A stretch of DNA of 64,000 nucleotides from a virus: IMG/VR virus record IMGVR_UViG_3300046115_000180. One strand, 5' to 3'. This document shows, piece by piece, positions 1-64,000 of the stretch. Positions within the stretch are counted from its first letter, which is position 1, and every line of letters starts with the position of its first letter. Below the pieces are notes generated by a model. It was given only the letters and a program-made list of their open reading frames with translations. It was not told the origin of the DNA and made no database searches. The position numbers were made by a program, and so were the translations under genes.

Positions 1-2
1 CT

Positions 3-524
3 CACTGCGGCTACGCCTATAATATCGGCGACTCTTTTTTCTGCGGCACGTGGGATTTAGCGACTTCGCGGGAGATCACGGAACAAGGAAAGCAGCGGGG
101 TGACCGGCGGGGAGACATCCGGGTATACCGATTGCTACAAAACATCCGAGAATTACTTCGTAGTTATTCATTCGATTATCTTGTGTTTGAGGATGTGCTA
201 TTTAGCAGTTCGCGGATGCAGACTCAACTTTGGGCGAGTTTGAGGACAACGGTATGGCTGGCCGACGATGTGCCGAACTCTGAGATGCGGATCGACTGTG
301 TGCCGGTAACCACGTTAAAGAGATTTGCGGGTCACGGTGGGGCTGACAAAAACATGATGGCTAGGTTTTTATGCAAGGCGGATAGTCGATTTGCATATAT
401 CGGGAAAACTAACCCTAAGCTTTTTTTTCGTCAGTCCGTGGAACAGTTGAAACCAATCGACGATAATTGCGTGGACGCGGTCTGGATACACCGCTGGGCC
501 AAGCACAACCTCTCACGACGATGA
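3..524 (+). CDS. RuvC-like Holliday junction resolvase, 5' end outside window
   Basis: Frame of ORF 132..524 stays open back to nt 3 (the listed M at 132 is TTG). YLVFEDV and DDNCVDAVWIHRWA resemble RuvC acidic catalytic motifs. Confidence 0.6.
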   Translation, partial: HCGYAYNIGDSFFCGTWDLATSREITEQGKQRGDRRGDIRVYRLLQNIRELLRSYSFDYLVFEDVLFSSSRMQTQLWASLRTTVWLADDVPNSEMRIDCVPVTTLKRFAGHGGADKNMMARFLCKADSRFAYIGKTNPKLFFRQSVEQLKPIDDNCVDAVWIHRWAKHNLSRR

Positions 525-1273
525 AACGAATTCAACAAGCCATCCTCATGCCGAACCGAGAAGCGGTCAACGCCGCGCAGGTGTCGTTACTGCTGAATGT
601 GGCGCAGTCTATTGTCGGCTGTCTTCGACAGCCAGAGACCGAACTCGGCAAGGAGCAAAGCCCGGAGATCGACGGCGGCGCAAGACTCGCGATGGAGCAG
701 ACTCTCGCGAAAGCGTGTCAGCGGCTGGACAATATTCTCGCTGAGGATACTCGCTGGACCTTCGAAGCACAGCAGGCGATGGAAAAACAGCTTAGCCAGA
801 TGTATGCCCAGAACACTAATCTTCTTCGTGCACAAACCATGCTGGCAGAGGAAGCGCTCCGACCGCACTCCAGATATCATCCGCGGCTGATTCAAATCAA
901 TGGGGTCTGGTGCGCCGTCCTCGGGGACATCAACGATATCGACAATGCAATTTGCGGCATCGGCGAAACCCCGCAAGAGGCATTGAAGGCATTTGATGAC
1001 GTTTTTACTGGACAAGTTCCCGGACATTTGATTAACTGGATTAATGCGGTATACGACGCCCGGGTCGCGGGCAAAACGCCACCTCTTTACAAAGAATTTA
1101 AAAATGAGCAAGATAAAACCAACAAATTGGACGACACGGGAACTGGCACAATTACGAAAACTGAAAGCCCAGGGAGTCCCCCACAAGGAAATCGCCCAGA
1201 AGATGGGTCGAACGACGACGGCCGTCAACCGGACGGTGGACCGGATGGAAATAACGGTCCCCACCGAATCTGA
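521..1273 (+). CDS. hypothetical protein (~250 aa)
   Basis: ATG at 521 overlaps the upstream stop (ATGA). The last ~55 codons overlap the next gene and look low-complexity. Confidence 0.5.
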   Translation: MKRIQQAILMPNREAVNAAQVSLLLNVAQSIVGCLRQPETELGKEQSPEIDGGARLAMEQTLAKACQRLDNILAEDTRWTFEAQQAMEKQLSQMYAQNTNLLRAQTMLAEEALRPHSRYHPRLIQINGVWCAVLGDINDIDNAICGIGETPQEALKAFDDVFTGQVPGHLINWINAVYDARVAGKTPPLYKEFKNEQDKTNKLDDTGTGTITKTESPGSPPQGNRPEDGSNDDGRQPDGGPDGNNGPHRI

Positions 1274-2351
1274 ACTCAACGCCCAACTCGAATATTGGAA
1301 GTCGAAGGCGAAGTCGATTGAGCGCGACTTAGCTGCCGCCAGCAAGTCGAAGACCGCCGTCGAAATGCTCTGCGCGCACGCGCGAGACCTTGCCCCCAAA
1401 AGTTATACAGCATCACCGTCACAGATTGCACTGCGGAAACCTCAATCTCATGGCAGTCCGCAGTCCGCCGTGATGCTGTTCTCCGATACGCACATTGGCG
1501 CCGTCGTGAAACCGGAGCAGACGCTTGGGCTGGGTGAGTATAATTTCGAATTGTTTCTTCGTCGGCTATACCGGTTGGAAAACTCGATAGCGTCCATTTT
1601 ACAAGACCATACGACGACAGCCGTGCCGGAGATCGTGATACCGATGCTCGGCGACCAAATCGACGGTGCGCTGGAACACTCCGCGGAGTGTGGTCAAGTG
1701 AACACTCTACTGAGTCAGTTTTATTCCGGCGGGCATGCGATTGCCCAATTCTTTCGGAACCTGAGTCGGCTGGCGCCGCTTCGGATTTATGGAACGGTCG
1801 GCAATCATCCCCGCTGGCAGAATCAGAAAAAGATGCCGACGAAAAACCGCAACTCGAACCTCGATTTTTTTCTCTACCTATACATCGAAGCCCTGCTGCG
1901 AGATGTGCCGAATATCAAGTTCCACTTTGACTGGCAGCCGTTCTCGTGTTTCTCTGTCCAGGGGTTCCCGTTCTTTTGTGGCCATGGCGATAACCTCCGC
2001 GGCGGCGACAAGATGCTCGGCGTTCCGAATCACGCAATCGGGCGAAACGTCAGCACCATAACGCAACTTTTCACGAGGGCGGGCAAGGATACGCCGGCCT
2101 ACTATTGTTACGGGCATCTTCATCGGCCGATTACGCTTCCGCACAGCAAAGGGGAAGTCATCGTCAACGGGTCGTTCGTCGGCATCGACGGCTTTGCACT
2201 TTCGGAAGCGTTCAACTCTAGTCACCCGTTGCAACGGCTGTTCCTCATGCACCCGAAGTATGGCCGCTCTGCGTGCTACGACCTGAGGCTCGACCTGGGG
2301 GACGCCACCGAGCACGGATACAAATTGCCAACCGCATTCGAGTGCAAATGA
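1104..2351 (+). CDS. HTH domain fused to calcineurin-like metallophosphoesterase (Mre11/SbcD-type nuclease)
   Basis: The N-terminus WTTRELAQLRKLKAQGVPHKEIAQKMGRTTTAV is HTH-like. Phosphoesterase motifs are present in order: DTHIG, GDQIDG, GNHPR, GHGD, GHLH. Confidence 0.85.
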   Translation: MSKIKPTNWTTRELAQLRKLKAQGVPHKEIAQKMGRTTTAVNRTVDRMEITVPTESELNAQLEYWKSKAKSIERDLAAASKSKTAVEMLCAHARDLAPKSYTASPSQIALRKPQSHGSPQSAVMLFSDTHIGAVVKPEQTLGLGEYNFELFLRRLYRLENSIASILQDHTTTAVPEIVIPMLGDQIDGALEHSAECGQVNTLLSQFYSGGHAIAQFFRNLSRLAPLRIYGTVGNHPRWQNQKKMPTKNRNSNLDFFLYLYIEALLRDVPNIKFHFDWQPFSCFSVQGFPFFCGHGDNLRGGDKMLGVPNHAIGRNVSTITQLFTRAGKDTPAYYCYGHLHRPITLPHSKGEVIVNGSFVGIDGFALSEAFNSSHPLQRLFLMHPKYGRSACYDLRLDLGDATEHGYKLPTAFECK

Positions 2352-2863
2352 AAAAATTAATCTACTGGTATCTCCGTCGACGGTTCCGTGCGCAGGCGCG
2401 GTCTACTCGGTTCGGCCTTGCGGCCGGATCTCTGGACGCCATGCGGAACGAGATCGAGCAGAATCACGAGTGGGCGCACGCGTCTGTTCCAAGCATCCGC
2501 GATTCCTGGAAACGATTCTGGCTGTGGCTCTGGCTTCGCAGGCGAATACGAAAGGCGCCGCCTACGTCGCCATACATGAAAAAAGTGGGTCCGAGGAAGT
2601 GGGTTGAGATTGACCGAGAGCCGAAAGAGGACTTCCCGAAACAGTTTTCAGGTGGGACTGCGGGAGATCCGGACTATTGGAAAACTCATGAACCTGTTTT
2701 TACTCCGCGACCCGAGGAAGGGACTGTTTATTGGCCTCAGTTTGTGAGTGCTAACGACGCTTTGAAGGCGGAAGTGGCGGAGAGAAACCTTAAATCGGAC
2801 TCTTCAGAATGCTCTGCAGCAACTGCCCCTGACCCGTCGGTTTCGACGGACCCAAATTCTTGA
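2348..2863 (+). CDS. hypothetical protein
   Basis: ATG at 2348 overlaps the upstream stop (ATGA). The 3' end overlaps the convergent ORF 2790..3419 by 74 nt. Confidence 0.5.
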   Translation: MKKLIYWYLRRRFRAQARSTRFGLAAGSLDAMRNEIEQNHEWAHASVPSIRDSWKRFWLWLWLRRRIRKAPPTSPYMKKVGPRKWVEIDREPKEDFPKQFSGGTAGDPDYWKTHEPVFTPRPEEGTVYWPQFVSANDALKAEVAERNLKSDSSECSAATAPDPSVSTDPNS

Positions 2864-3419
2864 GCCTCGCGTTCGTCAACGATTTCTGACTCGACGCCGG
2901 CATCGGCGCCGGACTCCTCACCGCAGACTTCATTTGATTCGCGGCCGCAGGCGTATTCCCGGCGGCACCGGTAGGCGGTTGTGCACTCAGCACCGGGTTA
3001 CCTTCACCAGAGCCGGCGACTTGCTGGTTAACCACATCGAACGGCGGTGCGACTTCCAGCAGTTTGCCGGCTTGGTCTGCGGCCTTCAACTGTTCGCCGT
3101 TCAGCTTTAGCTGATTGAAAATAACGCCCAGGTCACCGCCCAGGGACCGATACAGCCCCATGCCGGCCCGGACGAGCCCGTCCTTGTTCTCGGATATCAG
3201 CTTCGCCTCGGGTCGCTTTTGAAAGTCTTTCAGCGACGCAGAGAACGCCGCCGGGCTGCCGGAGAAAATCGCCTGCATCGCCGGGATCTGCAGCAGTTCA
3301 TCGGGCAGTGAAGAAGTTGAAGTCGCACCTTCATTTGAAGTTGCGACTTTCGTCGGGTCGGTCGGCTCTACGGGGGGAGCGGCGGCGGCAGAAATTGGTT
3401 CAACGGGAATTGTGGCCAT
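2790..3419 (-). CDS. hypothetical Ala/Pro-rich protein (last gene of minus-strand block)
   Basis: 209-aa ORF. ACACTGTTT motif lies 9 nt upstream of the ATG. Confidence 0.55.
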   Translation of the reverse strand: MATIPVEPISAAAAPPVEPTDPTKVATSNEGATSTSSLPDELLQIPAMQAIFSGSPAAFSASLKDFQKRPEAKLISENKDGLVRAGMGLYRSLGGDLGVIFNQLKLNGEQLKAADQAGKLLEVAPPFDVVNQQVAGSGEGNPVLSAQPPTGAAGNTPAAANQMKSAVRSPAPMPASSQKSLTNARLKNLGPSKPTGQGQLLQSILKSPI

Positions 3420-3425
3420 AACTAC

Positions 3426-3614
3426 TTAAACAGTGTCCGAGCGGTCGCGACGGGGCAACGGGGTTACCTCGGCGTCGCCGGCCGGATACAGCCGCTCGGT
3501 CAATTCTTCCCAGAAGCTGGAAAATAGCTCTGCGTAGGCAGCACGCGCGGCTGCGAGTAGCTCGGCGCTCGGTTCGAGTTCTTCGATGGGTGGTTTCTTT
3601 GATTTTTCGGACAT
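3426..3614 (-). CDS. small acidic hypothetical protein (62 aa)
   Basis: Internal ATG (MSEKSKK) lies 4 nt after the upstream TAA. The longer ORF-track start would overlap the endonuclease VII gene. Confidence 0.5.
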   Translation of the reverse strand: MSEKSKKPPIEELEPSAELLAAARAAYAELFSSFWEELTERLYPAGDAEVTPLPRRDRSDTV

Positions 3615-3618
3615 ATTT

Positions 3619-4047
3619 TTAAATCTTAGTAAGATACTCGATTGCGCGGCGTAAGTCAAGAACAGAATCACGAAAAGCCCCAAGTCCGAAATTGCAAGCA
3701 GCGCACAACAGCCCCCGAACTTTACCCGTTACGTGGTCATGATCCACATGTAGGGTTCGTTCACTCGGCTGTTTACAAATATCACAACAGCCGTTCTGAT
3801 TACGAAAACGTTCGTCATATTCTCCCAGTCTCAGCCCGTAAAGCTGCTGTCGCATTTTTTCTCGACGCGTGGTGATATAGTTCGCTTTTCGATTCGCTAA
3901 TATGCGTGGACGATTTTTCTTCCGCCATTTTGCGGCGTATAGATGGTGGCACTCCCGACAGTCAGAGCGATAGCCGTCTCTGGTTTTTACGTGCCGATTG
4001 AATTCGGTTATGGGTTTACTTTGACGACACTTTATGCAAGTTTTCAT
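3619..4047 (-). CDS. recombination endonuclease VII family protein
   Basis: LHVDHDHVTGKVRGLLCAACNFGLG matches the T4 gp49/Endonuclease_7 signature, and an N-terminal CxxC zinc motif is present. The ATG at 4047 overlaps the giant-gene stop (ATGA). Confidence 0.85.
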   Translation of the reverse strand: MKTCIKCRQSKPITEFNRHVKTRDGYRSDCRECHHLYAAKWRKKNRPRILANRKANYITTRREKMRQQLYGLRLGEYDERFRNQNGCCDICKQPSERTLHVDHDHVTGKVRGLLCAACNFGLGAFRDSVLDLRRAIEYLTKI

Positions 4048-7000
4048 CGGGTGACACGCGGCTCGACAAACGCAAACTCGGAAGTCTCGACCTTCTTCTG
4101 TCCACGACTCCGTATTTCTTTTTGCAAAGCCTCGGTCTTTTTTAGCTCTGCACGGAAGTCCCCTAGATCTAATCGAGACCACCCTTCGGAAGCCCATTTT
4201 TGTTTCTCTGCAAACCAGACGGCCGCTTGTAGCTCGCTGGGCTTCATGTTGAGTTGGCCGGCGGCATTTCGAAAAATCGATTGCGCAAACGCAAAATCCT
4301 CGTCGGAAACCCCCTGCTTATTCACCGGCATAATCCGCCAGCGCTCTTGGAAGTCGGAATACCCCAGCCGGCGCAGTGTTCGGTCCGCCCACAGGTCGAT
4401 AGTCGCTTCCGTGCCTTCGCCGAGAAGGTTTTCCACGAAGTTTGCCACCTTCGGCCCCTTGTTCTGCTCCAGCCACCGGCGCGCCGCCACCTGGAGCACC
4501 GGGATCGAGTTGATGCCGAAAAGCTTGCCGTTGCTCTGCCGCGGCTTGATGTCGTGGGTTTCGATCCATCGCGCCATGAATGCGGCCGGCGTCGGCTTGG
4601 CCGGCGGGTCAGAGATTCGGCCGGCGTTGAGTTCCCGGTTATACCAAGCGAGCCATTTATCATTCGCCATCATCGATAACCCCTGCTCAAACTTTTTGAT
4701 GTTCTGTTTGAACCGTCCGGATTTAAACCCCTCCAGCGCATCAAGCGCAAATTTGAAATTGGTTTCAACCGAGGTTTTCGGACTGGTAGCCGCTAACAGT
4801 TCAGCGAACATTCGGGCGTCGTCGCCGAAGCGTGCTTTCAACTGCTCGGAAAACTCTGAATACCACTTGCGTCCCATTTGATACTCGGGAGTGGTTTCGA
4901 CAGATCGCCCAAACTCTGCCAGTTTATCCGCATAGGTTTGAACCGGGTTGTCTGAGTCCGTAATCAACGGCGCCTCGCGCAGCTTCGACGGGATCGAGTC
5001 TGCGCTTCGTTTTGGAACGATGGCTTCTGGGAAGTGGGCCATTAACTCCGCTCTTGACATCGACGCGAGTTGCGACGTGCTCAGGAACGGCCGGCTGCCT
5101 GCAGGCATACCGCCAAACTCTTGTTGAGTCTCCTCGGCACCGGGCTGGAATTGGGTTTTTTCAAACGGATTCTTTAAAAATCGAGACATTTGACCTTCCG
5201 TAATCTTTCCCCGATTACGAAATACAGACGCAGCCTTAACGTTTCCATCTTTGTCTGTTATGTCAACGGCTATGGAGAGAGTTGAATCTTCGTGCAGGAG
5301 CGATCTTAAATAGTCGATCTGGGAGGAAGTAGGTTTTTTAGAAATTGAGACGCCTATGTGCCCCCCGAAGTCGTCGATGCCGGAAGAGGTATCAGTAATC
5401 GAGACCCTCATTGCCCCCGTAGTATCCTGAAACTCATCTATACCGGTTAGTATTCCCTCGTCAAAAAAATTTTCAACGGTATCGTCATGATACAGTAATG
5501 CGTCCGCGTCTGATTTTACTTTGTAAGCACGCCCGTCCGGCATAACCCAAGCCGAATCATACTTTTCTTTTCCAGCTTCGATAAAGGGAAGTCCGTCCGG
5601 AGTGACTTTTGATTTTGTGGGTGCGGAAAAGAAATTTTTGATGTATTCCTCTTCTCCAGGTTGAAATTGTCGCGCCCGCGCCTGGGCGATGCCGGTAACA
5701 GAGCCGCTGGCTGCGCCACCTATCGGCGCGGATTCGAGGAACGGAATCGCCGCCATTTTCTCCATGTCGGAATTCATGTTCATGAACCGCGCAGAACCGG
5801 AGTCGGCGACTGCGCTGACATCATCATTGAAAAGTTCAACTCGCAAATTGTCGATCTGATCAATGTTCGTCTCGACGAACTGCTGGATCGACGGTTTGAG
5901 TTTCGCCCAATCGGCGGCTCTTGCTTCGACGGTTAGTTGTCCGCCGTTCCTGGCGTAATTCATCCTCGCAAAGCCCTTTTTGAGTGCTTCAGTCCGGGCG
6001 CTCGGATCGTCTGCCCCGGTTTTAATCCCATACTGTTCACCGTTTTCATTCAGCCATTCATGGTGCCATTTTCCGCCGAGTTGCACCGGGGTTCCGTCCG
6101 GCAGTATCCACGCCTTTGAAAACATTCCACCAGCGGCGGGCTTTCGCAGTTTGAAATCCTCTGGCGCAGGTTGAAACTGTGCGGCAACTTCACCGGTTCC
6201 ACCAGTCGGAATTTCTTCAAACTTCTGGAGGTCGAAAATGGCGATTTGATTATTGTCGCGTCCAAGTTGAATAGCCCGTTCTCGATTCGGCTCAGTCGTT
6301 ACCACATCGAGATAGGTTTTGCCTTTGTTTGTCCACGTGCCGAGACTGTTCTCGGGCTGAGCCAACAACTCCTGGTTTGCTCGAATGTATTCGTTGATAT
6401 CTGATGCGGTGGGCGGTCCGTCAATAATCTTCGACCGCTCTGGGTGCGTCGACACCGCGAAAAACGGCTCGCCCGACAAATTCCGGTTCTGCGAAAGATT
6501 AAAAGTTGAACCGCCACCAGCTTGATGCGCGGCTAAGACTTTTTGGACGTTTTCAGGAAACAGTGGCACCGGCGGGTTATAATTCGGATCGACGTATTTT
6601 CGAATCCCGGGCACCGCAGAGCCGTCGTTGGTGTCTTCCAAATTTCGCCCGGTGGCGGCTTCATATGCCTCACGCGCGGCCTGCGCTCGGCCGATTAATT
6701 CCATGCGTTGTGAAAAATCGCCAGACTTCGATGCCTCACGTAACGCTTCCGACGTAGAGCGGAGCGCCTGAACATCTTCGAAAGTTTTCGCACTGGCGCC
6801 CAGATCCCACGCCCAGCCGGTGAGGCCGGCACCGAGTTTTCCTTTGTAATTCCCGATGGTGGCTTTCCACTCCTCCGGCGTCATCTCCGTTAGTCGACGC
6901 GCGGATTCCGCTACCGGTTGAAATTGACGAAATCCTTCAAATTCATCCGCTTCCAAATATCCTTTTTTTCCAGCGGGGGCTCGTTTTATTTCGGTCGGCA

Positions 7001-10000
7001 CCTGCTTGAGAGCTAGGGCACGGTCAAACGCCTCATCACGAGTTAAAAATTCCCCCGAGTTTGTGGTAAAACCATCTGTCACTCGTCCAAACGCGGCGTC
7101 AGGCGAAATTCCTAACTCATACGCCATGTTATCAGTGGCGATGCCGTGCCACGATCCTTCGAATACTCGACCCGTTTCGTTGTCTTTTACTGCCGCCGCT
7201 TTAACCGCACGCGGGTCGGCGCTCGGTTGAAATCCAGCCGTGAGTGTGAGGGTGTTGCCTCTGAACTGCGGCAACTCGGGCGCCAGTTCAACCTCTTTGA
7301 TATTTTCGAGGTTGAGTTTTTGGATTGCTTCAATGAAACTCGGAAGTGCTACTTTCGCCTGCGCGGCGGCTTGCTCAATTGCGGAGCGCACGGGATTCAC
7401 TTCGAGAATCGAACGGCCCTCAATGCCGAGAGCCTGTGCCCGTTCACCAGAAAATTGTGGCCGAGGCTCTACTGGCACGCTCAGCCGTTGCGGTCCCCCC
7501 GCCGTGGCGATAGAAACCTCCTGACCGGCGATGTTTAACGGTAACCGTTGTCCGACCCGGTTCGAGTCGGGCAAACGTAAGTTAAACAACATGTTGATGG
7601 TGTCCGCCTGGGGCTGCGCCAGATCAACCGCGCGCGCAGGCGTAGACTGCGGCGCGAAAAATCCACGCTCTGTTAGGTCACGTGGAACCACGAGGGGCTC
7701 ACCGGCGCCCGTTTGTCCGGCCATCTGATTGCGGACAAAGTTCTGAGTGTCCGCGAAAAGCTGTTGCCAGCCCGCGTCGGTAAAAGTTTTATTCGCGATG
7801 TCGAGTGGATATGGTGTCAGCCGCTCACCGCCGGGTAGCTCGGACAACGTGCGCGCGAGTTTGTGTGCATTGGCCGCAAAAACCTCGGGCGCCCAACCCT
7901 CGACTTGAAAACCTTTGTTTGTTTTTCGAACCCGCTCTGGAAAAAACGATTTTTCCCACAGCGACCGGGCCGCCTGGGGCATCGTTCGAAAAGCTTCGAT
8001 GATTTCACGCCGGACCGTGCGGTTACTCGTGGTTGCCGCCGCGGGTTCACCGGGCGCACTCAGGTAATTGATTCGGACGCCGGCCTGTTGTGCTATTGCT
8101 TCCGCAATTTGGCCGAGGAGTTCGCGCGGGGACCGCGTTCCGCCGATGACGGGTTCCGCCGGTGCCTGCTCCGCAAACGCTCGCGCTTCGTCGGCGACTT
8201 GCTGCCGGCCCTCGGGGCTGCTGGGCAAGCTACCGCGCGGTGGCACAGGCGTAGCCGGCTGAACATCCCCTCTCGGGGTAGTCGGCTGGGCATCGCCTTG
8301 TGCTAACTCGGCAACCCTCTCTGCAACACGAAACCTCGGTTCGATCTGACCAATCTCGGTCCGTCGTCCGGCAAGGGGTTCCCCGCCCAGGACGCTAACC
8401 ACGTTTCCAATGACTCGCGATAATCTCGGGAGAATTCCGGCCACTGGTCCGAGTCCGGCTCCGCGTTGTTTAAACGCTGCGTCGAAGTTCTCGGCCGCGA
8501 GTTCGCGCGCGATGTAGCGATCCGCTTCTGATTTTGCTTCTTCGGGTGACAGTATCTCGCGCCAGAATTGTTCCGGCCGCGCCGCGGGGTTTCGACTTTG
8601 GGCTTCATTAAAAATTCGAACGAGTTCCGGATCTGCCAAGTCCCGAACATGAGCGTCCGGCGGCGCAGAACCGGTTTCCGACTCAACCATGTTATAGACT
8701 TCTCGGAAAATCTTTTCTTTGGCGGCGTCGAGCCCCCAGCCGGACTCGTCCAGGATGACTTCTTCCCAAGCGCGATTACCGAGATCGCCGACGAGCCGCT
8801 GTGCGTAACGGGTTCCCTCGGCATCCCACTGCGGACCGTATTCCGAACGAACTAGAGCATCCAATTCAAGATTGGCGGCTTCGCCCAGCACGTCCTGGAA
8901 CGCGTGAAACGATTCGTGCGGCGTCGCCTCGACGTTGCGTGCGATGATGACGCGCCGCGGATTACCGGCTCTGTCGGGCAGACTGGTGGTGAAAAATCCT
9001 TCTTGCTGCGAAAAGGTTTTTGCCGTGGCCGCGTCGACGCCGGAGTCGAGAAGTGCCCGCTCCAATGTCGGGGCGTCTGGTGCTAGGAACACGTCAGTAT
9101 TCACCTTCGCCCCACTGGCGAACTGGCGCACCGCATTCAGGCGTGCCCGCACACCGGGCGGTGCCGAAGAGTAAGCCGCAGAGTGCATTTGGTCGAACCG
9201 GGGAAAATTTCCAGAAGACGCGGTCGGAGTGGCGACTCCGTATTCTCGTGGCGCGATCAACTGCCCGGAAATCACGCGACCGGCGATACGCTTCGCTCCG
9301 CCGGCCGCACCGAGGACGGTTCCAATGCCGACGGCACTTTCCGTTTGCTGCGGGGTTTCCGATGACACAGCAGCCAGACCGAGGTCGGCCGCAGTGCCGG
9401 AGACAATTTCTCCCACCGCGCCCGGTAGCGCGCCGGCCACATCTTTAATTCCTTGCGCCGTCGCCGACACAATGGGTTTTCCAGAAACTTGTCGGCCAAT
9501 TTCCTGGACGGTTTGCCCCGCGCGCTGAACAGTTTTTCCCACAACTTGCGCCGTTCGGCCCGCGGCAGTGCCGCCGCCCACAATCGCGAGTGCCGAAATC
9601 GGTTCCCCGGAAATCGCCGCGCCGACGGCAGATGCAACGGGTGCTGCCTTTCCGGCCACTTGCAGCGCTTGACCACCGAGTTCGGTAAGCTTGCCGGCCG
9701 CTTGCGTAATCCCTCCGGCCGCTTTTTCCGCACCAGCGGCAACGCGCGCCCCCGCACGACTGAGGATTGGGACTGCCCCAATACGCCCCAAAGGTCCAAG
9801 TGCTTTTCCAAAAAGGTAGAACGAAAACGGGTCGCCCGCGGCCAGAGCAGTGGTTTCTTCTGGACGAACGGGTTTGCCGGCTGCCGCCAATTCTGCGATA
9901 ACTTCGCCACCGACTGGCTGTAAAAATCCTCCGGCACCCCGGCCGATATCTTCCTGGGTTTCACCCGTCCCGACTGCTTTCCACAGGTCGGAAATTTTCT

Positions 10001-10568
10001 CTTGCGGAGTTTTTGCTTCAAGGGACTTTGCAACCCCGACTTCGCGAGCACCTTTTTGAATCGCGCGTTCTCCCATCTCGGCTAACCCGAAAAGCGCTTG
10101 TTCGCTGCCAGCGATGTTTTCCGCAACCCGACGCTGCGCTTGCTGCTCAAGTTCTCGGGCAATACCCTCTTGCCCGGTGAGGTCCGCGCCGATACCCATT
10201 GCGGTTTCGACTGAGGCGCTGCCATAATTCCACAATTGCTTTCCAAATCCCTTGGCCACATCCCATGCCATACCCACGGCACGTTTGGGAGTCGGTAAAT
10301 CCGAGAGCGAAAATCCGCGCTGCTTTATCAGGTTGTGCGCGTCGGCGACCTTGCGGACGATGTTCTGGTCAGCCCATAAATCCTTATTCTGGCGAAACGC
10401 GGACACCAGCTCAAAATTTTCTTTATCCGCCGACGCGAGGTCCGCCAACTCGGGAGCTGACAAATCGCGGATTGGATTAAGGGGGGCCGGACCGAATTGT
10501 GATTCGTAAGCGGCTTTTTCTTCAGCCGTGGGAGTTACTACGGGAAAATCTGTGATAGCGTTCGCCAC
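4044..10568 (-). CDS. giant multidomain virion-associated (polyvalent-type) protein, 2174 aa, with HExxH motif
   Basis: Uninterrupted 6.5-kb ORF with a GTG start. It has a Gly/Ala-rich N-terminal third, HESFH at nt 8904-8918, five QFQP linkers and repeated W(I/V)(L/M)PDG modules. Confidence 0.85.
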   Translation of the reverse strand: MANAITDFPVVTPTAEEKAAYESQFGPAPLNPIRDLSAPELADLASADKENFELVSAFRQNKDLWADQNIVRKVADAHNLIKQRGFSLSDLPTPKRAVGMAWDVAKGFGKQLWNYGSASVETAMGIGADLTGQEGIARELEQQAQRRVAENIAGSEQALFGLAEMGERAIQKGAREVGVAKSLEAKTPQEKISDLWKAVGTGETQEDIGRGAGGFLQPVGGEVIAELAAAGKPVRPEETTALAAGDPFSFYLFGKALGPLGRIGAVPILSRAGARVAAGAEKAAGGITQAAGKLTELGGQALQVAGKAAPVASAVGAAISGEPISALAIVGGGTAAGRTAQVVGKTVQRAGQTVQEIGRQVSGKPIVSATAQGIKDVAGALPGAVGEIVSGTAADLGLAAVSSETPQQTESAVGIGTVLGAAGGAKRIAGRVISGQLIAPREYGVATPTASSGNFPRFDQMHSAAYSSAPPGVRARLNAVRQFASGAKVNTDVFLAPDAPTLERALLDSGVDAATAKTFSQQEGFFTTSLPDRAGNPRRVIIARNVEATPHESFHAFQDVLGEAANLELDALVRSEYGPQWDAEGTRYAQRLVGDLGNRAWEEVILDESGWGLDAAKEKIFREVYNMVESETGSAPPDAHVRDLADPELVRIFNEAQSRNPAARPEQFWREILSPEEAKSEADRYIARELAAENFDAAFKQRGAGLGPVAGILPRLSRVIGNVVSVLGGEPLAGRRTEIGQIEPRFRVAERVAELAQGDAQPTTPRGDVQPATPVPPRGSLPSSPEGRQQVADEARAFAEQAPAEPVIGGTRSPRELLGQIAEAIAQQAGVRINYLSAPGEPAAATTSNRTVRREIIEAFRTMPQAARSLWEKSFFPERVRKTNKGFQVEGWAPEVFAANAHKLARTLSELPGGERLTPYPLDIANKTFTDAGWQQLFADTQNFVRNQMAGQTGAGEPLVVPRDLTERGFFAPQSTPARAVDLAQPQADTINMLFNLRLPDSNRVGQRLPLNIAGQEVSIATAGGPQRLSVPVEPRPQFSGERAQALGIEGRSILEVNPVRSAIEQAAAQAKVALPSFIEAIQKLNLENIKEVELAPELPQFRGNTLTLTAGFQPSADPRAVKAAAVKDNETGRVFEGSWHGIATDNMAYELGISPDAAFGRVTDGFTTNSGEFLTRDEAFDRALALKQVPTEIKRAPAGKKGYLEADEFEGFRQFQPVAESARRLTEMTPEEWKATIGNYKGKLGAGLTGWAWDLGASAKTFEDVQALRSTSEALREASKSGDFSQRMELIGRAQAAREAYEAATGRNLEDTNDGSAVPGIRKYVDPNYNPPVPLFPENVQKVLAAHQAGGGSTFNLSQNRNLSGEPFFAVSTHPERSKIIDGPPTASDINEYIRANQELLAQPENSLGTWTNKGKTYLDVVTTEPNRERAIQLGRDNNQIAIFDLQKFEEIPTGGTGEVAAQFQPAPEDFKLRKPAAGGMFSKAWILPDGTPVQLGGKWHHEWLNENGEQYGIKTGADDPSARTEALKKGFARMNYARNGGQLTVEARAADWAKLKPSIQQFVETNIDQIDNLRVELFNDDVSAVADSGSARFMNMNSDMEKMAAIPFLESAPIGGAASGSVTGIAQARARQFQPGEEEYIKNFFSAPTKSKVTPDGLPFIEAGKEKYDSAWVMPDGRAYKVKSDADALLYHDDTVENFFDEGILTGIDEFQDTTGAMRVSITDTSSGIDDFGGHIGVSISKKPTSSQIDYLRSLLHEDSTLSIAVDITDKDGNVKAASVFRNRGKITEGQMSRFLKNPFEKTQFQPGAEETQQEFGGMPAGSRPFLSTSQLASMSRAELMAHFPEAIVPKRSADSIPSKLREAPLITDSDNPVQTYADKLAEFGRSVETTPEYQMGRKWYSEFSEQLKARFGDDARMFAELLAATSPKTSVETNFKFALDALEGFKSGRFKQNIKKFEQGLSMMANDKWLAWYNRELNAGRISDPPAKPTPAAFMARWIETHDIKPRQSNGKLFGINSIPVLQVAARRWLEQNKGPKVANFVENLLGEGTEATIDLWADRTLRRLGYSDFQERWRIMPVNKQGVSDEDFAFAQSIFRNAAGQLNMKPSELQAAVWFAEKQKWASEGWSRLDLGDFRAELKKTEALQKEIRSRGQKKVETSEFAFVEPRVTR

Positions 10569-10837
10569 TATTCTTCCTCAACAGTCCAATATAACCCGGA
10601 ATCACGGCGATTGCCGCTGTCGATTTCAAAATATTTTCCATTTTGATAAAAATGCATACCCTTATCACCTGTGTATACGGGAAAACAATTGTGCCAAGTT
10701 TTGATGGGTTTCGTCCCCATTTTCGAGTAAAGCGTAACGCAGAACCGACGAGGTTCGGGACGGGCTGTTGGTTGTGTCGGTCGGCTGCAACCGACCGTCA
10801 ATAACAGACCCAAGGCAAAAAAGAAGGTATATTTCAT
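10568..10837 (-). CDS. putative lipoprotein (89 aa)
   Basis: MKYTFFFALGLLLTVGC is a signal peptide with a lipobox-like LTVGC. The stop overlaps the giant-gene GTG (TAGTG). Confidence 0.6.
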   Translation of the reverse strand: MKYTFFFALGLLLTVGCSRPTQPTARPEPRRFCVTLYSKMGTKPIKTWHNCFPVYTGDKGMHFYQNGKYFEIDSGNRRDSGLYWTVEEE

Positions 10838-10878
10838 TCGAGACAGAATACTCTTTTTCTTTTTTAATGTCAAGATTT

Positions 10879-12330
10879 TTATTGGACTAACCGATATGTT
10901 CCATTCGCATCGCGGACGATGCGTCGACCCGTGCTGGGCAGCGATAACACTCCGCCGGACGCACCCGGGGCAGTCGCTGCCGGTTGCTGGGCCGGTGTAA
11001 TCATCAAGTCTTGAAAACCGGAAACATCGTAGCCGGCGCGTTGCCAGCTATCGATTTTGTTATTAAGCGATCCGCGGGTTTCGTTGAATAAGTCGGAGAT
11101 CTTTTGATGACCGACTTTCGGGCTATCCCGAAGCGACGGGATCACGCCTTCGTAGCGGGCGACATCCTTATCCGACAACACGCCGGTTTCGTTATACGTG
11201 CCCTTGGCAATTGGCGCCAGGATGGCGGTTGCGTCGCGTTGGAAAGCCGCCACTTTGGTGTTCCACTCTTTAGACTTCGCCCAGGTTGCGAGTCGGCCTT
11301 GAATGAACCCCACGAGATTCGGTTCAGAGTTCACCAAATCGGTATATCGGTCTTGCAGCCGCTTGGCAATAGTGCCCGCCTGACGACTCATGGCAATATC
11401 TTTGACGCCTTCCGCGGGAACAAACTTGTCCGGCGCGTCCTTCGCCTTTGCCGGTCCAAGAAAAGTGGTTGCGCCCGCGGCCGGCTCAACGAGAGCGGAG
11501 GGACTGGTTGATGCGGTTTTCGGCTGGACCAACGCATTCATGTCCGCGCCCGTCATAACGGCGGCTTGCGCGGGCTCAACGCCAAATTGTTCGACTGCCG
11601 CTGCTCGCTGTGCAGGGGTTACTTCGATTGCAGTAACTGTAGCCGCTGGCGCCGGTGCGGTAACGGCGGCGCCGGGGGCAATCTGTGAAAAATTAGAAAC
11701 CGCTTGCGTCGCGAGTGATCGTTCGAGTTGCGGCGTGATCAACTCCCCCTGCTTATTGAACTTGAAAAGCTGCGTGCCGTCGGGGGACTTTTCCCAATGT
11801 GCCGGAGTCAGACGTTCTTTCGCGCGCTCTTTTTGTTGCTTCCATTCGAAAAGCTGCAATCCGAGTTGCGCACGTTTTCCGTAGTCCGGGGCTCCCTCCG
11901 TCGTGACGGGCGCCGAGACTCCACCTTCGGGAGCCAGAGCTTTGAAGTATTCCACGCCAGGACCATATTTTTGGACCGCCTGTTGTTCTTCAAGCTGTGT
12001 TGCCGCAAGTGCGGCCGTCGGCTCGACGAGAGGTAATTGTGCTCCGGCTTGCGCGCCGACGAGACCGGCTTGTGCGGCAGCGGCATCACGTTGCGCTGCG
12101 CGCGCGGCGATGGCTTCGGGAGATACCTGCTCAGAGAGTAGTTGCACCTCGGCTTTTTGCTTAAGCTGTGCGGATTCTCCGCTGCGTTGAATAATGTCGT
12201 CCGCGGTTATGAACCCAGAACGAAAAGCATTAGCCAAATTTTCGACCGCGCGCGGTTCCACCACGGCCCGGCCAATTAAATCCGATGGATTAATTGATCC
12301 AAGTCGGTCTGTTGCATCGCCCATTGCCAT
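10879..12330 (-). CDS. hypothetical virion protein, Ala/Gln-rich (internal/ejection-protein-like)
   Basis: 483-aa ORF in the structural block. The call rests on composition and position only. Confidence 0.55.
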   Translation of the reverse strand: MAMGDATDRLGSINPSDLIGRAVVEPRAVENLANAFRSGFITADDIIQRSGESAQLKQKAEVQLLSEQVSPEAIAARAAQRDAAAAQAGLVGAQAGAQLPLVEPTAALAATQLEEQQAVQKYGPGVEYFKALAPEGGVSAPVTTEGAPDYGKRAQLGLQLFEWKQQKERAKERLTPAHWEKSPDGTQLFKFNKQGELITPQLERSLATQAVSNFSQIAPGAAVTAPAPAATVTAIEVTPAQRAAAVEQFGVEPAQAAVMTGADMNALVQPKTASTSPSALVEPAAGATTFLGPAKAKDAPDKFVPAEGVKDIAMSRQAGTIAKRLQDRYTDLVNSEPNLVGFIQGRLATWAKSKEWNTKVAAFQRDATAILAPIAKGTYNETGVLSDKDVARYEGVIPSLRDSPKVGHQKISDLFNETRGSLNNKIDSWQRAGYDVSGFQDLMITPAQQPAATAPGASGGVLSLPSTGRRIVRDANGTYRLVQ

Positions 12331-12333
12331 AAA

Positions 12334-12606
12334 TTATGATACCATCTCGCCTTTTTCAAAGCTAGCGTTTTGGTAGAAAAAACTTTCGCAAGCCTTCAAA
12401 AACTGGGGGCGACTTATGTCGACCGATTTATTGGTTTTCGAGTTTCGAAATATATACCGTCGTTTCTGCGGTCCACCCCCGAGTTTTCTAGTGGAAAATG
12501 ACAGCAGAGTATCCCAATCTCCCCATTGATTAACACTGTTATCTTGTTTTAGCGGTGCCTTTCGCTGGGCGTATTCCAAATTAAAGGGGGAGGTAAGTTT
12601 TTTCAT
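12334..12606 (-). CDS. hypothetical protein (90 aa)
   Basis: ORF tightly coupled to its neighbours (TAATTTATG junctions). Confidence 0.45.
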   Translation of the reverse strand: MKKLTSPFNLEYAQRKAPLKQDNSVNQWGDWDTLLSFSTRKLGGGPQKRRYIFRNSKTNKSVDISRPQFLKACESFFYQNASFEKGEMVS

Positions 12607-12609
12607 AAA

Positions 12610-13137
12610 TTAATAAAGCCCTGGGCTGAGCCAACCGGAATTGATTGGTGAAATCGCCGGAGCGCCGAACTGCTGTGCGCGAAGCGCAAAAGTGTTATCT
12701 TGAAACGGGGTCAGCGGGTCACGATAGCCAAGTCCGGTAGGCAGCCCGGAGAGTGACCACGGAAGCATCGCTGCCTGACGCGCCTGGGACGCTTGGATCT
12801 GGCCAGGTAACTCTTGAGCCGCTTTCGTCGCGGCGTTTTGCAATTCGAGTCGCTCTGTGTTCGCCAGCGCTTGATTCGCATACGCCTGAGCGAGTGCCGG
12901 CGGGAGTGAGGGCGACGCTTGGGGTGTCAGAATTCGAGAGATGAGGTCCGCGTATGGGTTCAGTTGGTTGCTCAGAAAAGACGCCGGATTGTTGAGGAAC
13001 GTCGGTTGTGAGCTACTGTCGGAAACGGGCACGGATGACCCGATCTGAGTCATCGTCGGCGCACGCCCGGGGTTCTGCACTCGCGGGTTTACGACTGAGC
13101 CGATACTCGGAACAATACTAGCTGCTGTCCAGGCCAT
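12610..13137 (-). CDS. hypothetical protein (~175 aa)
   Basis: ATG at 13137 lies 4 nt after the upstream TAA. The ORF-track start at 13149 is TTG inside the upstream gene. Confidence 0.5.
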   Translation of the reverse strand: MAWTAASIVPSIGSVVNPRVQNPGRAPTMTQIGSSVPVSDSSSQPTFLNNPASFLSNQLNPYADLISRILTPQASPSLPPALAQAYANQALANTERLELQNAATKAAQELPGQIQASQARQAAMLPWSLSGLPTGLGYRDPLTPFQDNTFALRAQQFGAPAISPINSGWLSPGLY

Positions 13138-13141
13138 AAAA

Positions 13142-14050
13142 TTAAGCAAAGGCTAACGCACTCGCCACATTTGACGAAGTCGACGGCGAGGTCAATGAAT
13201 TCCACGCACTACCAACGTATGGCGCTAGTGCCCTTGTCCCGGCGCCAATCGCCGAGTTCCAAGCACCCGCTTGGTTAAGGGCTCCGGCCATGCCGATATC
13301 GGCAGATTGAGACGCTAATTGATTCGTCGCCCCTACGCGTGCTAACCAAAGTTTTGCGACATCACCGCCGCTGAGCCCGGCTTGCGGCACCATCGCCGCA
13401 CTTTGCGCGAGGGCGCCCTGTGCGCCCTGCAACGTGTTCAACTGCATTGACGATAAATTGGGAAATAACGTGCCGAGGATTTGCTGTCGGCGTCCTTCGA
13501 GGTTCGACGCGGCTTCCGTGAGGGCGGCTGCGCGTTCCTGGCGCTGTGCCTGTAGTTGAACACCCGCGGACCCGATGATCTGACGGAGTAGTTGACCGGA
13601 GGTTCCACGCGAACCAGTAGCGGCGCCGACGGTCTCACCGGAGCGCTCAAGTCCGGCCTGGACGAGTTCCGCCTGGACATCCGGCGGCAGTGTTGCACCA
13701 AGTCGTAATTCCTGTAAGGCCGCATCGACGAGAGCGTTTTTCGCCTCGTTCATCCCGGGCGTGCCGGCTATCGCCTCTTGGGCGGCAACCTGGGCGACTT
13801 GATCGGCCGGGCCCGAGCCGAGGCCGAGAACTTGCTGAAGTATTTTATCCTCTGCGGCGTAACGGGTCGCGAGTGCCGCCGGATCGGTAACCCCCTGAAG
13901 GGCTAACTGAGATTGTGCACGTGCTATATCGGCTTGAAGCGCTTCACGGTTTACGCGACTGGGTTCAAGTTGATCGAAAACAAAATCGCGCTGACGCTCC
14001 AGCGCATCGATCTGCAACTGGGTTGCCTCTTTAATGGCCGCCGCCTGCAT
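13142..14050 (-). CDS. hypothetical Ala/Gln-rich coiled-coil-like virion protein
   Basis: 302-aa ORF with low-complexity A/Q/L composition typical of internal virion proteins. Confidence 0.55.
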   Translation of the reverse strand: MQAAAIKEATQLQIDALERQRDFVFDQLEPSRVNREALQADIARAQSQLALQGVTDPAALATRYAAEDKILQQVLGLGSGPADQVAQVAAQEAIAGTPGMNEAKNALVDAALQELRLGATLPPDVQAELVQAGLERSGETVGAATGSRGTSGQLLRQIIGSAGVQLQAQRQERAAALTEAASNLEGRRQQILGTLFPNLSSMQLNTLQGAQGALAQSAAMVPQAGLSGGDVAKLWLARVGATNQLASQSADIGMAGALNQAGAWNSAIGAGTRALAPYVGSAWNSLTSPSTSSNVASALAFA

Positions 14051-14107
14051 TGCCGCAGACGCTACTTGACCTACTGCTCCAAAAATATCTGCGATAACGT
14101 CTTTCTT

Positions 14108-14620
14108 TTAGGGAACCAAATTTAATTTGGCAAATTCCCCAAAATGATGTTGTGCGGCTGTGTTATAGGCACGGGCTGCGTCTTCCGCCGTCGAAAAATC
14201 GCCCAGATTTACTCGTTTGTAATTTACACAAATGCGCGCGCACCACGCGCGATGAGATTTACTCCAATTGACGCCTTTAAATCCAGACGTATTTGTGCTT
14301 CGCACTTTTTGATTTGCATAGTTCTGTGACCGTGTTGCGACCCGAAGATTATCTCGTTTGTTGTTAAGGGTATTCCGGTCACGGTGATCCACATCGGACG
14401 AACTGTCTATGCCAGAAATCGCACAGTGAAGTAAAACCGTTTTGCCTTTACGCGTAGGACCAGAATAGGGGACGCGTTCATGAATCGTTCGAGCCGCATA
14501 CGGGACTCCGTTATGTAGCGCGGCGTGCCAGTTGTATGGACGAACTTTATCCCAGTCTTCCACATCCACGACGGCCACGAATCCCTTTGTCAAGGGAACA
14601 AATACTTCTACACCATTCAT
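14108..14620 (-). CDS. HNH homing endonuclease with AP2 DNA-binding domain
   Basis: VDHRDRNTLNNKRDNLRVATRSQN is an HNH motif. SGFKGVNWSKSHRAWCARI...FSTAEDAARAYN is AP2-like. Confidence 0.8.
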   Translation of the reverse strand: MNGVEVFVPLTKGFVAVVDVEDWDKVRPYNWHAALHNGVPYAARTIHERVPYSGPTRKGKTVLLHCAISGIDSSSDVDHRDRNTLNNKRDNLRVATRSQNYANQKVRSTNTSGFKGVNWSKSHRAWCARICVNYKRVNLGDFSTAEDAARAYNTAAQHHFGEFAKLNLVP

Positions 14621-15057
14621 TTTGAAAAAATCACTTCCGACATTTCATACCCGCGTTTTCTATAAACCTTCATTAACCGATCCGGGCTGACTGAGCGATT
14701 AAATGACGCCGCGGGCTTTGCGCCAAAAGCATGGGCCGCTTTTTCAAAGGTGTCCAACACACGAATCGTCGCGCCAGTCCGACGGGCTTCCGGCGTGCTC
14801 AACCAGAACATTACAAGCGCACGCGGGTTCTCGCTGAACAGATCCCGTGTAAACAGCGCGCCGACGACCGCCCCAGTGCATTCCCAAGTGCGCGCGAACC
14901 CGAGATCCACCCACTTCGCCCACTCTCGGATAAAATACGGCCATTTTAGTTGCATTTTTTCGTCCCGGATCTCGGAGACCGCGTGCTCAAAAACTGGCAA
15001 AAGCGCGGATTCCAATTGGCTTGGAAGTAGCTCGCGCGGCGCATTTTTCACTATCAA
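14617..15057 (-). CDS. hypothetical protein, possibly GNAT-fold acetyltransferase
   Basis: The resemblance is weak (RRTGA segment, ~145 aa). The start is TTG at 15057 or GTG at 15051, the latter 5 nt after GCACTGTT. Confidence 0.35.
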   Translation of the reverse strand: MIVKNAPRELLPSQLESALLPVFEHAVSEIRDEKMQLKWPYFIREWAKWVDLGFARTWECTGAVVGALFTRDLFSENPRALVMFWLSTPEARRTGATIRVLDTFEKAAHAFGAKPAASFNRSVSPDRLMKVYRKRGYEMSEVIFSK

Positions 15058-15066
15058 ACAGTGCCA

Positions 15067-15891
15067 TTATTCCTTGACCAGCAACCACAGCGCCACTGTT
15101 CCGGGATACCGAATATTTGGGGGCGTGTTGTCAATCGCCATGGTGCTGTCCTCACCGAAAACCTCATAAGCCGCGCGTTCTGCAATGTTAGTGCCAACGG
15201 TTAAGTCAGTCTCCGGCGTCGCACCGGGGTCTTTCGTCGCCATGCTGACTAGTCGCCCTCTTAATTCTTGATTACCGGCACCGAAGACGGCCCATCCGGG
15301 ATTTGCAGTCAGTGCCTCCGTTAGTGTTTCATGGCCAACAAATTTAGTATCGCCCGGCACGCCGGATACCGTCCGCCATGCATTGCGTTCAAACCAGATG
15401 AGCGCCGAAATCGTGGTGTCATAAAACTGTTGATATTCTACTGGATTATTCGGCCGCGAAGCAGACGGACCGCTGAGGACGATATTGTTATAAGGCACCC
15501 AGGCGGCGCCATTGAAAACATACCAGCTAATCGGATCGCCGACGGACGGATTTGCTTCCGAGGGATCGTTCGTGGTCTTCAGCCAGACCGGCGGATCGGA
15601 GGTCGCGGGGGTCGACGCGCCGATGTGATACCACTGCCGTTCTGATTGGGAAATATCCAGAGGCACGTAGCGCTTCAGATCTTCATCCCAGACGAACCAT
15701 TGCGTTCCGCCCCGCAGCCATGGCCCCACATTCGACGTAGGTTCGTTATCGCCGATGAAAATGAAGTTGGTGCCAGTCGGCGACACAATTTTCATCCGGC
15801 GAATCATGGCGATTCTGAACTCGTCCGGCGTTCCACAGAACGTCGCCGGTATCGGCGCGGATGAAATTAGCAAATTTGTATTTTGTAGCAT
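15067..15891 (-). CDS. putative tail fibre / collar-like structural protein
   Basis: 274-aa ORF. The C-terminal NPGWAVFGAGNQELRGRL faintly resembles the phage tail collar motif. Confidence 0.4.
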   Translation of the reverse strand: MLQNTNLLISSAPIPATFCGTPDEFRIAMIRRMKIVSPTGTNFIFIGDNEPTSNVGPWLRGGTQWFVWDEDLKRYVPLDISQSERQWYHIGASTPATSDPPVWLKTTNDPSEANPSVGDPISWYVFNGAAWVPYNNIVLSGPSASRPNNPVEYQQFYDTTISALIWFERNAWRTVSGVPGDTKFVGHETLTEALTANPGWAVFGAGNQELRGRLVSMATKDPGATPETDLTVGTNIAERAAYEVFGEDSTMAIDNTPPNIRYPGTVALWLLVKE

Positions 15892-15900
15892 AAAAATTCC

Positions 15901-17259
15901 TTACGGATAAGTGCGACCGGCGCCGCCGTTCCACCAAGTTGCCGCCTCGACATCGGACATTGCTATATTAAAAATTCCGAGTTCATCGACCCGGACATTC
16001 ATTTGGTTTCCAAGCGACGAACCCGTCCCGAGCCCCACAAGCCCGCCATTGGGTATGCCGGCTAAAAAGCGCGTTCCTGCGCTTTCACTGACAGCGCCAT
16101 TGTCAATCTGGAATCTAACTTTTCCCGTTGTAGCGTTATACTGGACTCGGAAGAAGTAAAAAGTTCCAAGAACAGGCACAAACGGCACCGTGATAGTCGC
16201 GGTGTCGAACGAGACGATTAGATTTAGAGGGTCCGCAACCGTATCGTAAACCACGCTCAAACTCGCTGCGTCGCTGTCGGTAATCAAAACATACCCCACA
16301 CTAAACCTATTTGTGAATCCGCCGCTAACGAATGTCGTAATTGTATCGAATACAACCCAAAACAAAAATTCAGCCCCACTTGCGGTTGGAGCTAACGCCG
16401 GAATTAGTGTCGTTCCGTAATCGACGAGTTGATTGTTATTTGAGTCGAACCGAAATGCGTCGAGTATTTTCCCAACAACCCCCGGAGTCCCCGGAGTGCT
16501 GCCGTTATCGGTCAACGCATATGCGCCTACTTCATCGAGTTGCTGAATATCAGAACCCCCGTCAAATTTCCAATACGCAATTGGGTCGGTTCCACCAACT
16601 GAAGTCACTTCCAATTGAGAAGGTGCCGACTCGTCCTCACATCCGCCGTTACCAACTATCAAGGTATAAAATCCAGAATCAGATAGCGCCGCGGACGAAA
16701 AATGAAGTTCATTCTGGGTCGTCAGCGTGGTATCCGAATACAGCACACCATCCTTATACCAGTGGTAAAACTCCACGAGGCCGGCGTTACCAACCTCCGC
16801 CGTGATTTCGGCTGAATCAGTCGCGGGAACCGATTGAAACGTCGGAGACGCGCCGGAGATAATGAACGGGCAATCGCCGACATTGCAAATCGGATCGCTA
16901 AGTTCGGTTTCGCCGTTCGGCGTGATCGCAGAGACACGATAGCAACCTGGACCTTCTGGTTCCAGGTTGATGCTCGGGTCTTCGATGCACTCGGCAACCA
17001 CAACGTATTCCCCAAACGGATTATTCGAATCTACAGCTTTGTAAACAGTATAGCATAGCGCGCCAGGGTAGTGATTCCAAGACAGTGTAAACCGCCCTCG
17101 TCCGCCGATAACGAAGCCCGAGGGCGCAAGTAGCCGCCCAAGCGCGTCGAGGACGATGACCGGACCGCCAGAGGACGAAAAATCAAATTCACAAACCGGG
17201 CACGAAATATAATCGATGCTCGGCCGGCGGAGAAAAAGAACTTCAAGGACAGAATTCAC
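15901..17259 (-). CDS. structural protein with Ig-like repeats and C-terminal LamG/concanavalin-like domain
   Basis: Ig-like segments are present (YRVSAITPNGE, GFYTLIVGNGGCEDESAPSQLEV). The C-terminal part resembles Laminin_G_3 (AFRFDSNNNQLVDYG...FLFWVVFD). Confidence 0.5.
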   Translation of the reverse strand: MNSVLEVLFLRRPSIDYISCPVCEFDFSSSGGPVIVLDALGRLLAPSGFVIGGRGRFTLSWNHYPGALCYTVYKAVDSNNPFGEYVVVAECIEDPSINLEPEGPGCYRVSAITPNGETELSDPICNVGDCPFIISGASPTFQSVPATDSAEITAEVGNAGLVEFYHWYKDGVLYSDTTLTTQNELHFSSAALSDSGFYTLIVGNGGCEDESAPSQLEVTSVGGTDPIAYWKFDGGSDIQQLDEVGAYALTDNGSTPGTPGVVGKILDAFRFDSNNNQLVDYGTTLIPALAPTASGAEFLFWVVFDTITTFVSGGFTNRFSVGYVLITDSDAASLSVVYDTVADPLNLIVSFDTATITVPFVPVLGTFYFFRVQYNATTGKVRFQIDNGAVSESAGTRFLAGIPNGGLVGLGTGSSLGNQMNVRVDELGIFNIAMSDVEAATWWNGGAGRTYP

Positions 17260-19264
17260 TGCTATCTCCTTCTCCTAAACTCAGCGTCGGCGGAATGGTT
17301 TGCTGCAACTCCACCTCGGCCTGTCGCACCGCACAGCACATCGCAACACGATCCGCGGCCTCTTGCGAGACGATGCTCTCCCCGAAACCGACTCCGGTTG
17401 CGATGAAGCCAGACTGCGTCACCGTCGCGGTCTGATTCGAGGTGAACCTCCGGGGGCAATCTGTAAATCCCGCAAGCATTTCCTGGATATCTTCTGCGCG
17501 CACGCCCGCGCCGTCGAATCGAATTGCGTTAAATCGAGTTTCGTCGATACACGCATCCGGATCTCCAGAATTTTGTTCCGGTTCTTCGAGACCATACACC
17601 CGAATCCATCGGATCGTCGCCGGGCCATGGCCTACAATGAGCAATTGAAAACTTTCGTCGATTCCTTCCGTTCGCGGAGATTCCGGCGGGCACGACCCCG
17701 TCTCGTCGGAAATCGACTGTTGATTTGCGTCCTCCGTCCGTTCTTCCCGCGATTGGGCCTTGAGCGCAAACATTTTTGTAGTAGCGCAAATTTCCTGATC
17801 GTGTATCACACTACCGCACTCTGCGTAAATCCGCTTCGCCAGAAGGTGTTTATACGCACCCCGAATTCCGCCGGCATAGAATACCGCCAGATCGAGCGCT
17901 TCTTCGATGCCCGTCAGCGCAATATCGGAGAAGCATTTTCGAAACTTGGCCGCGGGCGCCCGCTTGGCGACTTGGCTCGTTTGACCAAAATATCCCCTCG
18001 TCTCAACAGCCCACGTAATCGGACACCCGTTATCGAGCCGCTCCGGAAGAAAAGCTTCCCAGAGCCGATTCTGACAATCTTCATCAGCAGAAACGTGATA
18101 AATTCGTTCTTCACCAGCGATGTGCCCGTAGACCCATTCCACAGGACGTGTTCCGAGCCAATACCCCATCCACGACGGGCCGGAGTCATCTTGGAGCGTC
18201 TCAAGGCTGCAATCGTTGAGTGCCCACGTGTGCTTGTTCTTCTGATCTGCCGCCGGCACGCTCATCAGCAGATACTGACCGAACGCGGCCCCGGCAACGA
18301 GACTCAGATCAGGACCGAGCAGCGTTTTCGAAGTCATCATTTCGTTATCCCGCAGCGGCATGCGCGCGGAGATCTTGCTGGCGATGGCGGCGTCGAGCCG
18401 GACGATTCCCGTAGATGAAAACCACGTAAGATTCCCGAAGTGCGACACAATAGAACGCTGGGACGATGCGCCGACTTTGAAAACCTGTTTTTGAAAATCG
18501 TCAGTCGTTGGCCAGCGCGCCCGCTCACGAATATTGGCTTGAAGCACAGAGCCCGCGAGTTCAGTGAACACGATTAGTTGGGGCTGATCCTGGCTCGGCG
18601 TTGCCGACATCGCCGTTACGTCGGAGTCAAAGAAGAAAGCCGTCTGACCGCCGAGGTATATTTCCTCACGGAACGAAAACGGGTTCCCGATATCGCTGGC
18701 GAAGACCTTGTCATTCTGCGCTACCCACAGCCGGTCGCCAGTCCAGACCATTGCGCTACCCGCCGGAGTTTCAAAGGGGTTGCCGCGGATGTGGCCGCTC
18801 TGGCTGCCATCATACCACGCCGGGGCCGTTAGCCCTCCGTCCTGGATAAACAGCACGTTGCGCGGCGGAATCACTTCAATTGCCGAGACGAAGTCCGTCG
18901 AGAGCCGGCGCGCAGACTGGGTCGTCAGCGCCCAAAACATTTGCTTCGCGTGCGGCGACATCTGGACATTCGGAAGAAAGCGAAAATCTGAGAACGGATA
19001 GTCCGCGACATAGATTACCCCGTCGATGGCGACGACGATCTGCTCCAACCCAACCTTGGGACGAAACAAGGTAGCGCCCTGAAGACTCCCCTCCGGAAAC
19101 TTGATGATACACCGGTATCCGGGGCGGCACGAAAGAATGCCGCCGATGTTGATCAAGTTGATCCCGTTGAAGAAATACCCAAGCGGAAGCTGACCCGGGT
19201 CGCTATCCGACTTTGCTCCGCGGAAGAACGTTCCGTCGTAGTCTATGGAGTGAGCCGTTGGCAC
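17243..19264 (-). CDS. large structural protein (673 aa; tail/nozzle-type position)
   Basis: Long ORF with a GTG start 2 nt after the upstream TAA, inside GTTTAAACGTG. The function is inferred from position only. Confidence 0.5.
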   Translation of the reverse strand: MPTAHSIDYDGTFFRGAKSDSDPGQLPLGYFFNGINLINIGGILSCRPGYRCIIKFPEGSLQGATLFRPKVGLEQIVVAIDGVIYVADYPFSDFRFLPNVQMSPHAKQMFWALTTQSARRLSTDFVSAIEVIPPRNVLFIQDGGLTAPAWYDGSQSGHIRGNPFETPAGSAMVWTGDRLWVAQNDKVFASDIGNPFSFREEIYLGGQTAFFFDSDVTAMSATPSQDQPQLIVFTELAGSVLQANIRERARWPTTDDFQKQVFKVGASSQRSIVSHFGNLTWFSSTGIVRLDAAIASKISARMPLRDNEMMTSKTLLGPDLSLVAGAAFGQYLLMSVPAADQKNKHTWALNDCSLETLQDDSGPSWMGYWLGTRPVEWVYGHIAGEERIYHVSADEDCQNRLWEAFLPERLDNGCPITWAVETRGYFGQTSQVAKRAPAAKFRKCFSDIALTGIEEALDLAVFYAGGIRGAYKHLLAKRIYAECGSVIHDQEICATTKMFALKAQSREERTEDANQQSISDETGSCPPESPRTEGIDESFQLLIVGHGPATIRWIRVYGLEEPEQNSGDPDACIDETRFNAIRFDGAGVRAEDIQEMLAGFTDCPRRFTSNQTATVTQSGFIATGVGFGESIVSQEAADRVAMCCAVRQAEVELQQTIPPTLSLGEGDSSEFCP

Positions 19265-19266
19265 GT

Positions 19267-20229
19267 TTAAACGATATCGTCACCTTTATCCCGAAGCGAG
19301 GATGAACGATCAACCACTTGCAATGGGTTGAGGGTCGTCGTCGGCTCGGCTTTGTCTTGCGCCTCTATTTCCATGCGCGCGGCGTCTGCTTCCGCAGCAT
19401 GTGCTTCGGCAAATTTAAATTCGTTGTAATGCTTCGTCGCCGTAAGCGCAATCAGCAACGCGATCCGGCTTTTCAGCGGCACGTGGTCGTATCGACTGTG
19501 GAAAATCGGCGTTGTCTTTCTATACGCAATCCGAACCCACGGCGCGCACCGGTTAATTTTAATTCTTCGATACTGCGGCAGCGTTTCGTCGGGCTCATAA
19601 AAGCCGAGCGTAACCCCCGTTGAGCCCGAGTCGTCGAGGGTCGAAAGCCGAACCGTGCCTACGGTCCTCGACTTGAAAATGCCGGTAATCCGGGCGATCA
19701 GCGGCGCGCCTTGCTCGGAGACCGCCATTCCGTAAATCGTCGGCACCCGATACCCATTTTTCCATTCGCCGGCCACTTCATGGCGCAGCACATTGCCCGC
19801 GCTGTCGTAGCCAAAGACTGTAAGCTCGGCGCCGTTGTCATCTTCGGTCTGAAGATACACTACGAGTTTCGCCGGCCGAGCGAGATCCCGATAAGTCGAA
19901 TGCCATTGTCCCTGGTCCTGCCAGGAAAAATCACAGGAACAACCGCCGCCGTCGCCGGGACCATTGAGGTGAAAATTGAAAAGGGTGCCGAACCCAAGCG
20001 CTGGCTTTCCGCAGATGTTAACCGAAATGACGGTCTCGACTTCGCGCGGAAGCGTTATGCACTTGCCGTCGCCAGTGGTGCAGATATCGAGCCAGCCCTT
20101 CCACCCCTCAAAGTCGCCCTTGTTGACAATGAGAGACACCGCGTCGCCGAGCCAACGAAAAAACTTGAGGTCATCGCAGGCGCCAAGAATTTTCTTGCCG
20201 TCGTCAAGGACATCGATTACGCGGAACAT
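19267..20229 (-). CDS. structural protein (320 aa)
   Basis: ORF coupled to its neighbours (TAATATG). No motif was recognised. Confidence 0.5.
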   Translation of the reverse strand: MFRVIDVLDDGKKILGACDDLKFFRWLGDAVSLIVNKGDFEGWKGWLDICTTGDGKCITLPREVETVISVNICGKPALGFGTLFNFHLNGPGDGGGCSCDFSWQDQGQWHSTYRDLARPAKLVVYLQTEDDNGAELTVFGYDSAGNVLRHEVAGEWKNGYRVPTIYGMAVSEQGAPLIARITGIFKSRTVGTVRLSTLDDSGSTGVTLGFYEPDETLPQYRRIKINRCAPWVRIAYRKTTPIFHSRYDHVPLKSRIALLIALTATKHYNEFKFAEAHAAEADAARMEIEAQDKAEPTTTLNPLQVVDRSSSLRDKGDDIV

Positions 20230-20230
20230 A

Positions 20231-20575
20231 TTAGTAGCTCGATTTTCCCTTGGCGCCGCGTTTTTCCGTCAACAGCTTCGCCAGCCGGTCCAGTTCGTCT
20301 CCCGTCCGCGGTTCGTCGCGGTCATCCTTATCCGGATACAATTCGACGATCTTCTTGATCTCCAGGGTGCACGAATAGTTTTTGCTGCCGTCCTCCCGCT
20401 CGTTCATCGAACTGGAAACCTTCTTGAATCGGACCGTCATTTCGCCCTCGTGCGGGAAGTCGATCTCTTCATCGCCGTCGATGTGCAGCGTCGGATACCG
20501 TTTTTCATCGCGCTTCGGCGATTCGGGCATCATTTCGCCCCATTCTTGACCTAAAGAAATGTTAACTTTTGGCAT
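20231..20575 (-). CDS. hypothetical acidic protein (114 aa)
   Basis: ORF preceded by CACACTGTTTGATATATG in an intergenic spacer. Confidence 0.5.
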   Translation of the reverse strand: MPKVNISLGQEWGEMMPESPKRDEKRYPTLHIDGDEEIDFPHEGEMTVRFKKVSSSMNEREDGSKNYSCTLEIKKIVELYPDKDDRDEPRTGDELDRLAKLLTEKRGAKGKSSY

Positions 20576-20593
20576 ATATCAAACAGTGTGAGT

Positions 20594-21277
20594 TTAAGAC
20601 AACCGAGCGACGGCGATGTCGCACAATTCGGCGGCAAATGACGCACGGTCCCAGGCGAAATTAACGGCATTGAGAACCCCATCCGCTTCGGAAACGGCAA
20701 GAGACCCGCCGGTCGTGAACGTGTGAGTCGAAAAAGGCGAGGGAGTCGACTCCTCCATCCTCGACAAAAACTGAGCCCTCGACACGTCGATGACCGATAT
20801 CGGACCGGGCCAGAATGCCGAAAACGCAAAGTTCGGGGAGCCCTTCTCGATATCGGCGAACAGCATCATTCTGTCCGGGACATTGTCAGCCGCGCGCGCG
20901 GGAATCCCCATCGCCGCCCCCGACAAAGATGTTCCCGTAGTTAGAGTGCTACCGACCTTTTTTGCCGCCACAAGATCGATGGACCCGTAATGAGACCCCG
21001 CGGCGTAGCCCCACGTTGCGGTGTTGGTGATGAGTCCGACCCAATGAGTCACAGACGCATCGCCCATGATGTTCGTCGTTCCGCTACACAATCCGATAGC
21101 AAATCGCGGTGTGCCGGAAGGCGCGGAACCGAGGTCTCGAAAATGGAATCGAATACCGACGCGGATTTTTGTCCAACTCGTGCCGATACTCAGCGTCCGA
21201 GCGAAAGCGGAGTTCTCCATCGCAATCGCTTTTTCAGTGGCGGCACTTATAGTGCGCGCAATAATTACAGATGCCAT
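20594..21277 (-). CDS. hypothetical structural protein (227 aa)
   Basis: ORF in the structural block. No motif was recognised. Confidence 0.5.
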   Translation of the reverse strand: MASVIIARTISAATEKAIAMENSAFARTLSIGTSWTKIRVGIRFHFRDLGSAPSGTPRFAIGLCSGTTNIMGDASVTHWVGLITNTATWGYAAGSHYGSIDLVAAKKVGSTLTTGTSLSGAAMGIPARAADNVPDRMMLFADIEKGSPNFAFSAFWPGPISVIDVSRAQFLSRMEESTPSPFSTHTFTTGGSLAVSEADGVLNAVNFAWDRASFAAELCDIAVARLS

Positions 21278-21281
21278 AAAA

Positions 21282-21692
21282 TCAAAAATTGTGGTTCACG
21301 TAAGCCGAGACCCAACCGATCCCGCCGTTCAGCCCGTCCAGCGCGGCAGTATCCGTATACGATTCCATATCGTCCTCACCCTTGCGACCCGTATATACCT
21401 CGTGATCCTGATACGCAGCAGAAAATCCAAACCCGCCGTTGAGTCCTTGCAACGGGTCGGAATTTGAATAATCGTCCATTTCATCGAGCGCTTGCAACCC
21501 CATGAAAAGATTTCGGTCTACATAAACCGAAGTCCACTCGATAACGAAAATATTGTTGCCGTCTTCGCCGCCATCGAGTCCATTCAGCACTTCTGCGTCA
21601 TTGTAATCTTCAAAATCGTCGTTAGGTATGTTCGCGAACTGCCCCGACGATTGGCGCAGAAACGCAAGATCTAATAGTGAAAGACTTCTCAT
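21282..21692 (-). CDS. acidic repeat protein with three D-x-Y...GLNGG units
   Basis: Three similar units: [54 protein letters not shown]. Confidence 0.5.
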
Positions 21693-22288
21693 GGTTCCGC
21701 CGAATACGCCGCCACGATATCGGTATCAGCAGAACCAAAACACGTAACCGACAGAATCGCGATTTTATTCGCCGCAAGACTGGCCGGCGGGGCGGCTCCC
21801 ACAAACTTCCACGCCGGAAAGGTCAACGTGCGCGTAGAACCATCGCCGATGATGCGGATCGACAGCGCTTTCGGCGCCCCCCGATTTGAGGTCGTGAAAG
21901 TAACATTCCCCGCTAGGGTTAATGAGCGGTAATCATCCGCGTCAAAATTCAGATCCGTAGTGGCCGAATAGGCTAAAACGGAGTGTGGAAAACTCCCCTC
22001 GGGTCCGGTTGGGCCTTGCGGTCCAGCCGCACCGGTGGCGCCCGTCGCACCTGTGGCACCCGTCGCACCTGTGGCGCCCGTAGCACCGTTAGCACCGTTA
22101 GCACCGTCAGCACCGTCAGCACCGTCAGCACCGTCAGCACCATCGGCCCCCGGGATACCCGCTGGTCCGGATAGATTTTCTCTCGGCACTCGGCGCAATC
22201 GCTTCGTCCCTGGCGATATCTCGACATGAGTTAAAACATCCCCTTCGACGGGAGTTTCTGTCCACAACGGAATTTCAGAAATTTTCAT
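21689..22288 (-). CDS. collagen-like tail fibre protein
   Basis: Long Gly-X-Y run [13 protein letters not shown]...GATGATG...[10 protein letters not shown]. The C-terminal ~90 aa are paralogous to the C-terminus of 42205..42732. Confidence 0.8.
21995..22168 (-). repeat. 9-nt tandem repeats encoding the collagen Gly-X-Y run
   Basis: Runs of agcaccgtc / agcaccgtt / ggcacccgt units are visible on the plus strand. Confidence 0.85.
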
Positions 22289-22527
22289 ATCTCGTCAATG
22301 CAAATGAGTTCCCCGTTGTCTTCCGTTAGCGGAACAACATTTCCCGGAACTTCTTCATCTTCCAAAATGATAAAGCATTCGGCGGGAAGAGTCCCAGGCG
22401 GATTTCGAACCGTCAGCACATAGGCCGGAGAACCCACGGTCTTCGTCCCACCAATCGGCGGGCAACACAGGCTCACGCCGTTATCACCCGTCACTTTCGG
22501 AGTAAACGTGCCTCGTTTACAACTCAT
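22285..22527 (-). CDS. hypothetical protein (80 aa)
   Basis: ATGA overlaps at both ends. Confidence 0.5.
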
Positions 22528-23543
22528 TCAATCCTCACAAATGTTAACGTGGTTGCGTTCGCGACGACAGCGATCTTGTCGGAAGTCGTCGCCTTGCCAA
22601 AAAGCGCTACGGTTTGATTTGGGGCGGTAGTTTCCGCAATCGAGTTGAGGATGACTTGCTTTTCCTCACCTACGATGATGTTTGAAATCCCCTTCTCCGA
22701 GCCCGTCACATCGACAGGAGTCCCGGAGGTATTTCGAAGTTTCAAGGTTACCTTATCCGTTGCCGCCACCGTCGCAAGACCGATAACGCCGACCACTGCC
22801 GTAATCAAATAGCTCCCCTCTGCGGGTAACAACACCTCGGGAACAGAGGACGTGAAGTCTACCGCGGCATACGCAACTTGCGTATCATAATTGGTTCCTG
22901 AGGGAACAGAAAATGATCCGTTCGTCGCAGTGAAGGACGCACCAGGACTTCCGGTCGCGCCGGGCGGTCCTTGAATCCCTTGCTCCCCCTGGATACTGGC
23001 ACCCGGGAATCCCGACGGAACGACCAACTTACCCGCGGTAATCACCGCTGGCGCCCCCGCGACGGCTTTCACCATCGTGAGGAAAAGCACCCCGGAAGGG
23101 TCCGCCTCATTGACCAGATACCACCCCGACGTGGCGATGAAAACATAGAGATCGTCGAGGATCGCGGGATTCGCCGACGTGGCAACTTGGACGTTGGGTT
23201 GCTCCAACGACGGCTGCACAAAGCTCGCAAGCGTGACAGTATACGCATTGCGTCCTGCTGCACCGTTGGTGCCGGGATTCCCCTGCGGCCCAGTCAGCCC
23301 CACAATCCCATCTGAAAAGAGCCGCAGGAAATAGCACGCGAGACCCTCACCCTCGGCGCGCGGATTGTTTTCCAACCCCACGTCAAGATCGCACGGAAGC
23401 GACCACGTTACCGCGCCGTCGACTTCTGTCTTGATGACGGCACCAAAAAATTGAGTGGTGAAATTCTGAATTTGAGACGGCAGCGATTCGCACGCCGCGG
23501 TGTTCGTCTCCGAGACCGTGTTACATGGATTGCAACAAGACAT
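22524..23543 (-). CDS. collagen-like fibre protein with two short Gly-X-Y segments
   Basis: GLTGPQGNPGTNGAAG and GEQGIQGPPGATGSPG are each followed by a beta-rich domain. The ATG (MSCCNPC) lies 1 nt after the upstream TAA. Confidence 0.65.
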   Translation of the reverse strand: MSCCNPCNTVSETNTAACESLPSQIQNFTTQFFGAVIKTEVDGAVTWSLPCDLDVGLENNPRAEGEGLACYFLRLFSDGIVGLTGPQGNPGTNGAAGRNAYTVTLASFVQPSLEQPNVQVATSANPAILDDLYVFIATSGWYLVNEADPSGVLFLTMVKAVAGAPAVITAGKLVVPSGFPGASIQGEQGIQGPPGATGSPGASFTATNGSFSVPSGTNYDTQVAYAAVDFTSSVPEVLLPAEGSYLITAVVGVIGLATVAATDKVTLKLRNTSGTPVDVTGSEKGISNIIVGEEKQVILNSIAETTAPNQTVALFGKATTSDKIAVVANATTLTFVRIE

Positions 23544-23544
23544 A

Positions 23545-24069
23545 TTACATCTTCTCCCGCAAAAGTTTTGCCTCAGCCCGAGCCGATCCGTGCCGATGGC
23601 TGAACCAATAGAGCGCCACCGCGCCGATCCCGACACATAAAATTAACAGTTCATTCCCCACTACAACAGTGGGCAAAATCGTAAGACCGAGCCCGGCGAT
23701 CATCGCCACGGCAGAAGTTGTCGCGCTTCCCACAATCGCCTTGAGCGGGGGCCAGACGAGCGAAGCAGCACCGAGGACAAAAAGTCCGATGCCAATAAAC
23801 ATAACCGGTCGCAGGGCAGAAAGCTTCGCAGCCGTTTCCGCCAAGATATTTTTCTGCGCGGCGCCGATCTTCGTAGTCCACGTGATCCTCGTGCCGTCCG
23901 GCCGGAGTTCTACATACTCTCCTGTGCTGGCGTCTTTCGGGTTATCCGGCTGGCCAACCCCGCCAGAAAAGCCTGGAGAGGCAAACCCGGCCCACCCGCC
24001 GCGAGTCGCAGTTTGGCAGGCTGAAAGCAGTAACAACATCGGCAACAGGATCGGCAACAGTTTATTCAT
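23545..24069 (-). CDS. lipoprotein with C-terminal transmembrane segments (u-spanin-like architecture)
   Basis: MNKLLPILLPMLLLLSAC has a lipobox. Several hydrophobic helices occupy the C-terminal half. Confidence 0.45.
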   Translation of the reverse strand: MNKLLPILLPMLLLLSACQTATRGGWAGFASPGFSGGVGQPDNPKDASTGEYVELRPDGTRITWTTKIGAAQKNILAETAAKLSALRPVMFIGIGLFVLGAASLVWPPLKAIVGSATTSAVAMIAGLGLTILPTVVVGNELLILCVGIGAVALYWFSHRHGSARAEAKLLREKM

Positions 24070-24265
24070 CGTCGGAGACTTTGGCCGCTTTCCGCGCCGC
24101 GCGGATCTTGTAGACTATGAGGATAACCGTCGCAACGGCGACGGCAATCTGGCTGAGGGTGAGGACAGATGCCAGATACGGTTCGACGGCGATAACCGCG
24201 GACTTGATTCCCTGGAGTAATACATTCAAACTGACCCATCCCAAAATCGCATTATCACTTTTCAT
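24062..24265 (-). CDS. small two-helix membrane protein (holin-like)
   Basis: 67 aa with two hydrophobic stretches and a charged C-terminus (KIRAARKAAKVSDDE). Confidence 0.4.
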   Translation of the reverse strand: MKSDNAILGWVSLNVLLQGIKSAVIAVEPYLASVLTLSQIAVAVATVILIVYKIRAARKAAKVSDDE

Positions 24266-24274
24266 AAGTCAGAA

Positions 24275-24300
24275 GGGGCAGGCAGTTTCCCGCCCGCCCC
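24275..24300 (-). terminator. GC-rich hairpin downstream of capsid gene
   Basis: GGGGCAGGC / GCCCGCCCC stem (one mismatch) with an 8-nt loop. It is followed on the minus strand by TTCTGACTT. Confidence 0.4.
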
Positions 24301-24335
24301 TCGTTCACCTTACCCCGATGAATTAAACCGGGCGC

Positions 24336-25661
24336 TTAGTTATCGCATTGGTCACCGCAAACCGGGTCCGCGCACTCGACCACGTCGCAGCACACGCCCA
24401 CGTTAGTGAAGCTGTCTGCGCCGGAGAAGGCCAGCGAATCCGTGTCCGCGCAATCAACCAGACCCAAATCGGCCGGGCAGCGCTTATACAGAATTGGAAT
24501 GATGTGCTGCGGGCGCATCGGACAATATGCACGAGTAATCTGATACTTGTGCCAGCCGAAATCACCCCACTGATTGCACTTGTTGTCGATCTGGTAGTGC
24601 CAGTCGAGTTCGCCGGCATGAAGCTGCGGCGCAAACCGGAAGCTGCCTTCGCCAACATAGCGCTCGGGCACCTGACGTTCAAACGAACCCTCGGCAATCA
24701 GGACGCCGACTTCGTATTCGGCAGCCAGCCATGCAGGATTCACTTTCGCGTAAGCCGTATTTCGGCACGCGTTCGAGATGATCGTCACCGGGTCGACAAG
24801 CGCAAGCGTGCCGTCGGCATTGAAGCCAGTAGCGCGCAAAGGCCGCTGATCCACGCCGAACGCAAGGCCGCGATACGCGGGGCTGGACTCGAATGAATAC
24901 GCGGTCAGCGTATTCTCGCCGAGTTTGTAGCCACCTTCCGTAAGGCAACACATGACGTTTTGGACACCGATTTCCGAGCGAAAATACTCGATTTGGTCGG
25001 AGCCGCCGATGAAGCGGAAATGGGGCATTCCTTTGTCGGCCGAATACCACTCACCGAAAAGCACCTCTTTGAGATACCGGGCAATGTAGTGCAGAGCCTT
25101 GAAGGTCATGGGTCCAGTCGGCAACAGCGGCGCAAACTTCACGCCCAGGTCGCACTCGGAGCCGCCTGTAAACAGCGAATTGAAGTCGTAGCCGGCGTTC
25201 GCCGTGAACTTCGAAGCCGACCGCAGATACAACTGCGCACGAATGTCCGCGTTGATATACTGCGTAATCAGCTTCTTGAGAGAATCTTCGGCCATCGTGT
25301 AGCTGCCCTTGAAGGCGGAATAGCCTTTCTTGACGCAGATATTCGGACCGCGACCGCGAAACGATTCGAGTCGACAGTTCAGTTCGATGGTATCGGTCAA
25401 ATCCTGGTGACCCAGGCTGCCGCAGAGTTCGGTATCGCACACAAACTGCGGAATGGCGAGAGAATCGCCGGGCGCAGCCTGCATCTGGACCACGCTCCGG
25501 TGGTTGTCTGAAACACCAGCCGGAAATACACCGCCGCCGATGACGTTAATGTAGGGGGAGTGTGCAGCAAGCGCACGGGCAATACTGCCTACAATACGGT
25601 TACTGTCTTTTGATGCGATGTCAGATATTGTATCTGCATCACACTCGTTAAAATCTGGCAT
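24336..25661 (-). CDS. putative major capsid protein
   Basis: 441 aa, the first large gene after the scaffold in the head module. It has a long A-rich leader upstream and a hairpin downstream. No motif-level proof. Confidence 0.55.
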   Translation of the reverse strand: MPDFNECDADTISDIASKDSNRIVGSIARALAAHSPYINVIGGGVFPAGVSDNHRSVVQMQAAPGDSLAIPQFVCDTELCGSLGHQDLTDTIELNCRLESFRGRGPNICVKKGYSAFKGSYTMAEDSLKKLITQYINADIRAQLYLRSASKFTANAGYDFNSLFTGGSECDLGVKFAPLLPTGPMTFKALHYIARYLKEVLFGEWYSADKGMPHFRFIGGSDQIEYFRSEIGVQNVMCCLTEGGYKLGENTLTAYSFESSPAYRGLAFGVDQRPLRATGFNADGTLALVDPVTIISNACRNTAYAKVNPAWLAAEYEVGVLIAEGSFERQVPERYVGEGSFRFAPQLHAGELDWHYQIDNKCNQWGDFGWHKYQITRAYCPMRPQHIIPILYKRCPADLGLVDCADTDSLAFSGADSFTNVGVCCDVVECADPVCGDQCDN

Positions 25662-25819
25662 ATGGCCTTTTTTTTTCTAAACAGCGCGGTTTTCCGTGCG
25701 CTTACCCGGTTGCAGAAATTTACCCCTGCAAGGTAGTTTGTTCAGACTCGCTGTGGGCCATCCAGCGTTAAGGCCGCTTCCCGGGGTGCCGGCCAGGAGA
25801 ATTAGGCACCGTCAATCAA
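25662..25819 (-). promoter_or_regulatory. 158-nt structured leader / regulatory region upstream of capsid gene
   Basis: Small hairpins are present (GGTGCC..GGCACC, TTGCAG..CTGCAA, AGCGC..GCGCT). A CGCGCTGTTT variant motif and an A9 tract precede the ATG. Confidence 0.35.
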
Positions 25820-26776
25820 TCAGTGCTCGGCCGCGAGATCCGCGTCAACCATCATGCGGACCAATTCAACAAATTTCGTCTTCGGCTCCCAGCCAAGTTG
25901 CCGCTTGGCCTTCGAGGCGTCGCCGATCAGCAAGTCGACTTCCGTCGGACGAAAAAGCCGGGGGTCGTTACGAACGTAGTTTTCCCAGTTAAGCCCCACA
26001 TAGCCAAAGGCTTCGTCAAGAAACTCGCGAACGGTATGAGTCTCGCCGGTAGCGATAACGTAATCATCAGGAGTCTCCTGTTGGAGCATCCGCCACATGG
26101 CGTCGACGAACTCTCCGGCGAATCCCCAATCTCGTTTTGCGTCAATATTCCCAAGAAACAAATGGTTCTGTTTCTTCTTCAAAATGTTCGCGACAGCGCG
26201 CGTGATCTTGCGCGTCACGAAAGTTTCACCACGCCGCGGGGACTCGTGGTTAAACAAAACTCCATTGCTGGCGTGTATGTCATGCGCCTCGCGATAGTTA
26301 GTGGTAAACCAGAAAGAGAACACCTTTGCGCAACCATACGGACTTCGAGGATAAAAAGGCGTCGTTTCGCGTTGCGGAACTTCCTGAACCTTACCGAACA
26401 TTTCTGACGACGCGGCATTATAAAATCTAGGTTTGCACCCCACCGCACGAATTGCTTCGAGCAGCCGAACGGTGCCGAGGGCCCCCACATCAGCGGTGTA
26501 TTCTGGGGCATCGAAAGAAACGCGCACGTGCGACTGCGCGCCCAGGTTGTAAACTTCCGTCGGTTCGATCTTCGACATTAGCCGCGCAAGCGCACTGCCA
26601 TCACTCAGATCGCCGTAATGGATATGCAGCCGGTCGAAAATATGGTCGATGCGCCCGGTGTTGATCGAGCTAGACCGACGGATGATCCCATGGACTTCGT
26701 AGCCCTTTTCCAAAAGGAGTTCTGCGAGATAGCTGCCGTCTTGACCCGACACGCCAGTAATGAGTGCTTTTTTCAT
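25820..26776 (-). CDS. gmd: GDP-mannose 4,6-dehydratase
   Basis: Near full-length resemblance to bacterial Gmd: [79 protein letters not shown]. Confidence 0.95.
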
Positions 26777-27678
26777 TGTTTTATCAAACTGTCCCAACAC
26801 GCGCGATACGTCCTCTCCAAACCAGTCCGAATCGGCGTCATGGGTTCCCAATTCATCAACTCACGAATGAGTGTATTGTCGCTACACTTGTGTTGACGGC
26901 CAGTCGACGCCGCCGAATTGTAAAACCGAGTCAGCTTCACGGCAGCGATATCTTCAAGCAATCCCACCAATTCGTTAATCGAGACACACCGAGCGTTCGC
27001 CATGTTAACCGGACCCGTCACGCCATCAAAAACCATTTTCGAGGTGCCGTGCAGACAATCGTCGATGTAGAGAAAACTTCTCGTCTGATTACCATCTCCC
27101 CAGATCGTGATTTCGTGACGCCCGCTCAATTTAGCTTCCGCGACTTTTCGACACAGCGCAGCGATTACATGATCTCGCTCTTGTTCCCGAATATCTCCCG
27201 GGCCATACAGCCCGTGATATCGTGCGATGCTGACTGACAGCCGATATTGCTCTTGAAACGCAAGACAGGCCCGCTCGCTGAAAATTTTCTCCCAGCCATA
27301 ACCGGCAATTGGGTCGGCCGGATACGCATCTGACTCTTTGAGGTATTCGATCCCGTCTGGATACACGCACGAAGACGACGAGAAAAAATACCGAGCGGTA
27401 TCCTGCGACGCCGCCGCTTCCAACAGGTTGAGATTGATCCGCGCCGACATCATGCACGACGCCTTGTTACGGCTAATGAAATCGATGCCGCCGACCTTCG
27501 CCGCCAAATTAAAAACCCATCGCGCGCCGGCAATGGCGGCGCGACACTGCGCCGGGTCTTGAAGATCGTGCGTCTGGCGAGTCACGGCTCGAACCTCATG
27601 CCCGCGTTCCGCCAAATGCTGAACCAATCGCCGGCCAACGAAGCCCCCGGCGCCACAAACTACAATGAGATCAGACAT
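26773..27678 (-). CDS. NAD-dependent sugar epimerase/reductase (GDP-L-fucose synthase-like)
   Basis: Rossmann motif [13 protein letters not shown], a YGWEK (YxxxK) motif, and LYGPGD...HVIAALCRK resembling Fcl. ATGA-coupled to gmd. Confidence 0.7.
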
Positions 27679-28399
27679 AGTGCCTTAAATAATATTCTCG
27701 ATCCTCAACCAGTCGGTTGAGCACTCGTTTGGATTTAACTGTGTGAACGAAAACTGTGCCGGCGTAGCGGACCTTGCCACTCATGACGCCGAAGTGGAAC
27801 TCGTCGTTTTCGCTAGGAAAACTAACAGATCCGTTTCGAAAATCCTTGTGCGGAACCCCCGCGAGCCGCGCGCACTGGAGCAACCAGTGATCAATCACCG
27901 GCGTAATCGGGTCCGGCGTCGGCACCGTCGACCAACAAAGAAGTTTCTTGATGACGGCGCGAGAGAAGAACCAGGGCGGGTGCAGCGCAATCCGCGGCAA
28001 CTCGTAGCCCGCGGGACGTTCGTGCATCAAGTCCGAGATCTCATTCGACCAGAGCGTCTCCGAGTCTTTATAGAGATACGCCGGCAACAACGGGTCTAGG
28101 CAAAGTGAGTCCGCGTCGCACGCGAAGAAAAACTGCTCTGGAAATTCCAGCATCATCCGCATATGGATCTCCTGGCGCCGGATTGCATCTTCGCCGATGT
28201 AGCATCGCTTTCCGCCGGTGCGGAAAGTCACGTCGGCGATGGTGCCGTCGTTATCCCAGGGCTTGATCGGTGCGTCTTCCGGCGAGAAAACGGTCACCGG
28301 GCAGCGATGGTGCAGATAGTATGGCAGCAACGCCTGGATTTGGTGCGCGTCACCAGCGTATCCAAAAATAACTACTCGGGTGCTCGGGTTACCTTTCAT
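27671..28399 (-). CDS. glycosyltransferase-like protein (paralogue A)
   Basis: Clear paralogue of the next gene (YAGDAHQ, WSNE(I/V)SD(L/M)MH, FVHT/SVK). Lies in the sugar cluster. The family was not recognised. Confidence 0.5.
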   Translation of the reverse strand: MKGNPSTRVVIFGYAGDAHQIQALLPYYLHHRCPVTVFSPEDAPIKPWDNDGTIADVTFRTGGKRCYIGEDAIRRQEIHMRMMLEFPEQFFFACDADSLCLDPLLPAYLYKDSETLWSNEISDLMHERPAGYELPRIALHPPWFFSRAVIKKLLCWSTVPTPDPITPVIDHWLLQCARLAGVPHKDFRNGSVSFPSENDEFHFGVMSGKVRYAGTVFVHTVKSKRVLNRLVEDREYYLRHYV

Positions 28400-29295
28400 C
28401 GTCGTCGGCTGGAAACGCTTACTATCTTCTGCCCCGGATTCAACCGTCGTTTCTGTTTGATATACGACGAGTGGTCGTGCACGAGCCAGTTGAGGACGCG
28501 CTTTTCTTTTATAGAGTGCACAAAAACTTTACCTTGCGTGCTGACGACTCGCCGCATTACGGCTAGCCCTTCTGGGGAATTTGTTGTTGGGTAGCTAGCG
28601 CCGTCGCGAAAGTTATTATGGGGGCAGCCGGATGCTACTGCCCACGCGCAGAGGCACCAATCGATAAAAGGTGTTTGCCCATCAAAAATATTTTTTCTAT
28701 CAGCCGCGCTTAACAGCCGCTTTATAACCCGCCGAGACATTACATACGGGGGTTGAAACGCCAGTCGGGGCCACGGATAGCCGGCCGCACGATGGTGCAT
28801 CATATCAGAGACTTCATTCGACCAGAGAACTTCTGGCTCGGCGAAAACGTAGTCCGGAATTTTCGGAGATAGGCACACGCTGTCGGAATCATTCATGAGA
28901 AACCACTCGAATGGATAGTCCAACAGCGCGTGCATCTGAAGCCGCTGCCGCTCCAAAGAATCCCAGCCTATGTATGCCCTCTTGCCTTCGAAACGACAAA
29001 TGTGCGGCCCCATTTTTTCAATCCGTGAATCGTTCGGCGAAAAAATTACAACAGAACAATTGTGATGCTCGTATAGCGGCAGGGCGTTTCGAACCTGGTG
29101 GGCATCGCCGGCATACCCGTGAACCGAAACTAAAGTTGAATTGTTCACAACAAATTCTTTCTGCTCAATTCCAAAAGTGAAAAATCCTTTACCCCATGAA
29201 TCCACGACACTCTCGCAGCCGTAAACTGGTCCCAACTTTCTTGAGTAAAAGTCGGACACCGCCACAAACTTTTTACGAAAGGAAAATCGGCCCAA
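28396..29295 (-). CDS. glycosyltransferase-like protein (paralogue B; start uncertain)
   Basis: Paralogue of 27671..28399. The ORF-track start overlaps the upstream gene by ~150 nt, so the true start is probably internal. Confidence 0.45.
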   Translation of the reverse strand: MGRFSFRKKFVAVSDFYSRKLGPVYGCESVVDSWGKGFFTFGIEQKEFVVNNSTLVSVHGYAGDAHQVRNALPLYEHHNCSVVIFSPNDSRIEKMGPHICRFEGKRAYIGWDSLERQRLQMHALLDYPFEWFLMNDSDSVCLSPKIPDYVFAEPEVLWSNEVSDMMHHRAAGYPWPRLAFQPPYVMSRRVIKRLLSAADRKNIFDGQTPFIDWCLCAWAVASGCPHNNFRDGASYPTTNSPEGLAVMRRVVSTQGKVFVHSIKEKRVLNWLVHDHSSYIKQKRRLNPGQKIVSVSSRRR

Positions 29296-29867
29296 CCCCG
29301 CTTTTTAAACTCCGGTGCGAGTGCCCAGTCCCATCCCACCGTGCCGTCACTTACGTTTACCGCTAGATATTTCAAAAACGAAAGACTCCCCGACAGCATA
29401 CAGCAATCGCCATTGATGTGGTCTCGTGCGGGATTTGGAATCAGCGCGCCAGCCGCACAAATTTCAGTTACTTTATTCGCGGCGTCCCACGCCATGTGCA
29501 TCTGCGCCAGCCAGTCTCGACGCAACGGCACGCTGTCGGCCCCCAGGATGAGGACCGCTTTATACTGCGGAATTTTTCCTCCCGCCATCTTGTGATAAAT
29601 CCATTCCATCGCCCCAAAGAAAATCGACGTGCAGCCGAGGGGCCAACCCACACCGCGGCGCGTGCTCGTGTAGGAGTAGATGTTGAACTTGCGAGCGGCG
29701 TATTTCTCTGTCTCGACATCGTGCTTGCAATCGAACCGCGAGACGAAAAGGATATCGGCCGATATGGAGTGGTCCGGTTCCAAATCCGCGAGCAGCCGCG
29801 CCAACTTCATGGCTTGTGCCCGGTCGTTTTTCCAAAACAGAATCGTGATGAGTATTTTGTTGCTCAT
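29145..29867 (-). CDS. glycosyltransferase-like protein
   Basis: The MSNKILITILFW start is ATGA-coupled. Lies in the sugar cluster. No firm motif. Confidence 0.4.
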   Translation of the reverse strand: MSNKILITILFWKNDRAQAMKLARLLADLEPDHSISADILFVSRFDCKHDVETEKYAARKFNIYSYTSTRRGVGWPLGCTSIFFGAMEWIYHKMAGGKIPQYKAVLILGADSVPLRRDWLAQMHMAWDAANKVTEICAAGALIPNPARDHINGDCCMLSGSLSFLKYLAVNVSDGTVGWDWALAPEFKKRGWADFPFVKSLWRCPTFTQESWDQFTAARVSWIHGVKDFSLLELSRKNLL

Positions 29868-30736
29868 TCCATCTTTCTTGGACCGTAAACGTGGTGCCCA
29901 ATGTGCCCGCAGAGCAAGCCGAGATCGACATGGGGCTGGTGCCCCGACTCTGCCGCTCGTATACAAAACTGGCTGTCCTCACCCATCCCAAGGCTGGACT
30001 TCCGCTTCGCGTCCCGAAGGGCGCCGTCCAGCATTTCATACGCCTTGAGTGCTTTCTCGCCCGTCATCGGACCCGCGGACAAAAATTTATGCGTCCGGTG
30101 CACGTGGTCGAGTAGGTTGTGCTCCGAGGTAGAAAACCAGTGTCCGCCCATTCCATCCGGACCGCGGCCCAGGTGCGGAAACCGCTTTTCCATGTCCTCA
30201 AACACACTCCGATGAATCATCATACAGCCGGTGCCAACCCAGCGCGTCGGCTTGCACACATCTTGCGGGCCGGTTCGCACATACTCTGCCTCTGCCTTTC
30301 CCTCGTTGTAAACGGGATACCCGTTTTTCCATCGGCCAAAATACAGCGCGCCCACTAACGTTTTGCCGTGCGAAAGCAGCCGGTCGATGGCGTTGAACTT
30401 CGAAAATGGTTCCGGAACCTCGTATCCCATATGCCCGTTGAACCACGCCGAGTTCCCGAATGGAATCAGCATGTCGTCGTCGATAGTCAGCATCCATTCC
30501 AGGTCCGACTTCAGAAAAAGATCCGCGCAAGTGTTACGAGAGTGCGCCACGAACGCGTCGCCGAAATTCAGCATCGACGATGTCCGCCGCTTGTCTGCGA
30601 GTTGCGAAACGCAGAATGACGTAATCGGGTGCACGTGCTTGAGCCATGGGTACACCAGCATCACCCTCTTTTTGAAGATGGCGACAGAAGAAAGGGGCGT
30701 CACGGCGCCCCCCACGATTCCAACTTCCGGTTCCAT
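29864..30736 (-). CDS. GT-A fold (family 2-like) glycosyltransferase
   Basis: TIDDDMLIP (DxD motif) and GTGCMMIHRSVFE are typical of GT2-type enzymes. Confidence 0.6.
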   Translation of the reverse strand: MEPEVGIVGGAVTPLSSVAIFKKRVMLVYPWLKHVHPITSFCVSQLADKRRTSSMLNFGDAFVAHSRNTCADLFLKSDLEWMLTIDDDMLIPFGNSAWFNGHMGYEVPEPFSKFNAIDRLLSHGKTLVGALYFGRWKNGYPVYNEGKAEAEYVRTGPQDVCKPTRWVGTGCMMIHRSVFEDMEKRFPHLGRGPDGMGGHWFSTSEHNLLDHVHRTHKFLSAGPMTGEKALKAYEMLDGALRDAKRKSSLGMGEDSQFCIRAAESGHQPHVDLGLLCGHIGHHVYGPRKME

Positions 30737-32088
30737 TAGACTCCAGCCGCGGCTTTCTGCCGAGTTTCGATTACCTGCTTTCGGAGACTGTCCAATGAGT
30801 CTCCGGCGGAGATATTAAAGTTGTCCTTGGTCTTTACTGGCTCGGGGCGATTCGTCGGAGCGCCCGACTCCCTCGACCGGCTCGGAGACTTAAGACGCTC
30901 GATCAGTTTGTTCGCGTCGTCCAATTTTTTCTGGAGCGACTCCATCCCGACTTTCTGCGCCGCATTGACTTTCTGAAGATTAAAAAGTTGGGCCATACCG
31001 ACGAGCATTATCGCGCGCATCTGCGGACTATCATCCGCCAGGGCTTCGTCGAGTTGCTTGCGCGTCGTGGCGACAAACTCGTTATGTTCCTTGACCGACT
31101 TGACTGTGGCGTCGTCCGCACCGGCGGGCGCCGTCTTCTCTGTCAGCCACTCGACTTTGGGCAACAACTGATTCAGTTCCGTTTTCGTTGCGGTAGTATG
31201 CGACACGGCAGACTGTTTAAACGACTGCTCTCGTTCCGAGAGATACTGGCCGATATTCTCCTTGACGGACTTGATCGCCTGCTCCTTGTTGAATTTTTGC
31301 TGCTCGATGTCGGCGATTTTCGTCTCCACCAACCGCTGGATCGTCGGATCTTTGATCACCTCGAAAATCTTGGTCATGTTGACGTTTTCCGGTCCGCCGT
31401 ATTTCTTGATCTGGGCGATTGTCTCGTCTGTGACCGCGGGGGATTTCTTCAGTTGAGAGTAGATGAAATCTTGGGCCGAGGTGACCGCCTTGTCGTATTC
31501 CTTGAACTTCGGGTCCAGGTCCACGTCCAGCCGGGCGCGAAACTGACGAAGGTCTTCCAATTCTTTGGTCACTTCCGCCGGCACCGGGTTCTTCAGTTTC
31601 TCGGAGAACTCAGAATTCGCTTTCGTAAGGTCCGCAAGTTGTTGCTCCAGTTTGGAAATTTCCTGGGCCGCTCGGGTTTTTACTGACAAAAATGCTTCGG
31701 AAGACTTGGGGCTAGCACCCGCGGGAAGCCCTGGCGAGTCCTTGAAAAGTTCGGCGGCGCGTTTTTCCGCGGCATCGTCCTTCGGCGGAGTAACGGGCGG
31801 AGTGGCTGCAGGTTTCACCGGCGGTTCATCGCCAGCCTTCGGTTCGTCACCCGGTTTGGGATCACCATCCGGTTTTGGCTCATCGCCCGGTTTGGGTTCC
31901 ACCTCCAGCGCTGCCTCGGCATCGGCAGCCTTCTTCTCGTTGGCGGCTTTCAACAAATCGTCAAGTGCGACGGACGTATCGGGAGAAGCAGCCGGTGCCA
32001 AAGACTGCCCTGCGGCGTCTTGCGCCGCTACCTTGGCTGCGATTTCTGCGTTGTGCTCTGCGTTGTTTGTTTTCGGTTGGTCAGGCAT
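30736..32088 (-). CDS. scaffolding-like protein
   Basis: 450 aa, K/E/A/P-rich and coiled-coil-like. It sits one small gene downstream of the portal gene. Confidence 0.5.
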   Translation of the reverse strand: MPDQPKTNNAEHNAEIAAKVAAQDAAGQSLAPAASPDTSVALDDLLKAANEKKAADAEAALEVEPKPGDEPKPDGDPKPGDEPKAGDEPPVKPAATPPVTPPKDDAAEKRAAELFKDSPGLPAGASPKSSEAFLSVKTRAAQEISKLEQQLADLTKANSEFSEKLKNPVPAEVTKELEDLRQFRARLDVDLDPKFKEYDKAVTSAQDFIYSQLKKSPAVTDETIAQIKKYGGPENVNMTKIFEVIKDPTIQRLVETKIADIEQQKFNKEQAIKSVKENIGQYLSEREQSFKQSAVSHTTATKTELNQLLPKVEWLTEKTAPAGADDATVKSVKEHNEFVATTRKQLDEALADDSPQMRAIMLVGMAQLFNLQKVNAAQKVGMESLQKKLDDANKLIERLKSPSRSRESGAPTNRPEPVKTKDNFNISAGDSLDSLRKQVIETRQKAAAGV

Positions 32089-32099
32089 ATTGGTATGGG

Positions 32100-32408
32100 T
32101 TATGGTTGAATTTTGTTTCCGTCATTCCAGCTTCGGTCATCTGTAAGGGACGGGTAATTTGTCGCGGGTTCCGAAATAACTTGCTTCGGATACGTGGAAA
32201 GACTCAACATCGTTCGAGCGAACTCCTGGAAACCCCGAACCTCCCCGGAACGAATGAGAATCGCGTTAGTATCAGCGGAACCGAGCAGTTCGGGCGTCGA
32301 TTCGAGAATCTTCGGAATGAGTCGCTGACCGGTTCGAGAGTTAAGAAAAGTTTGCCAGACAGCAATATCGTCGGAATCCCAGGGTAATGAGTCGGAGGTG
32401 ATTTCCAT
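32100..32408 (-). CDS. hypothetical protein (102 aa)
   Basis: ORF between portal and scaffold. Confidence 0.5.
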   Translation of the reverse strand: MEITSDSLPWDSDDIAVWQTFLNSRTGQRLIPKILESTPELLGSADTNAILIRSGEVRGFQEFARTMLSLSTYPKQVISEPATNYPSLTDDRSWNDGNKIQP

Positions 32409-32423
32409 AGTAGGTGAACATGG

Positions 32424-34457
32424 TTATTCGGGTGGGGGTTGAGATTGTAACTCGGCGGCTTGTTGGTCTAACTGCTTTAGCTCCGCGAGCACCTTGCCGG
32501 TATTCTTGACGAGGTCCGCGACTTGCTGAAGTTGTTCTTTCGGAGCGCCCTGCTCCAAACTTCGATTGTAATGCTCGGTTATGTGGGCTAGAATTGCCTC
32601 CAGCGCTACGGTCTCGGCGCCGCCTTGCATAATCGCGGCCGCGGTTTGTTCCGCAACCGGCATTATGACGCTCAAGTGGACTTGATGATTATCGCGCGGA
32701 CTCACGGGCACTGGTTGGCCGGACGATAGAAGAACCAATTCTAACTGCTGCAACCGCTGCTGCTCCGATTCCACCGTGGGGTCATTATCCGGAATCAACA
32801 CACGCTCGGCGAAATTTGCGCCCACGCGCGCACTCAAATCTTCGATCTCCATCTGCCGCTGATTGTATAGCGGATTTCCACGCTTCTCTGCAACCACCGC
32901 GGCGACCATTTGGCGCTCCAGGGGAGTGAGATCCCGAACCGTGCCGGCGACCGGCTGCTCGGAAAGTTCTTTTAACTCGGCGGCCGTCAAAAATTCTTTG
33001 AGTTTCTTGCGCGCGGCCTTCGCATCTTCATCATCGGTATCGGAATCGCAAATTCTTCGCTGCATAGTTCCAACCATATCGACGAACTGCTCCAAAAATC
33101 GACCGATTTTTGCATCCTTACTTTCCTCCTCCCTTTGCGCAACCAAGTTCCAGGCCGTCGACGAACGAAACGCCTCGCCTTCGAGCTTCGGGGGCGACAC
33201 ATTGCCGACCAATTGGTCGACCAGCATAGAAAAGTAAGCATCCAACTTGAGAAACGGCTCGATGTTACCGTCAATTTTCTGCTCCAGCACCGTCCAACCA
33301 TTCGGCACAATAGCCGTGGCGCCGACAATCGACATTTTAAAAGTGTGTATCCTCTTTATGTCGCCCTGGATAAGAGTTTTCCCGGATAAAATCGAGCGGT
33401 CGACGATTTCATTACGGGTTCGGTCCAGCATGCCGGCCAATTCGTAGATATCTCGCCCCACGCCCTTGCTTCCGTGCATTTTCCCATTTCCCTTCTGATA
33501 AGAAAAGAACGCGAGGCACGCTTCCATCGACTCAAACCGATCCTCCTTGGAAAAAATCTCATCGCGGCCCTCTCCGGCCAGCCGATAGTGACTCACCTTG
33601 CCGTCAACCTCGCGCGCGAGCAGAGAATACACCGTAATGACGCTGGCACCGGCCATATAAGACGACCCGAGCGTCAGATCACGAATGGCGTTCTGATACC
33701 ACGTCTCCGCGTTCGTCGCACTGCCAAGTTGCTCTCTGAGTTGTGCCGGCGACGCCTTATTAATTGCATCGATAGTCTTCTGGATTTTCCATCCGACCAT
33801 TTCCGCGGCTTCTCTATCTTTGATCTGAGCAAACAACTCGTGCGGAAGATATACTTCTTTCAACGCGATGATCTGGCCAGAGTATACCGATTGAGACGCG
33901 CCGTCCGGAAGAAAACTTTCATCCTGATGGAACGCTTTTGGAAACCAAGAGAGTTCGTCGAGCCACGCCACAACCGAGTGGCCGAAAAGGGCGTTGTCGA
34001 AGGCGATGTCTTCGACCAGCGGGCGCCAGCCCTTGCGCGCGCGAATCGTCTCGGTGATGATCTTGCGAAATTTCTCCGTCTTCTGGGTCGAGTTCTCCCA
34101 CTTGTCCGAGAGCGAGGAATTCGTCAGATACTTAAGGCTGTTGACGGCTTCGACAAACCTCGGCGCGACCTTCTCGATCATCAGCGGCAGCGGCTTCGTG
34201 GTAAAATTCTGGCGCCACCCGAGTCCCTCGGCCTCCAGTTTACAAGAATCGTAAGGCCGCTCCGCGTTATACTTCGCCAGGATACGCCCGTTGACGATCT
34301 GCCGGTTTCGGTTCGACGATATCAGGGTCTCGACGATATCCTTCGCCATCCCGGCGTCCTTGACACTGTGCCGCGTCGGTTCGCCGGCCGAATTGATCTT
34401 CGGGCTTTGGATCAGCCCGTCGTTGGAAACTTCAGAATCAGACATCGGCATAGACAT
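32424..34457 (-). CDS. portal protein
   Basis: 677 aa, downstream of large terminase and upstream of scaffold. Size and position are typical. GCACTGTTTAAATG precedes the start. Confidence 0.65.
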   Translation of the reverse strand: MSMPMSDSEVSNDGLIQSPKINSAGEPTRHSVKDAGMAKDIVETLISSNRNRQIVNGRILAKYNAERPYDSCKLEAEGLGWRQNFTTKPLPLMIEKVAPRFVEAVNSLKYLTNSSLSDKWENSTQKTEKFRKIITETIRARKGWRPLVEDIAFDNALFGHSVVAWLDELSWFPKAFHQDESFLPDGASQSVYSGQIIALKEVYLPHELFAQIKDREAAEMVGWKIQKTIDAINKASPAQLREQLGSATNAETWYQNAIRDLTLGSSYMAGASVITVYSLLAREVDGKVSHYRLAGEGRDEIFSKEDRFESMEACLAFFSYQKGNGKMHGSKGVGRDIYELAGMLDRTRNEIVDRSILSGKTLIQGDIKRIHTFKMSIVGATAIVPNGWTVLEQKIDGNIEPFLKLDAYFSMLVDQLVGNVSPPKLEGEAFRSSTAWNLVAQREEESKDAKIGRFLEQFVDMVGTMQRRICDSDTDDEDAKAARKKLKEFLTAAELKELSEQPVAGTVRDLTPLERQMVAAVVAEKRGNPLYNQRQMEIEDLSARVGANFAERVLIPDNDPTVESEQQRLQQLELVLLSSGQPVPVSPRDNHQVHLSVIMPVAEQTAAAIMQGGAETVALEAILAHITEHYNRSLEQGAPKEQLQQVADLVKNTGKVLAELKQLDQQAAELQSQPPPE

Positions 34458-34712
34458 TTAAACAGTGCTCGAACGGACCCATACCCGCGACCACTTTCGC
34501 TTCGGGCAGCGCTCGGTATTCATACGGGTCTTCGCCTCGATAAAGCAGGAACAAACCCCACATTGCTCTCCGTCCCGAAACGGGCAGGGATCGCAGATCG
34601 CCTGTCGTTCGTCGACTACCTCTTCCTCGGCCAAGATCTGGTATCCAGCAACCCGGGCATATCCGGCAACCACCAGCGCGACGAGGAGACGAAAAGGGTT
34701 TGGTATAGTCAT
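34458..34712 (-). CDS. small membrane-anchored Cys-rich protein (84 aa)
   Basis: N-terminal hydrophobic helix followed by CDPCPF...CGVCSCF...CPKRKW. ATGA-coupled. Confidence 0.5.
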   Translation of the reverse strand: MTIPNPFRLLVALVVAGYARVAGYQILAEEEVVDERQAICDPCPFRDGEQCGVCSCFIEAKTRMNTERCPKRKWSRVWVRSSTV

Positions 34713-35272
34713 TTGCGCTTGCGCCAACAGTGCGCCGGCACGTCGTCGAGGGGCGGTTCGTCCAGCCACGCAGCCGTCGGTATATCCGTGCCCAGGTGCG
34801 CGCACGCGTGAACCCGACCGTCCTGGCCGCGATCCCCTAAAACTTCCTTTCGGAATTCCTTGACCACCTTTTTGCACGACGAGCATCCGCCCGGGAGTTC
34901 CGTATGGAAGGGGCAAGTCACACAAATACTGGCCCGGGCGGTCATGACGCCGCCATCCGTGAAAAGGATGTGGCCGGCCTTTTTCTTCTTGCGCAGTTCG
35001 GAGAACCACGCGAGCACTCGGCCTTTCGTGCTTGCTTTTTTTGTTTGTTGTCGTGTCACAGGATCGTCGTTAAAACAAATACCAGAATCTCGCGCGCAAG
35101 CCTGAGAAGTAATTTCTCCCGACGGGTCGCCCGACGGCAACTTATTAAGTAGCCGATAACGGCGAATCCTCTTGATAAGCTCTGCCCAAGATGCCGCGCT
35201 GTGTCGACTGCCGTCCGTCTCTTTAAAAATGTAGCCATCTTTAGGCGATATGTTGAGCCGCAACCGAAGCAT
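34709..35272 (-). CDS. Cys-rich hypothetical protein (187 aa)
   Basis: Carries CVTCPF...GGCSSCKK...HACAH motifs and lies directly after terL. Confidence 0.5.
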   Translation of the reverse strand: MLRLRLNISPKDGYIFKETDGSRHSAASWAELIKRIRRYRLLNKLPSGDPSGEITSQACARDSGICFNDDPVTRQQTKKASTKGRVLAWFSELRKKKKAGHILFTDGGVMTARASICVTCPFHTELPGGCSSCKKVVKEFRKEVLGDRGQDGRVHACAHLGTDIPTAAWLDEPPLDDVPAHCWRKRK

Positions 35273-35274
35273 AT

Positions 35275-37191
35275 TTATGATATTCGATCATTCAAAACGT
35301 CTGCCCGGTTGGATTCATCGATCCGAACGCCATTCGGATACGACCAACTGTCGTCGTCATCCTCCGAGTTGGTATCACGTGAATCGGAGTCCGATGGTTT
35401 CATCGACGGGACGAAGCCGGAGCCTTTACGAACGGCATGCACAATCAGCGTAAGAGAGTCCGCCTCATTCGGCGACGATTGGCCCGTCCGCGCCATAAAC
35501 TCCCGTTTCGCCTCCACCTTCGTTTGCTTACCTGATTGCTTCGATTGTCGCTGCGTAAGTTGCGGCGCTAGCAACGTGAGATCCATTGCGGGGTGCAGCA
35601 ACAAATATCCAAACTCTGCGAAACTTCTGAACGCAAACCAAAGTTCCGCGCACATTCGATCATATGATTCTTTGCAGGTTTGCGTGTCTTCCTGCATCAA
35701 TTTTTCTTCCGACGGACCCTGCGAATAATTTACTCCGTGCACAGAACTCGACCACTCATGCTTGACTAAATCCACGGTGCCGCGGGTGTGCCCCGTCTGA
35801 TCCAGGCAAAGAAACTGAGGGCGAATACCAAAACGTTTGGCCAGCGTGATGACGGAATCTTTCATCGCCACCGTTTCGCCTTTCGGCAGGGTAACCTGTT
35901 GCTCAACCTGGAGCCCCCACCTCGGCGTCACGCGATGAAAACGATCCTTAAACATGACGGTGTGCCCATTCGGATGGTCGATAGACGGCGGATACTTCAC
36001 GCCAGTTGCCCGTCCCCACTTACCGAGTGTGAACGGCGCCGCGTCGCCACCGTCCAACGCGAGATCACACGAACCTACCGCCACGGGAGTGTCATACCAG
36101 ATGTATTCTCCCCGGATCTTCGGAATCATGCCCGGAGGAATTATCGAAAGTGAAATGCCGGTCGGTGGATACGCACCGCGCCCCATTGAATAATACCCCG
36201 CTGTCTCGCGCCCGCCCGCGTTGCGCGCGATCCTTTCTAACCCCGCCACATGCTGCAAACCCTGGAAAATAACGCGTTTATGGATTACGTTCTCGGAGCG
36301 CTCGCCGTCCAGCCGCAGCACGTCCCAATCGCGTTTCGACTTCCATCGATAGTGCGAATTGATGTCGAAATTCTCCCAACCCGTCACCGGTTCCGCGCGC
36401 TTGCTGACTTCATCATTCTGATTGGTAGGGTTATACGCCCCGAAAATTTTGAACCCGCCGACCTTCCCCCCTTCTTCCACGAGAGAAAGCACGTTGTCGA
36501 TGTCGTTCCAAAGTCCCCCCGGAACATTTTCAATTTCGTCGATGAAAATGAACACGCGCCCAAGCGAACCAAAAATGGGATGCGGATTGATGCGCGGATT
36601 ACGCTTTCCGCCCTGCAACCGGCCCGCCTTTTTCGTGTTGCCCTTTGGAATCACGAGCCCCGCTATCGAAGAAATCTGATTGCGCCGGTCGAGTCCTATG
36701 AAAAGATCGCCCACTTCTCCGGGCATCGGCAACGTCGCGGTTTTGTGCAATCGAACCAGATGCGAAAAAAGATTGCGCTCCAGGTGATCCTCGCTCGGGC
36801 CGATCACTTGCACTGTAGTCCATTCTGGATCTCGAATCCATTCCAGGAAAAGCCGCACACCGATGCCGTAGCTCTTACTGCACGAAGCGGCCCCCATAAT
36901 AAGGCCGGTATTCGCAGTCTCAAACAGGTTCCACAGATCTTTCGTGAACTGCGGCTCGGAAGTAAATTGATTTTTCGTCCAGAGCATCGCGGCCGCTTCC
37001 TCCGGCGCGCCGGAGTTAAGAAGGTGATGCAGGTAATGCTGGAGCAACTCCATGGCGGTGTTCTCCTTCTCGATCCGGATACTCAGCCGGCAATAGTCAG
37101 AAACCTCGCGCGCCGCCGATATCAAATCGTGGGAATGCACGAGCGACGCTACCGTGGACGCCAGTTTACGTTCTGCCGAGTCTACTAGCAT
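35275..37191 (-). CDS. terL: terminase large subunit
   Basis: Walker A-like GAASCSKSYG and Walker B VFIFIDEIE. Nuclease-domain segment SCDLALDGGDAAPF and a C-terminal NEADSL. Confidence 0.85.
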   Translation of the reverse strand: MLVDSAERKLASTVASLVHSHDLISAAREVSDYCRLSIRIEKENTAMELLQHYLHHLLNSGAPEEAAAMLWTKNQFTSEPQFTKDLWNLFETANTGLIMGAASCSKSYGIGVRLFLEWIRDPEWTTVQVIGPSEDHLERNLFSHLVRLHKTATLPMPGEVGDLFIGLDRRNQISSIAGLVIPKGNTKKAGRLQGGKRNPRINPHPIFGSLGRVFIFIDEIENVPGGLWNDIDNVLSLVEEGGKVGGFKIFGAYNPTNQNDEVSKRAEPVTGWENFDINSHYRWKSKRDWDVLRLDGERSENVIHKRVIFQGLQHVAGLERIARNAGGRETAGYYSMGRGAYPPTGISLSIIPPGMIPKIRGEYIWYDTPVAVGSCDLALDGGDAAPFTLGKWGRATGVKYPPSIDHPNGHTVMFKDRFHRVTPRWGLQVEQQVTLPKGETVAMKDSVITLAKRFGIRPQFLCLDQTGHTRGTVDLVKHEWSSSVHGVNYSQGPSEEKLMQEDTQTCKESYDRMCAELWFAFRSFAEFGYLLLHPAMDLTLLAPQLTQRQSKQSGKQTKVEAKREFMARTGQSSPNEADSLTLIVHAVRKGSGFVPSMKPSDSDSRDTNSEDDDDSWSYPNGVRIDESNRADVLNDRIS

Positions 37192-37601
37192 TCGAAAAGG
37201 TTGGTGGTCTTAAAGTGAGCGAGAAAAAACTTGTCCCACTCCTTGGTCCAGGCGGTGCGCAGGATCTCTTCGAGCCCACGCGCGGAGCCCCAGAGGAGGC
37301 CCGGATGGTAGAAAATGACCCGGTTCCGACGGCGTGTCGGACGGAAGCCAGTATTCGGGACCGACTTGGGGATCAGCCACCCGCCGCCGGCCGCATGGAG
37401 CGCGAGCCACGGAAGCGCGATCTCAATCTGCGGCAGCCGTTCGGCGACTTCGTCAAAAAGGGAACTCTGCCGCGCGCGGCGCGATGTCAGAATTCGGGGT
37501 TTCCAGCCGTGCGCAATCCAAGTTTTCTCCCAGGCGCGAAAAGATTCGGCCTGACCGGGGGCCGCGTCCGGACTGGCGTCGTAGTAGGTGAAGACGTTCA
37601 C
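37185..37601 (-). CDS. hypothetical protein (start revised to GTG 37601)
   Basis: The ORF-track N-terminus (37602-37667) is the terminator hairpin. An in-frame GTG follows GCACTGTT by 6 nt. The stop overlaps the terL start. Confidence 0.45.
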   Translation of the reverse strand: MNVFTYYDASPDAAPGQAESFRAWEKTWIAHGWKPRILTSRRARQSSLFDEVAERLPQIEIALPWLALHAAGGGWLIPKSVPNTGFRPTRRRNRVIFYHPGLLWGSARGLEEILRTAWTKEWDKFFLAHFKTTNLFEC

Positions 37602-37635
37602 TACATAAACAGTGCACGCGCCGCAGTCCCGGCTA

Positions 37636-37667
37636 GAAACAAAAATGCCCACCTTTTGGGTGGGCAT
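37636..37667 (-). terminator. intrinsic terminator closing the recombinase cassette
   Basis: Perfect 9-bp stem ATGCCCACC/GGTGGGCAT with a 5-nt loop, followed on the minus strand by TTTTTGTTT. Confidence 0.75.
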
Positions 37668-37783
37668 AGTAATTTTTACCGGAACTCGCCGTCGTCCTAC
37701 CGTGCTACTGTTACACTATCAGAATTACCAAACTGAACGGGACTTGCACCCGCTCCTGCGGCCTAAAGTGTTTAAACGCCATA

Positions 37784-38002
37784 TCACGAACCCCGTTTTT
37801 CACCATCCTTGGGATGACCATTCCTAAAATCCGGATGCTTACCGTTGGTGATCCGCGCGAGCCGAAGTTCGCGCTGCTCTTTTTCCAGAGCCAGCCGGCG
37901 CGCGCACTCGATCCTAAGCACCTCCTGTGCTTCCTCGACCGCGTCCGTAAACGCAGAGGTTCGGCCCTTGAATTTCTCGTATTGGTGGATTGCACCGCGC
38001 AT
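37784..38002 (-). CDS. hypothetical protein (72 aa)
   Basis: The ATG lies 1 nt after the recombinase TAA (TAAAATG). Confidence 0.45.
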   Translation of the reverse strand: MRGAIHQYEKFKGRTSAFTDAVEEAQEVLRIECARRLALEKEQRELRLARITNGKHPDFRNGHPKDGEKRGS

Positions 38003-38003
38003 T

Positions 38004-38771
38004 TTATTCCTCGATTTCTATGATTTTCGACGGCTGAGTTGTTTCGACCATGTGCCGGACAGAGGCTTTCGTCCATCGTTTCCCGTGCCTCGTAACAAAT
38101 CCCGACTCATTAAAGTGATTCGCGATAACGGTGTATTCCATTGGCTGATTCCATTCATCCAAAACCGAGCGAAAATTGTGGGCCAGATTGATAAGTTCCC
38201 GCTCGCCAGGACGCGTTCCGTAGGGCTTTTTGCCCTCGCACCGGCCCGTGGCCGCTTTCTTGCGCTCGCGCGCGGAGCGGAGTTTGGCAACCAACATCGA
38301 CTTTTCCCACTGCGACAGCGCGCCGAGGATCTGCCGTATCAGCACCCGCGTCGGGTCTGCTCCAGAAGCTGCCATATCGATGAGCGCGCCCTGGTCCGCG
38401 GAATATACTTTGACCCCGCGACGCCGGCACTCCGCTAGCAAAAACTCAGAGACCATTAAGTCTCGCGCTAGCCGGTCCATCCGCTCAACCACGATTGCCT
38501 TAACCGGTCTAGCCGGTCTATGGGTATCATCAATGAATTCGAGCAACTGCGCAAACGCCGGGCGCGCGACGGCTTCCACCGTGCCCGAGACCGCCCTCTC
38601 AAAAAACTCAGGACCAAACACAAGCTTGTGGTCGGAACAGAACTTTTTAATGGCGACCCGTTGACGATCCGGTCCGTCACCGTCAAGCTGACCCTGCCCG
38701 GACACCCGGAGGTAGCTGACTACAAACTCCGGAGGTGCCGGCGGGAGGAAAATTGAACTCGGTGCAGTCAT
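38004..38771 (-). CDS. small serine recombinase (resolvase/invertase type)
   Basis: YLRVSGQGQ holds the catalytic Ser. VVERMDRLARD is present, and the C-terminal region is HTH-like. ~255 aa. Confidence 0.85.
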   Translation of the reverse strand: MTAPSSIFLPPAPPEFVVSYLRVSGQGQLDGDGPDRQRVAIKKFCSDHKLVFGPEFFERAVSGTVEAVARPAFAQLLEFIDDTHRPARPVKAIVVERMDRLARDLMVSEFLLAECRRRGVKVYSADQGALIDMAASGADPTRVLIRQILGALSQWEKSMLVAKLRSARERKKAATGRCEGKKPYGTRPGERELINLAHNFRSVLDEWNQPMEYTVIANHFNESGFVTRHGKRWTKASVRHMVETTQPSKIIEIEE

Positions 38772-38914
38772 CGCACGAACCGGCGGTAGCACGGTTTGAG
38801 GGGGTTGAGCGGCTCAAACCGGGTGATGCTCTCCTTCACCCCGCGTTCGTTGACGTTGTGAAAAACCACCATACGGAGGTTCTTCTTGATGCTCTCGGAA
38901 ATCACTTTCTTCAT
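38768..38914 (-). CDS. small basic ORF (48 aa) upstream of recombinase
   Basis: Not in the ORF track (<60 aa). MKKVISESIKKNL... The stop overlaps the recombinase ATG (ATGA), and the promoter lies directly upstream. Confidence 0.4.
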   Translation of the reverse strand: MKKVISESIKKNLRMVVFHNVNERGVKESITRFEPLNPLKPCYRRFVR

Positions 38915-38921
38915 GCTGGTA

Positions 38922-38951
38922 ATACTATCGACAAATCGGACCAAAAGTCAA
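38922..38951 (-). promoter_or_regulatory. sigma70-type promoter of recombinase cassette
   Basis: TTGACT, an 18-nt spacer, TAGTAT, with the ATG 7 nt further on. Confidence 0.5.
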
Positions 38952-38955
38952 GCGC

Positions 38956-38987
38956 TAAAATGCGAAACCCGTCCGAGCAGACGGGTT
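38956..38987 (-). terminator. hairpin terminator upstream of recombinase cassette
   Basis: AACCCGTC/GACGGGTT 8-bp stem with a 6-nt loop, followed by TCGCATTTT on the minus strand. Confidence 0.5.
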
Positions 38988-39020
38988 CCGTTGATTTTCG
39001 AGGATGTTCTGCCGAATGGG

Positions 39021-39191
39021 TTACTTGTCCTTCAGGGAGTCCGATTTATCGTTCACCCAGGCGTCGACGGCCGCTTTCTTGTTGGGGTTCGCCCGCAAGA
39101 AAAGGTAACTGACGACCGCGGAAACCGCGGCAGAAACTACCGCGACCACGACATGAGACCCGTCCAACACTGCTAACAATTCAGTATTCAT
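39021..39191 (-). CDS. small membrane protein (56 aa)
   Basis: Not in the ORF track. MNTELLAVLDGSHVVVAVVSAAVSAVVSYLFL... The ATG lies 7 nt after GCACTGTT. Confidence 0.5.
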   Translation of the reverse strand: MNTELLAVLDGSHVVVAVVSAAVSAVVSYLFLRANPNKKAAVDAWVNDKSDSLKDK

Positions 39192-39215
39192 ACACCTGAA
39201 CAGTGCGCCGTTCGG

Positions 39216-39671
39216 TTATGCCGCGTCCACGCAAAGAATCACGTTGAGGAGCGTCGTGACCGGCGCATCCCGCAAGCCGTCTTGAAAACTGCCAGGGCAC
39301 CCGCACGTAAATCCGCACATGTTTCGGAACACTCGCGCCAGTTCATCCGACGCTTTTTGGTCGAACTTTGAGCCCAAGTTACTGTTCTCCAGATAATCGT
39401 GGACCCACTGAACCGTGGCCCGCTGCTCCGGCGTCAGCGCACCACTGTCGTCGGACACACACAAAACTACTTCCAGCAACGTGCAGCCTGTGCAATCCGC
39501 CAAGTCTTCTTGAAAGGTGCCGGGACACCCGCAGGTAAATCCACACGCATTTCTAAACACTCGCGCGAGTTCATCAGAAACCTTTTGGTCGATGTGCATG
39601 CCGCCGGCGCCGCCGCGCGTCATGTAATCTATTACCCATTGAATTGTTGCACGTTGGTCGACGGTCAGCAT
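39216..39671 (-). CDS. hypothetical protein made of two tandem ~75-aa Cys-rich domains
   Basis: Internal duplication: QRAT(I/V)QWV..DY...SDELARVFRN.CGFTCGCPG(T/S)FQ occurs twice. Confidence 0.6.
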   Translation of the reverse strand: MLTVDQRATIQWVIDYMTRGGAGGMHIDQKVSDELARVFRNACGFTCGCPGTFQEDLADCTGCTLLEVVLCVSDDSGALTPEQRATVQWVHDYLENSNLGSKFDQKASDELARVFRNMCGFTCGCPGSFQDGLRDAPVTTLLNVILCVDAA

Positions 39672-39700
39672 AAAAATATCTGGTTTAGAGTTGACTGAAT

Positions 39701-39892
39701 CTATGAAAACAGTGCTCCGCTCGGACCGCCCTCAACACCCGCGGTCGAAGCGACTTTCACGGCATCTTGCAGCAACTTACTAAAAAATAATCCGTTGGCG
39801 GCGCTACGAAGGCCATCCGCACGAACGGCAGTGTCGATGAGATTAAGCAGCGCGTTTGCCTGCTCCATGTCCATGGTAATATCAATTTTCAT
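39701..39892 (-). CDS. hypothetical protein (63 aa)
   Basis: The ATG (MKIDITMD) lies 8 nt after GCACTGTT. The ORF-track start is TTG. Confidence 0.45.
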   Translation of the reverse strand: MKIDITMDMEQANALLNLIDTAVRADGLRSAANGLFFSKLLQDAVKVASTAGVEGGPSGALFS

Positions 39893-39928
39893 TTCACCCA
39901 AACAGTGCCGAGTTTACCAAAATTTTTC

Positions 39929-42205
39929 TCATTCCGACTTGCAATACGCACCACACGCGTTGTTGTTATCCAGTCGGGGAGTGCCCTCGATATCAAAAGG
40001 TAAAACCAAACCCACCGCAAACCCGATTAATGGAGAGCCGTTCTGAAGGTGATAATCCCCATCGCCCGCGCCAGCATTATTTTCATCGGCACTCTGACGA
40101 TTCACAAATTGAGGATACCCCATCGTTTCGCTGCTGCTTGTGGGAGGCTGGTGACAATCAATACCCGCGAATTCCGCATAAAAATTTCCAGGCAATGAAA
40201 TCATGTTCTGTGCAATCTGATTGCCGCGCGACCCCACGTTATTCACTACAGGCCATGCGCCCACACGGGCACCGTTCTCCGGAGGATACGTATCCACTTT
40301 GTTTGCCAAACGGTCCCAATAATTGTTTTTCATTGACCAATCACGTCGGTTCTTAGACGTAGAATCTGTCTCATTGTAAGCGACAAACATTCTGCTGCCG
40401 AGAAATAGATTATGCCAAATGATAAAGTTATCATGAGGATTGTTCGCGCCAGAAATATCCGGAGGTATCGCGAACGTTCCGAGGCTAACGCAATGTTCAA
40501 AAATATTTTGCACCACTGCGCCACCGTGCGTATTTCCAGTAAACGGGCCTATCTGTAACAATTGCGGCTGCCCAGGGCCACTAAAGCCGTAAATGATATT
40601 AAACGCGATGATGAATCCAGTGGTTGCCGGAGCGGATTGCCCGCTGAGGTCTGTAAACAATAAAGGCGCAAACACCGCGGCCACCTTGCCGGTTTTCTTA
40701 TTTCCAATAACCGTGTAGCACTGTATAGCATTAGTGAATCCGGTTAAGTCGTTTCCACGCACAAGCGCGGGTGCGTGATTGTTCGAAGCATTAAACGGCC
40801 GAATACCCATACCAAGCTGAGTCAGCTTGCTATGTGTCACGTAAAAAACGGCGCCGCCGGTCGTCTGCCAAAGATTGGTTGCCGCCGTATTAAACTCTAC
40901 CTTGTGAAACCACAAACCTAAAATCCCCGAAAAAGAATTCGGGGTTGTCGTGGTGATAGTGACATTCTCTATCTTAATACAATTGGATATATTGACATTT
41001 CCGCTAGCCGAATTAACCACCACGTCCGAACGCGCTACGCCGACTGCGGGTCGAACGGTTATCCACGTTTCCGGAGTGCCGCCATATGAATTACTTGACC
41101 CCAGCCATGCGTAATTACCCGCTTCCAATTCAATTACCCCGCCGCCGACATCATTCCGACCATGATTCGCAAGATTGTATGCCGCGATTGCCGAAGCGGC
41201 TTTTCCGATAGTCAAAAATTTATTTGCTGTAGCCGGGTTATAAACGGCAGAATCGTAGGCGGTGCCCGTGGTATCGTTGCCCGTCGGCCCAACTTTCGCA
41301 ATCGTGATACCGTAGTCACCCGACTTATCACAAAAATTTTTCTGCGTAGTATAGAGAGGAGTGAGCCCTGCATTAACCCCATCTCGGGTATCCAGCACCT
41401 CATCTCCCACCCAGGGATACACCACAAAATCGTCTTCGATTACGTCCAAACTATCCATATCCGTCAGCGAAAGGTCGGAGACATATTCTATAACTGGAAT
41501 TTGGTCTTCGAACCCCGGCTCTATCGTTGCCACAGTAACAAACTGGGTCGCTACATGCCCGTGTTCATCCCTCCGCGTAAACTTCACTACCCGAACGGAA
41601 CGGCCTTGCTGCCCGTGACCCTCAAACGCACAACAACGGACCTTACTATCTCCCACAGTCAGCCGACGAAGCCCAGGCCATCCCCAATTCGCCACCGGTT
41701 TTTTATACGGGGCACTTGAACCATTTGTCACGGCACCGGAAAATGATTTGCTTGCGGTTCCTCCTTGCGTATAAAGCCCGTCAAAAACCGCCACTACCGG
41801 GTCCGTTCCCGAATTTCCTGCGCCCACTTTATCTTTCGCATAGATATAGTTGCTCAAAATCACTCGAATAACCACATCCGGCCCACTAATAGTTTCGTCC
41901 GCTTGGGCCTGATTAGGATACGGCTTTCGTAAAAACTTCACTCCATAAACCGTTCGAGTAACCGTAATTGGATTTCCGACGTCATCGAAGCCTTTTGACA
42001 CTACTGTAAAAATTACTTTGGGGTCGGCCCCACCCCCACTCACATGGTTATCTGTGCCCAGTCCAAATGCATAGCTACCCCCTGTGCCGACTCCTTTCAA
42101 CGTGATGGAAGCCGTCCATCCGTCTGGGTCGATAGTTACTCCTAACACCGACCCGGCCGGCGCCGCGCTGGCGAGCCCCACACTTCCCAATCGTAACACG
42201 TTCAT
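39929..42205 (-). CDS. large tail fibre / tailspike-like protein (beta-helix-like)
   Basis: 758 aa, rich in short N/G/T/V beta-strand repeats (NVTITTTTPNSFSGILGLWFHKVEFN), within the fibre cluster. Confidence 0.45.
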   Translation of the reverse strand: MNVLRLGSVGLASAAPAGSVLGVTIDPDGWTASITLKGVGTGGSYAFGLGTDNHVSGGGADPKVIFTVVSKGFDDVGNPITVTRTVYGVKFLRKPYPNQAQADETISGPDVVIRVILSNYIYAKDKVGAGNSGTDPVVAVFDGLYTQGGTASKSFSGAVTNGSSAPYKKPVANWGWPGLRRLTVGDSKVRCCAFEGHGQQGRSVRVVKFTRRDEHGHVATQFVTVATIEPGFEDQIPVIEYVSDLSLTDMDSLDVIEDDFVVYPWVGDEVLDTRDGVNAGLTPLYTTQKNFCDKSGDYGITIAKVGPTGNDTTGTAYDSAVYNPATANKFLTIGKAASAIAAYNLANHGRNDVGGGVIELEAGNYAWLGSSNSYGGTPETWITVRPAVGVARSDVVVNSASGNVNISNCIKIENVTITTTTPNSFSGILGLWFHKVEFNTAATNLWQTTGGAVFYVTHSKLTQLGMGIRPFNASNNHAPALVRGNDLTGFTNAIQCYTVIGNKKTGKVAAVFAPLLFTDLSGQSAPATTGFIIAFNIIYGFSGPGQPQLLQIGPFTGNTHGGAVVQNIFEHCVSLGTFAIPPDISGANNPHDNFIIWHNLFLGSRMFVAYNETDSTSKNRRDWSMKNNYWDRLANKVDTYPPENGARVGAWPVVNNVGSRGNQIAQNMISLPGNFYAEFAGIDCHQPPTSSSETMGYPQFVNRQSADENNAGAGDGDYHLQNGSPLIGFAVGLVLPFDIEGTPRLDNNNACGAYCKSE

Positions 42206-42732
42206 TACGCCTGAACCACGTAGCTAGCGACGACCGTCGCGTCAGTCGAACCAAACGCCCGCAAACTGAGTATCGCGGTTTTATTCGCCGCGATGCTCGC
42301 CGGCGCCGTGGCCCCGACAAAAACCCACCCGACGGGAAATGAAAGATTGCGAGAGCTTCCATCGGAAACAATCCGAACCGCAATTTCTCTATCCGCCGCT
42401 AAATTTGAACTGGTGAACGCAATGTTCCCCGTAAGAGAAATAGATTTCCAACCCGAAGTTGAAAAATCCAATGCAACGGACGCCGCATACGGAATAACCG
42501 TTCCCGTCGTTTGATACCGGCTCGCCACAATCAGAGCAGTAGACGAAAGGGGGCCGGTCATGTCGCCACCGTCCTTGCGCAAAAACGGACTCAAATCTGG
42601 TTCGTCTCCACTACCGCCGGCACCGAGGAGCGCCAAAAAATCATTGGTGATTCTTGGGTCCGGTGGGCCTTGCGTATCGCTGTTAACCAAATCGTATAAC
42701 GCGCGCCGAACATCATTCTTCGACAAAGCCAT
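42205..42732 (-). CDS. tail fibre-associated protein sharing C-terminal domain with the collagen-like fibre
   Basis: The C-terminus (SLTGNIAFTSSN...RIVSDGSSRNLSFPVGWVFVGATAPASIAANKTAILSL) is paralogous to 21689..22288. Confidence 0.55.
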   Translation of the reverse strand: MALSKNDVRRALYDLVNSDTQGPPDPRITNDFLALLGAGGSGDEPDLSPFLRKDGGDMTGPLSSTALIVASRYQTTGTVIPYAASVALDFSTSGWKSISLTGNIAFTSSNLAADREIAVRIVSDGSSRNLSFPVGWVFVGATAPASIAANKTAILSLRAFGSTDATVVASYVVQA

Positions 42733-42744
42733 AAATTTGCTTTC

Positions 42745-44232
42745 TTACCACGCCGGAATATATCGAGTGGTTCCATTATCGTTGATGGGAATCCACTTTG
42801 TCGGATTGCCGACCGCGGGAGCATTCGCCAAAGTGCCGGCCGACGCACCGGCACCGTCCGCTAAAGCGGCCGATGTATTGTGCATAAACGCAGTTTGGCT
42901 AGTCGTAACGCTGAGCGCCGTCAGCGCCGCGTTTGCGCTACCGTCCGCCAACACAATAGAAATCCCCGCGCCATTACGCGCAATTGCGCCAAACGAACTC
43001 GTTGTCCCGCCAAAGTTCAGCCGAGTAAAATTATTTTGCGCCGCATTGAAAAGCTCAATTATCCCGTCGGCAGAACTCTTAATACTCCCTCGTGCCGCCC
43101 ACGATAGTGTTCCGGTAGCCCCGAGCGTAACGCTGGTGGATTGAAACGTGCCGTTGGTAGCAATCAGATTAGAACTAAGCAGTGTCAACACTGTAGCAAA
43201 CGCGCCCCCGTTAATCGACACATCAAAAACTAAATTCGACGTAGGAGTAGTCGCTCCCTGAACCGGCTGATTGTATACTCGCCAATCTACCGGCTGGCTG
43301 GCCGCAGTTGCAACAGTCTTCCAACCCTGGCCGGTGAATCGCAATGCCGGCGAATATTGTTGCGCCCCTACGGCCGCGGCAGTTGTGTTAGTCAATTGCA
43401 AAGAATCTGCCGGAGTAGCACCAATAGCCGTTTTCAACGACGTGATGAGGTCCGTCGTTTTGTTATACAAAAATCCTGCGTCTCCGCCAAAAACACCGGC
43501 GTCATTGAACTGAATTTGGGTATCTGCGCCGCCGGGCGTGCCACCGGCCCCCAACGAAACCGTGGCCCCATTAATTCGCGCACGAAGTAAATTACCAGTG
43601 CTATCATACCAGAGGTCTCCGTTGGAAGGAGCACTAGGGTCACCCGAGAGCGAACCCACGTTAAGCCCCGCGTTGGTGCCATTCGGATTAAACGTCTGCC
43701 GAACCCCGTCAGGAAAACCAATTAGCCCCGTAGTCGAAATCGTGAAAACACCGGAGGCCCCAAACGCAACCGAACCGTTCGTGTTAAGCGCCGTGTTGAG
43801 ATTAACATTCACCGCCCCCGTATTCGAAATGGTAATCTGACCGCCCGCGAACTGCGCAGAGCCGTCCGGACTTAACAAAATTGTTCCCGTCAAAATATCA
43901 ACACCGCTGGCAAACAGTTCGTTAATTTCTAACTGACCAGAATCATGGTATAGAAAAATCGCGGGACCAAACGTAGAAATTCCTCCCACCACCGTGGCGT
44001 CCAAATGCACTGCGCTACCGATGTCGAGGTCGCCGGTCATGGTATCACCGGCCTTCAACACCCGCGCGGCTACTTCGAACGAAAGCGCATGTGGAAACCC
44101 TCCCGGAGTTGAACCGTTGTGCAGCCGCAGCCGGTTCTGCTGGGTATCGAACGATAACTCGCCCAGGGCGCCGGTAAAGCCATCATTAGCCGCGGTGGTC
44201 CCTTTTCTTATTTGAACTTGTTTGTCAGCCAT
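42745..44232 (-). CDS. tail fibre protein
   Basis: The N-terminus VQIRKGTTAANDGFTGALGELSFDTQQNRLRLHNGSTPGG resembles the conserved fibre/Mtd-type N-terminal motif. The rest is a long beta-rich region. Confidence 0.6.
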   Translation of the reverse strand: MADKQVQIRKGTTAANDGFTGALGELSFDTQQNRLRLHNGSTPGGFPHALSFEVAARVLKAGDTMTGDLDIGSAVHLDATVVGGISTFGPAIFLYHDSGQLEINELFASGVDILTGTILLSPDGSAQFAGGQITISNTGAVNVNLNTALNTNGSVAFGASGVFTISTTGLIGFPDGVRQTFNPNGTNAGLNVGSLSGDPSAPSNGDLWYDSTGNLLRARINGATVSLGAGGTPGGADTQIQFNDAGVFGGDAGFLYNKTTDLITSLKTAIGATPADSLQLTNTTAAAVGAQQYSPALRFTGQGWKTVATAASQPVDWRVYNQPVQGATTPTSNLVFDVSINGGAFATVLTLLSSNLIATNGTFQSTSVTLGATGTLSWAARGSIKSSADGIIELFNAAQNNFTRLNFGGTTSSFGAIARNGAGISIVLADGSANAALTALSVTTSQTAFMHNTSAALADGAGASAGTLANAPAVGNPTKWIPINDNGTTRYIPAW

Positions 44233-44242
44233 AATTCACCGT

Positions 44243-44713
44243 TTAAACATTGCCCCAATCGTCGAACTCAACTGCTGGTCCGGTTAATCCACCCCAATTC
44301 TCGAAACACACAACAGGGCCGGAAAGCCCGCCCCAGTTATCCATGCCAGCACAATCTTCTGGAACCGCGCTAATAGCCTGAACAATTCGAAAAAGTAAAT
44401 TGTAGATTGAATCGCCGGGACGAAAACTCCCTGGGGAAAGAATATCGAGAATCCGCTTAATGGTATTCCACTGCCAGTCGCCGCAGTGGCAAGCGTCATC
44501 GCCGAGTGCCCGGAGGACTTTTTGCCAGAGTTCGGGTAGCGTATCGCCCGGCCGCGGAGTCCCGCCGTAATGCTCTACCAATTCCCAGACCAGATTGTAT
44601 TCCCGCTCGTCCGGGCAGCCGAACTCAGCACCCACTGATTGTAACCACTTTCGAAGTAGCACGACCACGCTGTCCCCAGGACGAGCCTCAGTCGAAGAAT
44701 AGCTGCACGGCAT
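44243..44713 (-). CDS. hypothetical protein with C-terminal NWGGL(S/T)GP repeats
   Basis: DNWGGLSGPVVCFENWGGLTGPAVEFDDWGNV. The ATG lies 7 nt after GCACTGTT. Confidence 0.5.
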   Translation of the reverse strand: MPCSYSSTEARPGDSVVVLLRKWLQSVGAEFGCPDEREYNLVWELVEHYGGTPRPGDTLPELWQKVLRALGDDACHCGDWQWNTIKRILDILSPGSFRPGDSIYNLLFRIVQAISAVPEDCAGMDNWGGLSGPVVCFENWGGLTGPAVEFDDWGNV

Positions 44714-44755
44714 ACATTAGAACAGTGCCGCGCAGGGGTCAAAATGATTACGGTA

Positions 44756-45580
44756 TTACTGCACTTCCGGCAACTCAACCGGTGGCGGCTCGGCGACTGA
44801 AACCAAAGCGGAGTCTGGCGGACAAGAAGATCCATAAACCGCCCAGTCGAGGCCCGCGGATTTCGCCCAGGACCAAATAACCCTCGTCGGCACGAAAACT
44901 GAAATTCCGGGACCGGCTCTGCCGACCATGATGCCGACGACTTCGCCGGAAGTGTTGAAAACACCGCCGCCAGAACCGCCGGGAACAACCGTCGCGTCGG
45001 TTTGATCCACGAGTGGCCATGGCCAGCCGGGTAACTGGGACGGAAATACGCCGACTTGCGAAATCACCCCGGTAGTGATGGAGTTATCGAAATTGTCGCC
45101 CAGGAAATTGCCGATGTGAAAAACGTGCTCCCCGGGTTGCGCGACGGTGCGGGAGAAAGTTACACCAGATGCAAGGTCCGTCGGAGAAATTATCCAATAC
45201 AGCGCTAGATCCGGCCCTTCATTCTTGGCAATGAGGACTGCGGGAAATTCGGCGAACCCGGCTTTCTGAGTGCCGAACCGAAAAATCCTGCGCACGACGG
45301 CATCCGAGCCGCCGGCTACGTGCGCCGCGGTCCAGAGAAAAACCCGGCCCTCGCCCGCGGGATTGCGCCGATGAATGAGGACACCGGTGCCGGTGCCGGT
45401 TGGTGTGACGACGAGGAGAGTAGAATTCGCCGCGCGAATGGCCGACGATTGCTCAGTCGGCCCCACTAAAAAAGCAATGCCGAGCGCTAGAAAAACCGCA
45501 AGAGCAGCGACGAGAATTTTCTGCGCCCGGGATGGGGATTTTAATACCGGGTTGTCGACTTGCGTTTTCGTTTCTTGCAT
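44756..45580 (-). CDS. membrane-anchored trypsin-like (S1/S1C) serine protease
   Basis: N-terminal hydrophobic anchor. His (WTAAHVAGG), Asp (PDLALY) and Ser (PGGSGGGVF) occur in the order of the catalytic triad. Confidence 0.75.
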   Translation of the reverse strand: MQETKTQVDNPVLKSPSRAQKILVAALAVFLALGIAFLVGPTEQSSAIRAANSTLLVVTPTGTGTGVLIHRRNPAGEGRVFLWTAAHVAGGSDAVVRRIFRFGTQKAGFAEFPAVLIAKNEGPDLALYWIISPTDLASGVTFSRTVAQPGEHVFHIGNFLGDNFDNSITTGVISQVGVFPSQLPGWPWPLVDQTDATVVPGGSGGGVFNTSGEVVGIMVGRAGPGISVFVPTRVIWSWAKSAGLDWAVYGSSCPPDSALVSVAEPPPVELPEVQ

Positions 45581-45609
45581 TTGCTACACTTTCTGCATGC
45601 CATAGGTTA

Positions 45610-45858
45610 TCACCTCCCTGCCGCCGCCGCTTCGAGTTCCTCGCGTGCCTGTCCTAAAAGATAGAACGCGTTTCGAACGCGAGCGTCTAAGTGGGTAGAC
45701 CCCGCCTCCATCCGTTCGAGAAACCGCATCAGCAGTCCCACATTCTGGGCACGCCGGGCGGCGAGTTGCTCGAAGGACTCCGCGGCCGGCGAAATGAAAT
45801 GCTCGGCCGAGTGCTCTATGAGCCGTTCGATGGGGCAAGGTGAGGTGTTTACGTTCAT
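45610..45858 (-). CDS. hypothetical protein (82 aa)
   Basis: ATGA-coupled ORF. Confidence 0.45.
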   Translation of the reverse strand: MNVNTSPCPIERLIEHSAEHFISPAAESFEQLAARRAQNVGLLMRFLERMEAGSTHLDARVRNAFYLLGQAREELEAAAAGR

Positions 45859-46184
45859 GTGGGATTCGATTCATTCGTTCGCTGAAAAAGTTCAACTGCC
45901 GTCCACGGATCGCGCGGGCCGACGAGCACCGACTTAATGGTTGGGCCGAGGAGAATCCGGCCGGGGTTGATGAGGGACGGGACGATCTGCCGGGTCGACA
46001 GTGTCGGTTGCAGAGTTTCGAAAGATTCCGGTGGGGCGTTGTCCGGGTCCGGGTGCGCCGTCGCGCGGGCCGAGAAAATACCGCACGGAGGAGCCGGGTC
46101 CGTCCAGAAAAATACGACGGTGCCGTCAGAGAGTGTCTTGGTGTTCAGTTCCGGGGCCGGGCACGGGACATTTACTTCGTTCAT
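45855..46184 (-). CDS. hypothetical protein (109 aa)
   Basis: The internal ATG (MNEVNVP) lies 7 nt after GCACTGTT and 2 nt after the upstream TAA. Confidence 0.5.
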   Translation of the reverse strand: MNEVNVPCPAPELNTKTLSDGTVVFFWTDPAPPCGIFSARATAHPDPDNAPPESFETLQPTLSTRQIVPSLINPGRILLGPTIKSVLVGPRDPWTAVELFQRTNESNPT

Positions 46185-46186
46185 AC

Positions 46187-46450
46187 TTACAAACAGTGCT
46201 CCGATTCCGTCCATGGGTCGCCCCACCAACGACGAATTCGAAAAAATTGGTATTCAGAACTGGCTGGAAGCACGACCCGATAGTCGGAACCTTCAATCGA
46301 GTATGGCCCGGGGACTTCATACCATACATCGGAACCCGGTGACTGTGCTTCCAGCACATCTCGAACGGGCATCAACGCCCCCGACTCGTCTGGGACTCGA
46401 CATTCGAAGGTCCAGAGCACGGTAACGGCGGACAGCAGTGCGGCAATCAT
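46187..46450 (-). CDS. small membrane protein (87 aa)
   Basis: MIAALLSAVTVLW is an N-terminal hydrophobic helix. The start is ATGA-coupled. Confidence 0.5.
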   Translation of the reverse strand: MIAALLSAVTVLWTFECRVPDESGALMPVRDVLEAQSPGSDVWYEVPGPYSIEGSDYRVVLPASSEYQFFRIRRWWGDPWTESEHCL

Positions 46451-46749
46451 TGAGTTAGAAAAATCATGGTTCGAACAAACGCCCACGCCATCCATGTAAA
46501 CCCGAGCGCTAGAATTCCGCCGGCAAGAAGCCCCCAGAGGGGGCCGTCTTTTGACAAATGAAAAATCCCGGCTCGCCGAACGACGGCGGCGCGAAATGGC
46601 GACCGGGCTGTCCGCAGTTCGGGCACGGGGGTTCCGGGGGTTTCAGTGCAAAGGCCCGTCGGTTTGACTTCTTTCGCTTTGAAATTTTCATACGCCCGAA
46701 TCATTAATGTTTCTCGAACCATGCTGTTGTAGTATTGCCAGTGCGTCAT
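46447..46749 (-). CDS. membrane protein (100 aa)
   Basis: C-terminal hydrophobic segment LWGLLAGGILALGFTWMAWAFV. Confidence 0.5.
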   Translation of the reverse strand: MTHWQYYNSMVRETLMIRAYENFKAKEVKPTGLCTETPGTPVPELRTARSPFRAAVVRRAGIFHLSKDGPLWGLLAGGILALGFTWMAWAFVRTMIFLTQ

Positions 46750-47045
46750 GGAATGAATTGCTCAACGAAAAGTTTTGTATCCACGAGCCCGATGTGCAAT
46801 CCCTGCGATTCCGCTTCCGCGCGGACGGCTTTGATGGCGGCGATTATGCGACTGCCGTTGAACGGGGCCGACGAGTTTTGAATCGCCCGGATGAGGGGCA
46901 TCAGTTCGACGGTTTTCTTGTTGGGGTCCGCCGTCTCGGCGGACTCGATTTCGACCGATTTGATGTCGACGTTCGGGTGAGCCGCCTTTTGAAAGTGCTC
47001 CCGGATGATCTCCGAGGCTTCGAAGTTTGAAATTATGATTTTCAT
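46746..47045 (-). CDS. ribosomal protein bL12 (L7/L12) C-terminal-domain-like protein
   Basis: RIIAAIKAVRAEAESQGLHIGLVDTKLFVE resembles K(V/I)[22 protein letters not shown]. The ATG (MKIIIS) follows a promoter/operator. Confidence 0.45.
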   Translation of the reverse strand: MKIIISNFEASEIIREHFQKAAHPNVDIKSVEIESAETADPNKKTVELMPLIRAIQNSSAPFNGSRIIAAIKAVRAEAESQGLHIGLVDTKLFVEQFIP

Positions 47046-47084
47046 TGTCAGAAAAAATGTATCCGATTTTCTGACAGAAGTCAA
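47046..47084 (-). promoter_or_regulatory. sigma70-type promoter overlapped by a 10-bp inverted repeat (operator-like)
   Basis: TTGACT (47084-47079), a 17-nt spacer, TACATT (47061-47056). The IR TGTCAGAAAA (47046-47055) / TTTTCTGACA (47067-47076) abuts the ATG at 47045. Confidence 0.5.
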
Positions 47085-47252
47085 GTGCTAATTCATCCAA
47101 AACTGCGAGGATGCCCCATGGAGATATCCCGTTCGGTCGCGAAGAAAAATTGCAACGAGCAATAGCCGGATTCCCGGTGGGGCGTGAATCGTTACCTGGA
47201 CCGCCGGATCGCCGAGTGTCTCGTAGACGAGTTTCAGTTTGTCAATTGGCAT

Positions 47253-47399
47253 AAAATTGTGAGGACCAGATACTGGTGATCAGCCAGCACATGTCAACGT
47301 GGTCCTCAACACGGCGAGGCTGGAATTCGAATCGCCACCTGAACCCTTTCGGAGTCCATGCTACTGCTTCCGACCTGTCGGCCGGTAAGCTCAGCCTGC
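47253..47399 (-). ncRNA. candidate ~145-nt small RNA between promoter copy P3 and a terminator-like hairpin
   Basis: Begins about 6-8 nt after the -10 at 47405-47410. It ends at the hairpin GAGGACCA...TGGTCCTC (47261-47307) followed by ACAATTTTAT. Only very short ORFs lie inside. Confidence 0.3.
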
Positions 47400-47404
47400 A
47401 CTAA

Positions 47405-47433
47405 TATTATCGGCACCCCGACGAAAAAGTCAA
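47405..47433 (-). promoter_or_regulatory. sigma70-type promoter P3 (near-copy of P1 at 49204)
   Basis: TTGACTTTTTCGTCGGGGTGCCGATAATA. It matches the P1 promoter at 26 of the first 30 aligned positions. Confidence 0.55.
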
Positions 47434-47884
47434 ATTATATTTTCCGCCAATGCGAGAGTCGTCGTTACGCTGGGCGACGCCGGGTTGTTCGGAATTTTGC
47501 CGGATCTCCATTTTTGGACCGCCGGATCGAACCTCCGGCGCCGCACGCGGTCCGCGGGAACGAGTTCGAAAAGCTTGGCACCGAGCGGCAGCGCCAGGAC
47601 GCACCATTCACGCATAAACGGTGCCAAGATCGCTCGATCCCAATTTTTTATTTCTCGATTTCACGTGTAAGCGAAGTTTCCCCCAGGAAAAACCCCCCAG
47701 CCGGGTCGGCAAAATCTGCCCAGACAGCATTCGGCATGCCAATCTGCAGGTCGGCGGATCGTGGTGGGGCGGATCGCCGGTTCGCCCCGATTCGAGATTT
47801 CCGTAGAAATGTTACGCACATGCCTGTCCTTATTTGCCCACCTCTGCTCGTCCCTGTATAAAAAGTTACAGTAAGTGCAAAAAG

Positions 47885-48529
47885 CTACATATGGCTTGGG
47901 TGAAAGGACCCAATTCCGCTTACCCTACGCTTTGCCCATACGACACGCATACACTCGGCAATATGTGCCCGAAGCGCAGGCGTTTTTGCCGCAGACATTT
48001 TTCGCCTCGTCTGCTCCGACTTCGGACGGTTGAGGAGCGCCGCACTCAATTTAACACGCGTTTCCGGCAACGTAGGTCGGCCCGTGCTCCGTTGTATCAA
48101 CAGGGCTTTGCAATGGGGCGGCATTGGCCTTCCCTTGCGTCCGCGGCGCGAGTCTGACATCTTTCGACGTGTTTCCAAAGAAAGCTGCTTGCCGCGCCAA
48201 TAGCCCATCTTATCGCGCATTTCCGCCGTAAAAACTGAGACCCCGTCACCGCCGTCCGTTCCATTCACCAAACCATTGCCCAGACTTCGAAAATATTCGA
48301 TATATGCCGCTTCCAAGGACAACGCCTCGGCGTCCGCTACCTCGTCGATAATTTCCAACCCAGGCACTTTCCCATCACGGGTCAACGCGCGTATCCAGTT
48401 CGTCTTGTGCCCACGTTCTTTGCACAACAGGTGTGCTCTGAAACGCCGTTTCGGCCGACGGGATTTCCCAACGTATCGAATCAGCCCGGTATCCGGATCA
48501 ACCAGCCCGTAAATATACGCGATACTCAT
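47885..48529 (-). CDS. GIY-YIG homing endonuclease with NUMOD3-like repeats
   Basis: IYGLVDPDTGLIRYVGKS...RFRAH is a GIY-YIG motif. Repeated ETRRKMS / ETRVKLS / QTRRKMS segments follow. Confidence 0.85.
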   Translation of the reverse strand: MSIAYIYGLVDPDTGLIRYVGKSRRPKRRFRAHLLCKERGHKTNWIRALTRDGKVPGLEIIDEVADAEALSLEAAYIEYFRSLGNGLVNGTDGGDGVSVFTAEMRDKMGYWRGKQLSLETRRKMSDSRRGRKGRPMPPHCKALLIQRSTGRPTLPETRVKLSAALLNRPKSEQTRRKMSAAKTPALRAHIAECMRVVWAKRRVSGIGSFHPSHM

Positions 48530-49188
48530 TCCTTATCGTAGGGAGTGGCGACCTTCGCTTCTGCGCGCACGGTAGTAACCGCCAATGCTTGCGCCGTGCT
48601 TACTTGAGCATCGAACAACGCCGCGCGCGGAGATCGCGATAGCTTCACTTCGGCCATGGCTTTTGCAATACGCGCGTGTAGCTCGCCGCCAGCAGTGCTA
48701 TCATCTTCTGCCGTCTTACGCTTTACCCGCTCCGGCGCGGTATCGTTAAGTGCTTGATACGTAAGGGCTTGTGCTTTTTCCATCGCACTCGCAAGATCGG
48801 CCAGGGCTCGGGTGGACAGCTTACGAAACGCTCCGTCCTTGTTCTCGCTCATGAGTAAGTAAGACTCAAACTCCTCAGCACCCATACCCGTAATTCGTAA
48901 CAAAACCCGCTCCAAGAAGAGACGAAAACGGTGGGCCATTACGAAGTTGAGGGCTCGGTTGATTGCGCGCTCAATATCGCCAGGGCGCCCTGACTTCTTC
49001 AACTCGATAATCGACTTAAGCCGCTCATTCCAGCCTTCCTCGTCTACCATCCGCAGGACTTCCACCGGCCGGACGTTGAGGGCGTGGGCGGTTTTCTCCA
49101 GGTCGCCGCAGAAGGTTGCATACAGCAGGAACGCCTGCTCACGGTCAAAAACAACCTCTTGGGCGTCTTCGGGGTTCGGTATTGGCAT
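48526..49188 (-). CDS. hypothetical protein (220 aa), first gene of minus-strand block
   Basis: The ATG (MPIPNPED) lies 7 nt after GCACTGTT. The ORF-track start lies inside the divergent promoter. Confidence 0.55.
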   Translation of the reverse strand: MPIPNPEDAQEVVFDREQAFLLYATFCGDLEKTAHALNVRPVEVLRMVDEEGWNERLKSIIELKKSGRPGDIERAINRALNFVMAHRFRLFLERVLLRITGMGAEEFESYLLMSENKDGAFRKLSTRALADLASAMEKAQALTYQALNDTAPERVKRKTAEDDSTAGGELHARIAKAMAEVKLSRSPRAALFDAQVSTAQALAVTTVRAEAKVATPYDKE

Positions 49189-49203
49189 ATACAAAAACAG
49201 TGC

Positions 49204-49232
49204 TTGACTTTTTCTCGTGGGTGCCGATAATA
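49204..49232 (+). promoter_or_regulatory. sigma70-type early promoter P1
   Basis: TTGACT, a 17-nt spacer, ATAATA, then a ~23-nt leader containing GTTTAAAC before the ATG at 49256. Confidence 0.6.
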
Positions 49233-49255
49233 TAAGCGTAACGTTTAAACAACAT

Positions 49256-49495
49256 ATGACCCTCAAACTAAAATATCACAGCGTCACCGCCAACGGGGTA
49301 ATCACGCGCTCCATTGTTGAAGACCGCTTCTTCCAAACCTTTCGCCGGTTTGGTGGTCGCGTGCTCGTTGCGTGGCAAGAGCGCATCCACACGGGTGAAT
49401 ACCACAACGTTTTAGACCGCGCGCGCATCGACGCACTCGAAACCGCATTTAACACGCTGCCCACCGCAACACCGTCACAACTCCAAAACTGGTAA
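49256..49495 (+). CDS. hypothetical early protein (79 aa)
   Basis: The ATG follows the P1 leader. The ORF-track start lies inside the promoter. Confidence 0.5.
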   Translation: MTLKLKYHSVTANGVITRSIVEDRFFQTFRRFGGRVLVAWQERIHTGEYHNVLDRARIDALETAFNTLPTATPSQLQNW

Positions 49496-49500
49496 AAATT

Positions 49501-49677
49501 ATGCTCGTCAACAAAATCATCTCTTACGAATCCGGCGAAATGGACGAAGCCGAAACCATCGAATTCTTTCAAGAACTTATCAACACCGGGCTCGCGTGGC
49601 AACTCCAGGGCCATTACGGTCGCACTGCCGCTGCGCTCATTGAAGCCGGCGAATGTTCTCCTAAAGTTTCTGCTTGA
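49501..49677 (+). CDS. small acidic hypothetical protein (58 aa)
   Basis: Not in the ORF track. MLVNKIISYESGEMDEAETIEFFQELINTGLAWQLQGHYGR... Confidence 0.45.
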   Translation: MLVNKIISYESGEMDEAETIEFFQELINTGLAWQLQGHYGRTAAALIEAGECSPKVSA

Positions 49678-49713
49678 CCTGCCGATAATAATATTGTAAC
49701 GTTTAAACAGCAT

Positions 49714-49917
49714 ATGAGCAAAAAGCACTTCATCGCAATCGCCGCCACAATCCGAAGTCAAATTGATTCAGAGTCCCACCTTATCGCCGGACCTCGCAAA
49801 ACGGTCCGACTGGAAACAATCGCAGAAAGCGCAAACCGTCTCGCAGACGTGTTCGCCAACGAAAACCCGCGATTCGACCGGGCTCGGTTCCTGGCCGCGT
49901 GTGGCATCAACCGATAA
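49714..49917 (+). CDS. hypothetical early protein (67 aa)
   Basis: The ATG follows a second copy of the P1 -10/leader sequence. Confidence 0.5.
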   Translation: MSKKHFIAIAATIRSQIDSESHLIAGPRKTVRLETIAESANRLADVFANENPRFDRARFLAACGINR

Positions 49918-49924
49918 CACGACC

Positions 49925-50251
49925 ATGGACTTTTTCACACACCAATCGGACGGCGGCATCGTCATGCAGGGCAGCGCGCTCTGCGAAGCCGACCAATCCC
50001 AAGTGCTGCGCGCCTACGTCCACCGATATACCGGAGACCACCGGCCGAACTGGGTGGACGATAAAACGCCGCTCCATTTCAAACACGACAACGAGTGGTT
50101 GGATAACACCTACTTCGCAGTCAACCATCACGGGCGTCTACGCGCCTCGGTTCGCGACTGCTACAGCCGTCCCACATTCCCAAACCATCCTGAGCATCGC
50201 TCAAAAAATCCAAACCCGTTCCAGTGCGGTATTCACAACGTCAACCCATGA
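49925..50251 (+). CDS. hypothetical protein (108 aa)
   Basis: Internal ATG (MDFFTHQ) lies just after the upstream stop. Confidence 0.45.
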   Translation: MDFFTHQSDGGIVMQGSALCEADQSQVLRAYVHRYTGDHRPNWVDDKTPLHFKHDNEWLDNTYFAVNHHGRLRASVRDCYSRPTFPNHPEHRSKNPNPFQCGIHNVNP

Positions 50252-50571
50252 AAAAACTCAGAATCACAATCGGCACGGGCTGCGGCCTGCGCAAAGATAG
50301 CACGCCCATCAGCGGGTTCGACCGCGCGCAGATGACGATGCTCACCAAAAGTTTTCTGTTATCGAACTGCGGCGGCTACACAATAACAACCGCGGACGGC
50401 GGCTGGCGCGATGCAGAAGGCACAGACTGGGAGGAGCCCAGCATGGGGTTCGTCGTCATCATCGACGAGGGCAAGATAATCCCCGAGGCACTGGCGCAAT
50501 TTGTGCGAGACACGTTCGAGCAGGTTTGCGTGATGCTGACCGTCGAAGAAGTAAATACCCAAATGATATGA
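50248..50571 (+). CDS. hypothetical protein (107 aa)
   Basis: ATGA-coupled start (MKKLRIT). Confidence 0.5.
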   Translation: MKKLRITIGTGCGLRKDSTPISGFDRAQMTMLTKSFLLSNCGGYTITTADGGWRDAEGTDWEEPSMGFVVIIDEGKIIPEALAQFVRDTFEQVCVMLTVEEVNTQMI

Positions 50572-50672
50572 AAAACCGAAAAGCAGTAGATGATGCGGTC
50601 GCGATAGCGATTGTCGCGAGTGTCCTGGGAATCGTCGCGGGAGTTTTTCTAATCCTACTCTCCCATATATGA
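50568..50672 (+). CDS. tiny membrane peptide (34 aa)
   Basis: Not in the ORF track. ATGA-coupled at both ends, with hydrophobic core AIAIVASVLGIVAGVFLILL. Confidence 0.35.
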   Translation: MKNRKAVDDAVAIAIVASVLGIVAGVFLILLSHI

Positions 50673-50929
50673 AAAAACTGTTTCAACAAATCGACGACCT
50701 GTGCGTCAACGCGAACATGCACGGGATTTGCACCGCGCTGCACCTGCCATGGTTCGGCAGTCCAAACGCAATCGGCATCCGCCTGGGCGGACGCGAATAC
50801 GTATTGCCCGGAGCTACTGACCGGCTTTGGCGCCGGAAGTGGCGGAAGTTCCTGACGGACCACGTTGACGACGTTGCCAATAATCTCGCCGCTGCGCCTG
50901 CCGCTGCTCGCGACGGGCAATCCGATTGA
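50669..50929 (+). CDS. hypothetical protein (86 aa)
   Basis: ATGA-coupled ORF. Confidence 0.45.
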   Translation: MKKLFQQIDDLCVNANMHGICTALHLPWFGSPNAIGIRLGGREYVLPGATDRLWRRKWRKFLTDHVDDVANNLAAAPAAARDGQSD

Positions 50930-50975
50930 GGCGTTTGACATCCGGCGGCATGCGCTCGAATAGTTTACTGCTCAT

Positions 50976-51206
50976 ATGCTAACAGTGCAATCCATCATGG
51001 AGAAAGCGAAGGCGGACTCGCTGGTCACCGGCGACAGATTCGTGCCCGGCCGACCAGGGCCGAACAGCCGCTGGTGCGTCATCGACGCGCACCTTGAAAA
51101 CGTGATTGAGTCGGGGCTGACCTTCGATGTTGCCTTGGACCACGCCGAGCGGTTTTCCCGCCTGGACAAAGTCCAACACGAGGATGCGTATCGCAACCAT
51201 CGATAA
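50976..51206 (+). CDS. hypothetical protein (76 aa)
   Basis: Last ORF in the early-gene run before the 430-nt non-coding region. Confidence 0.45.
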   Translation: MLTVQSIMEKAKADSLVTGDRFVPGRPGPNSRWCVIDAHLENVIESGLTFDVALDHAERFSRLDKVQHEDAYRNHR

Positions 51207-51634
51207 TTTTCCGGCCGGCGTAAAAACCTTGCGAATGTGAGGACAACGAGAAATCGGGGTATGCGCAAGCAATGCGGGCCACCTGCCGCAGAACTGTCCT
51301 TTTCGCCGGCCGGATTAGAAAAATACCCTGCGGAGCAGTCGGCTTAATTAATTTCGAGTTTAATCTGGATAAAATTCATCATGTTACTTACCCCTCTTTA
51401 TCAAGAGAAAAAAAATAGAATATATATAGGGGGGGAGGGGGAACCACGCCCATTAGGGAGCACTGGAGAAACCGCCTTCCAAGGACTGGACCCCGCTTTT
51501 TTTTGGTGGCCCGAGTTGTCTCTCAAAAATATACACCGTAAACTTAATAACGACGAACCGGCGAACCGACCCACCGGCGAAATAAAATCCGAAATTCTGA
51601 CAAAACCTGACTCCACCCCTGCACTGTTAGCTGT

Positions 51635-52027
51635 ATGAACGTTAGTATCGACCCGATTCGGGAACACCTTCGGACATCGAAGGCCCGGCGCAAATCGCTC
51701 AACGCCGATTGGTGGACCGAGAACAACCAAGCCAACAAACTGCGAGCGGAGATCCGGCGAATTTCCGAAGCGGTTCTCCGGCTTGAAACTTTCAAGCGGG
51801 AACTCTCCGAGCGGGAGTTTCGGATGGCAAAACTCACCGGGGATATCAAGACCGAGGACGACTTCCAGGCAGAATTGAAATCCAAGCTCTCTGAGATTGC
51901 GTCGGCCAAACGATTGCTTAAGCGGTTTGATACCCTTCAGCAGCCGGATAATCGCAGCCTGATACCGGGAATACCCAACGACAGCTTGCTTAAACCTATC
52001 CAAACCGACGAAGAGTATGGGGCGTAA
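51635..52027 (+). CDS. coiled-coil hypothetical protein (130 aa)
   Basis: The ATG lies 6 nt after the plus-strand GCACTGTT. Confidence 0.55.
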   Translation: MNVSIDPIREHLRTSKARRKSLNADWWTENNQANKLRAEIRRISEAVLRLETFKRELSEREFRMAKLTGDIKTEDDFQAELKSKLSEIASAKRLLKRFDTLQQPDNRSLIPGIPNDSLLKPIQTDEEYGA

Positions 52028-52715
52028 ATTTTCCGACCCCGCCTGGGAGAACCTCCTGGATCTGGCACAGTCCACCATACCGCTCGGCCATCCGACGGAG
52101 AACGAGTTTCTGGTGGATGAATGGCGCCGCGGTGATCGCCAACCGCACGGGGTATCTCTACCGTTTTCTTTTCGTGATGGACTCCGGGACTCCGAGCCGC
52201 GCTGGATCGCCAAGCTTTATCTCGGCGGTGCCCAGCGGGTTATCGCGCGTGGGACGTTTTATCAATGCGCCCGGCTCTACGATGCCGCCCTCGTTTTCTT
52301 TGCTGAGTATCGCACCAAGCGGGCGGTTCAATTTAATTTCGACGAAGAACTTGCGCGGCTTTCCTGCAGTGATTCGGTTTTCATCGAGTATTTTCGAGCG
52401 CTCCTCGCGTTGGTTCAGAGAGACCTGACCACCGCGGACCAACGCGTGGAGCATTCGCGACTACGCACGCTCGACCGTCAGCACGATACCAGAACGGCGA
52501 CGGGCCGAATTGAGGCTCGGCTTACTTCCATTGAGCAAGCCGGCAAATTGCGTGATGACACCCTGGCGCGAATTGAAACGCGTTTAAACACTCTCGCGGC
52601 TCAACTCGCTTTGCTCCACTCGTTACCCGCGGTGGTTGCCCCGTCGGCCGAAGTCCTCTGCGACGCGAAAAATAACTTGACACCGATAACCCCTGTGTTA
52701 TCCTGCAACCCATAA
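52017..52715 (+). CDS. hypothetical protein (232 aa)
   Basis: ORF overlapping the upstream gene by 11 nt. Confidence 0.55.
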   Translation: MGRKFSDPAWENLLDLAQSTIPLGHPTENEFLVDEWRRGDRQPHGVSLPFSFRDGLRDSEPRWIAKLYLGGAQRVIARGTFYQCARLYDAALVFFAEYRTKRAVQFNFDEELARLSCSDSVFIEYFRALLALVQRDLTTADQRVEHSRLRTLDRQHDTRTATGRIEARLTSIEQAGKLRDDTLARIETRLNTLAAQLALLHSLPAVVAPSAEVLCDAKNNLTPITPVLSCNP

Positions 52716-52719
52716 TTTT

Positions 52720-53076
52720 ATGTCAAATACACCAACACCCACACCCAATACACCACACAAACCACTCAATCAAGCCAGTGCCGCGCAACTCGCGCACGGG
52801 TTTGCTCGATACTGCCAACTCAGCAAAGAATTGGAGTCGGGCATCATCACGCCGGAAACTGCCACCAAGTCGGCAGAGCGCGACGGACTGCACAAACACC
52901 TGACCGCCACTCTGCTATCCCATGCCGGCGAACTACTCGGCGCCTGGAACGTCGTGCGCACTGAATACGAACCTCTTCTTCGCTCCGTCGCAACTGTTTT
53001 CGGCAGAATCGGGTTACTCGGCGGTGCAGAAGAACAGCCGCAACCGGCGAATGTGGAACCGCTGCCTAAGCAATGA
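52720..53076 (+). CDS. hypothetical protein (118 aa)
   Basis: ORF. Confidence 0.5.
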   Translation: MSNTPTPTPNTPHKPLNQASAAQLAHGFARYCQLSKELESGIITPETATKSAERDGLHKHLTATLLSHAGELLGAWNVVRTEYEPLLRSVATVFGRIGLLGGAEEQPQPANVEPLPKQ

Positions 53077-53088
53077 TCGAGCAACTAT

Positions 53089-53177
53089 CGAAGGGTGGGC
53101 GTAACGCGCACGTAAGTGCCGGCAACGTCGGAGTGGTAGCGCCCTCTATGCCGGTTCGAATCCGGCCCCTTCGACCA
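53089..53177 (+). ncRNA. tRNA-like element (acceptor stem, T-arm, CCA) without a canonical cloverleaf
   Basis: GCCGG-TTCGAAT-CCGGC T-arm. CGAAGGG (53089-53095) pairs with CCCTTCG (53167-53173), followed by ACCA. I could not fold a D-arm or anticodon arm in the 54 nt between. Confidence 0.4.
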
Positions 53178-53185
53178 TCTTACCG

Positions 53186-53271
53186 GAAGCGGCAGTATTC
53201 TATGAGTCCAAGGAGCACAATCCCATTCATACGTTACAACATCTAAAGTGAATCATGGATACTGCCGCTTC
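53186..53271. repeat. 13-bp perfect inverted repeat flanking 60 nt
   Basis: GAAGCGGCAGTAT (53186-53198) and ATACTGCCGCTTC (53259-53271). The right arm covers codons 2-6 of the 58-aa ORF. Confidence 0.7.
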
Positions 53272-53431
53272 TACTCCCAAAATCTGGCTAACCGCGCATT
53301 GGCGATCCGGCGAACAGCCGACTTATCAATGGCTATCGCCCGATGGGTTCGAGTATAGTCCGGTCTTGACAAATTACAAAGAAGCCCTACAATACCCCGA
53401 GAAACATAAACTTGAAATATTGAAGCATTGA
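53255..53431 (+). CDS. small hypothetical protein (58 aa)
   Basis: Not in the ORF track. MDTAASTPKIWLTAHW... The stop lies 1 nt before the next ATG. Confidence 0.4.
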   Translation: MDTAASTPKIWLTAHWRSGEQPTYQWLSPDGFEYSPVLTNYKEALQYPEKHKLEILKH

Positions 53432-53432
53432 A

Positions 53433-54248
53433 ATGAAAATAACCAAAGCAATCGCAAAGAAAGTCCTCTCGGTCGTGGATGCGGGATTAGTCCACGGACT
53501 GGGCAATAGCAAGCCCGGCGAAATGTGCGTCGAGGCCGCTGTGTGCTTCGCACTTGGACTTCCGCACTCTGATAACCCGCCATGCGTGGGAGCCGCCGTT
53601 CGGTCGTTCAAAATCCGGTTAAACGATTCCCCATGGTCGTCGGATGGCGCGCGCGCGAAAGGGATGCGAAAACTCGCCGTCGCGCAACTTGGTTCCGACG
53701 TTATTATTCAGAAAGAATTTTCAAAACGTCTCGCGATCAAAACCTGCCAGCGGCTGCTGCCCAAGATTCTCCGGTTGGTGGCAGAGAAACAGGAAGTGCC
53801 CTTTAAGACAGAGTTGCTAAAACACGTTGGGTCGTGTGAAAAAGTTTTGACGCTGAAAGAAGCGGAAGGGGCTGCGCAAAACGCCGCCGCTACCGTCGCC
53901 GCCGCCAACGCCGCCGCCTACTGCGCCGCCTACTGCGCCGCCAACCGCGCTGCCGTTCGCGCCAACGCCGCCGCCAACGCCGCCGCCTACTGCGCCGCCA
54001 ACGCCGCCGCCGCCGCCAACGCCGCCGCCAACGCCGCCGCCAACGCCGCCGCCTACTGCGCCGCCAACGCCGCCGCCGCCGCCAACGCCGCCGCCTACTG
54101 CGCCGCCTACTGCGCCGCCTACTGCGCCCACGCCGCCGCTACCGCCGCCCAAGATGAATTCCTTTCTTTTTCGGCGGATCTCGCGCTGGAAGTCCTCATT
54201 GAGTTAGAGTCGCCTGGAACGAAGTTTTTGGATCTTTGCAAAATATGA
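53433..54248 (+). CDS. protein with Cys-containing N-terminal domain and long NAAA/YCAA tetrapeptide repeat
   Basis: 271 aa. About 22 four-residue units (NAAA, YCAA) lie between residues ~150 and 240. Confidence 0.65.
   Translation: MKITKAIAKKVLSVVDAGLVHGLGNSKPGEMCVEAAVCFALGLPHSDNPPCVGAAVRSFKIRLNDSPWSSDGARAKGMRKLAVAQLGSDVIIQKEFSKRLAIKTCQRLLPKILRLVAEKQEVPFKTELLKHVGSCEKVLTLKEAEGAAQNAAATVAAANAAAYCAAYCAANRAAVRANAAANAAAYCAANAAAAANAAANAAANAAAYCAANAAAAANAAAYCAAYCAAYCAHAAATAAQDEFLSFSADLALEVLIELESPGTKFLDLCKI
53878..54152 (+). repeat. 12-nt tandem repeat (AACGCCGCCGCC / TACTGCGCCGCC)
   Basis: Directly visible in the sequence. In frame within 53433..54248. Confidence 0.9.
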
Positions 54249-54763
54249 ACTATCAAATAGCACAACCACTTGACATCGACCACATGCCTGCGGAAGTGGC
54301 CACCGAAATGTTGGCGTCCCCGCGGGCTAAGCTTACGGCACGGCAACGGAAAACCTGCATGGCGGCGCGGCAACGTGTTTTTGCTACCGAGTCCGGGGCA
54401 CCGCTTCGCCGCCGAATTCTAAGCCGACCTATCATGGAAAGAAAAGCCAACCGGCACCTTTTCCGGCATGGGGTAAAAACCGGTTTATTTTTCGACGAAA
54501 CCTTTTCGCCCGTCACGACCGAGCAAAAACTCGATAACAAGTTCCGAGCGATGCCGATTGCTAAGCTGGCCACGCTGCGCCGACGCGCAATACGCAACCG
54601 TGCCCGGGTGCAATACGCCTACGCTAAGCTGGCCGGCGATGAATCCAAGAAGGCGGTTCAACTGCGACGGCTGCTGGATCTCGCGGCGACACATCACGAA
54701 GCGGTTCAGGATAGTGCGCAGAGCATCGTCAACGCACGACTGAAACGAGCCAATGCTGACTGA
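54245..54763 (+). CDS. hypothetical basic protein (172 aa)
   Basis: ATGA-coupled start (MNYQIAQ). Confidence 0.5.
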   Translation: MNYQIAQPLDIDHMPAEVATEMLASPRAKLTARQRKTCMAARQRVFATESGAPLRRRILSRPIMERKANRHLFRHGVKTGLFFDETFSPVTTEQKLDNKFRAMPIAKLATLRRRAIRNRARVQYAYAKLAGDESKKAVQLRRLLDLAATHHEAVQDSAQSIVNARLKRANAD

Positions 54764-54938
54764 TTTACCGATTTTCATGGACGGCTCCGACGGCAGTCTC
54801 TGGCCGCTCGATCCGGAAACTGAATGGCCACGCGTGTTGAGTGGCGCCGTCGACCGGGATCACCGGTATCTTCGAGTCTCTGATGTAATCGCACTTTTGA
54901 ATCAATATGAATCGAAAAAACACACGGAACACTCGTGA
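54753..54938 (+). CDS. hypothetical protein (61 aa)
   Basis: ORF overlapping both neighbours. Confidence 0.35.
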   Translation: MLTDLPIFMDGSDGSLWPLDPETEWPRVLSGAVDRDHRYLRVSDVIALLNQYESKKHTEHS

Positions 54939-55167
54939 TCTAGGTTTCGGCGCCGGTAAGGGTGATGTCCCGAGGACCATTTTCAATGCAGAATGGCGGG
55001 CGCGTTTCGACTTGATTGGTTGGCCCTCGTGTAGGTGCTGCGGTGGCGCCGGAAAAATATTGCGGCTGGATGCACCCGCCGGATGCTCGTGGTGTTTCGG
55101 CACCGGAAAAAATTTGGAAGGATTCCAACGCGACGGAGCCAACCGGCTCATCAAACGCTACAAATGA
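54907..55167 (+). CDS. small DnaJ-type zinc-finger protein (two CxxCxGxG motifs)
   Basis: CRCCGGAGK and CSWCFGTGK. Confidence 0.55.
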   Translation: MNRKNTRNTRDLGFGAGKGDVPRTIFNAEWRARFDLIGWPSCRCCGGAGKILRLDAPAGCSWCFGTGKNLEGFQRDGANRLIKRYK

Positions 55168-55224
55168 GATATGGGCAGTGGAACTATCCGCCAATCCCCC
55201 CATTGGGCTTTGAAACAAATAATT

Positions 55225-55386
55225 ATGCCAAAAGAAACTATTTCGAAAGAACGTCAAGAAGTGCTCCGGGAAAAACTGGAAGTCATAGTCGAAGCACTGC
55301 AGCCACTGTCCGCGGAAGAACGGGTCCGCGTTCTTCGGACGACGGCGGTGTTTTTCAATCTTGAACGGGACGTGGAATTCGAATAA
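55225..55386 (+). CDS. hypothetical protein (53 aa)
   Basis: Internal ATG (MPKETISKE) of ORF 55171..55386. Confidence 0.4.
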   Translation: MPKETISKERQEVLREKLEVIVEALQPLSAEERVRVLRTTAVFFNLERDVEFE

Positions 55387-55546
55387 CTAAACGACGTGTT
55401 GACCCCATCGCCGGACGTGGGGAATGCCAGCCAGTAAACGGCTGATGCATACAACGGATGACGCAACGCCCGGATGCGGTAACCGAAGCCTGAGAGATCT
55501 GAATGCATGCAGAGTCGGTGACAGCCGGAGAGACGGCGTTGAATCA

Positions 55547-55819
55547 ATGAAAGAAAAATTCCTCATCCGATGCAGAGAAACCGGGCTGTTTTACCATCCG
55601 GGATTCGTCGGTCCGGTGCTCTCCGGTCCGTGGGTGCCACAACCGGCGGCGCGCCGATTTGACAAGACCAATGCGGAGTGGTATGCTGCGCACCTGGAAC
55701 AAATCAAACATTGCGTGCATGTCGTCCCGGCGGATTGGGCACCGGCCGTGGAGGCGGACCCCCTTAAGGTGCGCGTGCGAAATTTTTTCGTGGCGATTTA
55801 CCATTTTTTCAAACACTAA
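55547..55819 (+). CDS. hypothetical protein (90 aa)
   Basis: Internal ATG (MKEKFLIRC) of ORF 55424..55819. Confidence 0.45.
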   Translation: MKEKFLIRCRETGLFYHPGFVGPVLSGPWVPQPAARRFDKTNAEWYAAHLEQIKHCVHVVPADWAPAVEADPLKVRVRNFFVAIYHFFKH

Positions 55820-55820
55820 T

Positions 55821-57146
55821 ATGAGCGAACGAATTATATCCCTCACATCGGAAAACATAAAACGGCTGCGCGCAGTCCACATAACGCCGAACGGACAGAG
55901 CGTCGAAATTGCAGGCCGCAACGGCGCCGGCAAATCGTCTGTGCTCGATAGCATCTGGTATGCCCTGGCCGGCCGTTCTGTTCTTCCGGACCGACCCATC
56001 CGCGATGGCGAAAGCCGGGCGGAGGTGACGGTGGAATTGGAAAACTACACCGTCACGCGCAGTTTCACGGCCGCGGGGGGTGGCACCCTCAAAGTAACGC
56101 CCAAAGCGACGCCCGGCGACGGTAAGCCGATTGCAAGTCCGCAAGCGTTCCTCGACGGGCTGTTCTCTGCCCTCACCTTCGACCCGTTTGAATTTACCCG
56201 GCTCAAAGACTCTGAGCAGGGGGCTACCCTTCGCGAGCTGCTCGGGCTGGATTTTTCGGAGGATGATGCGCGTCGTAAACTGTGTTACGATAAACGGACT
56301 GAACTGGGGCGGGAAGAAATCTGTCTGCGGTCGAAATTGAATGGCCGAGTATCCGACCGCGCCGTGGCTGACGCGGCTCCAATTGTGCTGGCGGATGTGC
56401 TTGCGGCTCGCGCGGCGGCTGTCTCGCGCAATAGCGCAAAGCAAGTTCGGCAACAGGAACTCGGCCGAAAACAGGACCGGCTCAAGAGTTTCGACCAGGA
56501 GATCTCTGCGCTCAAAACTGCGGTCGACTCGTTAAAACAGCAACTGGCGAATACGGAAGTGAAGCTTCAGGCGCAGCAATCCGCGCGTCGCGATTTGGAA
56601 GAGGTAATTTGCCGAGAGGGCGCCGAACTGTCCGGAATTATTTTTGACGACTTGGCTGTTTTCGATACTCAGGTGCTCGAAGCGGAGCAACACAACCGGC
56701 GGATTGAAGAAAATCGCCAAGTGCGTAATATTCAGGATGCCGTCGCGAATGTCCAAAGTGCGATAGCCGCGCTTTCTTGTGATATTGATTCTATTGATAC
56801 GAGCAAGGCGCAAGCGTTAGCGGGTGCCAAGTTCCCGCTGCATGGGCTCAGCTTTTCGACTACCGGCGGCGTCGCGTTCAACGGCGTTCCGTTTTCGCAA
56901 ATCTCCACCGGGGAACAAATCCGGGTGTCGACCGCCATCGGGCTGAGTCTCAACCCAGGGCTGAAGGTAATCTTCATCCGCAACGGCAGCCTCATTGACG
57001 ACGCCGGCATTAGGACGCTCTGTGAATTAGCGCAGGCCGCGGGCGCCCAAATCTGGATCGAGCGCGTCGGCGCGTTGTCGGGCGAATTGCCGGGCGTGGT
57101 CATTGAGGACGGCGCCGTGGTGTCGTCCACGGTGGTGACGCCATGA
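55821..57146 (+). CDS. SMC-family ATPase (SbcC/Rad50/RecN-like)
   Basis: Walker A GRNGAGKSS, a central coiled coil, signature-like STGEQIRVS and Walker B VIFIRNGSLIDD. Confidence 0.7.
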   Translation: MSERIISLTSENIKRLRAVHITPNGQSVEIAGRNGAGKSSVLDSIWYALAGRSVLPDRPIRDGESRAEVTVELENYTVTRSFTAAGGGTLKVTPKATPGDGKPIASPQAFLDGLFSALTFDPFEFTRLKDSEQGATLRELLGLDFSEDDARRKLCYDKRTELGREEICLRSKLNGRVSDRAVADAAPIVLADVLAARAAAVSRNSAKQVRQQELGRKQDRLKSFDQEISALKTAVDSLKQQLANTEVKLQAQQSARRDLEEVICREGAELSGIIFDDLAVFDTQVLEAEQHNRRIEENRQVRNIQDAVANVQSAIAALSCDIDSIDTSKAQALAGAKFPLHGLSFSTTGGVAFNGVPFSQISTGEQIRVSTAIGLSLNPGLKVIFIRNGSLIDDAGIRTLCELAQAAGAQIWIERVGALSGELPGVVIEDGAVVSSTVVTP

Positions 57147-57385
57147 GATGGATTCACGAACCGCACGTGCCGGTTTTGGGAGAGCATCGTGTTTGCACCA
57201 AGTTTTTATGGGGGCCGCGCCGCATTGGAAATGAAACCCGGTGGTTGGAGTGGTCAACTTGGATTGAAGTATTTAAACAGGACGGATATGATCGAGACTG
57301 GGTGCCGGTAAGGTGGGAATTTCAAGATGAAGACGGACGCCCTTTCGGTTCCTCAGCCAAATTGCCCACGGTGCCAAGCAACTAA
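57143..57385 (+). CDS. hypothetical protein (80 aa)
   Basis: ATGA-coupled. Confidence 0.5.
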   Translation: MRWIHEPHVPVLGEHRVCTKFLWGPRRIGNETRWLEWSTWIEVFKQDGYDRDWVPVRWEFQDEDGRPFGSSAKLPTVPSN

Positions 57386-57387
57386 TT

Positions 57388-57987
57388 ATGAAATACTCTA
57401 TACGTGCAGCCCAGATGTTTGCGACCACCCGCACTCGGATTGTCGATGTCGCAACTGCGGTTGCCGATACATGCTTTTTTCGCCGCCGGCTCAAACAGGA
57501 ACTATACCAAGTCCGCCAGGAGTTAGCGGAAACACACTGCCAGTGGCAAATTCAAAAGGAAGTGAATGAAAACTACCGAGTGGACGAAATGTCAGCGCGT
57601 GCACTACTGATGCAACTTCGAGTGCACCAGGAGTCCGTGCGTGGCCGCACTGGCTTTATGGTCTCGGCCTTTGTGCCGACTGACGTGCTGGAACGGTTGC
57701 AAAAAGGTAGCCCGCAGCAACGGCTCAATTTTCAAATGCGAGTGTCAAAGGTGCTGGTCGAGCACGCGTTGAAAGGAATGTTCCGAGTAACTTCGAAGGG
57801 CACTATGACTGCGATGATTTTCGAACCCCTGGGTCCGAAATCAAATAAGCGGATCGTCTCGGCTTTGTTTGAGACGAAAGATGGCCAGCGTGTAATCGAA
57901 TCTCCGGCTACGTCGCCGGACGTGAGGGCGATTCGGGACGCGCAGCAACGACAACTGAACGGAACCGACGAATGGTCGCCAACATGA
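57388..57987 (+). CDS. hypothetical protein (199 aa)
   Basis: ORF. Confidence 0.5.
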   Translation: MKYSIRAAQMFATTRTRIVDVATAVADTCFFRRRLKQELYQVRQELAETHCQWQIQKEVNENYRVDEMSARALLMQLRVHQESVRGRTGFMVSAFVPTDVLERLQKGSPQQRLNFQMRVSKVLVEHALKGMFRVTSKGTMTAMIFEPLGPKSNKRIVSALFETKDGQRVIESPATSPDVRAIRDAQQRQLNGTDEWSPT

Positions 57988-58032
57988 ACGATCCAAGAGG
58001 ATCAACGACAATTGAATTCGGGAGAGTAAAAA

Positions 58033-58263
58033 ATGATGAATAAATCTAAACGCGCATTGGTCACGCTCGCCCGGCTGTTCCAAAATACTCTTTTTGTTTT
58101 TGCGGTAGTTTTGGTTTACGCCGGAGCGCTGGCAGCCCCTGGCACCATCGCATATGGTTTTTCTCACCGCGTCGACGTGGCCCTTGCCGTCACGGCCGTC
58201 TGGTGGGCGTTTGTGGCGTCTCTGATAATCAGAGAACTTTGGGATTCTACCAGTGGCCTATGA
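58033..58263 (+). CDS. two-helix membrane protein (76 aa)
   Basis: Two hydrophobic stretches. Confidence 0.5.
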   Translation: MMNKSKRALVTLARLFQNTLFVFAVVLVYAGALAAPGTIAYGFSHRVDVALAVTAVWWAFVASLIIRELWDSTSGL

Positions 58264-58361
58264 ACGATCCCCGCGAAGAATTCGTAATGCAGTTTTGGCT
58301 CGGCGTGGTGCTTGTGGTCGCGGTTATCATTGTCCTCGCACGCGCGGTAATTTTTCATTAA
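58260..58361 (+). CDS. tiny membrane peptide (33 aa)
   Basis: Not in the ORF track. ATGA-coupled, with hydrophobic segment FWLGVVLVVAVIIVLA. Confidence 0.35.
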   Translation: MNDPREEFVMQFWLGVVLVVAVIIVLARAVIFH

Positions 58362-58473
58362 CCATCTTGACATATGGTCCGTCTCGTGTTACAAATCATT
58401 ATACTCAGCGCAGCCTCGGTCGCAGTATGGTTCGTGACCGCGGTAGTGATAAAAATTCTGAATTGTTTAAACA

Positions 58474-58683
58474 ATGAAAATTAAATTCGATAACTCGCCC
58501 GCGAAATTGGAAATCTCCACGCCGCATGGCTCTGTTGAAATCGAGATATGGCCAACCAGCGGCATTGGAGCATGCGGAGGGGGCGGCAGCACGCATATCA
58601 CCGTGAAACCAAACCTGGAATACTCAGACCAGTGCCTGCGTTCCGACGACGGCACACGCGTCATTCTTAAACCCCGAAGCTAG
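58474..58683 (+). CDS. hypothetical protein (69 aa)
   Basis: The ATG directly follows GTTTAAACA. Confidence 0.5.
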   Translation: MKIKFDNSPAKLEISTPHGSVEIEIWPTSGIGACGGGGSTHITVKPNLEYSDQCLRSDDGTRVILKPRS

Positions 58684-58906
58684 TATGAAAAGAGATTGAG
58701 GCGCTTCTCCAAGAGTCGACGAGCTATGCCGATGCGAGCAAGAAAACTCGGCGCCGCTGGCAGTCGACTGCGGCCCGGCGAATCGCCGAACTGGCGAAGT
58801 GAATTTGTGACACGTGAACATACTGAATGGATTGCGGCGTTTTGGTCGATTGTTGAAATGGAACAACCGAGCGACGCGTTGCAAACCAAAATCTCCCAAG
58901 CCTATT

Positions 58907-59905
58907 ATGAACGAACTCAACGACAGATCTCTGAAACGACCCCTCGACAAGTCCGCTATGGGCAACGACGTGGGCGCTCTTAACGCCTTGATGGGCATCC
59001 TCAACAACCCAGCCATTACCGGCGCCGCAGTCCCGAAACCTGGGGACGATGAAGACGGCTCTGGGGCGACGCAGTTACCGGCGGACCCCGCGGTCGCGGC
59101 TTCACGTGCACCTAAAGTCACCACACCGGCGCCCGCGCCTCGGCGCAAGATCACCGGTCTCAAGTTCGCCTTCACCGGCCGGATCAAGTCGGGCAAGGAC
59201 TATGTCGCCGCCGCCCTCAATGCGAAAATTTTCGGTTTCGCCGAGCCGTTGTATGCCCTGCAGGACCATTTTTTCGGCACGCATGCGGTGACTGACCCGA
59301 AGCAGAAAGATATCCCCGGCGCGCGCCAGTTTCTGCAAACGGTTGGCCAGTGGGGGTGGGGTGCCGTCAATGAAAAATATCAACTCACGCCGGCGAGGGC
59401 GGCATTTATCACGATGATTCGCTCGCTCGGTGCCGCCGGAGTTTTTCCGGCGCACCTCCAGGTCGACTGGGAAAGTTTCGGCAAGGATAAAGAGATCTGG
59501 GTCCGGGCTGCGCTCCGGCGCATCGACGAATTCATGGCGGCGCACCCTGGCCAGCGCATCGCCATCGTGAATGCGCGATTCGAGCATGAATTCACCCCGC
59601 TAAAACAAGCCGGGTTTGAACACTATCACGTGATGTGCAGTTCGAAGACCTGGGCGGAGAGGATTGCGAAGGCCGGGCTGACGGAAAAATCGCCAGCGGT
59701 TCTGGATATGTCCGAGAAACTCGCGCATGCACTCGACCAGAGTGTCATCAAGCAGATCTCCGCGCAAAAGTCCGGGCCGATGTTGAAAGCAATCTGGAAC
59801 GACAGCACGGTGCAATCGCCGTCGAACCGGCTGTATACTCTGCAGAACTTTTTGCAGGAAGCCGCGGTCTCCGAAGTGCCGGATAACTATGCCTCGGCAG
59901 AATAA
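58907..59905 (+). CDS. dNMP kinase-like protein with low-complexity N-terminal extension (start uncertain)
   Basis: FTGRIKSGKDYVA is P-loop-like, IVNARFEHE is present, and LDMSEKL resembles the H/D-x-SE motif of T4 gp1-type kinases. Confidence 0.55.
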   Translation: MNELNDRSLKRPLDKSAMGNDVGALNALMGILNNPAITGAAVPKPGDDEDGSGATQLPADPAVAASRAPKVTTPAPAPRRKITGLKFAFTGRIKSGKDYVAAALNAKIFGFAEPLYALQDHFFGTHAVTDPKQKDIPGARQFLQTVGQWGWGAVNEKYQLTPARAAFITMIRSLGAAGVFPAHLQVDWESFGKDKEIWVRAALRRIDEFMAAHPGQRIAIVNARFEHEFTPLKQAGFEHYHVMCSSKTWAERIAKAGLTEKSPAVLDMSEKLAHALDQSVIKQISAQKSGPMLKAIWNDSTVQSPSNRLYTLQNFLQEAAVSEVPDNYASAE

Positions 59906-59972
59906 ATGGAAAGTAAATCCACTGTGGAAGTCCGCAACGCATCGCGTTCATGAAGGTTTGTGATTTAAAACC

Positions 59973-60524
59973 ATGAACGTTGGCACTAAATCATTACTCT
60001 TCGGCGTCCACCAGTTCTTGTGGCACCCCTGGACGGTCGCGAGAGCCTGGAGATTTCTCCACGGACGTTGGCCGAATTTCCCGGAATGGGTTTGCATTTT
60101 CTGTCACGACTTGGGCTACTGGGGTTGTCCAAACATGGACGGCGACATTGGTCAACGCCATCCAGAACTCGGCGCGAAACTCGCCGGCAGGATTATGTAT
60201 CACTACGCGCGATGGCGCGGCCACGACGAAGACAACGCGGAGTTTTTTCGAGAGTTGTATATCAAGTTTACACTGTTTCACTCTCGGTTTTACGCGAAGC
60301 GCGCAGGCAGACCGGTCAGCGAACTTTTCATGGCAGACAAATTGTCTATTGCTTTTGAACCGCGCTGGTGGTATCTATTGAGGGCGACGATGTCCAGCGA
60401 AATCCGAGAGTATCTCGCGAATGCGCCGGAACATCTCGCTCTCCCGAACCCGCTGTCGAAGAACCAATGGCATAACTGGTATGAACGAAAGGTATTCTCA
60501 TGGCTAAGCAACCCACCAAAGTAG
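59973..60524 (+). CDS. hypothetical protein (183 aa), possible HD-like metal-binding motif
   Basis: CHDLGYWG...GQRHPELG is only suggestive. Confidence 0.4.
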   Translation: MNVGTKSLLFGVHQFLWHPWTVARAWRFLHGRWPNFPEWVCIFCHDLGYWGCPNMDGDIGQRHPELGAKLAGRIMYHYARWRGHDEDNAEFFRELYIKFTLFHSRFYAKRAGRPVSELFMADKLSIAFEPRWWYLLRATMSSEIREYLANAPEHLALPNPLSKNQWHNWYERKVFSWLSNPPK

Positions 60525-60931
60525 TTTACATCGCCGGACCGTATCGGGCGGCAAACGAATGGGGCGTGAACCTCAACATCCGCGCGGCAGAAGAAGCCGC
60601 ACTGGCGGTCTGGCGACTCGGCGAGATTGCGCTTTGCCCACATAAGAACACAGCGTTTTTTGGCGGCGCCGCAGACGATAGCCTGTGGTTGGCCGGTTAT
60701 CTCGTGCTGTTGGCACGCTCCGACGCGGTGTTGCTCGCCGACGGCTGGGAAAATTCCTCTGGCACAATCGAAGAAGTCCTTTTCGCCATTGAGCACCGCA
60801 TTCCGGTTTTTACGAGTATCAACTCCGTCGCTGTTTGGAAATACCATGAGACCGTCATTGAAGTTCAGTCGGAAATTAAAGCTAAAGCGGTTCAACTCCG
60901 CGAAGCTCGTCGAGCGAAAACTGGGGCGTGA
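60500..60931 (+). CDS. nucleoside 2-deoxyribosyltransferase-like (DUF4406-type) protein
   Basis: VVYIAGPYRA...CPH...ADGWENSSGTIEEVLFA fits the family pattern. Confidence 0.5.
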   Translation: MAKQPTKVVYIAGPYRAANEWGVNLNIRAAEEAALAVWRLGEIALCPHKNTAFFGGAADDSLWLAGYLVLLARSDAVLLADGWENSSGTIEEVLFAIEHRIPVFTSINSVAVWKYHETVIEVQSEIKAKAVQLREARRAKTGA

Positions 60932-61154
60932 GCGGGATCGCAAGGGGCACTCCCGGTATTGCTTCGGCCAACACTATTCGGATGGCCGGATAGAGATCGA
61001 CCCGCGCCAACGCGAGCAGACTCGGCTCGACACTATTTGTCACGAGCTACTTCATCACGTGAATGAGGACTGGTCCGAGGCGCGTGTCATTGAAGCCGCC
61101 GGGATCTTCGCCAAGATACTCTGGAACGACAACTGGAGACGAGTGAGATTATGA
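60846..61154 (+). CDS. small HExxH zinc-metallopeptidase-like protein
   Basis: ICHELLHHV motif. The start overlaps the upstream gene by 86 nt, so the start is uncertain. Confidence 0.45.
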   Translation: MRPSLKFSRKLKLKRFNSAKLVERKLGRERDRKGHSRYCFGQHYSDGRIEIDPRQREQTRLDTICHELLHHVNEDWSEARVIEAAGIFAKILWNDNWRRVRL

Positions 61155-61366
61155 TAACGATAACGATACTGAGTTGGATTGGAAATGCCTGCTTGATCGC
61201 TGGGCTCTACGGCATCGGTAACAAATGGCGTCCGGCCTTTCTGCTTTCGATTGTCGGAGAATTGGCATGGATAGTTACTGCGAGTGTTCGACATGATTGG
61301 GCGCTCGTGTCTATGTGCAGTATTTTTGGCGCGATGGCGGTGCGCAGTTACATTAAGTGGAAATGA
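61151..61366 (+). CDS. three-helix membrane protein (71 aa)
   Basis: ATGA-coupled. Hydrophobic throughout. Confidence 0.5.
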   Translation: MITITILSWIGNACLIAGLYGIGNKWRPAFLLSIVGELAWIVTASVRHDWALVSMCSIFGAMAVRSYIKWK

Positions 61367-61411
61367 TTCTCGAACAGAGAGTGCGCAAAGTGGCGGAGGG
61401 CACCCTGGTCC

Positions 61412-61609
61412 ATGACGGGTCCAGACAGTCACACAGAAGACCCGATTCCCAGCGCTGCGCTGTGTGGAATACTGCGGGCGCTCGAAGCGAGCGGCTCACT
61501 GAACTACGTCCTCCATGTCGTCGACTGGCAGCGCGCGGGCATTAAAAAATCCGAGCTTCAGAAATGGTGGCTCGACCATAAAGCGTGTGATGTCGACCGG
61601 GATAGTTGA
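61412..61609 (+). CDS. hypothetical protein (65 aa)
   Basis: More protein-like than the overlapping Arg-rich frame 61357..61545. Confidence 0.4.
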   Translation: MTGPDSHTEDPIPSAALCGILRALEASGSLNYVLHVVDWQRAGIKKSELQKWWLDHKACDVDRDS

Positions 61610-63110
61610 ACTCCTTCGTCCGCACCAGATCGCGCCGGTAAATCGGCTGGTGGCAATCCTGGATCGATACCAATCGGCTGTCGATCTCTCGGACATGGGC
61701 ACCGGCAAGACCTTCGTCGGCGCCGCGGTGGCTACAATTCTTCAGTTGCCGACTCTCGTCGTGGTGCCGAAGGTTGCCGTCACCGCATGGGAGCGCGCCG
61801 CATCGCACTTCGATGAGACATTCTCGGTCCTCGGCTACGAAAAACTCCGGACTGGGCATACGCCGTTTGGTTGGTGGGATAACCCTCCGCCTGCTAATGT
61901 GGCTGAGTTGATTGAATATTTTAAGTGTCAGTGCTGCCAACTAAAAGTAGACCTTACAAAAATCCAGCCGTGCTATACCCATCACCTCGGCATCCATTGC
62001 GTCGAGACGAAACGGAAGTCCTGGAACTACGGCAAGTTTAACTTTCACCCGGGCGTTCGGTTTGTTATTTTCGACGAAATGCAGCGCTGCGGTGGGCTTG
62101 ACAGTCTTAACGCAGAAATGATGATTGCCGCCAAACGCCAGAACATAAAGATGCTTGGGATCTCTGCTACCGCCGCGTGTAATCCGCTCGGCATGCGTGC
62201 ATTTGGCTACAACTTGGATCTCCACAATGATAAACACGACTTGCTCGGTAGTTCAGCCGTAGGGTATGCTCAACTAAAATATCGCGCGCGACCGAATTTT
62301 TATCGCTGGGCGGCTCAGTATGGCTGCCGGCGAGATGTGCGGTTTCATGGTTTCAAGTGGATGGCCGGTCGCGAGCAGCAACTTTCTGTCATGGCGCAGA
62401 TCCGTGACTCTTTTCTCTCTGAGCGGGGCGTGCGCGTTACGACGGCCGAGATCCCCGGCTTCCCGAAGTGCGACATCACTGCGGAGCTATACGACCTGGA
62501 TGAAAATGGCACCATCGACCGGCTATACGACGAAATGGCGGACGCAATCGCTGAACTCGACGAGCGCACGGCCGACGAGGTTTCTGCCGAGCACCCGCTT
62601 ACGAAAATTCTGCGCGCGCGGCAACGGATTGAGTTGCTCAAGGTGCCGATTGCCGTCGAACTCGCGCGCGACTACATCGACAAGGGCTTTTCTATCGGGA
62701 TTTTCGTCAACTTTGTGCAGACCATGCGGGAGCTTCAAGCGCGGCTCAAAACCGATTGCATCATCGACGGCTCCCCTTCGGGTATTCGACATCGCCAGCG
62801 CAACATCGACCGATTCAACTCGCACGAATCCCGGCTGATACTCATTAACAGTGAGGCGGGCGGCGTCGCAGTATCCCTTCCGGACAGGACCGGGCAACAC
62901 CCGCGGGTCGGACTTGTGTTCCCAGGGTTTTCTGCGTCGACTTTTCGTCAGGTCACGGGCCGGTTCCCGCGCGAGGACTCCAAGTCGAACTGCTCTTATC
63001 GAGTAGTGCTCGCCGCAAAAACCGTCGAAGAGAAAATTAAAAGGACTTTAGATCAAAAGCTTGCCAATCTCGATTGTTTAAACGACGCCGATTTTATTCC
63101 CCAAGCTTAA
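61590..63110 (+). CDS. SNF2/DEAD-like superfamily 2 helicase
   Basis: LRPHQ, motif I DMGTGKT, motif II VIFDEMQRC, and a C-terminal helicase lobe (LINSEAGGVAVSL, FRQVTGRFPR). Confidence 0.8.
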   Translation: MSTGIVELLRPHQIAPVNRLVAILDRYQSAVDLSDMGTGKTFVGAAVATILQLPTLVVVPKVAVTAWERAASHFDETFSVLGYEKLRTGHTPFGWWDNPPPANVAELIEYFKCQCCQLKVDLTKIQPCYTHHLGIHCVETKRKSWNYGKFNFHPGVRFVIFDEMQRCGGLDSLNAEMMIAAKRQNIKMLGISATAACNPLGMRAFGYNLDLHNDKHDLLGSSAVGYAQLKYRARPNFYRWAAQYGCRRDVRFHGFKWMAGREQQLSVMAQIRDSFLSERGVRVTTAEIPGFPKCDITAELYDLDENGTIDRLYDEMADAIAELDERTADEVSAEHPLTKILRARQRIELLKVPIAVELARDYIDKGFSIGIFVNFVQTMRELQARLKTDCIIDGSPSGIRHRQRNIDRFNSHESRLILINSEAGGVAVSLPDRTGQHPRVGLVFPGFSASTFRQVTGRFPREDSKSNCSYRVVLAAKTVEEKIKRTLDQKLANLDCLNDADFIPQA

Positions 63111-63201
63111 AATGTGCCGAACGCCCGGGAGCAATGAATATTATGATAAAAAGAAAATTAACGGCAATATCGGGGAGCGGGCACTGATTGAATAGTCGCA
63201 T

Positions 63202-64000
63202 ATGAGCGAAGAACGAGTCCATCATCCCTACTCTCCGTCGAGCCTTCAATCCCTGGAGGCATGTCCTTGTTATCAGTCTCGGTCGAGCGATCACGTCCGG
63301 ACGATTATCGGGACGATTGCCCACAAGTCCGTTGAGACTCGCCAGGATGACAATCGACTCGACGACGATGACGCCGCGGCAGTCGCAGAATGCGCGGACT
63401 TTTTCGAGCGCCGAAAATACCTGATGGTCGAAGAGAGTAAGGGATTGCCCATTCTCGAATTAACGGAAGCATATCTTCCGATTGACGACTTGAAATTTGA
63501 GGACGGCATTGAAGCGACTACGGCGGGATACGTGGACCACGGAATCATTTCGGGGGATAGAACGAGGGCGGAGTTGATTGACTATAAGTTCGGCCTGTGG
63601 CCCATTGAGCAGGCGTCCAATAATTTGCAGGGCATCGCGTATGCCCTGGGAATTTTTCGTGCATATCCAACGTTGCGGGAAGTGAAATTCTTTTTTAAGC
63701 AACCCCTGATTCACAGCATCCAGGAAGCGACTTTCACCCGGGAGCAGATTCCGCAGTTGTATCTGCGGGTCCAGGTCGTCGTCGCGGAGGCGCGCGAAGC
63801 CCGGCGGTTGATGAAACTCAACGACTGGAGCAAAGCGCGGCCGATGGTGCCGGCTTGTAACTTTTGCGACAACATCGGGCTTTGTCCGAAGGTCGCGGAG
63901 TTTGCCTGCAGGGTCGGTTCCAAGTTTTTCCCACTGGAGATCCCGGAGGATATCACCCCGTCGAGGATTCACTCGCCGGAGAATACCACTCTCGGACTTC
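63202..64000 (+). CDS. Cas4/RecB-family PD-(D/E)xK exonuclease with Fe-S cysteines, 3' end outside window
   Basis: Not in the ORF track (no stop inside the window). Motifs present: LEACPCY, GYVDHG, ELIDYKFG, NNLQGIAYAL, ACNFCDNIGLCP. Confidence 0.7.
   Translation, partial: MSEERVHHPYSPSSLQSLEACPCYQSRSSDHVRTIIGTIAHKSVETRQDDNRLDDDDAAAVAECADFFERRKYLMVEESKGLPILELTEAYLPIDDLKFEDGIEATTAGYVDHGIISGDRTRAELIDYKFGLWPIEQASNNLQGIAYALGIFRAYPTLREVKFFFKQPLIHSIQEATFTREQIPQLYLRVQVVVAEAREARRLMKLNDWSKARPMVPACNFCDNIGLCPKVAEFACRVGSKFFPLEIPEDITPSRIHSPENTTLGL

Follow-up and report, generated by a model that had tools for sequence, protein, structure and literature searches.

The 8-mer GCACTGTT, which recurs just ahead of start codons in an uncultivated soil phage with a circular 72.5-kb genome, probably represents a set of promoters without a -35 hexamer that depend on the phage's own sigma factor and give rise to leaderless middle and late mRNAs. 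The 8-mer, for which the family core is cACTnTT, is most likely a -10-type element read by that sigma factor. The window, that is, the whole stretch of DNA analysed, covers 64 kb of the genome and is 100% identical to JGI contig Ga0364925_0000003. A search of deposited phages found no relative; the relatives used here come from soil metagenomes. The minus strand is the coding strand from 2790 to 49188, while plus-strand genes occupy 49257-51206, and the majority of the phage proteins have no family assignment. Coordinates of the features discussed are collected in Table 1.

The window contains 12 exact copies of GCACTGTT, whereas 100 dinucleotide-preserving shuffles of it average 1.37 and never exceed 6, and matches with one mismatch number 65 where 40.3 +/- 6.5 are expected. 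This bears out the enrichment expected in the original prediction, which gave 11 copies, all at correct coordinates, and missed the minus-strand copy at 34726-34733. The near-variants it had named, ACACTGTT at two positions and GCGCTGTT at one, are present, all on the minus strand. Eleven of the 12 exact copies lie on the minus strand, and for 10 of the 12 an ORF of 45 aa or longer begins, with ATG or GTG, 3-9 nt downstream; the rate at random positions is 7.5% (binomial p = 3e-10). Spacer lengths are 3, 5, 5, 6, 6, 7, 7, 7, 7, 8, 13 and 36 nt; the dominant range of 5-8 nt matches what normally separates a -10 hexamer from +1, and this stretch of 5-8 nt is C-poor and A/T-rich. Three copies call for a correction of the original description. 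The copy at 39708-39715 lies 36 nt from the next start, so its transcript would carry a leader, and an adjacent ATG is thus not required by the motif. The downstream ORFs are doubtful at two copies, and one of these, at 50981-50988, is antisense to the genes in 49257-51206, which are on the plus strand. It points into the plus-strand early cluster 49257-50929 and so may act as a promoter for antisense or leftward read-in transcription.

Table 1. Motif copies, motif variants and associated features. Spacers are counted from the end of the motif to the start codon.
Feature	Position	Strand	Spacer and start	Gene or context
Sigma gene	L118:10001-10702			233 aa; ends 63 nt before window position 1
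3' part of 183-aa gene	1..524	+		directly follows phage sigma gene
Variant ACACTGTT	3429..3436	-	9 nt, ATG 3419	209-aa gene, last of leftward arm
Variant GGACTGTT	10580..10587	-	11 nt, GTG 10568	2174-aa gene
GCACTGTT	15057..15064	-	5 nt, GTG 15051	144-aa gene 14617-15051
Variant ACACTGTT	20582..20589	-	6 nt, ATG 20575	114-aa gene
Variant GAACTGTT	23645..23652	-	8 nt, GTG 23636	370-aa tail-fibre-like gene
Variant GCGCTGTT	25680-25687	-		near-variant
GCACTGTT	34461..34468	-	3 nt, ATG 34457; 9 nt, in-frame ATG 34451	677-aa gene
GCACTGTT	34726..34733	-	13 nt, ATG 34712	inside 3' end of gene 34709-35272; ATG opens 84-aa ORF with weak coding score
GCACTGTT	37608..37615	-	6 nt, GTG 37601	138-aa gene 37185-37601; about 30 nt downstream of hairpin
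Bidirectional intrinsic-terminator-like hairpin	37645..37667	.		ATGCCCACC...GGTGGGCAT, then T-run; directly upstream of 37608 motif
Sigma70-type site	38951-38924	-
GCACTGTT	39199..39206	-	7 nt (caggtgt), ATG 39191	56-aa gene; site identical in relative L081
GCACTGTT	39708..39715	-	36 nt, ATG 39671	overlaps end of 63-aa gene; same arrangement in L081
GCACTGTT	39901..39908	-	8 nt, ATG 39892	63-aa gene 39701-39892; directly past stop of 758-aa gene
GCACTGTT	44721..44728	-	7 nt, ATG 44713	156-aa gene 44243-44713; within 42-nt intergenic gap
GCACTGTT	46192..46199	-	7 nt, ATG 46184	109-aa gene 45855-46184
Sigma70-type site, near-identical to that at 49204	47433-47406	-
GCACTGTT	49196..49203	-	7 nt (tttgtat), ATG 49188	220-aa gene 48526-49188; heads leftward arm
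TTGACT-N16-GATAAT, canonical sigma70-type promoter	49204..49231	+		ahead of plus-strand early genes
Sigma70-type site	50935-50964	+
GCACTGTT	50981..50988	-	5 nt, ATG 50975	53-aa ORF without coding signal
GCACTGTT	51621..51628	+	6 nt (agctgt), ATG 51635	130-aa gene 51635-52027; preceded by about 430 nt of non-coding DNA
Sigma70-type site	53366-53393	+

Several copies stand where a promoter would be placed. The order of terminator-like hairpin, motif and GTG 37601 is as first described and is retained in relative L081. The copy at 49196 lies where the two arms diverge, back to back with a rightward TTGACT -35 hexamer, and the copy at 51621 follows a long non-coding stretch; all three placements fit a promoter. 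No -35 information was seen upstream of 16 motif sites in the 72.5-kb genome, and no other oriented, start-proximal motif is over-represented genome-wide.

The motif had been proposed as something to look for in related phages, and it does recur at the starts of orthologous genes in a large family of them. Relatives carry a variant with the core cACTnTT at the same starts, including the position orthologous to 34461..34468; the variants seen are GCACTGTT, GCACTATT, GTAACTGTT, GAGACTATT and GGTAACTATCT. With the pattern ACTNTT, then 2-14 nt, then ATG or GTG, the motif was found before the 677-aa gene in 15 of 47 distinct relatives, against 0 of 47 coding controls, and before the 114-aa gene in 21 of 43, against 3 of 43. 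An unbiased k-mer test returned ACTGTT for the first set (12/47 vs 2/94) and ACTATT for the second (16/43 vs 0/86); orthologs of the 114-aa gene have ACTGTT or ACTATT at the motif position. The most distant clade has at least 14 distinct sites of the form TTGAC[AC]-N17/18-(A/C)CTnYT, then 2-9 nt, then ATG or GTG, with a core-to-start spacing mostly of 3-7 nt. Judged by its spacing, this layout is the geometry of a sigma70-type promoter with a predicted +1 on the start codon.

Among the proteins of this genome is a conserved two-domain sigma70-family member of 233 aa. Its gene lies outside the window, since it ends ahead of window position 1. The protein matches NCBIfam TIGR02937 (55.1 bits vs a cutoff of 42.9) and Pfam Sigma70_r4, and the top Foldseek matches in the PDB are all bacterial sigma factors. 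Relatives with a sigma identity of only 33-43% share the gene order polA, 737-aa gene, sigma and have the motif ahead of the same pair of genes. The motif is retained at the ortholog of the 209-aa gene in 10 relatives bearing the sigma gene, and in relatives it occurs within the 3' end of the sigma gene itself, 4-9 nt before the ATG of the downstream 183-aa gene. The best-conserved sigma segment, RFFAYAK(P/V)Y(V/I)RG, is equivalent to region 2.3/2.4, the part that reads the -10 element. Region 4 is well conserved too, yet the motif sites of the same genome are without -35 information.

A second set of sites, of which TTGACT-N16-GATAAT at 49204 is the canonical example, forms what appears from sequence to be a separate, host-type promoter class for early genes. 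The region 34-54 kb has an excess of sigma70-type sites (26 vs 12.3) that the structural region at 14-34 kb does not share (8 vs 12.6).

Taken together, the conservation at orthologous starts, the TTGACA at 17-18 bp in the distant clade, the lack of a -35 element upstream of the motif in this genome, the phage's own sigma and the separate early sigma70-type promoters support a single-element, phage-specific promoter with leaderless or nearly leaderless mRNAs, as originally proposed and as favoured by every comparative test run. In the proposed mechanism, host RNA polymerase core with the phage two-domain sigma70-family factor, rather than another factor, would bind the single element without a -35 hexamer, melt the 5-8 nt past it and begin transcription at the start-codon A or within about 0-3 nt. 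As a -10 element abutting starts, GCACTGTT would make many middle and late messages begin at or next to the AUG, so that the leftward arm would express its middle and late genes, like a few genes elsewhere, from mRNAs with no leader or almost none. Ordinary TTGACA/TATAAT-type promoters, read by the host primary sigma, would serve the early genes. The element is not rich in A/T, and its register relative to TATAAT is ambiguous: CACTGT would give A-11 and T-7, and ACTGTT would not. The modal 7-nt spacer could also reflect a fixed start point 1-2 nt before the ATG instead of on it.

Sigma and motif are tied together by co-occurrence and co-conservation, a pattern that common descent could yield by itself. 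As this link is correlative, a host sigma might instead read the motif as a real promoter element, either an alternative or ECF-type factor or a primary sigma altered by some phage co-factor, while the phage sigma serves another, unrecognised set of promoters; the pairing with a host-like TTGACA hexamer in the distant clade speaks for such a reader. We regard this as unlikely, because the genome offers no second oriented, over-represented motif for the phage sigma to read, because the early promoters show the host primary sigma on canonical TTGACA/GATAAT sites unlike the motif, and because motif and sigma region-2 segment are co-conserved over deep divergence.

Action at the RNA level, raised originally as a translation enhancer or RNA-processing site, would make the motif a translational regulator site (T4 RegA-like), a non-Shine-Dalgarno (non-SD) enhancer or an endoribonuclease site at which polycistronic transcripts are trimmed just ahead of the AUG. 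The motif does occupy the ribosome-binding-site position, and some copies overlap the 3' ends of preceding genes as intra-operon signals would. The phage barely uses SD sequences (SD-like 4-mers in 12/60 genes vs 9.8% of random positions), and the spacers, said at first to be free of AGGAGG-like sequence, indeed contain no GGAG, GAGG or AGGA. However, the TTGACA that distant relatives have at a constant 17-18 bp ahead of the core would be meaningless on RNA, and the motif is confined to about 16 of some 95 genes. Copies stand after a terminator-like hairpin and at the head of divergent units, places that need a promoter, and the distant (36 nt) and antisense copies also tell against an RNA signal, as do the lack of complementarity to the anti-SD sequence and an Rfam search with zero family matches. 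An RNA-level role is accordingly improbable.

Less credible still is a promoter for an unrecognised phage RNA polymerase (RNAP), for example within the 2174-aa or 758-aa proteins, along the lines of the virion RNAPs, much diverged in sequence, that N4-like or crAss-like phages have. Phage RNAPs typically use short promoters of high conservation, most proteins here lack a family assignment, and the 2174-aa protein is similar in size to the virion RNAP of crAss-like phages; but Pfam, PHROGs and PDB sequence searches gave no RNAP domain, the TTGACA-N17 geometry and the encoded sigma both indicate a bacterial holoenzyme, and virion RNAPs serve early genes while the motif precedes structural genes. 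Equally hard to credit is the regulator-site alternative, an activator or repressor operator overlapping core promoters: a conserved 8-mer at fixed positions that is not A/T-rich would suit it, but the motif is non-palindromic, present once per site, without surrounding promoter elements and, in the distant clade, located exactly where a -10 element would follow TTGACA, and a separate element of the genome, the palindrome GTTTAAAC, is the better operator candidate.

Promoters of the proposed kind have several counterparts. T4 late promoters (TATAAATA) are read by gp55, which is not known to have a region 4, with gp33 and the gp45 clamp, and the late mRNAs of T4 carry SD sequences in their leaders. 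The analogy drawn originally holds in its logic, namely a single -10-region element without a -35, a phage sigma-family protein on host core RNAP, and sites spread across late and structural genes. It does not extend to the consensus, which is unrelated, to the sigma, which retains region 4 in the soil phage, or to the position of the element, which here abuts the start codon; no counterpart of clamp-dependence can be inferred. Thermus phages phiYS40 and P23-45 likewise have middle and late promoters that need no -35 recognition, and many of their mRNAs are leaderless, but there small phage proteins redirect host sigma A to extended -10 TATAAT-like elements, whereas the soil phage would use a dedicated sigma and a non-canonical element. 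The sigma factors of Bacillus phage SPO1, unrelated to the soil-phage protein, use two-element (-35 and -10) promoters and give mRNAs with leaders. The SPO1 sigma cascade (gp28, gp33/34) is a related system (PMC13401047).

In Deinococcus-Thermus, a -10-type hexamer 6-7 bp before the ORF replaces the ribosome-binding site and transcription starts at the start codon; the motif is the host TANNNT, read by the housekeeping sigma before about a third of host genes (PMC12340547). The spacing is the same as in the soil phage, which differs in pairing a phage-specific, non-TANNNT 8-mer with a phage sigma and in having canonical promoters with leaders as well. In phiEco32 and Salmonella phage 7-11, promoters read by a phage-encoded sigma are few, well conserved and discoverable by sequence comparison, with host-type promoters for early genes and phage-type promoters for middle and late genes (PMC4331800). 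Neither sigmas nor phages are related in sequence to those described here, the consensus differs, and start-codon adjacency is not a described feature of the phiEco32 and 7-11 promoters; the soil phage resembles them in its own sigma, its few conserved promoters and the apparent division between early host-type and middle and late phage-type transcription.

No nucleotide or protein match to the window was found among 50,697 deposited phage genomes. The 36-52 kb part gave no Megablast match to deposited phages, and tblastn with the putative capsid or the phage sigma factor found none in the same 50,697 genomes. IMG/VR holds more than 100 related contigs, up to 70-75 kb long, from soil and rhizosphere metagenomes as judged by their record names. 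JGI contig Ga0364925_0000003 (72,634 bp) matches the window at both ends with 100% identity, which makes the window a 64-kb part of a circularly permuted ~72.5-kb genome, with 8,507 bp missing between window positions 64000 and 1. Leftward genes extend from 2790 to 49188 and include those for tail-fibre-like proteins, an Mtd_N-domain protein and a 2174-aa protein. Rightward genes run from 49257 onward, through the missing part and up to window position 2863; their products are small early proteins, an SbcC-like ATPase, a helicase, a PD-(D/E)XK nuclease, PolA, a 737-aa primase-like protein and an exonuclease. Searches with single proteins returned little: no IMG/VR relatives for a 758-aa protein, nothing on record in an exact look-up of the helicase protein, and only the closest relative in a scan with the 737-aa protein. 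In a genome collection the putative capsid hit a single contig, 8.6 kb long and binned as 'uncultured Rhodoferax', too weak a match for naming a host. The leftward genes also include a homing endonuclease, a serine recombinase and, amid structural genes, two adjacent nucleotide-sugar epimerases. An Rfam search gave no family, and a tRNA-Gly(GCC) call by ARAGORN, unusually long at 89 nt and without an Rfam tRNA match at or above the gathering score, is doubtful.

The octamer GCACTGTT occurs 12 times in the window, compared with a mean of 1.37 and a maximum of 6 in 100 dinucleotide-preserving shuffles, and 11 of these 12 copies lie on the minus strand. One-mismatch matches number 65, where 40.3 +/- 6.5 are expected. 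An ATG or GTG opening an ORF of at least 45 aa follows 3-9 nt after 10 of the 12 exact copies, as it does for 7.5% of random positions (p = 3e-10). The spacers from motif to start for all 12 are 3, 5, 5, 6, 6, 7, 7, 7, 7, 8, 13 and 36 nt; for the ten start-proximal copies (8 ATG, 2 GTG) they span 3-8 nt, and nine of the 12 have the start codon 5-8 nt after the hexamer. The original prediction, a single-element phage promoter producing leaderless mRNAs, had every coordinate right but counted 11 copies, missing one at 34726-34733 on the minus strand; its one-mismatch sites ACACTGTT and GCGCTGTT are among the 65. It had proposed to look for enrichment over a shuffled background, for a distance bias to starts and for the motif in related phages, and all three are found.

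GGAG, GAGG and AGGA are absent from the spacers of the ten copies with a start within 3-9 nt. Genome-wide, SD-like 4-mers precede 12 of 60 genes, compared with 9.8% of random positions, and the 8 nt directly preceding start codons are 65-75% A+T, against 45% for the genome as a whole. Across the 16 sites, no common information is present upstream of the octamer, and the 8-10 nt 3' of it are C-poor and A/T-rich. No other oriented, start-proximal word was found to be over-represented in the genome. Enrichment of CACCGTCA is a product of a 9-nt tandem repeat, (GCACCGTCA)n, within a minus-strand gene, where it would encode a collagen-like Gly-X-Y stretch. A literature search for the octamer returned primers only.

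Several copies are distinctive in placement. The copy at 49196 (minus strand) stands back to back with a TTGACT hexamer, exactly where the two arms diverge. The copy at 37608 lies behind a strong terminator-like hairpin, an arrangement kept in the related contig L081, and the copy at 51621 is preceded by ~430 nt of non-coding DNA. The copy at 50981, within GCACTGTTagcatATG, points antisense into the plus-strand early gene cluster, and the 53-aa ORF behind it is without coding signal; it may act late, as an antisense promoter contributing to the shut-off of early genes, or it could simply be the first leftward promoter. Coordinates of these and other features are collected in the table.

Positions of motif variants, host-type promoter sites and other features in the window
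Feature	Position (strand)	Remark
Variant ACACTGTT	3429 and 20582	just ahead of long ORFs
Variant GCGCTGTT	25680	one mismatch; just ahead of long ORF
Variant GGACTGTT	10580	just ahead of long ORF
Variant GAACTGTT	23645	just ahead of long ORF
Exact copy within GCACTGTTagcatATG	50975-50988 (-)	
Putative capsid gene, leader region	25662-25826 (-)	leader ~150 nt
GCACTGAT, one-mismatch motif	25819-25826	at stop of gene upstream of putative capsid gene
TTGACT-N16-GATAAT	49204 (+) and 47433 (-)	nearly identical pair
TTGACA-N16-TACAAT	53366 (+)	
TTGACA-N18-AATAGT	50935 (+)	
Palindrome GTTTAAAC	8468, 19265, 31215, 37770, 44241, 49243, 49701, 52582, 58465, 63076	three further sites in the 8.5 kb outside the window
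Long non-coding stretch	51300-51630	between early cluster and gene 51635
CCGCCTACTGC, seven copies	53914, 53926, 53983, 54049, 54091, 54103, 54115	inside ORF 53433-54248 (+); span 53914-54125
(GCACCGTCA)n	22083-22140 (+)	inside gene 21689-22288 (-)
GIY-YIG/NUMOD3 homing endonuclease	47885-48529 (-)	
Serine recombinase, resolvase family	38004-38792 (-)	
Two nucleotide-sugar epimerase genes	25820-27678 (-)	
Doubtful tRNA-Gly(GCC) call	53089-53177 (+)	

The putative capsid gene (441 aa) has a leader of ~150 nt. Relatives show a conserved hairpin and then GTTAG(A/G)AA, 12-20 nt ahead of the ATG of the putative capsid, and the arrangement resembles a distinct 5'-UTR element serving the most abundant protein. 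The non-coding stretch that ends near gene 51635 holds an A-run, alternating AT and a G-run (aaaaaaaatagaatatatataggggggaggggg), and may be a replication origin or a packaging-related region. Farther along the rightward arm, the CCGCCTACTGC repeats, partly in 12-nt phase, could be replication-origin iterons or a peptide repeat.

Canonical sigma70-type sites are enriched between 34 and 54 kb (26 versus 12.3 +/- 4.1), and in the structural region, 14-34 kb, they show no enrichment (8 versus 12.6). The best of them stand ahead of small early-type genes, with leaders of 25-40 nt. The primary sigma of the host therefore appears conventional, and GCACTGTT appears to be something else; that a host sigma reads the motif strikes us as unlikely. 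Thirteen copies of the palindrome GTTTAAAC are present in the 72.5-kb genome, where an order-3 Markov model predicts about one. Two sites sit between the -10 hexamer and the ATG at the early promoters 49204 and 49676, another, outside the window, lies within the spacer of TTGACAgggcGTTTAAACgtggTATACT, and the word is among the top 8-mers of the related contigs L091 and L092. These sites are candidate operators, at which a dimeric repressor would control early promoters.

For comparison across the phage family, the starts of two well-conserved genes, encoding proteins of 677 aa (34457) and 114 aa (20575), were projected onto IMG/VR loci. In nearly every lineage a variant of the motif is found at the same place, 2-14 nt ahead of the ATG: GCACTGTT, GCACTATT, ACACTGTT, GTAACTGTT, GTAACTATT, GAGACTATT, CTGACTATT, GTCACTGTT or GGTAACTATCT. 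The strict pattern ACTNTT, 2-14 nt and ATG/GTG matches 15 of 47 distinct upstream regions for the 677-aa gene and 21 of 43 for the 114-aa gene, compared with 0 of 47 and 3 of 43 in coding controls. Naive k-mer counting ahead of every ATG was too noisy, and the top raw 8-mers of the relatives, GGATTTTC, AACTTTTC, GCGCGAGC and GGAGCAAC, proved to be coding or tandem repeats rather than start-proximal signals. Unbiased k-mer counts at the projected starts gave, as top words unrelated to the start codon, ACTGTT (12 of 47 versus 2 of 94) and ACTATT (16 of 43 versus 0 of 86). The variants at orthologous starts therefore point to a family core, cACTnTT, with lineage-specific bases upstream. Contig L100 (3300047160_007655) carries, in 22 kb, eight copies of GGTAACTATCT (between 2057 and 21036), most with an ATG or GTG 4-15 nt downstream; this longer word extends the presumed promoter core in a lineage-specific way.

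In the most distant clade, whose putative capsid is ~70% identical, the element becomes ACTTCT, CCTCTT or CCTATT, and a TTGACA or TTGACC hexamer lies upstream of it at constant spacing. The pattern TTGAC[AC]-N17/18-(A/C)CTnYT followed, after 2-9 nt (mostly 3-7), by ATG or GTG is matched by at least 14 distinct sites there. The spacing is that of a bacterial sigma70-type promoter with the motif at -10, and it would put +1 at the start codon or beside it. On RNA a constant interval to a -35 hexamer is meaningless, and the geometry argues against a signal acting at the RNA level (RegA-like repressor site, translation enhancer, processing site). Also opposed to an RNA signal are the copies behind the terminator-like hairpin and at the point of divergence, the copy whose leader would be 36 nt long and the modest fraction of genes bearing the motif; we judge such a signal quite improbable.

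A sigma factor that could serve these promoters is encoded in the same genome, although its pairing with the motif is putative. Its gene, coding for 233 aa, lies within the missing 8.5 kb and ends 63 nt before window position 1. The protein, P0005, passes NCBIfam model TIGR02937 over residues 36-225 (55.1 bits, cutoff 42.9), and a close homolog is matched by Pfam Sigma70_r4 (E = 5.8e-14). In an AlphaFold (AF2) model (pLDDT 77.7) a disordered acidic linker (116-156) connects two helical domains, the region 3 domain is absent, and the best 50 fold matches listed from the PDB are nearly all bacterial sigma-factor chains. P0005 is thus a member of the sigma-70 family with regions 2 and 4. Since region 4 most resembles that of FliA/WhiG, GCCGATAA at the early promoters was a candidate sigma28/FliA-type site; this was rejected, as the TTGACT -35 and 16-nt spacer are those of ordinary sigma70-type sites.

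The gene order PolA, 737-aa protein, sigma and 180-aa protein is kept in relatives, where sigma identity is only 33-43%. In these relatives about 13 of 18 loci retain the motif ahead of the gene following sigma, and 10 loci retain it ahead of the ortholog of the gene at 2790-3419. A metagenome scan with the sigma alignment yielded 10 loci only. The best-conserved segment of the 18 sigmas, RFFAYAK(P/V)Y(V/I)RG, aligns with FliA region 2.3/2.4, the part of sigma70-family proteins that contacts and melts the -10 element. For the base at the fourth core position (G, A or T), covariation with sigma residues is inseparable from phylogeny in these 18 sequences. Neither an RNA polymerase nor a second sigma was found by Pfam, PHROGs and PDB sequence searches of the scanned window proteins and the outside 8.5 kb, with ~10.9-32 kb scanned in part. 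A hidden phage RNA polymerase reading the motif, to which both the encoded sigma and the TTGACA geometry are opposed, seems very improbable. Equally little probability attaches to the motif as an operator for a regulator.

The phage sigma is the presumed reader of the motif. In the core cACTnTT, conservation is highest at A, C and T, and the A is invariant; in the register CACTGT this A and the T four bases on would correspond to A-11 and T-7, whereas the register ACTGTT would lack A-11. A -35 hexamer 17 +/- 1 bp upstream is absent at the 16 sites of this genome and present only in the distant clade; an accepted subclass of promoters, extended -10 and T4 late among them, dispenses with the -35 element. 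The motif is too near the ATG and lacks a TTGC element, so that reading it as a sigma54 site (GGCAC) was rejected, and so was a likeness to the Deinococcus TACACT element, whose register differs. Sequence features expected of leaderless messages are present at the ten start-proximal copies, namely an element about 5-8 nt ahead of the start, no SD and AUG or GUG, and GCACUGUU, read from sequence, has no complementarity to the conserved CCUCC anti-SD.

We propose that early genes would be transcribed by host holoenzyme from TTGACA/GATAAT promoters and that the rightward arm would then supply the phage sigma. Core polymerase loaded with this sigma would need no -35 contact; it would recognise GCACTGTT as its single element and begin transcription at the ATG or within a few nucleotides, giving leaderless messages for ~16 transcription units over the leftward arm. 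From the promoter-to-ATG distance we infer that +1 coincides with the AUG, and the timing of the motif promoters is presumably middle or late. The full reading is a family-wide middle/late programme run through a minimal sigma and one non-A/T-rich element of 7-8 bp, with no -35 and +1 on the start codon, most late mRNAs leaderless, the 50981 promoter shutting off early genes by antisense, and the whole a deliberate leaderless regulon in an SD-poor host; we put it forward tentatively, as possible rather than probable.

The motif and sigma offer a testable promoter pair for a common, uncharacterised family of soil phages, and the motif marks true starts and transcription units where SD-based gene finders misplace starts. 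If +1 does fall on the AUG, this would be a phage with a largely leaderless middle/late programme, which bears on translation start in SD-poor hosts. Parts of this sort, a short orthogonal promoter together with a sigma of 233 aa, also find use in synthetic circuits.

Phage-sigma promoters without a -35 element are known from T4 gp55, and the logic here is the same. The promoters described here do not belong to the T4 late system, however, because the consensus differs (TATAAATA at -10 in T4, GCACTGTT or cACTnTT here) and because gp55, which acts with gp33 and gp45 through sliding-clamp activation, lacks the region 4 that is conserved in the present sigma. The logic of -35-less phage-sigma promoters in phiEco32/7-11 (PMC4331800) likewise matches that of the motif promoters. 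So does that of Deinococcus-Thermus, where a -10 motif next to the ORF is a route to leaderless mRNAs (PMC12340547). Phage sigmas, promoters without a -35 and leaderless mRNAs are all established, and no new principle is involved; what is new is the consensus, the pairing of a dedicated phage sigma with systematic adjacency to start codons, and the phage family itself, which is without a cultured member.

Follow-up and report, generated by a model that had tools for sequence, protein, structure and literature searches.

A conserved two-gene core and a hypervariable glycan-tailoring island next to the putative capsid gene in a lineage of uncultured phages

The six minus-strand genes at positions 25820..30736 of the 64 kb viral sequence analysed here (the window) consist of a conserved two-gene core and a hypervariable glycan-tailoring island. 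In all 69 related loci that we compared, the scaffold-like gene is followed by P6 and then P5, while the genes for an extended SDR, Gmd and the P3/P4 family come and go. On balance, we regard the block as one local form of a glycan island that sits beside the capsid-like gene throughout a large lineage of uncultured tailed phages. Since two genes are fixed across this large lineage and the rest are variable, a virion protein of its phages probably bears a coat of sugars that differs from strain to strain.

The six overlapping genes are all co-oriented and, in the list of open reading frames, are flanked by scaffold-like and capsid-like genes. The junctions, read from the sequence on the minus strand, are TAATG between the scaffold-like gene and P6 (the stop of the former overlapping the start of the latter), ATGA between P6 and P5, GTGA between P5 and P4 (P4 start over P5 stop), ATGA between P4 and P3, ATGTCTGA between P3 and the SDR gene, and ATGA between the SDR gene and Gmd, whose ATG overlaps the SDR stop. 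The starts of P5, P4 and Gmd were refined from longest-ORF coordinates. All six ORFs of the coupled run proposed by the first-pass annotation are thus present on the minus strand with overlapping junctions; because the scaffold-like gene and P6 overlap as well, the translationally coupled genes number seven. The scan revealed no evident terminator within this run from the scaffold-like gene to Gmd. A spacer of 158 nt (25662..25819, minus strand) separates Gmd from the capsid-like gene; it contains no convincing terminator according to the scan and no significant RNA structure (fold z-score -0.91). The GC content of the cassette (0.525-0.552) is the same as in the remainder of the window. Membrane segments are predicted in none of the six proteins, and the block encodes no flippase, polymerase, acyltransferase or chain-length regulator.

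None of the proteins P3, P4, P5 and P6 has a sequence match in Pfam, NCBIfam or PDB, and recognising them as glycosyltransferases therefore required structure prediction. The anchor of the block is P6 (29864..30736, minus strand; 290 aa), assigned from its predicted structure and synteny. In Foldseek searches, its AF2 model (pLDDT 87.1) matches STIV A197 (8.9e-7), LH3/ColGalT1 (~2e-6) and ppGalNAc-T2 (5e-5) in PDB, and viral GT-A enzymes in BFVD, the best at 5e-16. The invariant residues among 825 homologues include R67, D86-D87-D88 and E253-D254. The model thus identifies P6 as a glycosyltransferase of the GT-A fold with an invariant DxD motif, in agreement with the GT2-like enzyme with a DDD motif that had been noticed in the sequence.

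The second core gene, P5 (29145..29867, minus strand; 240 aa), has 105 homologues, all unannotated, with invariant D15, D28, D111, H150, N152 and D180. Comparison with the P3/P4 family using hhalign gives an E-value of 0.0023 over 214 columns, and its score of 27.6 exceeds those of all 200 shuffles (peak 23.9). This suggests that P5 is probably a distant GT-A relative; its earlier description as glycosyltransferase-like is backed by a weak link to the GT-A fold.

P3 (27671..28399, minus strand; 242 aa) and P4 (28396..29148, minus strand; 250 aa, with a GTG start) are tandem paralogues with 45% identity (E = 6e-69). The AF2 model of P3 (pLDDT 93.4, pTM 0.91) matches CHSY3/CHPF (5.4e-9), B3GNT2 (~1e-8, TM ~0.6) and AfGfsA in the Foldseek search of PDB, and the P3 family has an invariant D95-x-D97. 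What had been described as a tandem pair from an unrecognised family is indeed a pair from a family without annotation, and by the modelled fold of P3 both members are accessory GT-A enzymes of the GT31-like type. The pair occurs in 15 of the 69 related loci, with at least one copy in 42. The best fold matches of the P6 and P3 models include protein-glycosylating enzymes.

Gmd (25820..26776, minus strand; 318 aa) scores 506.9 bits against the NCBIfam model TIGR01472, above the cutoff of 415, and 2.2e-137 against Pfam PF16363. By sequence it is a true GDP-mannose 4,6-dehydratase, as the first reading had held to be very clear. Its neighbour, the extended SDR of the GDP-hexose 3,5-epimerase type (26773..27678, minus strand; 301 aa), had been called Fcl-like. 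Its phmmer matches in PDB are, however, stronger to GDP-mannose 3,5-epimerase (GME; 8sg0, 5.7e-48, 166.8 bits; 2c59, 3.3e-47) than to GDP-L-fucose synthase (95 bits; 7ll6, 3.6e-26; 1bsv, 2.7e-20), and the NCBIfam Fcl model gives 131 bits against a cutoff of 500. The Fcl assignment is therefore not supported: judged by sequence similarity, the SDR is closer to GME than to fucose synthase. The SSSC and YxxxK motifs are both present, and a His takes the position of GME Lys217. Gmd is found in 22 of the 69 loci, always accompanied by the SDR, and the SDR in 45, 23 of them without Gmd. Given this distribution and the GME-like character of the SDR, the GDP-fucose product previously expected from the two enzymes is not secure.

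The variability of the block is reflected in the distance between the scaffold and capsid genes, which lies between 1.8 and 5.9 kb (sd 1182) in the 69 loci, compared with an sd of ~112-136 at neighbouring junctions. The accessory genes of relatives encode a Sulfotransfer_3 protein (100 bits), a PS_pyruv_trans protein above cutoff and a CapD-like enzyme (244 bits), as well as GT34-like proteins and FkbM and SAM methyltransferases. A sister clade with ~49% identity in the putative major capsid protein (MCP) has the identical layout. As the compared loci are not phylogenetically independent, the counts of loci here and below overstate the support. The block had been suspected to be an insertion; since P6 and P5 are fixed as a lineage core and the variable, accessory part is confined to the remaining four genes, it is not a single or one-off insertion.

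The position of the block between scaffold-like and capsid-like genes, also proposed at first reading, is preserved as the order terminase, portal, scaffold, block, capsid-like gene in ~150 related loci. The scaffold-like gene (30736..32088, minus strand) encodes a 450-aa protein with abundant Ala, Lys, Glu and Pro and is labelled by position and composition; the family searches returned no match, and its homologues lie immediately ahead of P6 in 69 of 69 loci and in the sister clade. The putative MCP (24336..25661, minus strand; 441 aa, 18 Cys) is strongly conserved, with 68-96% identity across the clade, and has no Pfam, PHROG, PDB or GenBank-phage match even when a 65-sequence profile is used. 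The order of portal, scaffold and MCP-like genes persists in relatives with ~40% MCP identity. The portal-sized gene (32424..34457, minus strand; 677 aa), whose place upstream of the scaffold gene is conserved in both clades and also in L088/L089, has no family or PDB match, and the large-terminase-like ATPase (35275..37191, minus strand; 638 aa; Walker A GAASCSKS, Walker B IFIDE) has none in Pfam, PHROG or PDB. The terminase-like homologue in locus L007 carries a 348-aa Hom_end/LAGLIDADG intein precisely within the P-loop. The capsid, portal and scaffold labels thus rest on synteny rather than on recognised folds: the gene order of the head module is conserved as initially claimed, while its capsid, portal and terminase lack family support at the sequence level.

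Somewhat better than even, in our estimate, is the prospect that the block serves to glycosylate a virion protein in the cytoplasm, most likely on the Ser/Thr-rich C-terminal tail of the MCP-like protein. Transcription of the island would take place late in infection, together with that of the head genes. Soluble, cytoplasmic P6 and its partner P5 would start a glycan on the virion protein, the likeliest acceptor being the tail of the capsid protein encoded immediately downstream. Changeable accessory enzymes would extend and decorate this glycan, here P3, P4 and the two enzymes that would convert host GDP-mannose into rarer donors. The product of the GME-like 3,5-epimerase may be GDP-L-galactose or GDP-L-gulose; alternatively, this enzyme may be of the GMER type. 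Gmd would yield GDP-4-keto-6-deoxymannose, the precursor of 6-deoxyhexoses. In relatives, sulfo-, pyruvyl- and methyl-transferases or further sugar enzymes may be exchanged in, and through such swapping each phage would acquire a different surface glycan. Which protein accepts the glycan, when the genes are expressed, which sugars are made and that the 441-aa protein is a capsid protein are points that we infer, whereas the analysis shows the layout of the genes, the identity of Gmd, the GT-A folds of P6 and P3/P4, the GME-like character of the SDR and the pattern of core plus variable genes.

The proposed acceptor tail (24339..24476, minus strand) lies past a conserved 'KRC...C' motif and in most relatives abounds in Ser/Thr; in the window the enrichment is modest (5 of 46 residues). 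P6 occurs together with a tail of at least three Ser/Thr in 122 of 139 loci, and locus L088, where the scaffold gene directly adjoins the capsid gene, has neither P6 nor a Ser/Thr tail. Nine exceptional loci have P6 and a tail free of Ser/Thr; one subclade of 7-9 loci shows this combination, and therefore the tail cannot be the sole acceptor.

Sugar hypermodification of DNA, in which the transferases would glycosylate hydroxymethylated phage bases to block host nucleases and the sugar-nucleotide enzymes would supply unusual donors, is an unlikely function, and one that the first-pass annotation did not raise. The invariant R67, D86-88 and E253-D254 of P6 do resemble the R...DDD...EDY/F active-site pattern shared by the 5hmC-glycosylating GT-A enzymes of phages, and such pathways can involve sequential transferases or an epimerase paired with a transferase, usually clustered with base-modifying enzymes (bioRxiv 10.1101/2023.12.21.572611). 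The motif is common to P6 and the GT-A enzymes of C5-MT/5mYOX- or ThyS-associated pathways, which comprise both GT-A and GT-B enzymes. One window ORF matches a dNMP-kinase PHROG, and a Mom-family DNA-modification gene lies inside the island of locus L068. However, Pfam searches of the ~74 window proteins found no thymidylate-synthase-like hydroxymethylase, TET/JBP dioxygenase or C5 DNA methyltransferase; the scan for base-hydroxymethylating enzymes was negative over the 64 kb and an extra 2.1 kb, with ~6.5 kb of the genome outside it. The block adjoins scaffold- and capsid-like genes in ~150 loci rather than base-modifying enzymes, and the nearest folds of P3 are glycan-extending GT31 enzymes. 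The accessory enzymes are typical of polysaccharide tailoring, and we know of no role for the sulfo- and pyruvyl-transferases among them in DNA modification.

Slightly less probable still is glycosylation of another structural protein of the virion, either a decoration protein or the collagen-like fibres, which have GxT repeats. At 2-4 kb downstream there are collagen-like genes with (GAT)n repeats, and genes of this kind occur in 60 of 60 window-clade loci; the fold matches of P6 include, besides the collagen glycosyltransferases LH3/ColGalT1, a Megavirus PLOD-like enzyme, and the P6-bearing phages with no Ser/Thr in the capsid tail would also fit. On the other hand, an acceptor is not predictable from GT-A fold likeness, a lysyl hydroxylase was not detected among the window proteins, in 23 of 52 P6-bearing sister-clade loci the 8 kb downstream showed no collagen-like gene, and L088 has a collagen-like gene and no P6.

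Phage-encoded sugar enzymes often target host polysaccharides, as in seroconversion, and the sulfo- and pyruvyl-transferases and CapD-like enzyme of the relatives are typical of polysaccharide loci. Remodelling of the host LPS, capsule or S-layer during infection or lysogeny, which would block superinfection or the sticking of virions to the host, is equally improbable: although the window encodes a resolvase/invertase-type recombinase, making lysogeny possible, the block lacks the flippase, polymerase, acyltransferase or membrane-spanning proteins that Gtr-type systems need, it occupies a fixed site in a late head operon, coupled to the scaffold gene with no adjoining integrase or early region, and its P6-P5 core runs through the whole lineage, unlike the usually sporadic host-modifying morons. 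Bacterial O-antigen and capsule loci are similar in that transferases, nucleotide-sugar enzymes and tailoring enzymes come and go as modules at a fixed chromosomal site, producing many glycan types; they differ from the window block in having a flippase, polymerase, chain-length regulator and membrane protein, and in lying outside a virus head operon.

The proposed glycosylation of a virion protein by virus-encoded enzymes has analogues in two known systems, both resembling the block without sequence homology. According to papers citing Freeman et al. 2023, the mycobacteriophages Che8, Corndog and Myrna attach sugars to capsid and tail-tube proteins by means of their own transferases (PMC12363180, PMC11256854), and Corndog gp38 is a transferase essential for capsid glycosylation (PMC12363180). 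These transferases are soluble and phage-encoded, as are the predicted transferases of this lineage. Corndog genes 33-38, which include that for gp38, are part of the head module, with gene 32 on one side and the genes for maturation protease and capsid on the other, a placement like that of the window block; a head-embedded glycosyltransferase cassette, first thought unusual, is thus not without precedent. Corndog gp33-41 showed no sequence homology to any window protein or family profile. The Corndog record contains no nucleotide-sugar product name, but nearly all of its genes are annotated as hypothetical protein. The window lineage differs in its fixed two-gene core and its hypervariable set with enzymes for sulfation, pyruvylation and methylation.

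The second analogue, PBCV-1, encodes GMD (A118R), GMER (A295L) and the transferases A064R and A111/114R for its capsid glycans (PMC9614988). As proposed for the window block, it makes GDP-6-deoxyhexose donors from host GDP-mannose and uses cytoplasmic virus-encoded transferases, and Gmd is found in both. In contrast, PBCV-1, a giant virus of eukaryotes, has a double-jelly-roll capsid and dispersed glycosylation genes in place of a capsid-adjacent island; the second SDR of the window is GME-like and falls below the Fcl/GMER model cutoff, and the window transferases are small and single-domain. The P6 model weakly matches the PBCV-1 protein Q98454 (E = 9.6e-6, Foldseek, BFVD).

The region 25820..30736 comprises six open reading frames, all on the minus strand and in the transcription order P6 (29864..30736), P5 (29145..29867), P4 (28396..29148), P3 (27671..28399), an SDR (26773..27678) and Gmd (25820..26776). 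Read from the sequence, stop and start codons overlap at every junction from the scaffold-like gene (30736..32088) through Gmd: TAATG between the scaffold-like gene and P6, ATGA at P6/P5, P4/P3 and SDR/Gmd, GTGA at P5/P4, and ATGTCTGA at P3/SDR. The coordinates of P5, P4 (GTG start) and Gmd incorporate starts refined on the basis of these overlaps. The co-oriented, coupled six-gene run described in the first-pass annotation is therefore real, and the interpretation attached to it is supported in part. A terminator scan inside the gene run found no convincing candidate. Gmd is followed by a 158-nt spacer and then by a 441-aa open reading frame (24336..25661). The spacer was considered as a regulatory RNA and rejected, as its RNA fold is not significant (z = -0.91).

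Upstream in transcription order, the block is preceded by genes for proteins of 638, 187, 677 and 102 aa and then for the 450-aa scaffold-like protein, which is rich in Ala, Lys and Glu. These five proteins and the 441-aa protein have no match in Pfam, PHROGs, NCBIfam, the PDB or 50,697 GenBank phages, profiles included. The GenBank phages were searched with megablast and tblastn, and the PDB with phmmer for the terminase (TerL) and portal candidates; a 65-sequence capsid profile was run against the PDB, Pfam and PHROGs, and a 13-sequence portal profile against the PDB. Walker A and B motifs are present in the 638-aa protein, and its homologue in a related metagenomic locus (L007:2352-5309) is interrupted by a 348-aa Hom_end/LAGLIDADG intein precisely within the Walker A loop, between GAASxSK and S. 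Together, the motifs and the P-loop intein support a terminase-type ATPase. The most conserved gene of the module (68-96% identity) encodes the 441-aa protein, which belongs to a family of proteins of about 400 aa (161 clusters at 50% identity); the order portal, scaffold, 441-aa gene is retained in relatives with identity as low as about 40%. On the basis of synteny, size and its high degree of conservation, we infer that it is the putative major capsid protein, and the neighbourhood very probably represents a head module. The capsid-like protein contains 18 cysteines, and a family-wide C-terminal KRC-x7-9-C could form a disulfide or bind metal. Directly after its gene lie 23545..24069 and 24062..24265, one encoding a lipoprotein-like product (LSAC lipobox, C-terminal membrane segments) and the other a membrane protein of 67 aa; a role of the pair in lysis or exclusion within the structural region is possible. 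A strong bidirectional hairpin terminator of 10 pairs is located at 37645..37667, at the start of the open reading frame upstream of the terminase-like gene.

We obtained 80 loci around capsid homologues and classed their open reading frames by family HMMs; 69 loci hold both the scaffold and the capsid gene. P6 is the first gene after the scaffold gene in 69/69 loci and P5 is present in all 69, counts that describe a pattern and not a statistic, since the loci share ancestry and are not independent samples. The remainder is variable: the SDR is present in 45 of the 69 loci, in 23 of them without Gmd; Gmd is found in 22/69 and never without the SDR; at least one copy of the P3/P4 family occurs in 42/69 and two copies in 15/69; and 12 of the 69 contain P6 and P5 only. 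The scaffold-to-capsid interval varies in length between 1.8 and 5.9 kb (sd 1182), compared with an sd of 112 for portal to scaffold and 136 for terminase to portal. This gene-order comparison runs counter to the earlier proposal that the cassette is an insertion between the scaffold and capsid genes, given the universal P6 and P5 and the variable remainder. A recent foreign origin of the block was also rejected, on this universality and on its GC content (0.525-0.552), which is similar to that of the rest of the window. The complete six-gene version is confined to near-identical phages, and we therefore describe the block as a fixed two-gene core with a hypervariable glycan-tailoring island.

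In relatives, the interval also holds a Sulfotransfer_3 protein (100 bits), a polysaccharide pyruvyl transferase (40 bits, cutoff 25), a CapD-like Polysacc_synt_2 enzyme (244 bits), further DxD proteins and occasional homing endonucleases. The SDR is nearly always accompanied by an extra transferase-like gene, which fits the SDR supplying that transferase's donor. Interval genes of three related loci (L068:7877-8524, L009:5544-6152 and L024:2516-3169) are a Mom-family DNA-modification gene (118 bits, in L068) and two putative endonucleases, which, judged by eye from sequence alone, resemble GIY-YIG/NUMOD and HNH-type homing endonucleases; the site is therefore a general insertion hotspot. The sister P0264 clade (about 49% capsid identity, genomes of 61-63 kb, 80 loci obtained) follows the same plan of scaffold, P6, a small DxD protein named x195, a variable set and the capsid gene. 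Its variable set includes SAM and FkbM methyltransferases, GT34-like, GT9-like and FGE-sulfatase-fold proteins; a form frequent in this island is the 327-aa product of L146:6942-7925, whose N-terminus resembles a signal peptide and which contains an FGE-sulfatase (C-type-lectin-like) domain. We tried x195 as a P5 homologue and rejected it (hhalign E = 0.41).

Gmd matches TIGR01472 with 506.9 bits over residues 27-340 of the long open reading frame (equivalog cutoff 415) and PF16363 at 2.2e-137. This full-length match above the curated cutoff identifies it as a true GDP-mannose 4,6-dehydratase, as the first-pass annotation had recognized. The SDR had been described there as Fcl-like, but it is closer to GME. 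The protein scores 131.1 bits against the Fcl/GMER model NF047922, below its equivalog threshold of 500, and its matches to solved GME structures in the PDB (8sg0, 5.7e-48, 167 bits; 2c59, 3.3e-47; query residues 5-292 aligned) are well above those to fucose synthases (75-95 bits). Fcl/GMER enzymes use an acid-base Cys/His pair and a Ser-Tyr-Lys triad (C109, H179, S107, Y136 and K140 in E. coli). The SDR retains the SSSC cysteine and the YxxxK motif (YGWEK). The catalytic Cys145 of GME is conserved and, in the GME alignment only, the Lys217 position, fixed via the K217A mutant entry 2c5e, aligns to the His in ERDHVIAAL. On the stronger GME match and the low Fcl score, we therefore call it, as a prediction from sequence, an enzyme of the GDP-hexose 3,5-epimerase type that is GME-like overall.

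P3, P4, P5 and P6 have no Pfam or NCBIfam match at E <= 0.1, no match in the PDB by sequence or profile, and no significant match to the PF00535 (GT2) or PF01762 (GT31) HMMs. Their lone PHROG match is that of P6 to phrog_1574 (1.6e-8), a family without an assigned function, and their homologues are all unannotated metagenome proteins (34 for P3, 105 for P5 and 825 for P6). The AlphaFold2 model of P6 (pLDDT 87.1) recovered 43 PDB matches with Foldseek at E <= 1e-3, nearly all GT-A, including STIV A197 (8.9e-7), collagen LH3/ColGalT1 (about 2e-6), ppGalNAc-T2 (5e-5) and Mimivirus R699 (1.6e-4). Against BFVD it matched many viral GT-A proteins, with E down to 5e-16, and D86-D87-D88 are invariant across 51 sequences. 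The P3 model (pLDDT 93.4) recovered 282 PDB matches at E <= 1e-3, with GT31-type folds such as chondroitin synthase (5.4e-9), B3GNT2 (about 1e-8, TM about 0.6) and GfsA; D95 and D97 of the P3/P4 family are invariant across 36 sequences. These models identify P6 and P3 as predicted GT-A fold glycosyltransferases with a conserved DxD, and P4, 45% identical to P3, is predicted to share the fold; the resemblance of P3, P4 and P6 to glycosyltransferase families in these models is at the fold level only. P5 aligns weakly with the P3/P4 profile (hhalign E = 0.0023-0.0053, probability 7-12%, 138-214 columns). Its alignment score of 27.6 exceeds all 200 shuffles (maximum 23.9), and Pfam scans of 54 members of its family found no glycosyltransferase family. 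P5 is probably a distant GT-A relative. Thus, of the four glycosyltransferase-like proteins originally proposed, P6 and P3 are upheld by their models, with HMM searches negative for all four, and P4 by identity; P5 reaches a weak profile match only. Membrane segments were absent from all six block proteins, with no 19-residue window reaching a Kyte-Doolittle value of 1.6.

The best-supported reading, and on balance a probable one, is that cytoplasmic enzymes of the block glycosylate a virion protein, most likely on the capsid tail. The block would be co-expressed with the head genes late in infection. Soluble P6 and P5 would initiate a glycan on a virion protein, the capsid tail being the likeliest site, and P3 and P4 would extend it; Gmd and the GME-like SDR would convert host GDP-mannose into rarer GDP-sugars for the accessory transferases. 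The capsid gene product would offer a concrete, testable candidate acceptor for P6 and P5. The capsid proteins of the clade all end in a conserved KRCxADLGLxxC followed by a tail that is usually Ser/Thr-rich, for example DTSSSSFSGADSFTTIGVC, and the wider capsid family has in common a KRC..C and a mostly Ser/Thr-rich tail. We compared 139 loci that extend 3 kb or more upstream. In 122 of them P6 occurs together with a tail of at least three Ser/Thr, five have a tail with one or two, and nine have P6 and no Ser/Thr in the tail; the nine include the truncated L007 capsid, and seven of them are one subclade ending in PCV. In locus L088 the tail is free of Ser/Thr, the scaffold gene leads directly to the capsid gene and P6 is absent. 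In locus L089 the capsid lacks both the KRC...C and a Ser/Thr tail, and a P6-like domain (E = 8e-13) is found only as the C-terminal part of a larger protein that is encoded after the capsid gene (L089:11568-12772). When the comparison was widened to distant capsids, single queries gave 0-1 loci, the distant alignment was too divergent and the P0264 clade alone was productive. The capsid tail is a reasonable candidate acceptor, though not an exclusive one.

More tentatively, the scaffold-to-capsid interval may represent, throughout a widespread and uncultured lineage of phages, a capsid "glycan serotype" locus, in which fixed initiators P6 and P5 combine with an exchanged accessory set to give each phage a specific, complex coat. 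The accessory set would comprise transferases, nucleotide-sugar enzymes and sulfo-, pyruvyl- and methyl-transferases, and the locus would evolve by cassette swapping, like bacterial O-antigen loci. If so, a diversity-generating glycan locus of this type would be described here for the first time in virus particles of environmental bacteria.

The block enzymes are unlikely to serve sugar hypermodification of DNA. P6 shares the R...DDD...ED pattern of phage DNA-glycosylating GT-A enzymes, and such pathways can include sequential transferases and epimerases. However, base-hydroxymethylating enzymes are co-encoded in DNA hypermodification, usually adjacently (bioRxiv 10.1101/2023.12.21.572611), and the 64 kb scanned contain no hydroxymethylase, TET/JBP or C5 methyltransferase: Pfam found no C5-MT with 5mYOX/TET and no ThyS-like enzyme among about 74 window proteins, with about 6.5 kb of the genome of about 72.6 kb outside the scan. 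Remodelling of the host surface glycan is improbable, as the block lacks the membrane component of Gtr-type/O-antigen seroconversion systems and the idea does not fit a universal position in a late operon. We give similarly little credence to glycosylation of fibres or a decoration protein instead of the capsid: collagen-like genes do not track P6, being unseen in the 8 kb downstream in 23 of the 52 loci from the sister clade and present in L088, which has no P6, and this weakens the collagen fibres as a universal acceptor.

Glycosylation of virion proteins by phage enzymes has precedents. In the mycobacteriophages Che8, Corndog and Myrna, capsid and tail-tube proteins are glycosylated by transferases that the phages themselves encode (PMC12363180, PMC11256854). 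Corndog genes 33-38 lie inside its head module, so that the placement of glycan-type genes seen in the window is not unprecedented, contrary to the earlier view of it as unusual. The Corndog proteins differ in sharing no sequence similarity with those of the window: gp33-41, including gp38, gave nothing significant against all window proteins and families with phmmer, hmmsearch and hhalign. For its capsid glycans, PBCV-1 has its own GMD, GMER and transferases (PMC9614988), but it belongs to the giant viruses of eukaryotes and its genes are dispersed. We found no description in the literature of such a capsid-adjacent glycan island. New here are the lineage scale, the fixed anchor pair, the GME-like epimerase, the three unannotated transferase families and the O-antigen-like modular variability at one capsid-adjacent site. 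To our knowledge, only a handful of mycobacteriophages have been shown to carry glycosylated virions, and there the modification protects the particles against antibodies. If virion glycosylation by the block is true, glycan-coated capsids would be common in environmental phages, the lineage being seen in more than 150 metagenome contigs and P6 having 825 homologues. Such a coat would stem from a modular locus that changes fast and sits at a fixed site, so that it is readily located and compared between genomes, and the viral sugar-enzyme repertoire would gain the three transferase families and the epimerase.

The contigs of this phage, whose genome is about 72.6 kb, are in IMG/VR; the one host link, a binned "Rhodoferax" MAG contig of 8.6 kb, is too weak for assignment. 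Elsewhere the window encodes collagen-like tail-fibre-type proteins, an Mtd_N protein, a helicase, an exonuclease, homing endonucleases and a resolvase. The collagen-like genes are at 21689..22288 and 22524..23636, the first with long (GAD)n/(GAT)n runs that give rise to open reading frames in several frames; in Bacillus BclA, GxT repeats carry O-linked glycans. The protein encoded at 42745..44232 has an Mtd_N (major tropism determinant) N-terminal domain, and the Pfam census of the window contained no reverse transcriptase. One window open reading frame matches the dNMP-kinase PHROG phrog_139 (1.8e-11); dNMP kinases accompany modified nucleotides in some phages. A giant open reading frame of 2174 aa (4044..10568) has DUF7178 and two function-unknown PHROGs as its sole matches. 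A tRNA-Gly(GCC) is predicted at 53089..53177 and, at 89 nt, is unusually long for a tRNA-Gly.

Follow-up and report, generated by a model that had tools for sequence, protein, structure and literature searches.

What occupies the roughly 0.8 kb of apparently empty DNA at positions 47,046 to 47,884 of this viral sequence? The earlier note, made on the whole 64,000-nt stretch (here called the window), saw no convincing ORF there and read the island as a single non-coding control region that could be a lysogeny/late switch, an origin or iteron region, or a Dam-type control region. Comparison with related phages does not bear out either point. In two ORFs (ORF61 and ORF54) the differences from relatives are strongly biased towards synonymous changes; these two small genes, both under purifying selection, make up ∼42% of the island, and the remainder is a mosaic of cassette parts. 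We think it likely that the island is a hyperplastic accessory-gene junction, in which compact promoter-delimited cassettes stand in a row, rather than one control element. Once compared, the stretch appears densely functional, with two micro-genes, an RNA unit, promoters and a deletion scar (Table 1).

The window matches JGI sediment contigs of ∼72.6 kb at 100% identity, and its source is a novel sediment phage of that size. A blastn search (distant mode) of 44500-52000 against phage GenBank (50,697 records) gave no DNA match, and almost none of the phage proteins matched PHROG or Pfam; a serine recombinase gene lies at 38004-38792. Scans of IMG/VR with the 220-aa protein and three island DNA patterns, and of GTDB genomes with the hairpin, found nothing. 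Rfam, searched with the whole window (gathering thresholds) and with the island (E <= 5), gave no match, which makes a group I intron tied to the GIY-YIG gene unlikely. The comparison set consisted of near-identical phages, ∼88%-identical phages and diverged relatives in soil metatranscriptome libraries. Contigs from these libraries are unstranded and may derive in part from DNA, and sequence conservation confounds their depth. Depth was rejected as a measure of expression because its peaks fall on conserved promoter/leader segments that draw contigs from many relatives.

Table 1. Features of the island and its surroundings, in window coordinates
Feature	Position	Strand	Remarks
99-aa gene, driven by P2 (predicted)	46746-47045	-	Small real family, 17 representative clusters
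Promoter P2 (predicted)	47046-47084	-	TTGACT-17-TACATT; 10-bp inverted repeat brackets -10 box
ORF54, real 54-codon ORFan gene (MPIDKLKLVYETLGDPAVQ...)	47088-47252	-	
Candidate ∼145-nt structured RNA	47252-47399	-	5' hairpin 47389-47367, two short hairpins, compound hairpin 47311-47258, U-tract 47257-47252
Promoter P3 (predicted)	47404-47433	-	TTGACT-16-GATAAT; early-promoter family member
ORF61, real 61-codon gene (MREWCVLALPLGAKLFELVPADR...)	47430-47615	-	Distal gene of mom operon in relatives
Deletion scar	47616-47632	-	Filler CTTGGCACCG, inverted copy of 47574-47583
Block A, conserved non-coding	47633-47810	-	GATCCGCC direct repeat (GATC at 47757, 47772) and palindrome GGCATGCC
3' tail of GIY-YIG cassette	47811-47884	-	Only in endonuclease-carrying genomes
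GIY-YIG and NUMOD3 homing endonuclease gene, free-standing	47885-48529	-	Pfam PF01541, PF07460; PHROG 314
Promoter P1 (predicted), rightward early promoter, inverted partner of P3	49204-49233	+	
Third P1-type copy	49675-49717	+	-10 plus leader GTAACGTTTAAACAGCATATG; spacer collapsed in present genome

The island appears to be set between a leftward early operon (the 220-aa gene and the GIY-YIG homing endonuclease) and a leftward cluster of small genes leading into the tail genes. In our model it would hold six minus-strand cassettes. The first would be the tail of the endonuclease cassette. The second is block A, conserved and non-coding, which relatives have ahead of a promoter and a Mom-family DNA-modification gene; here the gene is deleted and a templated 17-nt scar is left. 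ORF61, the surviving distal gene of the mom operon, would be the third, and the fourth would be P3, an early-promoter copy predicted to drive a structured RNA of ∼145 nt that ends at a compound hairpin and U-tract. The small ORFan gene ORF54 would follow, and last P2, whose -10 box lies inside a 10-bp inverted repeat and from which a near-leaderless mRNA of the 99-aa gene would be read. Each cassette would begin at a -35 box and finish with a stop codon adjoining or overlapping the -35 box that follows; in P3, this box is overlapped by the stop codon of ORF61. Promoter sequence common to the cassettes (the TTGACTT box; ∼27 nt for P2) could provide short homology for recombination between related phages, by which cassettes would be inserted, deleted or swapped, each bringing its own transcription signals.

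The cassette borders are marked by alternative alleles. One near-identical genome (L003) is 99.9% identical to the window down to 47427, then switches inside the promoter just past TTGACTT and carries P2, an RNA ligase gene (PF09414) and P2 again in place of 47427-47085. Alleles of this type also lack the 99-aa gene, P2 being joined to the 3' part of the next gene. A ∼88%-identical genome (L010) has the same ligase cassette, an extra Mom gene at 47616/47633 and no endonuclease. The junctions between the window and both genomes fall at the TTGACTT -35 box of P3/P2. One metatranscriptome relative has 47085 joined to 47448 by 31 other letters and therefore lacks both alternatives (the RNA ligase, and P3 with its RNA and ORF54). 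In three DNA runs (X15, X21 and X23) both alleles occur, and the backbone that carries them differs nowhere else; for X15, depth is 13.2 over the backbone and 8.2 and 6.5 over the two alleles. With alternative alleles side by side in a single sample and the backbone the same, cassette swapping seems to have been caught in action. The homology at the P3/P2 junction is only ∼7 nt (TTGACTT), and the pattern would look no different if recombination had been illegitimate and functional promoters had then been selected. What we infer is recombination through promoter homology. A promoter scan returned 14 sites (5.0 expected). Separately, the island was considered as a diverged inverted duplicate of 51.5-51.8 kb; this was rejected, as there are only two collinear 22-nt matches and no extended alignment, with a local score of 34 against a shuffle maximum of 31.

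At the upstream end of the island, the endonuclease gene overlaps the stop codon of the 220-aa gene. It is absent from L009 and L010, where window positions 48601-47811 are replaced by ∼480 nt comprising a reverse 59-aa gene and 3.1 copies of a 22-nt tandem repeat. Block A is 92.7% identical between the window and these two genomes and has no frame with a synonymous excess (2-3 synonymous vs 11-12 non-synonymous in all six). An ORF57 within it (47821-47648) was rejected as coding, with 3 synonymous vs 11 non-synonymous changes against L010. Sub-blocks of block A recur in diverged relatives with the GGCGGATCGCC motif kept. In relatives the block is immediately followed by a promoter (TTGGCA-17-TAAGAT) and a 195-aa gene of the Mom family, which occupy the scar position. 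In L010 this amounts to a 640-bp insertion relative to the window, and the gene matches PF25680 Mom (E = 1.1e-25). Metatranscriptome relatives show the same L010-type junction at 47633.

A cluster of GATC sites had suggested Dam-type control of the island. Between 47207 and 47775 we counted eight sites, not nine; this is the maximum in the window, with a marginal excess (Poisson p 8.5e-4 per window, ∼0.09 after scanning). Four other regions reach 7 per 569 bp, and the local Markov-1 expectation is 4.6. Three of the island sites are in coding sequence, one is in a hairpin loop and two are in the deletion scar; only the pair 47757/47772 sits in the conserved non-coding block. The direct repeat described as 14 nt is real and its exact length is 15 nt (TGGACCGCCGGATCG, at 47197-47211 and 47515-47529). 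If methylation did play a part, block A would be the methylation-sensitive region of a mom operon, as in phage Mu, whose mom gene is controlled by Dam and OxyR (PMC2909390), left in place after the loss of mom. The Mom-family gene directly downstream of the block in relatives is in keeping with this, as are the GATC pair conserved in L010, the recurrence of GGCGGATCGCC in diverged relatives with differing flanks and the local enrichment of the oriented 8-mer GATCCGSC (5 of the 14 window copies are clustered in the island, all on the minus strand). We nevertheless regard such control as improbable, given the marginal excess, the under-representation of GATC in the window as a whole (216 found vs 312 expected), the distance of the L010 sites from the mom -35 box (∼120-150 nt upstream) and a scan of the proteins that gave no methyltransferase. 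Any methylation control would now act on ORF61 alone because mom is absent from the present genome. By analogy with Mu, the GATC pair upstream of mom in relatives may be a weak echo of the Dam idea; we read block A as one part of the row of cassettes.

The coding status of the two micro-genes was established from their substitution patterns. Between ORF61, called as a 59-aa gene in L003, L011 and L012, and its L010 orthologue, the in-frame codon differences are 10 synonymous and 4 non-synonymous vs 1:12 in the other forward frames (binomial p = 3e-4). For ORF54 and a metatranscriptome variant the counts are 14 synonymous and 6 non-synonymous, the latter conservative (0:17 and 1:18 off frame), and 17/24 changes fall at third codon positions (p = 2e-4). 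Relatives of ORF54 at ∼83% identity have no indels over 171-199 nt. Homologue searches found ORF54 in the present lineage only, and found none for ORF61 outside it.

The proposal of a duplicated early promoter was confirmed. The pattern TTGACTTTTTC-N4-GGGTGCCGATAATAT occurs exactly twice in the window, vs 0 expected; P1 and P3 share 26/30 positions, and the inverted repeat that they make up has 33-nt arms set 1770 nt apart. P3 has a consensus score of 10/12 in the promoter scan. Relatives hold more copies of the P1-type promoter, with the consensus cTTGACTTTTt-N7/8-TGCCGATAATAT; their P3 retains the -35 box and TGCCGATAATAT and has a variable spacer centre. At the site of the third copy (49680) they read CACTTGACTTTTTATCCGAAA followed directly by TGCCGATAAT. 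The P1/P3-type promoters are a genuine repeated family. Their inverted arrangement might alternatively bound an invertible segment, or the island might be a replication origin or iteron region, and the 33-nt repeats flanking 1.77 kb, the phage-encoded serine recombinase and short GC-rich repeats in the island would all suit such a role. Either would surprise us greatly. All assembled contigs and four deep DNA runs have a single orientation, with no strand-changing joints, and the L003 allele, which lacks P3, has an identical arrangement. The origin suggested earlier is not supported: 46500-49500 contains no tandem repeats, cumulative GC skew is still falling through 47 kb and turns near 54 kb, and the island has a GC content of 0.527, as elsewhere.

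Downstream of P3, the compound hairpin is present as described, an 8-bp core (GAGGACCA/UGGUCCUC) and an inner CUGG/CCAG stem being followed by CAAUUUUAU. The 161-nt fold has a predicted energy of -58.7 kcal/mol (z = -2.2). The 5' hairpin begins ∼10 nt past the predicted start, and P1 has no such stem-loop. The P3 module (47433-47252) is conserved in relatives: one contig in each metatranscriptome run (4/4) matches exactly 47252-47415/47433 at ∼93% identity, with flanks unlike the window on both sides. These contigs are unstranded, and DNA carry-over is possible, structural genes being covered too. The segment 47252-47355 is almost invariant among relatives, and conservation ends at the -35 box or promoter spacer (47433/47415) on one side and at the end of the U-tract on the other. 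Across three distinct sequences, 44 predicted pairs show none broken, one compensatory change and four one-sided changes that preserve pairing, the structure having been predicted from the alignment on which pair preservation was scored. The longest internal ORFs have 17-36 codons, and a 1-nt indel is tolerated. Because the module recurs with unrelated flanks and its stem substitutions keep pairing, it is plausibly a portable gene for a small RNA of ∼145 nt. The stretch from P3 to the hairpin behaves as a self-contained conserved unit; the transcript ends are predicted. The hairpin is followed by a short U-tract (UUUU), at which the terminator scan made no call. A search within the window for antisense targets of the RNA gave only 12-13-nt matches at chance level.

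The same module might instead be a promoter with a long structured 5' leader of the following gene, here ORF54, and not an independent gene. This we hold to be possible, though somewhat doubtful. The ATG of ORF54 (47252) starts within the U-tract, 5 nt past the hairpin and directly after CACAAUUUU; no minus-strand promoter-like site lies between 47404 and 47252 to serve ORF54, which is a real gene; and the U-tract is weak as a terminator. In relatives, however, the module and ORF54 are separated: past the module the sequence reads AAATAATTACGTG... or AAATAACGCGCG..., and the 30 nt downstream contain no start codon. ORF54 in turn is preceded in relatives by different sequence, the alignment breaking at 47251, and conservation of the module halts exactly at the end of the U-tract. 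A more ambitious version of the small-RNA reading, which we consider unlikely, has the P3 unit as a portable promoter-to-terminator ncRNA gene that moves as its own cassette and could be an RNA-based counter-defence or host-takeover factor outside the described RNA families. A counter-defence role is conceivable because the slot holds an RNA ligase in sister genomes and the Mom gene adjoins it. The comparison thus nominates as candidates a conserved mobile RNA of ∼145 nt and two ORFan micro-proteins, in a slot otherwise holding known counter-defence genes (Mom, RNA ligase).

Both elements previously described next to the 99-aa gene exist as sequence: the second promoter (47084-47056, minus strand) and the palindrome, a perfect 10-nt inverted repeat (47046-47055 and 47067-47076, 11 nt between the arms) that abuts the ATG at 47045. 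As RNA the palindrome is predicted to form a hairpin of -11.1 kcal/mol. Since the inverted repeat ends at the ATG, the mRNA would be near-leaderless. P2 has one copy in the window and two more in relatives, where TTGACTTNNGTCAGAAAATCGGATACA stands on both sides of the RNA ligase gene (L003 and L010). The layout had suggested a repressor/operator switch (lysogeny or early/late), with TGTCAGAAAA-N11-TTTTCTGACA as an operator over P2. The repeat is perfect, brackets the -10 box and is kept at 9/10 in L010/L014 and at 7/10 in L003 copy 2, and the serine recombinase gene leaves a temperate lifestyle possible. A switch of this kind is nonetheless hard to credit. The site is single, the paralogous P2 copy upstream of the RNA ligase lacks the downstream arm, and a relative at 73% identity uses a different promoter with no palindrome. 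Pfam and PHROGs identified no DNA-binding protein, HTH or repressor family among the neighbouring proteins, and the stem-loops that lie over the -10 box in the PeSL elements discussed below give the same layout with no repressor (PMC2839356). We see P2 as a promoter that would travel with its cassette.

The locus exemplifies a way of genome evolution already familiar from phages rather than a switch of a new type. In T4-type phages, PeSL elements consist of a conserved sigma-70-type promoter and a stem-loop, often over the -10 box, and flank ORFans that vary from one close relative to the next (Arbiol et al., 2010, PMC2839356; PMC4122927 was also used for comparison). As in that system, strong sigma-70-like promoters are repeated in the intergenic spaces of a hyperplastic region (P1, P3 and the 49675 copy; P2 in relatives), a stem-loop overlaps or adjoins the -10 box (P2), and ORFans or auxiliary genes are inserted, deleted or replaced between very close relatives with junctions inside the element. 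In contrast, the present phage has no relation to T4, a Shine-Dalgarno sequence is missing (the predicted start precedes the ATG by 3-18 nt), two promoter classes have only the TTGACTT box in common, and one cassette appears to carry an RNA and not an ORF. With promoters and terminator predicted, the locus would thus work like promoter/stem-loop shuffling by PeSL elements; it is not a member of that family because it has no similarity to known phages and no Shine-Dalgarno sequence. The analogy would extend promoter-mediated cassette shuffling beyond T4-type phages, to an uncultivated phage from sediment that is unrelated to them and whose genes have leaderless-type starts.

Other phage systems share single traits with the island. 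Morons, the promoter-gene-terminator units of lambdoid and other tailed phages, are likewise autonomous units between conserved genes that vary in presence among relatives. In the island, however, the flanking regulatory sequences are themselves the repeated junctions, and the units are tiny (54-61 codons, or RNA only). The relatives' Mom-family gene resembles the com-mom operon of Mu in being preceded by a conserved block with paired GATC and in having a small, predicted co-transcribed ORF; unlike in Mu, mom is deleted in the present genome, the GATC sites are further upstream, and ORF61 lies downstream of mom and has no Com-like zinc-finger cysteines. Lambda OOP RNA and the C4 and CI RNAs of P1/P7 and P4 are short phage transcripts with their own promoter and a terminal hairpin in a regulatory or accessory region. 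The predicted P3 RNA is discrete in the same way, with its own promoter and terminal hairpin, but it has no antisense partner gene on the opposite strand and no Rfam match and is portable between contexts. The predicted homing endonuclease differs from the T-even GIY-YIG systems in that no intron is involved. Like the free-standing T-even enzymes (Seg type, I-TevI relatives), it combines the catalytic domain with NUMOD3 and is intergenic and present or absent among relatives, and the flanking sequence that is exchanged takes in the neighbouring gene's 3' end.

The window belongs to a novel tailed phage. JGI sediment contigs of 72.6 kb are 100% identical to it over the 6 kb tested, no DNA similarity was found to 50,697 GenBank phages, and very few of its proteins match Pfam or PHROG families. 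Genes left of ~49.2 kb lie on the minus strand (among them a tail fibre with Mtd_N and a trypsin-like protease) and those to the right on the plus strand (among them DUF7417, an SbcC-like ATPase and a helicase). The 99-aa gene beside the island is a member of a small real family. The sequence features that the earlier note listed for the island are real, but their unifying reading as a non-coding control island is unsupported. We regard the locus as a hyperplastic accessory region, resembling a PeSL/moron shuffling system in how it works (PeSL, the promoter-early stem-loop cassettes of T4-type phages); this kind of phage genome architecture is already known, and the locus is a further instance. 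It holds two micro-genes, the scar of a lost gene of the DNA-modification family Mom and, plausibly, a portable small-RNA cassette.

Features of the island and related elements (window coordinates unless a contig is named)
Feature	Position	Strand	Remark
Island	47046-47884	minus	between free-standing GIY-YIG + NUMOD3 homing endonuclease (47885-48529) and 99-aa gene (46746-47045)
Endonuclease cassette tail	47884-47811	minus	
Block A	47810-47633	minus	conserved, non-coding; upstream of mom promoter in relatives
Scar of mom deletion	47632-47616	minus	filler CTTGGCACCG
ORF61	47615-47430	minus	stop codon overlaps -35 box of P3
P3	47433-47404	minus	promoter
Structured RNA (candidate)	~47398-47253	minus	
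ORF54	47252-47088	minus	stop codon 3 nt before -35 box of P2
P2 with inverted repeat	47084-47046	minus	ATG of 99-aa gene directly after
Promoters with short-leader first genes	49204, 47084, 38951, 10874; L013 176-214		
GTTTAAAC copies	8468, 19265, 31215, 37770, 44241, 49243, 49701, 52582, 58465, 63076		

Relatives of three kinds were found by exact-protein look-ups and one metagenome scan. Contigs L003, L011 and L012 are 99.9% identical to the window from 50000 down to 47427 and diverge within P3, the inverted partner of the early promoter P1, right after TTGACTT. Past this point they carry TTGACTTCGGTCAGAAAATCGGATACAAATTAAACATG, then a 292-aa RNA ligase (PF09414) and the same promoter again, TTGACTTATGTCAGAAAATCGGATACATTTTTTCTG, which is the window's P2; the 99-aa gene is missing. 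Contigs L009, L010 and L014 (~80-93% identical) have the same P2-ligase-P2 cassette and lack the endonuclease, whose place is taken by a 59-aa gene in reverse orientation and a 22-nt repeat in 3.1 copies. These tandem copies (unit GAGCATACCAATAGCGGATATG; L010 795-862), followed by the palindrome AGTTGAC-N6-GTCAACA, are absent from the window and look iteron- or operator-like. The same contigs have a 640-bp insertion at window 47616/47633, consisting of a promoter and a 195-aa Mom-family protein (PF25680, E = 1e-25), with ORF61 immediately after. More diverged relatives abound in four soil metatranscriptome libraries. In one of their contigs 31 different letters connect 47085 with 47448, so that neither alternative is present at the slot, and in several the match stops at 47633, where the L010-type mom promoter takes over. 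In the DNA runs X15, X21 and X23 the window and ligase alleles coexist on a backbone without other differences; their depths in X15 (8.2 and 6.5) sum to roughly that of the backbone (13.2).

Each cassette extends from a -35 box to a stop codon in contact with the -35 box that follows, and all replacement junctions observed fall at a -35 box or inside the 27-nt P2 repeat. In the simplest reading, the repeated promoters would be expression signals and recombination linkers at once: a gene between two P2 copies, such as the RNA ligase, could be looped out or exchanged, and the common TTGACTT box would let P1-class and P2-class cassettes replace each other. The same logic has been demonstrated for the PeSL elements of T4-type phages, which combine strong sigma-70-like promoters with a stem-loop, mostly placed between the two boxes or across the -10 box, and which lie on either side of ORFans that vary among near-identical phages (PMC2839356). 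At the mom scar, the filler is a perfect inverted copy of 47583-47574, which suggests templated repair or fill-in at the deletion. The resulting pair of arms, a perfect 10-nt inverted repeat (47574-47583 / 47619-47628, CTTGGCACCG / CGGTGCCAAG), brackets the start codon of ORF61 and would enclose it in an mRNA hairpin loop; the upstream arm is present only in genomes with the mom deletion.

The P1/P3 pair was confirmed, a pattern of 26 specified bases matching exactly twice against none expected (identity 26/30). An invertible P1-P3 segment was rejected: a single orientation was seen in all contigs and DNA runs, and the L003 allele lacks P3. P2 (TTGACT-17-TACATT, 47084-47056) is likewise present, as is a perfect 10-bp inverted repeat (47046-47055 / 47067-47076) that abuts the ATG and had been taken for a repressor operator. 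The evidence for a repressor site is thin. The P2 copy that precedes the RNA ligase has no downstream arm, the palindrome is weakened in L010 (9/10) and in the second L003 copy (7/10), and a 73% relative, which has a different promoter, lacks it. Operon-first genes across the window start 3-18 nt past the predicted transcription start, without a Shine-Dalgarno sequence, so that an ATG right next to the palindrome is what would normally be seen in this phage; a leaderless type of expression such as this may be a clue to the host clade. On the PeSL view, the palindrome would be the stem-loop half of the element and could serve to attenuate transcriptional read-through out of the cassettes upstream. 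A third early-promoter copy (49675-49717) has a collapsed spacer, TTGACC being followed directly by TGCCGATAAT where relatives have TTGACTTTTTATCCGAAATGCCGATAAT, apparently through a 13-nt deletion that probably inactivates the promoter of a 67-aa gene.

The part of the earlier note that survives best is the P3 RNA. The compound hairpin is present (47311-47258), followed by CAAUUUUAU. The unit recurs at ~93% identity in contexts unlike on both sides, compared with 80-90% for coding regions of the same relatives, and one contig per metatranscriptome run matches exactly 47252-47415/47433 with both flanks unrelated (these libraries are unstranded contigs and may hold DNA). Only one or two changes fall in 47252-47355, the remainder clustering in the 5' hairpin. 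None of the 44 predicted pairs is broken among three distinct sequences, from which the structure was itself derived; one C-G pair becomes A-U and four are changed on one side and still pair. The unit tolerates a 1-nt indel, and its longest internal ORFs have 17-36 codons. The conserved stretch is bounded by the promoter and by the final residue of the short U-tract, borders that would be expected for a promoter-to-terminator gene. A serious rival, which we consider possible but not probable, is that the unit acts as a leader for ORF54, which in the window starts within the U-tract, 5 nt past the hairpin. The RNA had no match in Rfam, and its hairpin was not found in IMG/VR or GTDB genomes. 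It is the piece of the locus most worth an experiment.

The statement that the island has no convincing ORF was wrong: ORF61 and ORF54 (61 and 54 codons) both show an in-frame synonymous excess against relatives. ORF61 differs from its orthologue in L010 (a ~88% relative) by 10 synonymous and 4 non-synonymous codons (1:12 in other forward frames), and for ORF54 the comparison with a variant rebuilt from a metatranscriptome contig gives 14 synonymous and 6 conservative codon differences (0:17 and 1:18 off frame), with 17 of 24 changes at third positions and no indels over ~200 nt at 83% identity. The direct repeat, exact over 15 nt, sits in frame within both ORFs, where it is translated as DPAVQ, so three of the GATC sites belong to coding sequence. 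Approximately 42% of the island is coding, the remainder being promoters, the RNA unit, a regulatory remnant and scars.

The GATC cluster comprises eight sites, not nine, against 4.6 expected locally. It is the densest 569-bp segment, but seven sites are reached in four other regions (scan-corrected p ~0.09). Oriented GATCCGSC is locally enriched, the island holding five of the 14 window copies, all on the minus strand. Window-wide, GATC is under-represented (216 found, 312 expected) and absent from 38669-44829 (6.1 kb, tail-fibre genes) and 48798-51751 (3 kb, early genes), which suggests selection against it in parts of the genome. Block A is 92.7% conserved (~99% in its first 96 nt) and has no coding signal in any frame. 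Within it lie two copies, 15 nt apart, of the direct repeat GATCCGCC(C/G)ACC, together with the palindrome GGCATGCC; the motif GGCGGATCGCC is kept in diverged relatives while its surroundings change. Since mom of phage Mu is controlled by Dam and OxyR (as cited in PMC2909390), a methylation-sensitive mom control region is a fair lead for block A, and no more, because GATC distances differ from those in Mu and mom is deleted here. Two collinear 22-nt matches (91% identity, inverted) link 47488-47509 / 47763-47784 to 51748-51769 / 51554-51575, with no extended homology between island and early genes.

Two further proposals for the island were rejected. No tandem repeats or GC-skew turn were seen that would mark a replication origin or iteron region, and no repressor for a lysogeny switch was identified in the proteins of this phage scanned, although a serine recombinase elsewhere would be compatible with a temperate lifestyle. 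This protein (38004-38792, minus; Resolvase N-terminal and Recombinase domains) adjoins the tail-fibre genes, is preceded by a TTGACTT-type promoter at 38951, and is a possible integrase or tail-fibre invertase. A 151-aa ORF nearby contains a 137-nt direct repeat of 72% identity (39228-39364 and 39456-39592). The tail fibre with Mtd_N, a domain of the major tropism determinant type, has 495 aa (42745-44232, minus). Two enzymes encoded further left at 25820-27678 (minus), a GDP-mannose 4,6-dehydratase (E = 2e-137) and an NAD-dependent epimerase/reductase, make up an auxiliary 6-deoxyhexose (GDP-fucose-type) pathway carried by the phage; most minus-strand genes left of the island have no family match. 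On the plus strand, ARAGORN called a tRNA-Gly(GCC) at 53089-53177, at 89 nt unusually long for tRNA-Gly, and a 271-aa ORF (53433-54248) contains ~15 units at 53870-54181, spaced 9-18 nt (mostly 12 nt), which form an Ala-rich protein repeat of low complexity. The window has 10 copies of the palindromic octamer GTTTAAAC against 1.1 expected, a number reached in 0 of 100 shuffles. Several copies lie at gene junctions or 0-12 nt upstream of start codons (e.g. GTTTAAACAACATATG, GTTTAAACAATG), and the octamer may act in translation initiation, in processing or as a middle/late promoter signal.
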